In this document: piece by piece, positions 1 to 21,348 of the stretch
Layout: every line of letters begins with the position of its first letter
Position numbering within the stretch: position 1 is the first letter of the stretch
Source of the DNA: Calditrichaceae bacterium
Lineage (GTDB): Bacteria > Calditrichota > Calditrichia > Calditrichales > JBFXGD01
Assembly (NCBI GenBank): GCA_050178385.1
Contig: JBFXGD010000052.1
Coordinates: 1 to 21,348, forward strand
Direction of reading: 5' to 3'
Length of the DNA stretch: 21,348 nucleotides
Translations under genes and position numbers: made by a program
The notes under the pieces: generated by a model
Database searches by the model: none
What the model was told of the DNA's origin: nothing
What the model saw: the letters and a program-made list of their open reading frames with translations, nothing else

Positions 1-261
1 AAATGAACCTCCTAACACTTTAAAGGAGTTTAAATTTAGGCGCTGTGATTCATCTTTTACCCAAATTCCACCGAGATTCTGCATTAATGCAAGATGGGGC
101 AAGCTTTTTAGCGGGGTAATTCGGTACTCCGGAATCTGATGATGGAAATTACGCGCGGAGTGGGAAATCCCGGGTGGAAAAATTTCATTAATAATTGTAT
201 CCCGCGCAGTATTCTGAGTGTTTTTGTTTTCATACCATTCCAGAGGTTTAATGACATCCAT
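1..261 (-). CDS. dpaL: Diaminopropionate ammonia-lyase (PLP-dependent, fold type II), N-terminal 87 codons; runs off the left window edge
   Basis: Not in the ORF track. I translated it by hand from ATG at 261-259: MDVIKPLEWYENK...RNFHHQIPEYRITPLKSLPHLALMQNLGGIWVKDESQRLNLNSFKVLGGSF. The FH..IP.Y..TPL..L / VKDES.R..LNSFK.LGG pattern, with the PLP-binding lysine in SFK, is characteristic of DpaL/YgeX. A GGAG ribosome-binding site lies just upstream. Confidence 0.88.
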   Translation of the reverse strand, partial: MDVIKPLEWYENKNTQNTARDTIINEIFPPGISHSARNFHHQIPEYRITPLKSLPHLALMQNLGGIWVKDESQRLNLNSFKVLGGSF

Positions 262-435
262 TTGAAACTCCGTTCTAATCATCAATAATTTAATATTAAC
301 AAAATATTCAATCGAACTTCTAATACAAATATCACGATTATTTTAATATCTCACAAACATCTTTCTGGTAAATAAGCGTGTCTTCTTAACCCTTATCCGC
401 TATTAAAAAAGTAAATCGTTGAAAATAATATTGAC

Positions 436-476
436 AAGAAATAATTAAGAGAACGCAACCTAAGGGTTGCGTTCTC
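436..476 (-). terminator. Intrinsic (Rho-independent) terminator of rnk
   Basis: Perfect 12-bp inverted repeat GAGAACGCAACC (449-460) / GGTTGCGTTCTC (465-476) with a 4-nt loop, followed on the minus strand by the U-rich tail TTAATTATTTCTT. It overlaps the last codons and stop of rnk. Confidence 0.75.
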
Positions 477-876
477 CAGCTGCTTCTGGTTGATACAGAA
501 TTTTTTTAACTTTCAATTTTCTTGTTCCTACCGGAACTTTCCATTCAATCACATCACCAATTTTAAAACCAATAAGCGCGGTACCAATCGGCGCGAGAAT
601 TGATATTTTGTTTTTGCTGATATCCGCTGCTTTTGGATAGACCAGTTTGTAGATTAATTCTTCACCCGAATCCATATCTTTAAGACAAACTTCCGAATTC
701 ATAGTAATAACATTATCGGGTATTTGGTCTTCGGGAACCACGGTTCCGCGTTCTAATTCATCCGATAAATTCTTCAGAAATTCCCTGTCTCGCGGAGATA
801 AATTTTTAGAAGATTTAATCAGTAAGGTTAATCCCTTGAGATCGGATTCAGTAATAAAAATTTTACGATTTGCCAT
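460..876 (-). CDS. rnk: Nucleoside diphosphate kinase regulator Rnk (GreA/GreB family C-terminal domain)
   Basis: 138 aa. N-terminal IFITESD..L, then L.DELER..VV..DQIP.NVITMNS.V, LVYP..AD....ISILAPIGTALIG..GD.IEW.VP.G and C-terminal ILYQPEAAG, the hallmark Rnk pattern. AGGGG RBS upstream. Confidence 0.93.
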   Translation of the reverse strand: MANRKIFITESDLKGLTLLIKSSKNLSPRDREFLKNLSDELERGTVVPEDQIPDNVITMNSEVCLKDMDSGEELIYKLVYPKAADISKNKISILAPIGTALIGFKIGDVIEWKVPVGTRKLKVKKILYQPEAAGERNP

Positions 877-1067
877 AACTCATCCCCTATCTTTATAAAT
901 TTAATAAAATATGTATATACTCAATGTAGGCTTCAATTAAAAGATAACAAAATAGTTCCATGTAATTGAGCTGAATATGAATTTGATTTTTTCGGCATAG
1001 GATAACTCGTTTTCTTGCACCGTTTAAAACCATTATATAGTCAAAATTACAATGGCATAAAGGAGTG

Positions 1068-1134
1068 CTTATATTTGTGCGGGGGTACTACCCCAGGTGG
1101 GGAGGGGTACTTATATAAGTGGGGGAGGGTACTT
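1068..1134. repeat. Three G-rich direct repeats with a GGGTACT core at exact 22-bp spacing
   Basis: GGGTACT at 1083-1089, 1105-1111 and 1127-1133. Copies 2 and 3 extend to GTGGGGAGGGGTACTT and GTGGGGGAGGGTACTT. Embedded palindromes GGGGTA-C-TACCCC (1082-1094) and ACTTATATAAGT (1109-1120). Confidence 0.7.
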
Positions 1135-1153
1135 CAAAGACCCGCGCGCGGGG

Positions 1154-1342
1154 CTCTGAGCCCGGACGTTGACTCTCTGAGCTCCAATCGTGACTCTTTT
1201 TGCTCCGGCATTGACTCTTTTTGCCTCAATCGCCGGGTTCGGAGCCCCGATGTTGACTCTCAGAACTCCAAATTTGAATCTCAGAAGCCCAAACTTCACT
1301 CTCTGAGCTCCGATGTTGGAGCTTTTTGCTCCGGGCGCGGGG
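1154..1342. repeat. Degenerate tandem repeat, 9 x 21 bp
   Basis: Units starting at 1154: ctctgagcccggacgttgact / ctctgagctccaatcgtgact / ctttttgctccggcattgact / ctttttgcctcaatcgccggg / ttcggagccccgatgttgact / ctcagaactccaaatttgaat / ctcagaagcccaaacttcact / ctctgagctccgatgttggag / ctttttgctccgggcgcgggg. Confidence 0.85.
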
Positions 1343-1556
1343 CAGAGTCTGATATGTTCTGCCTAAATATTTCTCAATAATGATATTGAGATAATACACC
1401 GGGATAATTTAAAAAAATCATACAAAAATTTCATATTGCCGGAGAGCATTCGTATCCGTGTGTTATGGATCAAAAAGATAATAATTTTTTTGTAGTAACC
1501 TATAGATGTGTTCCGTATTTTTAAGGTTAAAAATTTAATCAACACGGACAGTTATC

Positions 1557-4151
1557 ATGAATCTTATTACGAAAATTAAACCCAAATCACTATTCTATTC
1601 ACTCAATCAATTTAAAATTGTCAAAGACTATCAGCCATACCGTCAGGTTTTTTACGCTAAGGAAATTGTTGATCTGTATGCCAATTTTGTTTTTTACAAT
1701 AAGATGTTTGATGAAGAGGATTGGAGCGAGAGCATCACCGTGCGCCTGAACTTTCGTGATTATATGATAACGAAAGAAATCAAAATCATTGAAGTGCCTG
1801 TCAGTGTTTCTCAGGAAGAAAATATCGCTGTTGCCTCCTTTAAAATAATTGAAGATTGTAAACCGGATGAATGTCATGCCGGTGAATATTTCTGTGAAGT
1901 CGTTTATGAAGATGATGTATTGATTTCAGACAAATTTTATATCGATGACGTGCATACGCAGAAATTTAAACCGGAATCATTTTGCGATATTTTATCGCTC
2001 AAACTTTTTACCGGTGGCTCGGACGCTGATGAGTCGGCTGACCGAAGGGCTTATCTCTCACGTTTTTTTTATAAAGGTACCAGATATATCTGGGCGGAAC
2101 TTGAAATTACCAATATCCTTCCGCAAACCTGGCAGGGAGAGTTCATTTTCAGCTTCTACAATGACATAAGAGAACTTGCCGGGCAGGAACGTCGTATTGT
2201 GACGATTGACCATGAAAATCCAAACAGCGCCAATACCATTATGGCGGGGATAGGCTCCGATACAGAGATCACATGGGCGGAGGACAATTACACCGTCGAA
2301 ATCGTTTTCCTGAACCAACTTATTGCCACCGCCTTTTTTGAAGTCGGCAGTTCCAATTCAAGCAGCCCTCTAAAAACAATTATCCCGTCAAAAGAAAATC
2401 TCTCGTCAAAACGAACTACGACTATTGGCGCCGAGGAAACAATATTTGCTGAAATTGATCATCTGGTGGGGCTGCCTTATATCAAACAAAAACTGCATGA
2501 CCATTTTGGCTATGTCAAATACCTGAAACTTCGGAAAAATAAAGGATTAAGTTCGCTGGAAGACATTAATTTAAATTTTGTCTTCGCCGGTAATCCGGGG
2601 ACAGGTAAAACCAAAGTGGCCTTATTGCTGGGTAAAATCTATAAACAGCTTGGCTTACTTTCGAAAAGCTCTGTTTATGAAGTTGACAGATCAGATCTTA
2701 TCGGACGGTATATCGGAGATACCGCGCCGCTGACAAAGGAAGTCATCGAAAAAGCGCGTGGCGGCATATTATTTATCGATGAAGCATACGCGCTCTGGAG
2801 GGATGATGATAAGGACTTCGGGCGCGAATCAATTGAAATCCTGGTCAAGGAACTTTCAGACGGACCGGGAGATCTCGCGGTTATTGTCGCAGGCTACCCG
2901 AAAGAAATGAAGGAGTTTTTGGAATCAAACACGGGTTTGAAATCCCGCTTTAATTTTACATTTGAGTTTCCCGATTATACACCGGATGAGCTTATGGCAA
3001 TCGCGAAATTAATGCTTGCCGGTAAATCATTATTTATGACCGAAAAAGCGGAAGAAATTCTTTATAAAATGGTTGTCGAAGAATACAGGAAACGGGATAA
3101 ACATTTTGGTAACGCGCGGTATATCAATTCAATCATCGAAGAAGCACAGGTGAATCTTGGCTTGCGTATTGTCAGATCGGGCGCCGCGGGCGATGTTTCT
3201 GATACTGAATTATCTACAGTCACAGAGGATGATATCAGCAGGATCAGGCGAAATGTCGGTTCAAAATTTGTTGATCTTCCCATCAATGAGGAGTTGTTAA
3301 AAGATGCCATGGGCAGACTGAACCGGCTTGTCGGGCTTGAAAATGTTAAAAATACGGTTCGCGAGCTTGTAAAATTAGCCCGGTTCTACAAACAAAGCCA
3401 CAAGGTCCTGCTTAACTCCCTGTCACTTCATAATGTTTTTATCGGTAATCCTGGAACGGGTAAAACAACCGTCGCCAGGATTATCGCGGATATTTATAAG
3501 GCATTAGGGCTGCTGGAACGCGGACATCTGGTGGAGTGTTCGCGTGATTCGCTGGTTGCCGGATATATCGGTCAGACGGCGCTGCAAACCAAATCGATGC
3601 TTGAAGAATCCCTGGGAGGGGTTTTGTTTATCGATGAAGCATACTCTCTCTCCCAGGGGAACGGTGTAAGTGATTTTGGGCATGAAGCAATCGAAGTGCT
3701 TTTAAAATTTATGGAAGATAACAGAGGGGAGTTCGGAATAATTGCCGCGGGATACACCCAGGAGATGATAAAATTCCTTGAAACCAATCCAGGGTTACGT
3801 TCCCGTTTTGATAATATCATCTCGTTTGAAGATTTAAGCGCGGGAGATTTACTTTTGGTTGCCGAAAGAATTCTTGCCGAACGAAACATGCATTTTGAAA
3901 AAAAAGCAAAAATGCATCTTCAGAATTTTTTTGAGTTTCATTATTCAGAACGGGATAAATTTTTCGGAAACGCCCGGTTTGTCAGAAAGGTGGTTGACAG
4001 CGTTATTCGCAATCAGCATCTGCGTTTATCTGACATGTCACCGGATAAAAGAGATGATAAAACAATAAGAACCATCAAATTTGATGATGTTGATGACTTT
4101 GTTCCACAGAAGGATTTTGTTACGAGAAACAGAAAAAAAATAGGGTTTTAA
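1557..4151 (+). CDS. SpoVK/CbbX/EccA-type AAA+ ATPase with two tandem AAA modules and a duplicated N-terminal beta-rich domain
   Basis: 864 aa. Two copies of L.GL..(I/V)K, F.GNPGTGKT, pore loop GRYIG/AGYIG, Walker B LFIDEAY, AGY..EM..FL..N.GL.SRF and FGNAR. Ends in RKKIGF. Confidence 0.9.
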   Translation: MNLITKIKPKSLFYSLNQFKIVKDYQPYRQVFYAKEIVDLYANFVFYNKMFDEEDWSESITVRLNFRDYMITKEIKIIEVPVSVSQEENIAVASFKIIEDCKPDECHAGEYFCEVVYEDDVLISDKFYIDDVHTQKFKPESFCDILSLKLFTGGSDADESADRRAYLSRFFYKGTRYIWAELEITNILPQTWQGEFIFSFYNDIRELAGQERRIVTIDHENPNSANTIMAGIGSDTEITWAEDNYTVEIVFLNQLIATAFFEVGSSNSSSPLKTIIPSKENLSSKRTTTIGAEETIFAEIDHLVGLPYIKQKLHDHFGYVKYLKLRKNKGLSSLEDINLNFVFAGNPGTGKTKVALLLGKIYKQLGLLSKSSVYEVDRSDLIGRYIGDTAPLTKEVIEKARGGILFIDEAYALWRDDDKDFGRESIEILVKELSDGPGDLAVIVAGYPKEMKEFLESNTGLKSRFNFTFEFPDYTPDELMAIAKLMLAGKSLFMTEKAEEILYKMVVEEYRKRDKHFGNARYINSIIEEAQVNLGLRIVRSGAAGDVSDTELSTVTEDDISRIRRNVGSKFVDLPINEELLKDAMGRLNRLVGLENVKNTVRELVKLARFYKQSHKVLLNSLSLHNVFIGNPGTGKTTVARIIADIYKALGLLERGHLVECSRDSLVAGYIGQTALQTKSMLEESLGGVLFIDEAYSLSQGNGVSDFGHEAIEVLLKFMEDNRGEFGIIAAGYTQEMIKFLETNPGLRSRFDNIISFEDLSAGDLLLVAERILAERNMHFEKKAKMHLQNFFEFHYSERDKFFGNARFVRKVVDSVIRNQHLRLSDMSPDKRDDKTIRTIKFDDVDDFVPQKDFVTRNRKKIGF

Positions 4152-4199
4152 ATGGGTCTGCAAATGACAACTCTTTGCAAAAACTAAACAGGAAGACAA

Positions 4200-5933
4200 A
4201 TGAAAATTCGTGATTTGGAATGGTGGATTGTCGGAGTCTTGGGTATTATTGCATTCATACTTGCCATGATAGGTTTTAATATCATGTTTACTTGTGCCGG
4301 TATTGAAAGAAACATGCTGGATCTTGCTTTTCAGTCGATGAAAATTTTTGGGATGGAATTTGTAGATGAATTCGCGTCCCCTCTCCCGGTGCAGCTTGAA
4401 ATTGCCAGGTGGCTCGCGCCGTTGGTGGTGCTCTATACCGCGGCTAAGGCAATCATTTATTTTGTCCGGCGTGAATTTAGATCACTGCTGATTAAGTTTA
4501 ATAATGATCACATAATCATTACGTCACTGAATGACAAATCCAGATTTTTAATCAATGATTTGCTGGCAAAGAATGAAAAAGTAATCGTCGTCGCCTCTAT
4601 TGATTCTCCGGGAAAGCTGGATCTCATCGAAAAAGACGGGGCAATATTAATTGAAGGCAGCATATCTGATCAGAGATTTCTAAAAAACATCGCGGCGCAT
4701 AAAGCCAGGTATATGATGTTTATGGAGGATGATGATGAGAAGAATATTTCATCAGCCATATCGGTCTATCAGTTTCTGGAAAAATACGGTAAAGACAAAA
4801 TACAAACATTGTTTGTGCATGTGGCTGATGACCTGAAGCTAAATGAACTCAAAGAGCTGAGCTTTTTTGAAGAGTTTGCCAGCGGTAAAAATATCAATGA
4901 AGTTTGTGATATCAGAATATTTTCAATGAATGAGCGGACTTCACGGATATTGTTTAACAAATATTCCCCCGATATTTTTACTCCGGTGCATTCTTCCGAT
5001 GCTGCGCAGCTGCATGTGGCTTTGTTCGGATCGAATGATTTAACCCAAAGTATGATCATACGGCTCGCGAGACTGGGTAGGTACGCGAATTTAAAGAAGC
5101 TAAAGATTACTCTGTTTCACGAAGGTGACCGGATTGTAAATAAATTGAAAAACAGCTTCCCGGCCCTGAATCAACTGATTGATCTTGATCTGATCGACGC
5201 TCCCTTAGATATGTTTGATATTGAAATATTCGATAAAATACACATCGGACATCCGTTTTCGTCTGCATATATCCTATGCAAGGATGATGCGCTTTCCTCA
5301 TATATTTTAAATAAGCTTTCAAAAACAAAATCTGAAAATAAAATTGATGTTATCATTGGGCTGATGAATCCGGATGGCATATTAAATAAATGGTACACCG
5401 GAAGAATGCTGGAAAAAATAAATCTTCATAAATTCAATTTAATTGAAGAATCATTTACTAAAAACGCCATTATCTCCGAAGAAATTGATAAGCTGGCAAT
5501 GATTATTCATCAGGATTATTTAAGTAAACTAAAAAAGAGAGATCCCGCGAAACTTTCTCACCAGGACTGGGCCGCGCTTCCGGTAGATTTCAAAAATCAA
5601 AATCGTGAACAGGCCGATCATTTATATGTAAAATTGAGGGCGATGAATTGTGAAGCCCTGCTGTCCGGCCAGGAAAAAGGAAAGTCCGTCTCAATTTCAA
5701 ATGATTCTCCGTTTATGGAACTGCTTGCGGAAATGGAGCATGACAGATGGCAGGCGCATATGCTTTTAAACGGCTGGACCTATAACAAAACCCGCGATGA
5801 TCAAAAAAAGTATCATACCGACCTGGTACCATACAATCAGCTTAGTGAAGAAGTTAAAGACTGGGATCGAAATGCTATCGCGAATATGCCGGTGTTGCTT
5901 TCGAAGTTAGGATTTGTAATCCGGAAACTTTAA
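4200..5933 (+). CDS. Membrane protein: 2TM channel-like N-terminus + TrkA-N/RCK-like domains + C-terminal RyR domain
   Basis: 577 aa. Hydrophobic helices at aa ~8-30 and ~66-88 flank a pore-helix-like segment. RCK-like region HIIIT...LIEGSISDQRFL..I.AHKA...DDEKN. RyR signature LAEMEHDRW....LNGWTY....DD.KK.H.DLVPY.QL.EE.K..DR, preceded by a degenerate copy LA..IH..Y...W..L...FK..NR.QADH. Confidence 0.82.
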   Translation: MKIRDLEWWIVGVLGIIAFILAMIGFNIMFTCAGIERNMLDLAFQSMKIFGMEFVDEFASPLPVQLEIARWLAPLVVLYTAAKAIIYFVRREFRSLLIKFNNDHIIITSLNDKSRFLINDLLAKNEKVIVVASIDSPGKLDLIEKDGAILIEGSISDQRFLKNIAAHKARYMMFMEDDDEKNISSAISVYQFLEKYGKDKIQTLFVHVADDLKLNELKELSFFEEFASGKNINEVCDIRIFSMNERTSRILFNKYSPDIFTPVHSSDAAQLHVALFGSNDLTQSMIIRLARLGRYANLKKLKITLFHEGDRIVNKLKNSFPALNQLIDLDLIDAPLDMFDIEIFDKIHIGHPFSSAYILCKDDALSSYILNKLSKTKSENKIDVIIGLMNPDGILNKWYTGRMLEKINLHKFNLIEESFTKNAIISEEIDKLAMIIHQDYLSKLKKRDPAKLSHQDWAALPVDFKNQNREQADHLYVKLRAMNCEALLSGQEKGKSVSISNDSPFMELLAEMEHDRWQAHMLLNGWTYNKTRDDQKKYHTDLVPYNQLSEEVKDWDRNAIANMPVLLSKLGFVIRKL

Positions 5934-5951
5934 TCAGGGAGGATTGTAACG

Positions 5952-8900
5952 ATGCAAAAATCAATCTTTAATCTATATAAAAACAGAGAAGTCAGAGTAT
6001 TTATCTCTTCTACCTTCCGAGACATGATGGCTGAGCGGGAGTATCTTGTAAAAAAAGTATTCCCCGAATTGTGTAAAAAATACGCGAACCGGGGAGTAAC
6101 TATCACAGAGATTGATTTACGGTGGGGGGTTCTCGAGGAAGATGCGGAAAACGGAAAAGTGATTGATATCTGTCTTACGGAGATTGATCACAGCCGTCCC
6201 TATTTTATAGGAATTCTAGGAGAAAGATATGGCTGGATACCGGATCATTCGGAATATGATAAACACAAAAAAATAATTGAAAACTTTGGCTGGGTGGTAA
6301 AGGATATTGAAAACAATTTAAGCATAACGGAAATGGAAATTCAGTATGGGGTTTTAAGAAATCCAGGAATGATTGAAAGATCGGCGTTTTTTCTGCGGGA
6401 CAGTAAGAACGAATCTTCAATCGCATATAAAGAAACACCCGGTTCCGAAGAAGAGAATAAACTTAAGATTCTTAAGAATATTATTGAGAACAACCGGGAA
6501 CTAGAGAGTTCTTCATTTAATGATGCCGCTGAATTGGGAAAAAAAGTATTTGAACATCTCAGCAGGATTATTGAAGCGGACTTTCCGCTTCTGGATGAAA
6601 AGACAAAAAAGATTTTACCTCAGCTCAATTTTATTAATGCCCGGCGTAAAGTATATATCAAAGAAGAAAAATATTTTGGTTTAATATCCGATCATATTAA
6701 AAGAACATCTTCGCCCATAGTAATCACCGGTAAAACAGGCGCGGGAGCATCGTCACTTCTCGCAAACTACCTTGTTGAGTACGCTGAAAAAAATCCGGAT
6801 GATTTGTTGCTTTACAATTTTAGTAACGCCTCGGAAAATTCATCAAATTATATCCAGGTACTCAGGAGATTTTGTGAAGAATTGTCCGGAAGAGAAATCA
6901 ATCTGCAAGAAGAGTTTGCTGAAAACAGCGGCGAACAGCTAAAAAATTATCTGGATGAACTGATCACGCAAAAGGCGCCGCAAAATATTCTGATGGTTAT
7001 TGACGGATTGGATGAATTTGATAATGAGGATAATTCACTTCTGCTAAATTGGCTGTCGTACAGTTTTGATGATAACGCAAAGGTTATTGTGTCTTGCGGC
7101 GCGGGTGATTCGCTGGAGAGACTGAAGAAGAGAAGATATGAAGTGGTTTATATCACCGAACCGGATAAAGGTGCCAAAGAAAAATTTATTAACGATTATC
7201 TATCGGAATTTAGTAAAAAATTACCGTCTAAATATGTGGAAGCGATTGTTAGCGATGATATTTCGGAGCTGCCCCTGACCCTGAAGTCGTTTCTTGATGA
7301 ATTGCGTCAGTTCGGCCTGCATGAAGAGCTGGACAGTCAGATAAAATATTATACTTCCGCCGACGGGCCGGTTGAATTTTTTGACAGACTTCTACAGCGT
7401 CTGGAAACGGACTTTGAGGAGAACAAAAAAGGCCTGATTGAGGATATTTTTACGCTTTTGTACACTTCAGGAACCGGATTATCGGAAACGGAGATACTCT
7501 CAATACTTGAAATTCCGCCGCTTTACTGGACTCCGGTTTATAATGCCATTGAGAGCAATATCCTGAATATGAACGGACAGCTGAGGATTGCCCATAAGTA
7601 TCTATCCGACGCGGTCAAACAACGTTATTTAAAATCTTCTGAAAACCAGAAAAAAATTAGCGGAAAAATCATCACTTATTTTATCGAAGATATCCGTGAC
7701 TCACGGGCGGTTCAGGAAGTGGCGCACCAATATATATTATTAAATGATAAAAAAGGCCTATACGATTTTCTCTCGGCTATGGAGACGGTGATCAGTCTTT
7801 TTGTCAGCAGGGATAACGAGTTATTGCTTTTGCGGTACTGGGTCTGGTTATATCCCGATTATTCTCCAGGAGGTATTTACTCACCGACTCAGTTAATAGA
7901 TTTTATTGAAGCAAAAGAATATAATTTTAAAGAAGCCATCACTGTTATTACGGTATTTGGCTTGCTGTTTAAAAACCTGGGTATTTTGGATGTAGCCGAA
8001 GATTATTTTAAAACCGTTTATGTTTGGAGTAAAAAGCATCTGGATGAGCGTGATGATCTCATACGATCATCACTGGCCCGTCTTGTCTTAACAAATCTTG
8101 ATCTGAACAAAATTGAACAGGCCGAGAAATACGCCGGGGAGGCCGTTTTACTTTGCGATAAATATCTTGCCAAAGAAGACAGTAATTATATCGCTGCTTA
8201 TTCAAATCTTGGATTGGTTTTGTCGGCGAAGGAAAAGTATAGTGAAGCCATCGAAATTTACAAGGTGCTCCTGGAAATTATTGATGATGATGAAACAAAA
8301 ACAGAAAAATCAAAGCTCAGTATACTCAATAATCTTGCTACCGCATATTTTAATAATAATTTAATAGATGAATCAATCAAGATTTACATAGAGCTCATCA
8401 ATACAGGGGAAAATCTGTATGGCTCCGATCATGCCGAAAACATTATTCCGCTTAGCAATTTAGCTTTTATTTATTCTCAGATCGGTAAACATGAGGAAGC
8501 TCATGAATATTTTAACAAAGGTATTGAGATCTGCACAAAAACGTATGGAGAATCTCATCCGGAAACAATAAGCATCCTTTTCAATTTTATCGGCGTGCTT
8601 CTTTCCGAAGGAAATTATGATCTGGCGGGTTCATATTTAGATAATATCGAAACGATTCTGAAGCGGGAAAATATAAAAGGCGAAAAATTCGGTCAGCTGC
8701 TGCATTTGCGGGCACAATTATTTAGTTCAAAAGATGACTCCCAAAAAGCGATTAGCTTTGAAAAAGATGCATTAAAAATATTCACGGAAGAATTTGGGAT
8801 TGACCACAAAAATACGATAAACAGTCTTCAAAATCTTTCCGCATATTATTTGGAAGCTGATCAACTTGCTGAAGCTGAAGAAACGATCAGGAACACCGAA

Positions 8901-11336
8901 AATATTCTGCTGGATAAATCCGGGAAAAAGGATGTTCGTCTCGCTGAAGTGTATAACTTATATGGCGGATTATACAAAAATAAGGGAGAATTAGGATTAG
9001 CCGAAGAATATTTAGGTAAAGGCCTGGAATTAAGAATTGATATTCTTGGTGAAATGCATAAGGATACGATCAAGAATTTTCAAAATTATGCCGTAATTTT
9101 AATTGCAAATAATAAAATGGATCGGGCGATGGAGGTTGTTGAGTATAATTTAAAATTAAGCGAAGACAGATTTGGAAAAGATTCAATAAGATATTGTGAA
9201 AGCCTGGAATTGATGAATGAGATTCTATCCAGGCAAAAAGAATTTGACGCGCTCGAATCAAACTTGCTGCATATCTATGAATTTTACGGGAAAACCTATG
9301 GGCAGAATCACCGGATCACCTATAACACTCTGATCAGACTTATTAATGTAAAAAAAGAGTTGGGACATAAAGAGCAGGTTTTGGTGATGACTCCAAAAGC
9401 GATTGAAATTGCCAAAAGTATTTGGGATGAAGATGATAGCAATTATCAAAATTTGCTTCTCGACACAGGTATGAATTTCGCCAATGAAAAGGAATTTGAA
9501 AGAGCCATATCATTATTTGAAGAATTATACAAAATTCAGATCAGAAATTTCGGCAAATTTGACAGTCGGACCATCTTGACTTTGAATAATATCGCCGGGG
9601 CAAAAAAGCTAAACGGGGACATGAACGGCGCCGGGCGGGATTATGAAGAATTATTTGATTCAATCGGGAAAAACAAGACTCCGTACAATGACGAAATACT
9701 AACCTGTTTAAGTAACTATGCCAGAATTAGCCATGAACTCGGGGATCTGGATAAAGCGGACACAAACTATCGAAGTTGTTTTGAGAATGCATCGAAGATC
9801 CACGGTTTTACGCATGAGACTACCCTGGACCATTTAAATTATTTAGGGCAATTCTATAATAATACGGATCGGTTTGATGAGGCAGAAGCCTTATACAGAA
9901 GGTATCTTAATAATTTGACATCCGCGGATGAAGAAACAGAAATAGCACTCATTGAAGTTCTCAAATTATTAATCAACCTGATCGCGCCCCAAAAGGATTA
10001 CGAAGCGCTTGAGCCATTATTGCTAAGGCGCGCCGGATTGTCCGAAAAAATCTATGGCATAAACTCTGTCCGGACAGTCAGGGTTTTGCTGGTACTTTCC
10101 GTCAATTATCAGCTTAAAGAAGATTATCAGAACAGTGTCGCTATTCTCAACAGGATCGCAAAAGAATGCACATCTGAAACATTGTATGGCTCGGGTGATG
10201 AATATGTTCAGATTTACAATGATTTAATCACTTTTTACAATGGAAAAGATACTGAGCAAAAGGAAGAAGCGCCCGCCGATGAAAGCTGGAAAGAAAAAAC
10301 GGATCAAAATAAAAAACTAATTGAACAAGCGGAAAGCGAAGGCGATACCCGCCGGACACTGGAAATATTGGCGGATAATATCGAACTGTACGAGAAGCAT
10401 CAGGGGGCTGAGCATCCTGATACAGTCTTTTGCAAGCGTGATTACGCGAATAAACTCATCGAGATTGACCAGTTCGAATTCGCGGGCAAAATTCTTGAAG
10501 AGGTTTTGGGCATTTTAAAAAACACTTTAGGCGTAAATCATACAGAATATACATTAACGCTTTATTCACTTGCCAAAGCACAAAAAGGTTTGGGTAAATT
10601 TGACGATGCTCTCGCGGGATTTAAGAAAGTAAAAGATCAGGCTGCCGCTGGCCTCGAAAGCAATCACCCGTTTTTGTATGAGATCAACAAAAAAATTGCC
10701 GACACATATTTTGTGATGTTTAAAAATGAAGAAGCATTACGAATATTTAACACTCTCCTGGAAATGATTCCTGAAGAGAACGGCATTGAAAGAGCATATA
10801 TCATACTGCAGATCGGACAGTTATATATACGGCTGGAAATGTATGACGATGCCATAAAATATCTAAGCAAAGCAGAACAATTTTATGATGGGCAGTTTAA
10901 AGAAAATAATCCTTATTCCATTATGATTCCGGATCTGTTGGCGTTTATATATTGGAAAAAAGATGAACTTGAAGCCGCTGAAAAATATTATTGTCAGGCG
11001 GTGGAGAACGCCAGAAAAATGCTCCCGCCCGAACATCCGGCGTACATAAAAACCATCAAAACTATGGCGCTCTTTTATTTTAATAACAATAGATTTAGCG
11101 AATCATTGACCTATCACAATGAATTGTTGAATAATTATATTCAGACTTATTCCGGGAAAGATCAAATTGTTGTCGAACAAAAATTAACCGTCGCGCTGAT
11201 ATATCATAATCTGGAGATGCACAGAGAAGCCGTTGGTTTGTTAAAGGAATCCATCGAAGCCGAACCGGAAGTTTTATCTGAAAACGCTCAAAAAATGATG
11301 ATGAATTTGTATAATTTTTATTCGAAAGGTGATTGA
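5952..11336 (+). CDS. DUF4062 (TIR-like) + STAND/NACHT-type P-loop NTPase + long kinesin-light-chain-type TPR array (NPHP3/TEP1-like architecture)
   Basis: 1794 aa. RVFISSTFRDM..ER..L, DLRWG, ICL.EI...PYFIGILGERYG and SITEMEI.YG mark DUF4062. P-loop region VITGKTGAGASSLL, Walker B MVIDGLDE, winged-helix-like GLSETEI. Many ~42-aa G.DHP.T...L.NL...Y repeats follow. Strong RBS AGGGAGGA at 5936-5943. Confidence 0.88.
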   Translation: MQKSIFNLYKNREVRVFISSTFRDMMAEREYLVKKVFPELCKKYANRGVTITEIDLRWGVLEEDAENGKVIDICLTEIDHSRPYFIGILGERYGWIPDHSEYDKHKKIIENFGWVVKDIENNLSITEMEIQYGVLRNPGMIERSAFFLRDSKNESSIAYKETPGSEEENKLKILKNIIENNRELESSSFNDAAELGKKVFEHLSRIIEADFPLLDEKTKKILPQLNFINARRKVYIKEEKYFGLISDHIKRTSSPIVITGKTGAGASSLLANYLVEYAEKNPDDLLLYNFSNASENSSNYIQVLRRFCEELSGREINLQEEFAENSGEQLKNYLDELITQKAPQNILMVIDGLDEFDNEDNSLLLNWLSYSFDDNAKVIVSCGAGDSLERLKKRRYEVVYITEPDKGAKEKFINDYLSEFSKKLPSKYVEAIVSDDISELPLTLKSFLDELRQFGLHEELDSQIKYYTSADGPVEFFDRLLQRLETDFEENKKGLIEDIFTLLYTSGTGLSETEILSILEIPPLYWTPVYNAIESNILNMNGQLRIAHKYLSDAVKQRYLKSSENQKKISGKIITYFIEDIRDSRAVQEVAHQYILLNDKKGLYDFLSAMETVISLFVSRDNELLLLRYWVWLYPDYSPGGIYSPTQLIDFIEAKEYNFKEAITVITVFGLLFKNLGILDVAEDYFKTVYVWSKKHLDERDDLIRSSLARLVLTNLDLNKIEQAEKYAGEAVLLCDKYLAKEDSNYIAAYSNLGLVLSAKEKYSEAIEIYKVLLEIIDDDETKTEKSKLSILNNLATAYFNNNLIDESIKIYIELINTGENLYGSDHAENIIPLSNLAFIYSQIGKHEEAHEYFNKGIEICTKTYGESHPETISILFNFIGVLLSEGNYDLAGSYLDNIETILKRENIKGEKFGQLLHLRAQLFSSKDDSQKAISFEKDALKIFTEEFGIDHKNTINSLQNLSAYYLEADQLAEAEETIRNTENILLDKSGKKDVRLAEVYNLYGGLYKNKGELGLAEEYLGKGLELRIDILGEMHKDTIKNFQNYAVILIANNKMDRAMEVVEYNLKLSEDRFGKDSIRYCESLELMNEILSRQKEFDALESNLLHIYEFYGKTYGQNHRITYNTLIRLINVKKELGHKEQVLVMTPKAIEIAKSIWDEDDSNYQNLLLDTGMNFANEKEFERAISLFEELYKIQIRNFGKFDSRTILTLNNIAGAKKLNGDMNGAGRDYEELFDSIGKNKTPYNDEILTCLSNYARISHELGDLDKADTNYRSCFENASKIHGFTHETTLDHLNYLGQFYNNTDRFDEAEALYRRYLNNLTSADEETEIALIEVLKLLINLIAPQKDYEALEPLLLRRAGLSEKIYGINSVRTVRVLLVLSVNYQLKEDYQNSVAILNRIAKECTSETLYGSGDEYVQIYNDLITFYNGKDTEQKEEAPADESWKEKTDQNKKLIEQAESEGDTRRTLEILADNIELYEKHQGAEHPDTVFCKRDYANKLIEIDQFEFAGKILEEVLGILKNTLGVNHTEYTLTLYSLAKAQKGLGKFDDALAGFKKVKDQAAAGLESNHPFLYEINKKIADTYFVMFKNEEALRIFNTLLEMIPEENGIERAYIILQIGQLYIRLEMYDDAIKYLSKAEQFYDGQFKENNPYSIMIPDLLAFIYWKKDELEAAEKYYCQAVENARKMLPPEHPAYIKTIKTMALFYFNNNRFSESLTYHNELLNNYIQTYSGKDQIVVEQKLTVALIYHNLEMHREAVGLLKESIEAEPEVLSENAQKMMMNLYNFYSKGD
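7930..11250 (+). repeat. Protein-level TPR repeat array (roughly two dozen 42-aa-type units, estimated from length) inside the DUF4062-STAND gene
   Basis: Recurrent YGSDHAEN, YGESHPET, FGIDHKNT, LGEMHKDT, YGQNHRIT, HGFTHETT, QGAEHPDT, LGVNHTEY, LPPEHPAY motifs. Boundaries approximate. Confidence 0.8.
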
Positions 11337-11367
11337 GTATTCGGTTAAAAAATACTCTTAAACTATT

Positions 11368-14307
11368 ATGCCAGAGAATATTGACAAGACAATACGCATT
11401 GATGATTCAGATTCGGAAACTAAGCCGGATAATACCATCCGGATAGACGAGAGCAGCTCGCGGGATTTGGATCAGACGATTAGAATGGATCATAACTCCG
11501 TCATTAAATCCGGTCTGGGCGGGGGTATTTCGGCAAAGGCAAACCGACATAATTTGTATGATTTGAATGGCAGAGAATACCGCGTATTAAGAAAAATCTC
11601 CGAATCTACTTCCGAGGCTCAAATATTTTTAGTCGAAATAGATGGCGGACAGTATATTCTCAAATATTATTATCCCTTCATCAAACCCAAACAGGAAGTG
11701 ATCAATAAATTAAGGTCTTTGTCACATCCGGATATCATCTCCGTTTTGGATTCCGGCTATTACGAAGAGCGGTTTTTTGAGATATTGACATACGCTGATC
11801 AGGGTTCACTTGCTGAACATATCCCGATTAAAAATATTAAAAAAATTAAGAAGTATGTGACGGAAATTTCAAACGCCTTAAAATTTTGTCATGACAACGG
11901 GATCATTCATCGGGATATAAAACCTTCAAACATATTCCTGAAGGATAAAAGTAAAAACGATGTGCTTGTGGGTGATTTCGGGATCGCGTCGATTGTCAGT
12001 GATGGCGAAGAATTAAGAAGGACAACCACCTTCCAGACGCCGGTGTACGCGGCGCCGGAATTTAAATTATCGTTAAGGGGCGAAACGATCATCACTAAAG
12101 CGGTTGATTATTACGCGCTCGGGATATCCGTCTGGGAGATGTACAGCGGGGTCATACCGCCGGACGGAATGGATGATCTGGAATTTCTGCGTGAAATGTT
12201 TGAGGGTGAACCCCCTCTGCCGGCAGATATGAATGAGGAAATTGCCAATCTCATCAAGGGATTAACGGTTCGGAATTATAAAAAAAGATGGGGATATGAG
12301 GAAGTCGGCAAATGGCTGAAAGGTGAATATGTTGAAATACATACCGAAATTAACGATGAATCCGGGGCTGTATTCGATTTCGGTGAGGATGATAAGGGAA
12401 AGACGCTTGTCGCCGGCAATCCGCAGGAATTAGCCAAACTGATTTATCGGTATCCCGATTTAGGGAGAAAGCATCTATACCGGGGCACCATAAAAGACTG
12501 GCTGAAAAAAACCGGTAATCAAAGATTGTTGATTGAAGTTGCTGATATCACCGAATATATTTATAAGGATGATGAGAAAACTGGTACAAATTACGCGGTA
12601 TATATTCTTGATAAAAACTTTCCGTTTTATTCACTTTCCAATAAACCGCTCAGAACAAAAAAGGAACTGGTTGATGAATTAAGACTAAACTGGAAAGTTT
12701 ACACACCGGAACTTAAGGATCCCAATCATAAATTATATCTGTATCTTCAGTCAAAAATCGCGCGTGATGATGTCGAAAAATTTAGAGAATGCTATAAACA
12801 AAAAAAAGATGAATACGCATTCTATAACATACTGTACACTCTTGAGTTTTCCTATGACAAGAATGCTCCGTTCGCTATCTTTACAAGGGGGGTTCTAAAA
12901 ACACTCATTAGATCACTGGAAGAATTATCCGGGTATTTTTTGAAAAATTGTTCAACAAGAAAGTCATTGTTTCTCAGCGCCGATTTCTGGGTTTGGCTTG
13001 AGTTCAAAGACCGGGAAATAGTATCCACCCTTCAAGAACTATTCAAAGAAGAAGACGGAGCGAGTAAAAATCTTCTTGGCCAGCTGCCTTATCTGATTTC
13101 ACCGGATTCAGGGTATAAAGGATTAAAGGGGAATGAAATATTTCCTTTTCAGGATTTCGGTAAAGAATTCTATGAAAATTTTGAAGCGTATAAAAAGATA
13201 TTCAAGAATGAGGAAAGCGAGATATTTTATTATCTAAAGTCGAAAAACCTACCCGGTGAGATATCTTTTATACAAAAATGTTTTAATCCCGACAACAAGC
13301 CGACTCCATTTAATGAAAATCTGGCGATGATTAAAATCATCAAGGGATTTGAGTATGATTTGCCTTATGTGAATAAGAGTGATTACTTTTTTTCCCCCGA
13401 TGAATTAATGGCCTCTCTGAAAGGCTCTTCCAGGATTAAAGAGGAACTATCGGATCAGGCTTCCTTTCTAAACATGTGGTTATCTGTGTTTTTCCACGAA
13501 CAGCCGCTAAGTGATGACAGAAAATTTTACATCTATTACCGGGATGATTTTGATAAACAGCTTGAAAAATATTTAGTTTTTATCAAAAAACTTCACAAAA
13601 AAAATGAGATTTCCGGGCGGTATGAAACCGCGAAGAATAAAGTAAAAAGTATCCAGAATAAATACAGCAGGATTGGCTCAAACCGTGTTATAAAAAATAT
13701 TTTCTATTATGGATTGCCTCTGATACCGGCTGTCTTGCTGGTATTATATTCGGTATTTTCAGAAAATAATCCCCTGCCTGCGAATATCTTTAACGTGGGT
13801 CAATGGTATTTTATACCGGTAGCCCTTCTGGTCACGGGTTATTTGTTCAAAGTCATGCATGACAATAATGAAATGGAGTTCAGTACCGGGTGTGTTGGCG
13901 GGCCGGTTCTCGGACTAATTGTCGCTGTTATCTTGTATTATGTTTCTCTTTTCATCATATCTGTTCCACTACTTCTGGTGATAACCCTGGGGATAACATT
14001 CTATTTTATATTCAAAAAATTATATTATCTGATAAAAGAGTATTCTGAAGCCCTGAATAGCGAGAAATCCTATGTTGATATGGATGGCATTAATGATTTG
14101 GTTTATTCCTACACTTTTAAGAAAAAAAATAACATATCCGTTTATGAATCAGAAGGTTTAAAAGAGGCGCATAGTTATACTAAATCAATAAGGCTGAAAG
14201 TATGGGCAATGTTATTGACACCGGCGTTATTCCTAAGCGCAATCGTGTTATTGCTTGTTTATTATAGCCCGGAATTAAACTTATTAAAAATATTAAAAGG
14301 TCAGTAA
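11368..14307 (+). CDS. Hanks-type Ser/Thr protein kinase with internal ~83-aa repeats and a C-terminal multi-pass membrane region
   Basis: 979 aa. YILK99 (VAIK-equivalent lysine), HPDII, HRDIKPSN, GDFG, TPVYAAPE, DYYALG and subdomain XI arginine in YKKRW. About 5 hydrophobic helices in aa ~778-966. Confidence 0.92.
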   Translation: MPENIDKTIRIDDSDSETKPDNTIRIDESSSRDLDQTIRMDHNSVIKSGLGGGISAKANRHNLYDLNGREYRVLRKISESTSEAQIFLVEIDGGQYILKYYYPFIKPKQEVINKLRSLSHPDIISVLDSGYYEERFFEILTYADQGSLAEHIPIKNIKKIKKYVTEISNALKFCHDNGIIHRDIKPSNIFLKDKSKNDVLVGDFGIASIVSDGEELRRTTTFQTPVYAAPEFKLSLRGETIITKAVDYYALGISVWEMYSGVIPPDGMDDLEFLREMFEGEPPLPADMNEEIANLIKGLTVRNYKKRWGYEEVGKWLKGEYVEIHTEINDESGAVFDFGEDDKGKTLVAGNPQELAKLIYRYPDLGRKHLYRGTIKDWLKKTGNQRLLIEVADITEYIYKDDEKTGTNYAVYILDKNFPFYSLSNKPLRTKKELVDELRLNWKVYTPELKDPNHKLYLYLQSKIARDDVEKFRECYKQKKDEYAFYNILYTLEFSYDKNAPFAIFTRGVLKTLIRSLEELSGYFLKNCSTRKSLFLSADFWVWLEFKDREIVSTLQELFKEEDGASKNLLGQLPYLISPDSGYKGLKGNEIFPFQDFGKEFYENFEAYKKIFKNEESEIFYYLKSKNLPGEISFIQKCFNPDNKPTPFNENLAMIKIIKGFEYDLPYVNKSDYFFSPDELMASLKGSSRIKEELSDQASFLNMWLSVFFHEQPLSDDRKFYIYYRDDFDKQLEKYLVFIKKLHKKNEISGRYETAKNKVKSIQNKYSRIGSNRVIKNIFYYGLPLIPAVLLVLYSVFSENNPLPANIFNVGQWYFIPVALLVTGYLFKVMHDNNEMEFSTGCVGGPVLGLIVAVILYYVSLFIISVPLLLVITLGITFYFIFKKLYYLIKEYSEALNSEKSYVDMDGINDLVYSYTFKKKNNISVYESEGLKEAHSYTKSIRLKVWAMLLTPALFLSAIVLLLVYYSPELNLLKILKGQ

Positions 14308-16811
14308 TGTCGTTAGTCTGCAGTAAATGTAAAGCCGAGAACCGGGTCAGCGCGAAATACTGCAAAGCTTGCGGTAGAGCGATTGAGAAACAAATGTATT
14401 CCGGCCTGGATGATGTAATTGGCCGTGAGGATATTAAAGCGACTTTAAACCGGGTTGTTAAGTCAATCGCGCAATTTAAAAAGGGCTGGAACGGCGAACT
14501 TGAATTTAATAAAAATATGATCATTACCGGAAATTCCGGTACCGGCAAAACGAGTTTGGTTCTCTCGATCGCTGATCTGTTTTACAATGAAAATATAACC
14601 GGTAAAAAGCAATGTGTCATTGTTGACGCTTCGGAGTTCGAAGAATTTATTGCGAATATAGAGACTGAATATGCAAAGGCCAAAGACGGAATTCTGTTTA
14701 TTGATAATTTCCATAAAATAGTTAACGGCTCAAATAATGCGGGGCCGGCTGATGTGGATAAACTGATCTACAGAATGGGAAAGGATGGAGCCAATCCGAT
14801 CGTTATTGTAGCCGGAAATCCATCAGAAATCGATAATTATTTTATGAACAACGCTTCTGCAAAAAACAGATTCGAATTTAGCTTCAGATTGTATGATTTT
14901 ACTTCGGCGGAACTGTACGACATATGTAAACAACGCATCGAGAAAGTTGGATTACGGTTGAACGAAAAATCTGCCAACAAACTCTCGTGGCTATTTAAAT
15001 ACAAAGTTAAAACCAAAGATGCCTCCTTTGGGAATGCTCACTATGCTCTGAACGTGGCTGAAGATATTACTTTAGCGTATTATCACCGGATATCTCTCGG
15101 ATCCAGCGATGATAAAATAATTATTGAATCGGATATAACAGAAAATGTACCAAAACAGAAAACGTTAAATGAAATATTCTCTGAACTTGATTCATACGTG
15201 GGCCTGGAGAAAGTAAAGGCCGCCATACATGATATTGCTCTGCAAATAAAAAATCAGCAGAAATTAGAATCTAAGGGTAAAAAGGAAAAACTGCAGTTTG
15301 GATTTCATATGGTGCTTACGGGTAATCCCGGCACCGGCAAAACGATGCTTGTAAGAAAACTGGGAGAAGTCCTTTCGGCGATCAATTATCTTGACCGTGG
15401 CCATGTGGTTGAGGTGGATAAGAGCAAGCTGGTCGGACAGTTTATTGGATCGACGCCTCAGATTGTTCAAAAAAGATGCGACGAGGCCATGGGGGGAATT
15501 CTTTTTATCGATGAAGCCTATGCTCTTGCTCCCAAGGCGGGAGACGCCAATCAATTTGGGCAGGAAGCAATTGAAACCCTGCTTAAACGAATGGAAGATG
15601 ACCGGGACAAATTTGTCGTTGTTGCCGCCGGATACAGAAATGAGATGCAGCACTTCATCAATGCCAATCCTGGGTTAAGAGGCAGATTTGACAGATTTAT
15701 TCATCTTGATGATTATAATCCGGATGAGCTCGTTGAGATATTCAAATTTCTCTTAAACAAAAGTAATTATTCCATGTCACCGGAGGCGTACGCTAAACTT
15801 CCCGAAATCATCAATGAACTTTATGAAAAAAGGGAAAAAATTTTTGCTAACGGCAGGGAAGTGAGAAAATTGTTTGAAGAAACCGTTATAAATTTATCAA
15901 AAAGAGTATCATGTCTCCGAAGTGAGGAGCAAACATATGATAGAATGACGAGAATAGAATCCGCGGACTTTCCTATACAGATTGAAAAAAATGACAACCT
16001 GGATGATATATTTAAGGAGTTAAATTCTCTGGTCGGGCTGCGGAATATTAAGGGCGAATTCGAAAAATTAGTTTCTTATGTAAAAGTGGAGCAAAAGCGG
16101 AAAGAACTTGGCGGTGAGTACGGCGGATTAAGTAACCATTTTGTATTTATGGGAAATCCCGGAACAGGAAAAACCACTGTAGCCAGACTGCTCGGTAAGA
16201 TTTTTAAATCTCTGGGAGTGCTGACAAAAGGTCATGTGATTGAAGTTGACAGATCCGGACTCGTTGCGCAGTTCGTCGGCCAGACATCAGCCAAAACAAA
16301 TGAAGTGATTGATTCAGCCATGGGCGGGGTTCTTTTTATTGATGAAGCATATTCCTTAATCGTAAACGATTCAAAGAACGACTTCGGAAAACAGGCAATA
16401 CAAGCATTATTAAAAAGGATGGAAGATGATGCCGATAGGTTTGTTGTAATAACCGCCGGTTATCCGAAGGAGATGGATGAATTTATTAATTCAAATCCCG
16501 GCCTGAGCTCACGATTTAAGAGGAAAATACAATTTCCAGATTATAATCCGGATGAACTTTTTGAGATATTTAAATTAATGATGAATAAAAAAAGGTTGCG
16601 ATTGACGGATGATGCAGGCAAAAAGGCAAAAAATTTATTTGTTCAGATATATGAATCGCGGGGAAAAAATTTCGGAAATGGCAGAATGGTGAGAAATATT
16701 TTTGAAGCTACGTTGGAAAATCAAAGTTTTCGGGTGGCGCGGTTATTAAACTCGCCTGATTTGGATAAAGATACTCTCTACAAAATTGAAGCGGAGGATG
16801 TTCAATATTGA
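14307..16811 (+). CDS. Zinc-ribbon + triple SpoVK/CbbX-type AAA+ ATPase (first module degenerate)
   Basis: 834 aa. N-terminal CSKC-x10-CKAC. Three Walker A motifs (GNSGTGKT, GNPGTGKT x2). Walker B motifs FIDNF (degenerate) and FIDEAY x2. FGNA/FANGR/FGNGR motifs. Starts in a TAATG overlap with the kinase stop. Confidence 0.9.
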   Translation: MSLVCSKCKAENRVSAKYCKACGRAIEKQMYSGLDDVIGREDIKATLNRVVKSIAQFKKGWNGELEFNKNMIITGNSGTGKTSLVLSIADLFYNENITGKKQCVIVDASEFEEFIANIETEYAKAKDGILFIDNFHKIVNGSNNAGPADVDKLIYRMGKDGANPIVIVAGNPSEIDNYFMNNASAKNRFEFSFRLYDFTSAELYDICKQRIEKVGLRLNEKSANKLSWLFKYKVKTKDASFGNAHYALNVAEDITLAYYHRISLGSSDDKIIIESDITENVPKQKTLNEIFSELDSYVGLEKVKAAIHDIALQIKNQQKLESKGKKEKLQFGFHMVLTGNPGTGKTMLVRKLGEVLSAINYLDRGHVVEVDKSKLVGQFIGSTPQIVQKRCDEAMGGILFIDEAYALAPKAGDANQFGQEAIETLLKRMEDDRDKFVVVAAGYRNEMQHFINANPGLRGRFDRFIHLDDYNPDELVEIFKFLLNKSNYSMSPEAYAKLPEIINELYEKREKIFANGREVRKLFEETVINLSKRVSCLRSEEQTYDRMTRIESADFPIQIEKNDNLDDIFKELNSLVGLRNIKGEFEKLVSYVKVEQKRKELGGEYGGLSNHFVFMGNPGTGKTTVARLLGKIFKSLGVLTKGHVIEVDRSGLVAQFVGQTSAKTNEVIDSAMGGVLFIDEAYSLIVNDSKNDFGKQAIQALLKRMEDDADRFVVITAGYPKEMDEFINSNPGLSSRFKRKIQFPDYNPDELFEIFKLMMNKKRLRLTDDAGKKAKNLFVQIYESRGKNFGNGRMVRNIFEATLENQSFRVARLLNSPDLDKDTLYKIEAEDVQY

Positions 16812-17341
16812 TTTGTCCATATTGTTTAAAAGAGATTGACGATGATTCGGCTTACTGCGATCAATGCGGTGGAGAGTTGTTTGTCTGTCCGGTATGCGGA
16901 AAAACGGGCAGGGAAATGGTTTGTGAAGATGATCATGTAAAATATATTTCGGTAAGCGGTAACAAAAAGATTGCAATTGGAAACTTCTTCAAAACAGAAA
17001 GAATCGACAAGATACCGCATTCAGAATCAAAGATTGAAGCGCCCGGACTTATTTTTTCAAACAAAAATATCGGAATTGATCTCAGGATGGTGAACGATGA
17101 TATCATCGGAAGAAAAAGTAAAAAATTTTCTGACATCCTTGGAAACTATAAACAGATATCAGGCAGTCATGCCAAGGTGAATTTTAGTTCAGGCTCGGGA
17201 TGGACTATCATTGATTTAAATTCATCAAACGGTACAATATATAATGATAAAAAATTGGTGCCGTTTGAGTCGGTTAAATTGCAGAATGAAACTTTTATCA
17301 CCCTCGCCGACATTGAGTTTTATGTCTTGATTGACAATTGA
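16808..17341 (+). CDS. Double zinc-ribbon + FHA domain protein
   Basis: 177 aa. CPYC...CDQC and CPVC...CEDDH knuckles. FHA signature IIG101R102, IS118GSH121A, DLNSSN141GT. TTG start overlaps the upstream TGA (TTGA), with GGAGGA RBS at ~16793-16798. Confidence 0.88.
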   Translation: MICPYCLKEIDDDSAYCDQCGGELFVCPVCGKTGREMVCEDDHVKYISVSGNKKIAIGNFFKTERIDKIPHSESKIEAPGLIFSNKNIGIDLRMVNDDIIGRKSKKFSDILGNYKQISGSHAKVNFSSGSGWTIIDLNSSNGTIYNDKKLVPFESVKLQNETFITLADIEFYVLIDN

Positions 17342-17546
17342 GTTTCGGGTCTGCTTCTACGGATCTGGTGATTTGAGTGATGTCATAGTTTGATAGATAA
17401 AGACGACGTATTCAAACTAATGGTGAGAATATACAATACTGCAGGATCGGCAACCGGTATAATTTGATTAGAAACATGAGTTGTGTTTTGAGAAACGGGG
17501 TGTACTTCGACAGACAGGTTTCCCTGCAGATCATTGAATATACCTT

Positions 17547-17783
17547 CTATTCAATCTTTGGCTCTTTTGAAGACTGTTCTTCCTGTTTTTTCCCGGCCTT
17601 TGTCTCAACTATCTGAACAACGGCTTTTTTCTTGTCATTATTATAGAATGAATCGGTAGCGCCCAGCATGGTGGTGGTAAGACTTCCTCCCCCTCTTCTT
17701 AATCTCCGGGATATGATGATAAATATTGAAATGACAATAAGCAGGAAAAACAGAATCAATAAAAACTCTATCAAATTTTGCAT
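17547..17783 (-). CDS. Small single-pass membrane protein, function unknown
   Basis: 78 aa. N-terminal hydrophobic helix (FLLILFFLLIVISIFIII) followed by basic RRLRR and a polar tail. Fits cleanly in otherwise intergenic space in the same orientation as its upstream neighbours. Confidence 0.55.
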   Translation of the reverse strand: MQNLIEFLLILFFLLIVISIFIIISRRLRRGGGSLTTTMLGATDSFYNNDKKKAVVQIVETKAGKKQEEQSSKEPKIE

Positions 17784-17896
17784 GCCTTATCAACCCTTAA
17801 AAGTCAAATTATTTTAAAGATCATAATGCGCTGATCAGGTTCCGGATACGCAATCTGCTGTCCTGATGCATCCTAAAGATACAATCCCGAGACTTT

Positions 17897-19720
17897 TTAA
17901 TACACCTCTGCCGGCGTCATGGACAATTTTTCAATTTCCAGGGTTAGGAGCTGGATGGCTTCCATGCTTGCGTCTATTTCACTCAAAATATGTGATTTTG
18001 TATCTTCAAAAATGTCTTTCAGGTCGCTAAAAAGCGCGCGATAATAGTTCGCGCCTTCCTGAAGATTACCGGCAAAAGTTAACAGATATTTTTCCTGTTT
18101 TTCGGACATGGAAACCCGTGTTTCGTCTATTTTATTTTTCAGATAATCAATATAGATTCTCAATTCTTTTATAAACATATTGGGACGATCGGTCCGGGTG
18201 ATCACATTTATTCTGCCGTAGATGTGATCGGTGATTTCCTTCAGGGTCATAATTTTTGAAAAATACGCCATGTTCGGGCCGGGACATACCGAAACTCCCG
18301 GACCTTCAACTATTGTATCTAAATCATGTACCAGCAGGGCGGATGTGCCAAGGCCCACGCAGATGCAAGATTTATCCGTGATGTCCTTGAATCTTTTCTG
18401 GTACTCCTCCGTGGATACCCCCTCTTCGTCCAGTTCTTTTAATTTTAAGTATTGATATTGACGCGATGCCGTACAAATAGATTTTTCGGTAAACTCTTTA
18501 TTGATCGACGCATGTTTATTGGGGCATGAACTGCCCGGCTTCCCTTTGGCGATCAGAGCAAATTTTTCCAGATCTTTTGTGTTGCCCTTTAGACTGTTGA
18601 ACGGAACACCCAATGGTGAAATATTACTTAAATATAAATCATCTTCTTTGGCGTCGCTTAATTTATCCAGAGTAGGATCGTCAACGGTTGTCGCTTCCGG
18701 CACCAGAAGAAACGGAGTGCCCCATCCGACTGAATCAACCTGATAATGATTGAGAAGAAACTGATGCTCTTCCGCTGTGCCGACACCACCCTGAGCGGTT
18801 ATTTTCAGAGGCAGTTCTTTTTCCGGAACATGACGGTTTTTAGCGGAGAGCGCCCGCGCCATAATATTGTGAATGGTTTCTTTGAGTTCTTGTTTTTTGT
18901 CCCGGAATTCGGCTAAGATGGGACCCAAAAGATATCCGTCGGTTGCGAAAGCATGCCCGCCGCAATTCAATCCCGATTCAATTCTGAATTCTGAAACCCA
19001 CAGTCCTTTTTTTGCCAAAAATTTACCCTGAATAAAAGCAGACCGGTAGTCGCTCACTTTTAGTACGATTCTCTTTTTGATTTTTCCGTTCTGATCCGGA
19101 TAGAAATCTTCAAACTGTTCCATATAGCCGTAGAGTCCCGGATTCATTCCCGCCGAAAAAATGACCGACGAATTTAGATCGCTATTGGCATAGCCTCTTA
19201 GCGCGGCATGGGCGTCGTTGTATTCAACTGGGAGTTTTTTGTCTTTTATGTAGTTTTCCTTATCAAGTTTGGTCATTATATTTACATCGATACTGCCTTT
19301 TGAAAGATGCTCGTTGATCCAACTTCTGAAATCATTCAGATTAAAATATTTTGAGCTTAAACTCCTGAATTCCTGCTTTATGGCGGAGCTGTCAGGCAGC
19401 ATGTTGAAATATTCTTTTATCTCATGGCTTTTATCGATCGCCGCATTTTTTAATTCTTCCAGTTTCACGTCAACCAGAGTGTTTATCAGATTCAGATAAG
19501 ATGTGATTCTTTTTGCGCGGAAGTCATCTGTCTTGTTGGAGATTTCATCATAAGGGAGCTTATACTTTCCGCAGTACATTTTTCTTAACTTTTCCAAAAG
19601 AATGTCATCGACTAAAGATATAACGGAATCCATTCCGTAGTGGGAGACCTTTAGCGGAGTATCGATAGTAAAACCGATTCCCATTACGGGTATATGAAAT
19701 GAATGTGTTTTTGTCTTCAT
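17897..19720 (-). CDS. Conserved hypothetical protein; probable remote nitronate monooxygenase/FabK/FabX-like FMN TIM-barrel oxidoreductase with Cys motifs
   Basis: 607 aa, AGAGG RBS. Motifs in NMO/FabK order: IFSAG, LKVSD.RSA, IESGLNCGGHAF, ITAQGGVGT, VGWGTPFL, SPLGVP, C...C...CIC, CPGPN....KI.TLKE. Confidence 0.6.
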   Translation of the reverse strand: MKTKTHSFHIPVMGIGFTIDTPLKVSHYGMDSVISLVDDILLEKLRKMYCGKYKLPYDEISNKTDDFRAKRITSYLNLINTLVDVKLEELKNAAIDKSHEIKEYFNMLPDSSAIKQEFRSLSSKYFNLNDFRSWINEHLSKGSIDVNIMTKLDKENYIKDKKLPVEYNDAHAALRGYANSDLNSSVIFSAGMNPGLYGYMEQFEDFYPDQNGKIKKRIVLKVSDYRSAFIQGKFLAKKGLWVSEFRIESGLNCGGHAFATDGYLLGPILAEFRDKKQELKETIHNIMARALSAKNRHVPEKELPLKITAQGGVGTAEEHQFLLNHYQVDSVGWGTPFLLVPEATTVDDPTLDKLSDAKEDDLYLSNISPLGVPFNSLKGNTKDLEKFALIAKGKPGSSCPNKHASINKEFTEKSICTASRQYQYLKLKELDEEGVSTEEYQKRFKDITDKSCICVGLGTSALLVHDLDTIVEGPGVSVCPGPNMAYFSKIMTLKEITDHIYGRINVITRTDRPNMFIKELRIYIDYLKNKIDETRVSMSEKQEKYLLTFAGNLQEGANYYRALFSDLKDIFEDTKSHILSEIDASMEAIQLLTLEIEKLSMTPAEVY

Positions 19721-19802
19721 ATCTTAAAACCTCTTTATTGTTCTGACTAAATTTGGTGTCCGGACAGGCGATCGTTCTTGAAATCGTGCCGGATATATGC
19801 GA

Positions 19803-20312
19803 TTATAAATCTTTTGTCATGTCTCCTAAATTAATTTTTTCCGCTTTTGTAAAGGTGATATCTCTTACAAGTTTCATGTCACCCCACAAATATTTATGGC
19901 CTCTCATTCCTTTGGTGGGCTTCATTCTTTTCATGAGCCGGCTCAGTTCAATCTCTGTAGCTTCTCTTTTTTCTCCAAGCTGTCCATATAGTTTAATTGC
20001 CGGATGAAGATTGAAGTTTCCTTTTATTAAAGATTTTATCCAAAACCAGCTATTGCTGTTCACCGCCAAAACACAAATGTTTTTGTTCGTATCGGCGTGA
20101 ACAGGCAGTTTTGAAGGATACTTTTCAAAATAAAAACCTGTCTGGTTCTTGTTTAAAAACAACGAACCGATTGGCGTAACCGTCGGATTGTTTTCAGAAT
20201 CGACCGATGCGATTGAAACATGAAAGTTTGAGCTAAAACTTTTATTAAAATGAGATCGTATTTGTTTCCACTCGGTTTTTATATTCATATTTCGCAATTT
20301 GTCTTTACGCAA
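19803..20312 (-). CDS. Pyridoxamine 5'-phosphate oxidase-like FMN-binding split-barrel protein
   Basis: SIASVDSENNPTVTPIGSL, L..H...NKNICVLAV and AIKLYG match the PNPOx-like family. The true start may be the ATG at 20288 (MNIKTEW) rather than the TTG at 20312. Confidence 0.72.
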   Translation of the reverse strand: MRKDKLRNMNIKTEWKQIRSHFNKSFSSNFHVSIASVDSENNPTVTPIGSLFLNKNQTGFYFEKYPSKLPVHADTNKNICVLAVNSNSWFWIKSLIKGNFNLHPAIKLYGQLGEKREATEIELSRLMKRMKPTKGMRGHKYLWGDMKLVRDITFTKAEKINLGDMTKDL

Positions 20313-20602
20313 CAGGGGTATATACTCACTTTGGTTCTATACCCGATGACGATAAATGTACATAATTATTATATAATTTTTACACTTATATAATGACCAT
20401 TCTAAGAAATCATCAGCGGGATTACAAATTTAATTGTTCTGAAAAATTATGAAGACTTACCTTAAAGGGAAGTGATTGGAAATTTAAACTTATTTTTATC
20501 AAGGCTGAAGTTTGCTAAAAATCAAATCAATTAAATATACCTTCCTGAAAGAAAAAGTTTTTAATCAGGATTGAACCATAACAGCTTTAAGATATAGTTA
20601 AT

Positions 20603-20935
20603 TTATCGATCATTTCCGGTAATTTGATCTTTAGAGTGATTAACAAATCTCATTTTTTTGAGCAAGGCAATAAATCTTTTATCGGTCCGAACAGCATCGT
20701 ATAATGGATCGATATTGATTAAAATTAATTCTTCAGTCCTTTGTTGGTAGGCTTTTTCAAGCCATGCGAAAGCCTGGTCCGGATCGCCAAGGTTAATATA
20801 GATAATGGCAATCAGGTCAGGGCGAACATATTCTCCTTTTGCATGTAAGGACAACAACTTTTCGAGAATCATTCGGGCTTCCTTGGTCAATCCCGCCGCG
20901 GCATAGGCCATTCCTTTGGTCTTTATTTGTTTCAC
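20603..20935 (-). pseudogene. Isolated C-terminal TPR/cap segment of a TolB-like/adenylate-cyclase-associated TPR receptor family (gene fragment or mini-protein)
   Basis: 110 aa: AYAAAG...EAR.ILE.L....IA.IY..LGD.DQAF.WLEKAY..R...L..I..DP.YD.VR.D.RF..LLKKM. This is normally only the tail of much longer proteins. Its GTG overlaps the upstream TGA (GTGA, 20935-20932). Confidence 0.55.
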
Positions 20936-21348
20936 AATGGCAGATTCATTTTTTTCATAAATGCCATATAACGTTCGTCTTTTTCAATGTTACGCAAAAG
21001 AGGATCCCCTTTCATTTCAGTCAGGCCTCCGTCGTGCTGTTGAAATGCACGTTCCAGCCATTCAAACGCCTTGTCTGCAATTCCCATATAGGCATATATC
21101 TCGGCAATTTGGTATGCAAAATCATCCTGATAATCTCTGATTGCTGTTTTCAACTCGGTCATGGCCAGCTCCCTTTGCCCCATATCATGATACGTCAGCG
21201 CCAGTCCGAATAAACGCCATGCAGGATCAGATTCTTTCCTTATTTCGGCGAGTGCTGAAGCCGGATTATTCTTCGCCAGATGGATAAGAGTAAGATATGG
21301 ATACACTCCTGGATATCCTGAATTTAATTCCAGGGTTTTCCTGAAAGC
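20932..21348 (-). CDS. C-terminal part of a TPR protein of the same TolB-like/TPR family; 5' end lies beyond the window
   Basis: The frame is open from 21348 (AFRKTLELNSGYPGVYPYLTLIHL...), so the ORF-track start at 21306 is not the real start. It ends IAEIYAYMG..DKAFEWLERA..QHDGGL...KGDPLL.....D.RY.AF.KKMNLP. Confidence 0.8.
   Translation of the reverse strand, partial: AFRKTLELNSGYPGVYPYLTLIHLAKNNPASALAEIRKESDPAWRLFGLALTYHDMGQRELAMTELKTAIRDYQDDFAYQIAEIYAYMGIADKAFEWLERAFQQHDGGLTEMKGDPLLRNIEKDERYMAFMKKMNLPL

Follow-up and report, generated by a model that had tools for sequence, protein, structure and literature searches.

A conserved six-gene operon in a Calditrichaceae genome, apparently an immune signalling system not described before

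Layout and distribution of the operon

The window, meaning the whole 21,348-nt stretch analysed here (contig JBFXGD010000052.1 of Calditrichaceae bacterium assembly GCA_050178385.1), carries six co-oriented genes, designated g1 to g6 (Table 1). An initial annotation had described three short gaps, two overlaps and minus-strand flanks, and the ORF list matches it exactly: g1-g2, g2-g3 and g3-g4 are separated by 48, 18 and 31 bp, g4 and g5 overlap by 1 nt, and g5 and g6 overlap by 4 nt. The nearest clear neighbours are a GreA/Rnk-like gene upstream (460-876) and a 607-aa ORF downstream (17897-19720), both on the minus strand. All of the domains named by that annotation were found with Pfam. Each of the six genes is under purifying selection as compared to a sister genome (dN/dS 0.05-0.20).

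Table 1. Coordinates of the six genes and of selected regions within their products
Feature	Position	Strand	Length or residues	Assignment	Basis
g1	1557..4151	+	864 aa	two-module AAA+ ATPase	Pfam, NCBIfam
g2	4200..5933	+	577 aa	channel-like membrane protein	Pfam, AF2, Foldseek
g2 pore region	4200..4493	+	1-98	predicted pore	AF2 model, alignment
g2 RCK	4512..5459	+	105-420	two Rossmann-type RCK domains	Pfam, AF2, Foldseek
g2 RyR	5481..5927	+	428-576	two RyR repeats
g3	5952..11336	+	1794 aa	NLR-like NIR/DUF4062-STAND-TPR	Pfam
g3 NIR (DUF4062)	5985..6458	+	12-169	TIR-like NADase domain (predicted)
g3 STAND	6699..7241	+	~250-430	P-loop NTPase	Pfam NPHP3_N, AAA_22, NACHT
g3 TPR	8019..11291	+	~690-1780	TPR_12/TPR_10 array	Pfam
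g4	11368..14307	+	979 aa	membrane Ser/Thr kinase	Pfam
g4 N-terminal tail	11368..11547	+	1-60	three T-I-R-[IM]-D repeats
g4 post-kinase region	12355..14304	+	330-979	helical region and C-terminal membrane anchor
g5	14307..16811	+	834 aa	zinc ribbon and three AAA+ modules	Pfam, NCBIfam
g6	16808..17341	+	177 aa	double zinc ribbon and FHA	Pfam

The order g1-g2-g3-g4-g5-g6 is present at L011 and L018, both of the window's genus, and also in a Bacteroidetes MAG and on a metagenome contig (L019) with 46% identity in g4 and 47% in g2. In genome G043 the same order is spread over two contigs, one carrying g1, g2 and the N-terminus of g3 (L028) and the other the C-terminus of g3 followed by g4 (L014). 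The g3-g4 junction is kept in four of five close g4-family lineages, at identities down to 46%, with spacers of 31 bp in the window, 16 bp at L019 and 46 bp at L014; at L012 the ORF encoding the TPR C-terminus overlaps the start of g4. With the order kept in distant relatives, the genes have not come together by chance. The six-gene operon is real and conserved. Its distribution is patchy: full-length g4 was found in 2 of 41 related genomes, both of the window's genus, and MAGs labelled Bacteroidetes and Melioribacteraceae contain relatives.

The operon consists of two modules, A (g2 and g3) and B (g1 and g4-g6). Module A occurs without module B in six lineages (G308, G407, G289, G251, G617 and G456). 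Module B occurs without module A at L021, L023 and L025, together with genes for PP2C, double-zinc-ribbon and ankyrin proteins; no PP2C gene lies within the six-gene cluster. A Melioribacteraceae lineage has g2 and g3 deleted and g1 and g4-g6 retained. Module B outlives the loss of module A, because at L020 g1 is followed by an 11-codon g2 remnant and then g4, a deletion scar. Homologues of g2 form 74 clusters, as compared to 6 for g4 and only 5 for the rare N-domain of g1, and therefore most instances of module A probably lack module B.

Module A, a channel-like protein and an NLR-like sensor

In the case of g2, Pfam finds TrkA_N (2.9e-5) and RyR (3.3e-14), and the AF2 model (pLDDT 87.3, pTM 0.82) confidently predicts a 2TM pore, tandem RCK domains that form a gating ring, and a domain like RyR Repeat12. 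Foldseek matches of the model comprise CASTOR/DMI1, GsuK, TrkA, Slo1 and RyR3 Repeat12; the best are tandem-RCK channels, among them an NAD- and ADP-bound GsuK, and RyR3 Repeat12. RCK-gated channels are matched at E values of 2e-8 to 1e-7 with probability 1.00. As in GsuK, MthK, CASTOR/DMI1 and Slo, the predicted pore (TM1, residues 2-32; short pore-type helix, 39-50; TM2, 64-98) precedes two RCK domains per subunit. Unlike these channels, g2 has KIFGMEF in place of a TVGYG K+ selectivity filter, a degenerate RCK1 glycine motif (HIIITSLN in this lineage, ICGLG in distant relatives) and an added C-terminal RyR Repeat12. Residue R70 is invariant in the family alignment.

Four residues of the g2 RyR domain, H514, W517, H539 and D556 (spacing +3, +25 and +42), recur at identical spacing in two other PF02026 proteins, RyDEP (H75, W78, H100, D117; 10.64898/2026.05.28.727677) and RyR Tad (H129, W132, H154, D171; 10.64898/2026.06.04.730250). 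Within 34 family sequences E513, H514, R516 and W517 are invariant and D556 is kept in at least 90%, and PDB 35TM aligns to residues 511-554 (E = 0.0017). These H/W/H/D residues bind ADPR or cADPR isomers in RyDEP and RyR Tad. The reported binding measurements used cyclic ADPR isomers, the linear ADPR of RyDEP being a product of cleavage found bound to it; ATP and ADP are ligands of animal Repeat12 (same two preprints). RyDEP and RyR Tad are phage proteins, small and soluble, which sequester or cleave the cADPR signals of the host. By contrast, g2 is encoded by the host, bears two repeats per chain and joins them to a membrane pore and an RCK ring. The H/W/H/D set is a trait of PF02026 as a whole and is not peculiar to g2.

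The g3 protein matches DUF4062 (3e-15), an NPHP3_N/NACHT-like NTPase and TPR_12 (7.7e-76, 10 stretches) in Pfam, and is the only DUF4062 protein found in the genome. Its NIR domain aligns with TEP1 (PDB 11gz_A; phmmer E = 2.9e-25), placing the TEP1 catalytic Glu at E129 of the motif S-I-T-E127-M-E129; that residue is E1008 in a construct spanning 886-1113, with the start of the 220-residue chain at 894 deduced by us. Seven of eight related sequences have Glu in this column. The STAND core has a Walker A of GKTGAGAS, in which Ala stands for the canonical Lys and a Lys lies four residues before it, and a Walker B of LMVIDGLDE; the Ala is shared by L011 and L028 in the alignment. Loss of the Walker A lysine would block activation in most NLRs. 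The TPR array is presumed to sense a ligand. It is replaced by WD40 at L040 and in the second copy at L019, a DUF4062-STAND-WD40 gene inserted in the composite cluster.

The closest NIR relatives, judged by the available text of three preprints, are PsAvs2 (Le Mouellic et al. 2026, bioRxiv 10.64898/2026.09.04.749371), Swarozyc (10.64898/2026.05.01.722283) and Evangelion (10.64898/2026.06.25.731849). In this text DUF4062/NIR domains convert NAD+ to ADPR and act in anti-phage defence, including in Avs2 and in NLR-like proteins with C-terminal repeats. The architecture of g3, with an N-terminal DUF4062/NIR bearing the conserved Glu, a STAND NTPase and a C-terminal TPR array, is itself reported there as defensive through NAD+ depletion. 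The product described is linear ADPR, other ADPR derivatives not being made by TEP1. These experiments support the annotation in taking DUF4062 for a TIR-like effector that acts on nucleotides, and the Glu is retained in g3. As far as the preprints were available, g3 differs from the published proteins in the Ala at the Walker A lysine and in its conserved six-gene operon, the published systems being single genes (two genes for Vesta). The main texts, to the same extent, mention no RyR, TrkA, AAA or channel partner, and in the Swarozyc text "kinase" appears only for the authors' earlier work and in a reference.

A TIR_2 or DUF4062 gene lies within two genes of a g2-type RCK/RyR gene in 9 of 12 lineages, usually at a spacing of 32 bp or less or overlapping. 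The TIR_2 gene at the locus is the sole one found in the genome in G407, G289 and G617, as is the DUF4062 gene in G000, G043 and G308; both DUF4062 genes of G251 are located there, and in G206 a RyR protein gene is followed by two TIR_2 genes. A TIR gene was adjacent in one of eight loci encoding RyR proteins of ~900 aa with a P-loop, and in none of five encoding small RyR-domain proteins. This recurrent adjacency, along with membership of a RyR family that binds ADPR and cADPR, adds strong support to the annotation's view that g2 is an effector working with the DUF4062 enzyme.

Thoeris pairs a TIR signal synthase, ThsB, with an effector, ThsA, that has a cADPR-isomer-binding domain. Module A is similar in that a gene for a TIR-superfamily enzyme adjoins one with a domain of a kind that binds ADPR-type nucleotides, and in that the receptor part is constant and the sensor part variable. 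It is unlike Thoeris in that NIR-STAND often takes the place of ThsB as the enzyme, and the receptor is a RyR Repeat12 on a pore and RCK ring rather than SLOG-SIR2 or Macro-TM. No paper linking Thoeris to a host RyR effector was found in the literature searched.

Module B: kinase, FHA and AAA+ proteins

The g1 protein has two AAA and AAA_lid_6 modules of the SpoVK/CbbX type, with Walker A GNPGTGKT at 345 and 630 and Walker B ILFIDEA at 404 and VLFIDEA at 689. Its N-terminal region (residues 1-~265) is modelled as two beta-sandwich domains (AF2 pLDDT 65 overall, 70-88 in the N-terminal blocks). The three AAA modules of g5 are of the same type; Walker B of the first reads FIDN (Glu to Asn) and the other two are intact, and four of the five modules of g1 and g5 retain both Walker motifs. 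Both proteins are like CbbX, SpoVK and EccA in pairing an AAA module with an AAA_lid_6 lid, and unlike them in that one polypeptide carries two or three modules behind an N-terminal beta-sandwich (g1) or zinc ribbon (g5). Nothing in their surroundings points to Rubisco, sporulation or ESX. The g6 protein is the only FHA protein found in the genome (4.1e-13, at 17102-17305) and shows the GR, SxxH and NG motifs.

The g4 kinase domain (Pkinase, 3.2e-35) has intact motifs (K99, HRD181, DFG203), and TM-like segments lie at 774-792, 837-874 and 943-961. T8, T23 and T37 of its tail are invariant in six family members, and their TxxΦ(D/E) repeats are candidate FHA docking sites; similar T-x-x-[IL]-[DE] repeats are found in distant module-B kinases. 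With phmmer the post-kinase region matched 242 sequences at E<=1e-3 and 19 at E<=1e-30 among 1.84 billion representatives, and 30 of 34 sampled relatives have an N-terminal Pkinase domain. By sequence, this region defines a larger receptor-type kinase family, many members of which bear extra C-terminal WG repeats, YARHG, TonB_C or SH3_3.

The order of STK, multi-AAA+ and Zn-ribbon-FHA genes is kept at seven distinct loci outside the window's genus (L013, L019, L015, L021, L023 and L025 in full, L022 in part). In T6SS, PpkA-PppA-Fha1(-ClpV) is an STK/PP2C/FHA pathway of threat signalling. The Esr pathway of Actinobacteria (PMC13622651) is likewise described as an STK/PP2C/FHA cassette, its FHA reader EsrG having zinc fingers in many of its forms. 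Module B resembles these cassettes in its membrane Ser/Thr kinase, FHA reader and AAA+ ATPase, and its distant relatives have PP2C. It differs from what is described of them in its AAA+ proteins, which are multi-module SpoVK/CbbX types rather than MoxR (Esr) or ClpV (T6SS), in having no vWA or secretion genes, and in carrying candidate phospho-sites in the kinase's own N-terminal tail.

Interpretation of the cluster

The g1-g6 cluster has the appearance of an immune signalling system that has not been described before. In agreement with the annotation's claim that the combination has no name, PADLOC matched no named system and returned generic domain matches only; the annotation's interpretation as a whole is partly supported. 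We put at about 0.5 the probability that the cluster is a signalling system directed against invaders, most likely phages, and composed of two joined modules. The TPR array of g3 would bind a ligand derived from an invader or stress, upon which the STAND core would oligomerise and the N-terminal NIR would cleave NAD+. An ADP-ribose-type product, or a cyclic variant, may then bind the RyR Repeat12 domain of g2 and open or perturb its GsuK/CASTOR-like pore; an ion leak would therefore be added to the loss of NAD+, with growth arrest or aborted infection as the outcome. Module B could serve as a phospho-switch, in which g4 phosphorylates the repeats of its own tail, g6 docks there, and g6 in turn positions the remodellers g5 and g1, which would license or disassemble (reset) the sensor-channel assembly. 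All functional links among the six proteins are inferred, as are the ligand's identity, the conduction of ions and the direction in which module B acts; the kinase, FHA and AAA+ proteins as a threshold or reset layer are purely conjectural.

It is possible, if somewhat unlikely, that two linked systems are independent, with a self-sufficient NADase/channel defence pair (g2 and g3) inserted in or beside an unrelated envelope-signalling operon, the kinase, FHA protein and AAA+ ATPases of which have a different task, and no interaction between the two. Each module is found without the other, module B persists at L020, g2 homologues far outnumber those of g4 or the g1 N-domain, and the envelope-sensor domains on relatives of the g4 post-kinase region fit such an operon. 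However, the short-spaced g3-g4 junction is kept in most close g4-family lineages, and the module A pair sits between g1 and g4, within module B and not alongside it. In addition, module B of this clade is without the PP2C, double-zinc-ribbon and ankyrin proteins, a loss which suggests that it was rewired.

Many bacterial STK/FHA pathways have roles in physiological control. A non-immune circuit, which would read NAD+/ADPR or the energy state within the cell along with envelope signals and control ion homeostasis, dormancy or development, is nonetheless doubtful. The cluster does not lie in an evident defence island: the ~38 kb of sister-genome flanks scanned contain a single HigB/Gp49-HTH pair among housekeeping genes and none of the known defence systems, and this favours such a circuit, as does the absence of a PADLOC name. 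GsuK and similar RCK channels, according to the titles of the matched structures, serve physiological regulation with NAD, ADP and Ca2+ as gating ligands, and animal Repeat12 has been proposed as a metabolic sensor (10.64898/2026.05.28.727677; 10.64898/2026.06.04.730250). Of four human DUF4062 proteins tested, TEP1 only had NADase activity in the NIR preprints as available, so some DUF4062 domains are not enzymes. Against this reading, g3 keeps its catalytic Glu, and the same preprint text reports that DUF4062/NIR genes are enriched near defence genes and were defensive in every bacterial case tested. The patchiness at genus level, together with relatives in MAGs that carry other group labels, also argues for immunity, and the sensor repeats vary (TPR or WD40, with duplicated sensors at L019 and L040) in the manner of arms-race receptors.

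It is highly improbable that the cluster serves a secretion or cell-envelope apparatus as an accessory machine whose EccA/SpoVK-like ATPases are controlled by Thr phosphorylation, in the manner of T6SS PpkA-Fha1 or of the Esr pathway linked to Esx. Neither the window nor any related locus scanned contained structural genes of a secretion system, and the MoxR and vWA of Esr, as described in the available text, are absent from the cluster. The set of STK, FHA and AAA+ proteins does resemble the T6SS threonine-phosphorylation and Esr pathways, the latter to the extent described, and the EccA and SpoVK models of NCBIfam score on both g1 and g5; the high totals are sums over two or three repeated AAA modules.

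A TIR-like sensor gene beside an RCK/RyR channel-like gene

The ORF listing returned exactly the six co-oriented genes, g1 to g6, that the initial annotation had read from the sequence, with the gaps (48, 18 and 31 bp) and the two overlaps it had described; the overlaps, g4 with g5 and g5 with g6, measure 1 and 4 nt. Its domain calls also held up in scans with Pfam, NCBIfam and PADLOC. Two modules are distinguished here: module A (g2 and g3, a sensor and a channel-like protein) and module B (g1, g4, g5 and g6, the kinase/FHA/AAA+ genes).

Positions of the features discussed, in window coordinates
Feature	Position	Strand	Length	Description
GreA/Rnk-like gene	460-876	-		flanks the cluster
upstream stretch	877-1556		680 bp	upstream of g1
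TTG ORF	1015-1380		121 aa	without family
g1	1557-4151	+	864 aa	AAA+ ATPase
g2	4200-5933	+	577 aa	RCK/RyR membrane protein
g3	5952-11336	+	1794 aa	NIR/DUF4062-STAND-TPR
g3 Walker A	6699-6760
g4	11368-14307	+	979 aa	Ser/Thr kinase
g4 codons 201-600	11968-13167		1200 nt	identical in sister genome
g5	14307-16811	+	834 aa	multi-AAA+
g6	16808-17341	+	177 aa	Zn-ribbon-FHA
ORF at other flank	17897-19720	-	607 aa	no Pfam, NCBIfam or PADLOC family

The g3 product consists of a DUF4062 domain (PF13271, E=3e-15), a STAND NTPase of the NPHP3_N/NACHT-like type (NPHP3_N 6.2e-11, plus AAA_22 and NACHT) and about 1100 residues of TPR, in which the C-terminal sensor repeats matched TPR_12 in 10 stretches (E=7.7e-76). 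DUF4062, now renamed NIR, is reported in three 2026 preprints to be a TIR-like NADase that yields ADPR and nicotinamide (10.64898/2026.09.04.749371, 10.64898/2026.05.01.722283, 10.64898/2026.06.25.731849). As described in these preprints, the ADPR product is linear and a single Glu is essential in NIR domains; NIR is also described there as TIR-like but a separate family. The N-terminus of g3 matched the human TEP1 NIR structure (11gz_A, E=2.9e-25), and its S-I-T-E127-M-E129 stretch aligns with S-V-T-E-M-E of TEP1. E129 falls at position 115 of the 220-residue chain and would correspond to TEP1 E1008 if that chain spans residues 894-1113, as we infer. The E129 column is Glu in seven of eight related sequences, and the first Glu (E127) is not kept. 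Because the DUF4062/TEP1 match is accompanied by the retained Glu, g3 passes as a NIR-NLR, and it is classed here, as a prediction, as a new member of the class of NADase-NLR defence proteins described in 2026.

With the NIR/DUF4062 NLR-like (Avs-type) class g3 shares the NIR domain, the catalytic Glu, the STAND domain and C-terminal repeats, but not a canonical Walker A. The motif reads GKTGAGAS in the window, in the sister genome of the same genus (L011) and in L028, with Ala in place of the P-loop Lys and a Lys four residues earlier; canonical GK[ST] is found in five of the eight aligned sequences (L019a, L019b, L037, L040a and L040b). The missing P-loop Lys would fit, speculatively, a sensor that depends on external ATPases.

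Domain scans of g2 identified two N-terminal TM helices, TrkA_N and RyR. A confident AF2 model with 34 homologues (pLDDT 87.3, pTM 0.82) placed TM1 at residues 2-32, a short helix at 39-50, TM2 at 64-98, two Rossmann-type domains at 105-420 and a helical C-terminal domain at 428-576. Foldseek searches of the PDB with this model returned tandem-RCK CASTOR/DMI1, GsuK (including NAD- and ADP-bound forms), TrkA, Slo1 and Slo2.2 (E 2e-8 to 1e-5), and matched the C-terminus to the Repeat12 fold of human RyR3 over about 188 columns. As modelled, g2 has the order of RCK-gated 2TM K+ channels (MthK/GsuK), a 2TM pore and then RCK. The K+ selectivity filter motif T-V-G-Y-G of these channels is absent from g2, where the loop reads KIFGMEFVDEF. 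None of the 34 aligned g2-family sequences carries GYG at the filter position, and the loop varies among relatives; 'LEIARWLAP', with which TM2 begins, hardly changes in the same alignment. Complex prediction for four copies of the g2 pore (residues 1-102) gave no verdict, with scores of 0.16 and 0.02 where the mark is 0.42, and carries no weight here in either direction.

The RyR domain of g2 was recognized by Pfam (E=3.3e-14) and matched the RyR structure 3NRT from B. thetaiotaomicron (5.7e-13) as well as 35TM, the structure of the phage RyR-domain protein RyDEP (1.7e-3), which aligns with g2 residues 511-554. Residues H514, W517, H539 and D556 of g2 have spacings of +3, +25 and +42, identical to those of the ligand residues reported for RyDEP (H75, W78, H100, D117) and for a second phage protein, RyR Tad (H129, W132, H154, D171) (10.64898/2026.05.28.727677, 10.64898/2026.06.04.730250). 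These two preprints report that the H/W/H/D residues are conserved across PF02026 and that the phage proteins bind 2'cADPR, 3'cADPR, cADPR or an ADPR product, with binding measured on the cyclic forms. E513, H514, R516 and W517 do not vary in the 34-sequence alignment, and at least 90% of its sequences keep D556. These residues mark g2 as a typical ligand-binding member of PF02026; they do not identify its ligand. Searching a phage collection with the g2 RyR part returned only two unannotated records, at 43-44% identity.

The gene neighbourhoods of g2-type genes, taken as TrkA_N plus RyR in about 560-620 aa, were then compared. With g2 itself there were 74 homologous clusters, many more than with g4; eight of 401 genomes of the class of G043, a Bacteroidetes MAG, matched g2, and 26 of 401 genomes of its phylum (Bacteroidota) matched PF02026. 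A TIR-superfamily gene lies within two genes, on the same strand, in 9 of 12 lineages with a g2-type gene, a count that overstates independence because some lineages are kin (G456/G477, G118/G098). The neighbour is a DUF4062-STAND gene in the window's genus, in the metagenome contig L019 and in the genomes G043, G308 and G251. Elsewhere it is TIR_2 fused to a Fib_succ_major domain (G407), TIR_2 fused to Cds6_C (G289) or TIR_2-WD40 (G456), and in G617 a TIR_2 gene is followed by a WD40 gene and then the channel gene. No TIR neighbour was seen in G118 and G098, where the contigs carrying the gene are cut short (7.1 and 5.6 kb; G098 checked by tblastn only), nor in G477, which is syntenic with G456 and has a weak RyR match. 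The two syntenic loci, L103 in G456 and L104 in G477, run from GH2 and GNAT genes through RCK/RyR to a menaquinone gene, and the G477 locus may be a decaying TIR and RCK/RyR pair.

Genome-wide counts of TIR-superfamily genes served as a control for this adjacency. Apart from the adjacent gene, no TIR_2 gene was found in G407, G289 or G617 and no DUF4062 gene in G000, G043 or G308. G251 has both of its two DUF4062 genes in the locus, G456 has one of two TIR_2 genes adjacent, and in G206 two of three TIR_2 genes lie downstream of a RyR protein; in G477 the genome-wide count of DUF4062 genes is zero. RyR proteins of other builds have no such TIR linkage: DUF4062-STAND was nearby in one of eight loci of P-loop proteins of about 900 aa with two RyR repeats, and a TIR-superfamily gene in none of five loci of small RyR proteins. 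TIR/NIR and RCK/RyR genes are coupled across distant genomes, with differing sensor parts (TPR, WD40 and others).

The larger of these other builds is a family of about 880-918 aa whose members end in two RyR repeats and give a weak P-loop NTPase signal (L093-L100, in G571, G610, G637, G703, G688, G631, G694 and G559). Of the 401 Bacteroidota-phylum genomes sampled, 14, of 2.5-3.0 Mb, have a member, and there is also a 906-aa copy in G251 (4.8 Mb); the neighbours of this family resemble housekeeping genes.

The kinase/FHA/AAA+ cassette and the composite operon

In the g4 product a Hanks kinase domain is followed by a long helical stretch and, at the C-terminus, about four TM segments. K99, HRD 181-183 and DFG 203-205 are invariant in six sequences, with an atypical glycine-rich loop, and these motifs predict a catalytically competent kinase. 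T8, T23 and T37 of g4 are invariant in six close relatives, and the tails of distant module B kinases carry TVIIED and TQIID repeats that resemble TIRID in the window. FHA domains commonly prefer Thr with a hydrophobic residue at +3. Given this preference and the invariant tail Thr, the g4 tail repeats are the best candidates for docking sites of g6, which consists of a double zinc ribbon and an FHA domain (Pfam E=4.1e-13). Of the defined pThr-binding residues of FHA domains, GR, SxxH and NG, the counterparts IGR, SGSH and NG are visible in g6.

No FHA gene besides g6 was found in the genome, which is 94% complete. Kinase and FHA genes occur together in the window as in STK/FHA(/PP2C) cassettes, but the cluster is without a cognate PP2C: Pfam found no PP2C phosphatase in the window and no PF13672 in the genome at 94% completeness, where 10 SpoIIE-type PP2C genes lie elsewhere.

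Both AAA+ proteins are built from the AAA plus AAA_lid_6 module of CbbX, SpoVK and EccA (Pfam, NCBIfam). These have a single module, unlike g1 and g5 with two and three per chain. In g1 an N-terminal region without a family precedes two SpoVK/CbbX-type modules with Walker A and B intact in both; in g5 an N-terminal zinc ribbon precedes three such modules, the first with Asn in place of the Walker B Glu. The AF2 model of g1 (pLDDT 65, pTM 0.37) was weak, dominated by AAA+ and unsuited to a fold search, and the g1 N-domain found only unnamed clusters in the ESM Atlas (0.82, below lead level). Pfam found no Rubisco, sporulation or ESX genes in the window. A secretion-system reading was rejected since structural genes of such a system were seen at none of the loci.

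The g4 part behind the kinase matched six clusters among 5.8 billion proteins. HMMER with residues 330-979 gave 242 matches at E<=1e-3 among 1.84 billion representatives, 19 of them at E<=1e-30. An N-terminal kinase domain is present in 30 of 34 sampled relatives, some of which add C-terminal WG-repeat, YARHG, TonB_C, FKBP or SH3 domains. By these matches g4 is a predicted member of a sizeable, unnamed family of receptor-type kinases.

The more distant loci show the module B side only. L021 (with its near-duplicate L015) contains an STK, a split-off TM protein, a 3-module AAA+, an ankyrin/WG protein, Zn-ribbon-FHA, PP2C and a double-zinc-ribbon protein; L023 contains STK-TPR, a 4-module AAA+, FHA, PP2C, a double-zinc-ribbon protein and a second STK; and L025 contains two STKs, an ankyrin protein, AAA+, FHA, PP2C and a double-zinc-ribbon protein. 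PP2C is therefore present in all three. The split kinase of L021 (1351-4193) is a 696-aa soluble kinase followed by a 244-aa coiled-coil and TM protein, parts that are fused in g4. No description of a SpoVK/CbbX, FHA, PP2C and zinc-ribbon cassette was found in the literature searched, and CbbX and SpoVK are not mentioned by Kaur et al. 2020. It is an uncharacterised cassette of a receptor kinase with tail TxxΦ(D/E) repeats, Zn-ribbon-FHA, a 2-4-module AAA+, PP2C and a double-zinc-ribbon protein, with a kinase family of hundreds.

Co-occurrence of the six genes in other genomes was borne out by the neighbourhood comparison. Among 41 related genomes only two have g4 at full length: that of the window and another from its genus. 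All six genes, with the same flanks, are found in L011 and L018, both of the same genus. The full order is also kept in L019, a 150-kb metagenome contig with 46% g4 identity (g1, g2, DUF4062-STAND-TPR, DUF4062-STAND-WD40, g4, g5, g6). In G043 it is split, with g1-g2-g3 on one contig and g3-g4 on another, and in the locus L012 the junction is seen, an ORF for the TPR C-terminus overlapping the start of g4. Of the five lineages that make up the close g4 family, four keep the g3-g4 junction, and the other underwent a secondary loss of g2 and g3. This is the Melioribacteraceae lineage (L013, L020), where g1 is followed by a 73-aa ORF and then by g4-g5-g6, and where the g2 query found no g2 in the genome. 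Residues 1-11 of the 73-aa ORF (L020 319-540; also in L013) are those of the g2 N-terminus, and we read it as a deletion scar of g2 and g3 that left g1 and g4-g6 intact. The relatives come from MAGs titled Calditrichaceae, Bacteroidetes and Melioribacteraceae, with distant module B also in one titled Treponemataceae, and this spread over differently titled MAGs points to horizontal transfer.

A proposed mechanism and its relation to known systems

The mechanism proposed builds on g3 as a member of a class of NAD+-cleaving immune sensors and on g2 as a protein in which a ligand-gated RCK channel fold is joined to a domain of a kind that binds ADPR-type nucleotides. The NIR/TIR product would gate g2, and membrane leak would add to the loss of NAD+. 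In the window's clade the pair would be controlled by g4, g6, g5 and g1: g4 may mark its own tail, the FHA domain of g6 may read the mark, and the AAA+ machines may remodel either the sensor or the channel ring and so license or reset it. To our knowledge, licensing or reset by kinase, FHA and AAA+ proteins is not known for any bacterial NLR.

Put together, the reading is of a bacterial ion channel that an ADP-ribose-type product, made by the TIR-like NADase encoded beside it, would gate through RyR Repeat12. It would be a prokaryotic counterpart, possibly the evolutionary source, of the much-debated cADPR-RyR signalling; the phage RyR sponges RyDEP and RyR Tad would be copies of a host receptor; and the kinase/FHA/AAA+ genes would license or reset an NLR-type sensor in the window's clade. 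We hold this tentatively, at a probability of roughly 0.3. The ligand is its weakest link, because the NIR product is linear and the binding data are for cyclic forms. Binding of cyclic ADP-ribose immune signals by RyR Repeat12 was reported in 2026, for phage proteins only (10.64898/2026.05.28.727677, 10.64898/2026.06.04.730250). The initial interpretation, with a TPR array as sensor, DUF4062 acting on a nucleotide signal and the RCK/RyR protein as effector, largely agrees with the 2026 evidence, except for its regulatory layer of kinase, FHA and AAA+ proteins.

The initial view that this is not a named system agrees with PADLOC-DB v2.0.0, which gave partial, domain-level matches only (IetA, DolB, TRIP13, mad6, mad8, PD-T4-6, MkoA) and none for g2 and g6. 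Compared with Thoeris and its ThsB-type TIR synthase, g3 has the TIR-like but separate NIR family; the distant RCK/RyR loci carry TIR_2/ThsB_TIR genes. The ThsA effector (SLOG-SIR2 or Macro-TM) is absent, with no Pfam match to SLOG, SIR2 or Macro in the six proteins. In the literature searched, no description of this gene set and no host RyR-domain effector was found; Thoeris with RyR brought up the two phage papers and otherwise just one review on another subject, and bacterial RyR/SLOG with TIR returned nothing relevant. The terms RyR, TrkA, AAA and channel are absent from the main texts of the three DUF4062 preprints, whose figures and supplements (the 'selected operons' of Swarozyc Fig. 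S1G and the tree of the NIR paper) may show such partners, which limits the claim of novelty.

Within that limit three things appear new: the host pair of TIR/NIR and RyR-RCK, the kinase/FHA/AAA+ cassette, and their fusion. Both the pair and the fused arrangement are classed here as a new form of nucleotide-signalling defence. If the reading is true, a host RyR receptor would add an ion-channel effector to Thoeris-like signalling and would explain the origin of the phage sponges. A g2-type protein also offers a small, tractable test of Repeat12 channel gating by ADPR/cADPR, as debated for animal ryanodine receptors, and the fusion of both modules in one operon suggests active, energy-dependent control of an NLR-type sensor.

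Selection and flanks

Between the window and the sister genome (L011, titled 'Calditrichaceae bacterium') dN/dS is 0.05-0.20 for all six genes, which indicates that all six are maintained by selection. Codons 201-600 of g4 are identical between the two over 1200 nt, unlike the remaining g4 and the neighbour genes (dS 0.5-1.5 against L011); this stretch reflects either recent recombination or chimeric assembly of a MAG.

The GC content is 35-44%, and the cluster edges show no sharp break. The stretch upstream of g1 contains a single ORF, of 121 aa, with 82% protein conservation in the sister genome versus 97% for the adjoining GreA-like gene, and probably holds the operon's regulatory region. 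Rfam and tRNA scans gave no matches, and scans for promoters and terminators gave counts at the level of shuffled sequence (63 vs 56.7 and 21 vs 16.6).

The 607-aa flank gene is present in 10 of the 41 genomes, namely that of the window, the other one of its genus and 8 more of the order, in which identity is 53-72%. Flank synteny does not extend beyond the genus. An empty-site test with this gene did not demonstrate insertion, because its neighbours are non-syntenic outside the genus.

Proximity to a defence island, which the initial annotation had proposed scoring, was not found. About 38 kb of sister-genome flanks contain MurA/MurB, NadCAB, ArgR, RNase E/G, L21 and one HigB/Gp49-HTH pair, and no known defence system was found in them; with housekeeping genes and this one pair, there is no defence island at the cluster. 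The pair, a Gp49/HigB-like gene with HTH_3 at 3961-4726 of the sister-genome contig L059, about 3.3 kb upstream of g1 and outside the window, is likely a toxin-antitoxin module and is the only conflict-type element in these flanks. The NadC-NadA-NadB operon lies about 14 kb downstream.

Follow-up and report, generated by a model that had tools for sequence, protein, structure and literature searches.

In PknG, autophosphorylation sites in a disordered N-terminal region anchor the FHA domain of GarA or OdhI, as described in PMC8546545. The FHA domain of ArnA binds a phosphothreonine (pThr) cluster with a duplicated motif (described in PMC12852372), and that of DgcB binds Thr14 of its own tail, in cis or in trans, according to PMC6733907, which also gives the +3 residue as the usual determinant of FHA binding.

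We analysed a stretch of 21,348 nt from a Calditrichaceae bacterium (GCA_050178385.1, contig JBFXGD010000052.1, positions 1-21,348, forward strand), here called the window. Its own genome is G000 and a same-genus relative is G001; all features described below lie on the + strand. Judged from its sequence, the locus most likely encodes a docking strip controlled by phosphorylation, of a kind already known but in genes not studied before.

The kinase tail set holds 118 tails from 120 kinase matches (1601 kinase matches in all); P0063, the one homologue in which the tail is absent, and P0121, which had no anchor, were dropped. The adaptor set holds 126 zinc-ribbon-FHA proteins, 28 of 154 matches having been dropped because they exceeded 270 aa or their linker could not be parsed; five C-terminal matches that covered the last strand only were discarded. 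The control was 80 loci, 79 generic-kinase loci from a metagenome scan and one unrelated kinase from a genome-collection scan, with 93 unrelated kinases.

The kinase and its N-terminal tail

The kinase ORF (11368..14307, 979 aa) encodes a tail, a kinase domain at about residues 63-320, a helical middle region and C-terminal hydrophobic segments at 778-796, 847-865 and 945-963. Pfam Pkinase matches above cut-off (E 3e-35) and fold matches agree. The features of a Hanks kinase (catalytic Lys, HRD-K-x-x-N, DFG and APE) are intact as K99, H181-R-D183, D203-F-G and A229-P-E, and the catalytic residues are invariant among aligned homologues. There is no canonical Gly-rich ATP loop, S-E-S-T-S-E-A standing in its place; the family consensus there is S-x-S-x-G-E-A-E, with E83 invariant.

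Residues 1-51 (11368..11520) are predicted to be disordered (AlphaFold2 pLDDT below 50) and carry three Thr motifs, in which they resemble the FHA-recruiting tail of PknG. The three D-x-T-I-R-[IM]-D motifs reported in an earlier note are there: D6-K-T8-I-R-I-D12 (11383..11403; candidate phospho-Thr T8, codon 11389-11391), D21-N-T23-I-R-I-D27 (11428..11448; candidate T23, codon 11434-11436) and D35-Q-T37-I-R-M-D41 (11470..11490; candidate T37, codon 11476-11478). The three threonines are spaced 14-15 residues apart, and in an alignment of 44 homologues the T8 and T37 columns show conservation of at least 90%. The tail is acidic, as claimed, with 12 D/E against 6 K/R in residues 1-45. Following the motifs, V45-I-K-S-G49 (11500..11514) is, by alignment consensus, the window kinase's sole copy of a second family tail motif, I-I-S-S-G, which the earlier note had overlooked.

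Searching the genome's 2994 crude ORFs (1.13 M residues) for D.TIR[IM]D gives three matches, every one in this tail. When the first 62 residues were shuffled 200,000 times, T.R[IM]D never appeared three times and appeared twice in 3 shuffles. When the best three 7-mers were compared without a preset pattern, 5 columns were identical; none of 1500 shuffles had more than 3.

It is scarcely credible that these repeats are a neutral low-complexity duplication, or lie 5' of the true start and are untranslated. Possible downstream starts do exist, since L34 is TTG in G000 and GTG in G001 and M40 is ATG. The codons have nonetheless diverged while the peptide is kept, as the earlier note observed: across the three copies Thr is ACA, ACC and ACG, Ile is ATA, ATC and ATT, and Arg is CGC, CGG and AGA. 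An in-frame TAA lies two codons 5' of the ATG at 11368, and motif position is fixed relative to Met1 in homologues down to about 25% identity. The first T-x-[RK] stands at residue 8 in 33 of the 118 homologous tails and at residue 3 in another 33, so the repeats are very probably translated. A start downstream of them, which the earlier note had named as fatal to its proposal, is thus largely refuted. Comparison of tail codons between G000 and G001 was uninformative (codons 1-30 identical; three replacements, all in a spacer).

The tail motif across the kinase family

Conservation in orthologue N-termini had been proposed as a check, and T-x-R repeats are found family-wide in disordered tails. 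The family motif is D-x-T-[IV]-R, with Arg at +2 the constant feature. T-x-R occurs 271 times in the 118 tails against 33±5.5 in shuffles, and is present in 116 of them. S-x-R occurs only 10 times against 43±6 expected, even though Ser (1009) outnumbers Thr (746). At least two T-x-[RK] were found in 109/118 homologous tails but in only 3/93 unrelated kinases from the control loci; copy number per tail runs from 1 to 10. The other seven Pkinase proteins of the genome have no such extension, each starting directly at the kinase domain. Named members include Calditrichaceae-related proteins, Melioribacteraceae, Mucilaginibacter, Dictyoglomus and Thermoflexus.

The earlier note had argued for FHA binding from the residue at +3, and this holds only in part. 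A hydrophobic residue (I/L/M/V/F) occupies +3 at 49/64 sites of the 17 closest orthologues and in 36/40 adaptor C-terminal copies, but I/L/M/V is found at only 115/340 T-x-[RK] sites family-wide.

The second motif lies about 7-10 residues after T-x-R. For 58% of T-x-R sites the +8 residue is Ile, and 98/118 tails match I-x-[SA]-[GDE]. As pThr-FHA binding does not account for it, T-x-R and I-I-S-S-G might together be linear motifs that act independently of phosphorylation and bind another partner: the TPR protein, the zinc ribbons, or the AAA+ ATPase, for which they would be a threading tag. Kinase and zinc-ribbon-AAA matches on contigs of equal size (P0003/P0287, P0019/P0290 and P0044/P0335) suggest a conserved kinase-ATPase linkage, which such motifs would fit. 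They would leave the exclusion of Ser from the central position unexplained, and sister loci change the ATPase type yet retain the FHA gene, so we consider this explanation improbable.

The zinc-ribbon-FHA adaptor

The adaptor gene (16808..17341, 177 aa) starts at a TTG that overlaps the stop of the ATPase gene and encodes a double zinc ribbon, a linker and an FHA domain (Pfam FHA E 4e-13, DZR). The model has a pLDDT of 90 with a low-confidence linker. The FHA fold carries G101-R102, S118-x-x-H121 and N141-G-T, the expected G-R, S-x-x-H and N-G-[TS]; among 105 homologues G101, R102, S118 and H121 are invariant and N141 is at least 90% conserved. R102, which the earlier note chose for its alanine control, is the invariant Arg of the G-R motif. 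In G000, G001 and G217 alike, no FHA match turned up besides the zinc-ribbon-FHA protein.

The adaptor has its own motif, T63-E-R-I-D (16994..17008), in the flexible linker. Across the family T-x-R is enriched in linkers (52 against 14.1±3.5 in shuffles), while S-x-R (18 against 18.0) and T-x-K are not. Placement varies: of the 126 adaptors, 44 carry it solely in the linker, 37 solely at the C-terminus and 3 in both places. The two placements are interleaved on a quick, poorly resolved tree (74/123 branches open), and we therefore claim no count of switches between them; for the same reason the Fisher p (1e-6) overstates. The remaining 42 adaptors have no motif of their own, which was counted against a docking role. 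T63 ranks 220 among the 56,436 threonines of the genome under the tail profile. Linker motifs were nearer to the tail motifs of their own kinase than to those of other loci, a weak effect (permutation p 0.033, 7 loci) over a segment chosen after viewing the sequences. A complex prediction of FHA residues 78-177 with the unphosphorylated tail 1-50 scored 0.01, but the controls did not fold, so it speaks neither for nor against binding.

The exclusive use of Thr and the Arg at +2 could equally reflect the substrate preference of the kinase rather than the preference of an FHA domain. The motif might then be a kinase substrate signature only, with the tail repeats regulating the kinase itself (as pseudosubstrate or charge switch), the adaptor copy a mere substrate and the FHA domain bound to other ligands. 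Arg at +2 and an acidic -2 would resemble kinase specificity determinants, +3 is variable, and two kinases (in G258 and G259) keep tails without an adjacent FHA gene. What this would not predict is one copy per adaptor beside the FHA domain, on either side of it, nor the hydrophobic +3 of the adaptor C-terminal copies, nor retention of the FHA gene across different operon types. PknG that lacks both its N-terminal region and its TPR domain is, moreover, described as equally active on a peptide (PMC8546545). Overall we regard a substrate signature alone as unlikely.

Gene neighbourhood and distribution

The gene run begins with a second SpoVK-type ATPase with two AAA+ domains (1557..4151), followed by a membrane protein with TrkA_N and RyR domains (4200..5933) and, directly 5' of the kinase, a DUF4062-NACHT/NPHP3_N-like P-loop-TPR protein of 1794 aa (5952..11336), all assigned by domain search. 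The last of these is a possible sensor upstream of the kinase. Between the kinase and FHA genes, and translationally coupled to both, lies a gene for a zinc ribbon with three SpoVK/EccA/CbbX-type AAA+ domains (14307..16811). The first of these domains is probably inactive, since its Walker B reads D-N. Although the tail profile places D-D-K-T836-I-R of the first ATPase at rank 5 of 56,436, we rejected it as a site: it is G-D-K-T-I-K in G001, and the position corresponds to the lid-end helix of the other ATPase. No conserved tail-like motif was seen in the second ATPase among the 29 of 58 matches inspected.

The operon contains no PP2C gene, and PF13672 had no match in G000 or G001; SpoIIE-type phosphatases do occur elsewhere. 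PADLOC found only generic kinase/AAA matches (mad6, PD-T4-6, IetA), not several components of one described anti-phage system, and none for the FHA, RyR or TPR proteins; NCBIfam MADS6 scored far under its cut-off. A promoter and terminator scan was at chance level.

Of 11 related loci, 9 have a zinc-ribbon-FHA gene next to the kinase gene (the window, G001, plasmid L086 and L095-L100), and these fall into two operon types. Among the loci examined, only those of G000 and G001 show the gene context of the T-x-R family proper; the rest belong to sister subfamilies whose motifs vary (T-R-x-V, T-x-x-N), and several are closely related to one another. In the control an FHA gene was found in 4/80 loci (3/33 of those of at least 10 kb). 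The G258 and G259 kinases have short E-K-T-I-K tails; the surrounding 12.4 kb and 7.3 kb, respectively, contain no FHA gene, and each genome has three FHA matches elsewhere. The T63 rank, the variable +3 residue, the tail-less P0063, the absent PP2C, the restriction of T-x-R gene context to two loci and the tails without a nearby FHA gene were also counted against docking.

The tail-kinase-FHA module is patchy, occurring in 2 of 86 genomes of its own phylum. No family match was found in 5 further genomes, nor in the phyla of G092 (6 genomes), G088 (120), G099 (26) and G098 (2), and plasmid searches with P0103, P0118 and P0149 gave none. A first viral scan had no matches; a second gave four loci with the zinc ribbon only, without kinase or FHA. 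In reverse, the adaptor profile matched 11 of 151 genomes. Nine of these were C-terminal-only FHA matches, and the two with a zinc ribbon were the known G242 locus and one in G151 (vWA-like neighbour by eye, no kinase match in 16 kb).

Phosphorylation of the tail by another cellular kinase ahead of FHA docking, rather than by autophosphorylation, seems very unlikely. The genome does hold seven further Pkinase proteins, and the activation-loop threonines differ in pattern from T-x-R; but the catalytic residues are invariant, and tail, kinase and FHA travel together as this patchy module.

A probable docking mechanism

On the comparative evidence and by analogy with PknG-GarA/OdhI, T8, T23 and T37 are probably autophosphorylated tail sites that recruit the FHA adaptor, which would then be phosphorylated on its own motif. 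The multivalent landing pad proposed in the earlier note gains comparative support from a Thr-only repeated motif, a tail predicted to be disordered, the only FHA match of the genome and the same motif in the adaptor; its +3 rationale stands only in part. The family code, D-x-T-[IV]-R-(hydrophobic)-D, would be built for reading by the operon's FHA protein.

Activation of the membrane kinase, probably through clustering, would lead to phosphorylation of T8, T23 and T37, whether in the tail of that molecule or of a partner. By established FHA chemistry the adaptor would bind these pThr sites through R102, S118 and N141, and three sites could provide avidity or a threshold. Once docked, it may be phosphorylated at T63-E-R-I-D, and pT63 could compete for the FHA pocket, giving self-closure and release as in GarA/OdhI, or bind another adaptor. 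More speculatively, its zinc ribbon may connect to the multi-AAA+ ATPase whose gene separates that of the adaptor from that of the kinase.

In an extension that we think doubtful, the tail would seed a chain of adaptors, the single T-x-R of each phosphorylated adaptor being read by the next FHA domain to form a phospho-dependent filament. The NACHT-TPR sensor would switch the kinase on, and the multi-AAA+ ATPase would disassemble the filament where the operon has no phosphatase. ALPK1-TIFA is a head-to-tail FHA signalling system, and such a chain would be its bacterial counterpart, with an unusual pT+2-Arg code.

Comparison with known systems

Among PDB sequences, the adaptor family matches ArnA of Sulfolobus acidocaldarius best (full length, E 3e-13); ArnA has a zinc finger, a linker and an FHA domain. 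In the ArnA-ArnB-ArnC system, however, it is the vWA protein ArnB and not the kinase that bears the pThr cluster; no vWA domain was found in the window operon. DgcB of Bdellovibrio is the top Foldseek match for the adaptor FHA domain, but DgcB combines its FHA domain with a GGDEF enzyme in one protein, and its site is hydrophobic at +2/+3.

Sister kinase-FHA-PP2C-radical SAM-AAA loci, such as that on the Aristaeella lactis plasmid NZ_CP069422, share a related kinase with a Thr-repeat tail and a zinc-ribbon-FHA gene. Their motifs, in contrast, are T-x-x-N or T-R-x-V, and instead of the SpoVK-type ATPases they have an ATPase of a single-ring type that looks ClpB-like by eye, together with a radical SAM gene and, in many cases, a PP2C gene. 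Our literature search found neither a paper on such loci nor a description of a T-x-R-tailed kinase family.

A close likeness is to PknG-GarA/OdhI, where, as described in PMC8546545, a disordered N-terminal kinase extension with several autophosphorylated Thr (candidate sites here) anchors an FHA partner that has its own phosphorylatable Thr motif. The principle itself is already known, which limits the surprise. The PknG N-terminal sequence is described as poorly conserved, whereas here a fixed motif with Arg at +2 is repeated as many as 10 times. Nor does the window kinase belong to the PknG family, in which the kinase is followed by TPR and mostly accompanied by rubredoxin: it has C-terminal membrane segments, kinase Pfam matches only, with no TPR or rubredoxin match, and no PknG NCBIfam model. 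The adaptor likewise falls outside the GarA/OdhI family of stand-alone FHA proteins with an N-terminal ETTS; its N-terminus is a double zinc ribbon, the motif is internal (here in the linker) or C-terminal in its family, and its operon includes AAA+ ATPases.

D-x-T-[IV]-R is a defined and testable candidate pThr code for a kinase family, and its natural series of tails could be used to learn how a threshold depends on the number of sites and whether an FHA domain can select on +2. The docking logic of PknG-GarA would here take the form of a countable tandem array and an adaptor whose single copy sits in one of two alternative places.

Results

As the earlier note had claimed, D-x-T-I-R-[IM]-D occurs three times near the N-terminus of the 979-residue kinase (11368-14307, + strand): residues 6-12, 21-27 and 35-41, spaced by 15 and 14 residues. 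The codons have diverged while the peptide is kept, with Thr, Ile and Arg each using three different codons across the copies. Among the genome's 2994 crude ORFs the exact pattern is matched three times, each time in this tail, and 200,000 shuffles of residues 1-62 never produced three copies; a pattern-free three-copy score was 5 in the tail and never exceeded 3 in 1500 shuffles. In the AlphaFold2 model pLDDT is below 50 at residues 1-51, and the folded kinase begins at about residue 63. Because an in-frame stop lies two codons upstream of the ATG and the first motif sits at residue 3 in 33 of 118 homologous tails and at residue 8 in another 33, a real start downstream of the repeats, an objection raised earlier, is unlikely; L34 (TTG in the window, GTG in G001, a same-genus relative with the same operon) and M40 are formally possible alternative starts. 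That the repeats are neutral or the start codon wrong is close to negligible.

The kinase genes of the window (11368-14304) and G001 (locus L087, 13853-16789) differ at 25 of 258 kinase-domain codons, only 2 of 450 across codons 321-770, and 77 of the 209 C-terminal codons. This mosaic suggests recent recombination.

The family sample was the best 120 of 1601 kinase matches, and tails could be measured in 118 of them, with a median length of 69 residues; P0063, which has no tail, and P0121, where anchoring was impossible, were left out. The motif recurs in homologous N-termini, the earlier proposal having been to check orthologues: none of the 118 tails is without a T-x-[RK], 109 contain at least two and the richest ten, with a median spacing of 17 residues. 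There are 271 T-x-R among 746 threonines (33±5.5 in shuffles, maximum 47) and 10 S-x-R against 43±6 expected, although serine (1009) outnumbers threonine. Of 93 unrelated kinases from 80 control loci, only 3 have at least two T-x-[RK] within 130 residues upstream of the kinase domain. T-x-R is flanked by D at -2 (35%), K at -1 (34%), I/V at +1 (55%) and D at +4 (42%); the +3 position varies (I 13, A 12, V 9, P 9, D 8%). These counts show that the motif is real and general, and that what stays constant in it is Arg at +2, not the +3 residue from which the earlier note had argued. A hydrophobic +3 does hold in the 17 closest orthologues (I/L/M/V/F at 49 of 64 sites); family-wide, I/L/M/V follows 115 of 340 T-x-[RK] sites. 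Under a profile of the tails the window's sites rank 2, 3 and 12 of 56,436 genome threonines.

A second motif, I-I-S-S-G, lies about 7-10 residues after T-x-R and has a match in 98 of 118 tails, the window's having a single copy, V45-I-K-S-G (11500-11514). Phosphorylation-independent binding of the tail motifs to another partner would cover this otherwise unexplained motif too, but we consider it improbable. Most homologous tails show I-I-[SP]-[SA]-G and T-x-R in alternation, with up to four copies of the former.

The kinase is fourth in a run of six + strand genes, after a two-domain SpoVK-type ATPase (1557-4151), a TrkA_N/RyR membrane protein (4200-5933) and a DUF4062-P-loop-TPR protein (5952-11336), and before an ATPase with a zinc ribbon and three AAA+ domains (14307-16811) and the adaptor, a double-zinc-ribbon-FHA protein (16808-17341). 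The last three genes overlap one another at their stops and starts, and the gene order is identical in G001. The DUF4062 protein is NLR-like and, like the membrane protein, is also found in G001. On the - strand lie a Rnk/GreA-type factor (460-876), a 607-residue protein with no above-cut-off Pfam match (17897-19720), a 169-residue protein with no Pfam match (19803-20312) and, by eye, two short TPR-like ORFs at the contig end (20603-21348). PADLOC found nothing in the window beyond generic kinase and ATPase matches.

The kinase has K99, HRD, DFG and APE, no canonical Gly-rich loop, and C-terminal hydrophobic segments. The adaptor's FHA residues (G101-R102, S118-x-x-H121, N141) are intact, and it is the sole FHA match in the window's genome (94% complete) and in G001. 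The genome's other seven Pkinase proteins have no N-terminal tail. Neither genome has a PP2C_2 match, and each has ten SpoIIE-type matches. Contig C50 of the window's genome clusters three canonical Ser/Thr kinase genes (1529-11464) near a SpoIIE-type match (93-665). Of 86 genomes searched in the phylum, 2 gave a match to the kinase, whose close homologues carry the Calditrichaceae label. The window's ATPase and its zinc-ribbon SpoVK-type relatives (P0286-P0338) contain 3, 4 or 5 AAA+ domains in tandem (about 830, 1110 and 1390 residues); in nearly all inspected the first Walker B is D-N.

Gene context for the T-x-R family proper comes only from the window's genome and G001. One Aristaeella lactis plasmid carries sister kinases, as do 6 genomes among 151 from a second phylum and 2 among 190 from a third. 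Every locus on the plasmid and in the six genomes combines Thr-repeat tails (variants T-x-x-N, T-R-x-V, T-x-[RK]-[VI]) with a zinc-ribbon-FHA gene; these loci also have a radical SAM gene and a different ATPase, and three of the seven a PP2C by a crude motif test. The two kinases of the third phylum, in G258 and G259, have a short E-K-T-I-K tail and H-L-D in the catalytic loop; the sequence available around them, 12.4 kb and 7.3 kb, contains no FHA gene, and each genome has three FHA matches elsewhere. Overall, a zinc-ribbon-FHA gene accompanies 9 of 11 related kinase loci, several from closely related genomes, against an FHA gene at 4 of 80 control loci (3 of 33 with at least 10 kb). Set against this linkage, a code serving the kinase only, for substrates or autoregulation, is a minor but real possibility. 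For three further kinase/ATPase pairs among the matches, contigs of equal length point indirectly to kinase-ATPase linkage.

Three of the six genomes have three to four paralogous kinases in tandem followed by one zinc-ribbon-FHA gene (L097 2726-11612, L098 3212-11492, L099 8253-18874); where tails were inspected, each array kinase has a Thr-motif tail and DYD/DFD instead of DFG. The plasmid (L086 11253-22700) encodes two kinases with T-[VTI]-[IFL]-N repeats in their tails, along with FHA, radical SAM, AAA, PP2C, DUF6273 and DUF4011 helicase-like genes. G258 and G259 also encode stand-alone 106-residue FHA proteins (L131 7903-8220, L132 4141-4458) whose M-E-K-T-V-I start echoes the E-K-T-I-K of their unlinked kinase.

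The adaptor has its own motif, K-T63-E-R-I-D, in a linker of low model confidence, and F-F-x-T-E-R is conserved in its three closest homologues. Across 126 parsable of 154 zinc-ribbon-FHA proteins, linkers hold 52 T-x-R against 14.1±3.5 expected, mostly 23-44 residues upstream of G-R, with neither S-x-R (18 against 18.0) nor T-x-K (30 against 25.5) enriched. Forty carry T-x-[RK] in a short C-terminal extension; in 36 of these the +3 residue is I/L/V/M/F. The placements are nearly mutually exclusive (linker only 44, C-terminal only 37, both 3, neither 42), though a Fisher p overstates this. A quick and poorly resolved tree, made from sequences stripped of those parts, interleaves linker and C-terminal types, and placement therefore probably reflects more than one event. 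One copy per adaptor, on either side of the FHA domain, is what a self-ligand would predict; against this, T63 ranks only 220th of the 56,436 threonines under the tail profile. In a permutation over seven loci, linker motifs were closer to the tail of their own kinase than to the tails of others (p 0.033; weak and post hoc).

Discussion

Most probably, the tail is phosphorylated and recruits the FHA adaptor, which is then phosphorylated on T63. The activated kinase would phosphorylate T8, T23 and T37; the adaptor's FHA domain would dock with avidity from three sites; and phosphorylated T63 would close the adaptor on itself or bind another adaptor. The docked adaptor's zinc ribbon would relay the signal, perhaps to the ATPase. 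Phosphorylation of the tail by another kinase is very improbable. A head-to-tail FHA chain, nucleated by the kinase and taken apart by the ATPase, is doubtful. The landing pad for the operon's FHA protein proposed earlier is partly supported: the motifs with their conservation, the disorder predicted for the tail, the intact kinase and FHA residues and the gene linkage stand, its +3 argument holds only in part, and we infer every phosphorylation and binding step.

The literature searched, which included few subscription journals, contained no description of the kinase-adaptor module. A preprint reportedly concerns a Deinococcus vWA-kinase-FHA-PP2C operon. The available part of PMC7159879 describes other systems, and the text of a bacterial kinase atlas (10.1101/2025.01.12.632604) has no match to the kinase, which its supplementary family tables may classify.

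Among PDB sequences the adaptor matches archaeal ArnA best, a protein whose FHA domain is described as binding clustered phosphothreonines on ArnB (PMC12852372), and its best fold match is DgcB, whose FHA domain is described as binding its own tail (PMC6733907). The closest working parallel is PknG with GarA/OdhI. The accessible text describes a disordered N-terminal extension of PknG whose autophosphorylation sites anchor the FHA substrate; without this extension and the TPR domain, activity falls about 7-fold on OdhI and is unchanged on a peptide (PMC8546545). The window's kinase lacks the TPR domain and its adaptor the ETTS motif, so neither is a member of those families. Docking of an FHA protein on a kinase tail is itself already known; to the earlier interpretation the present analysis adds the Arg +2 code and a copy of the motif, variable in position, on the adaptor itself.
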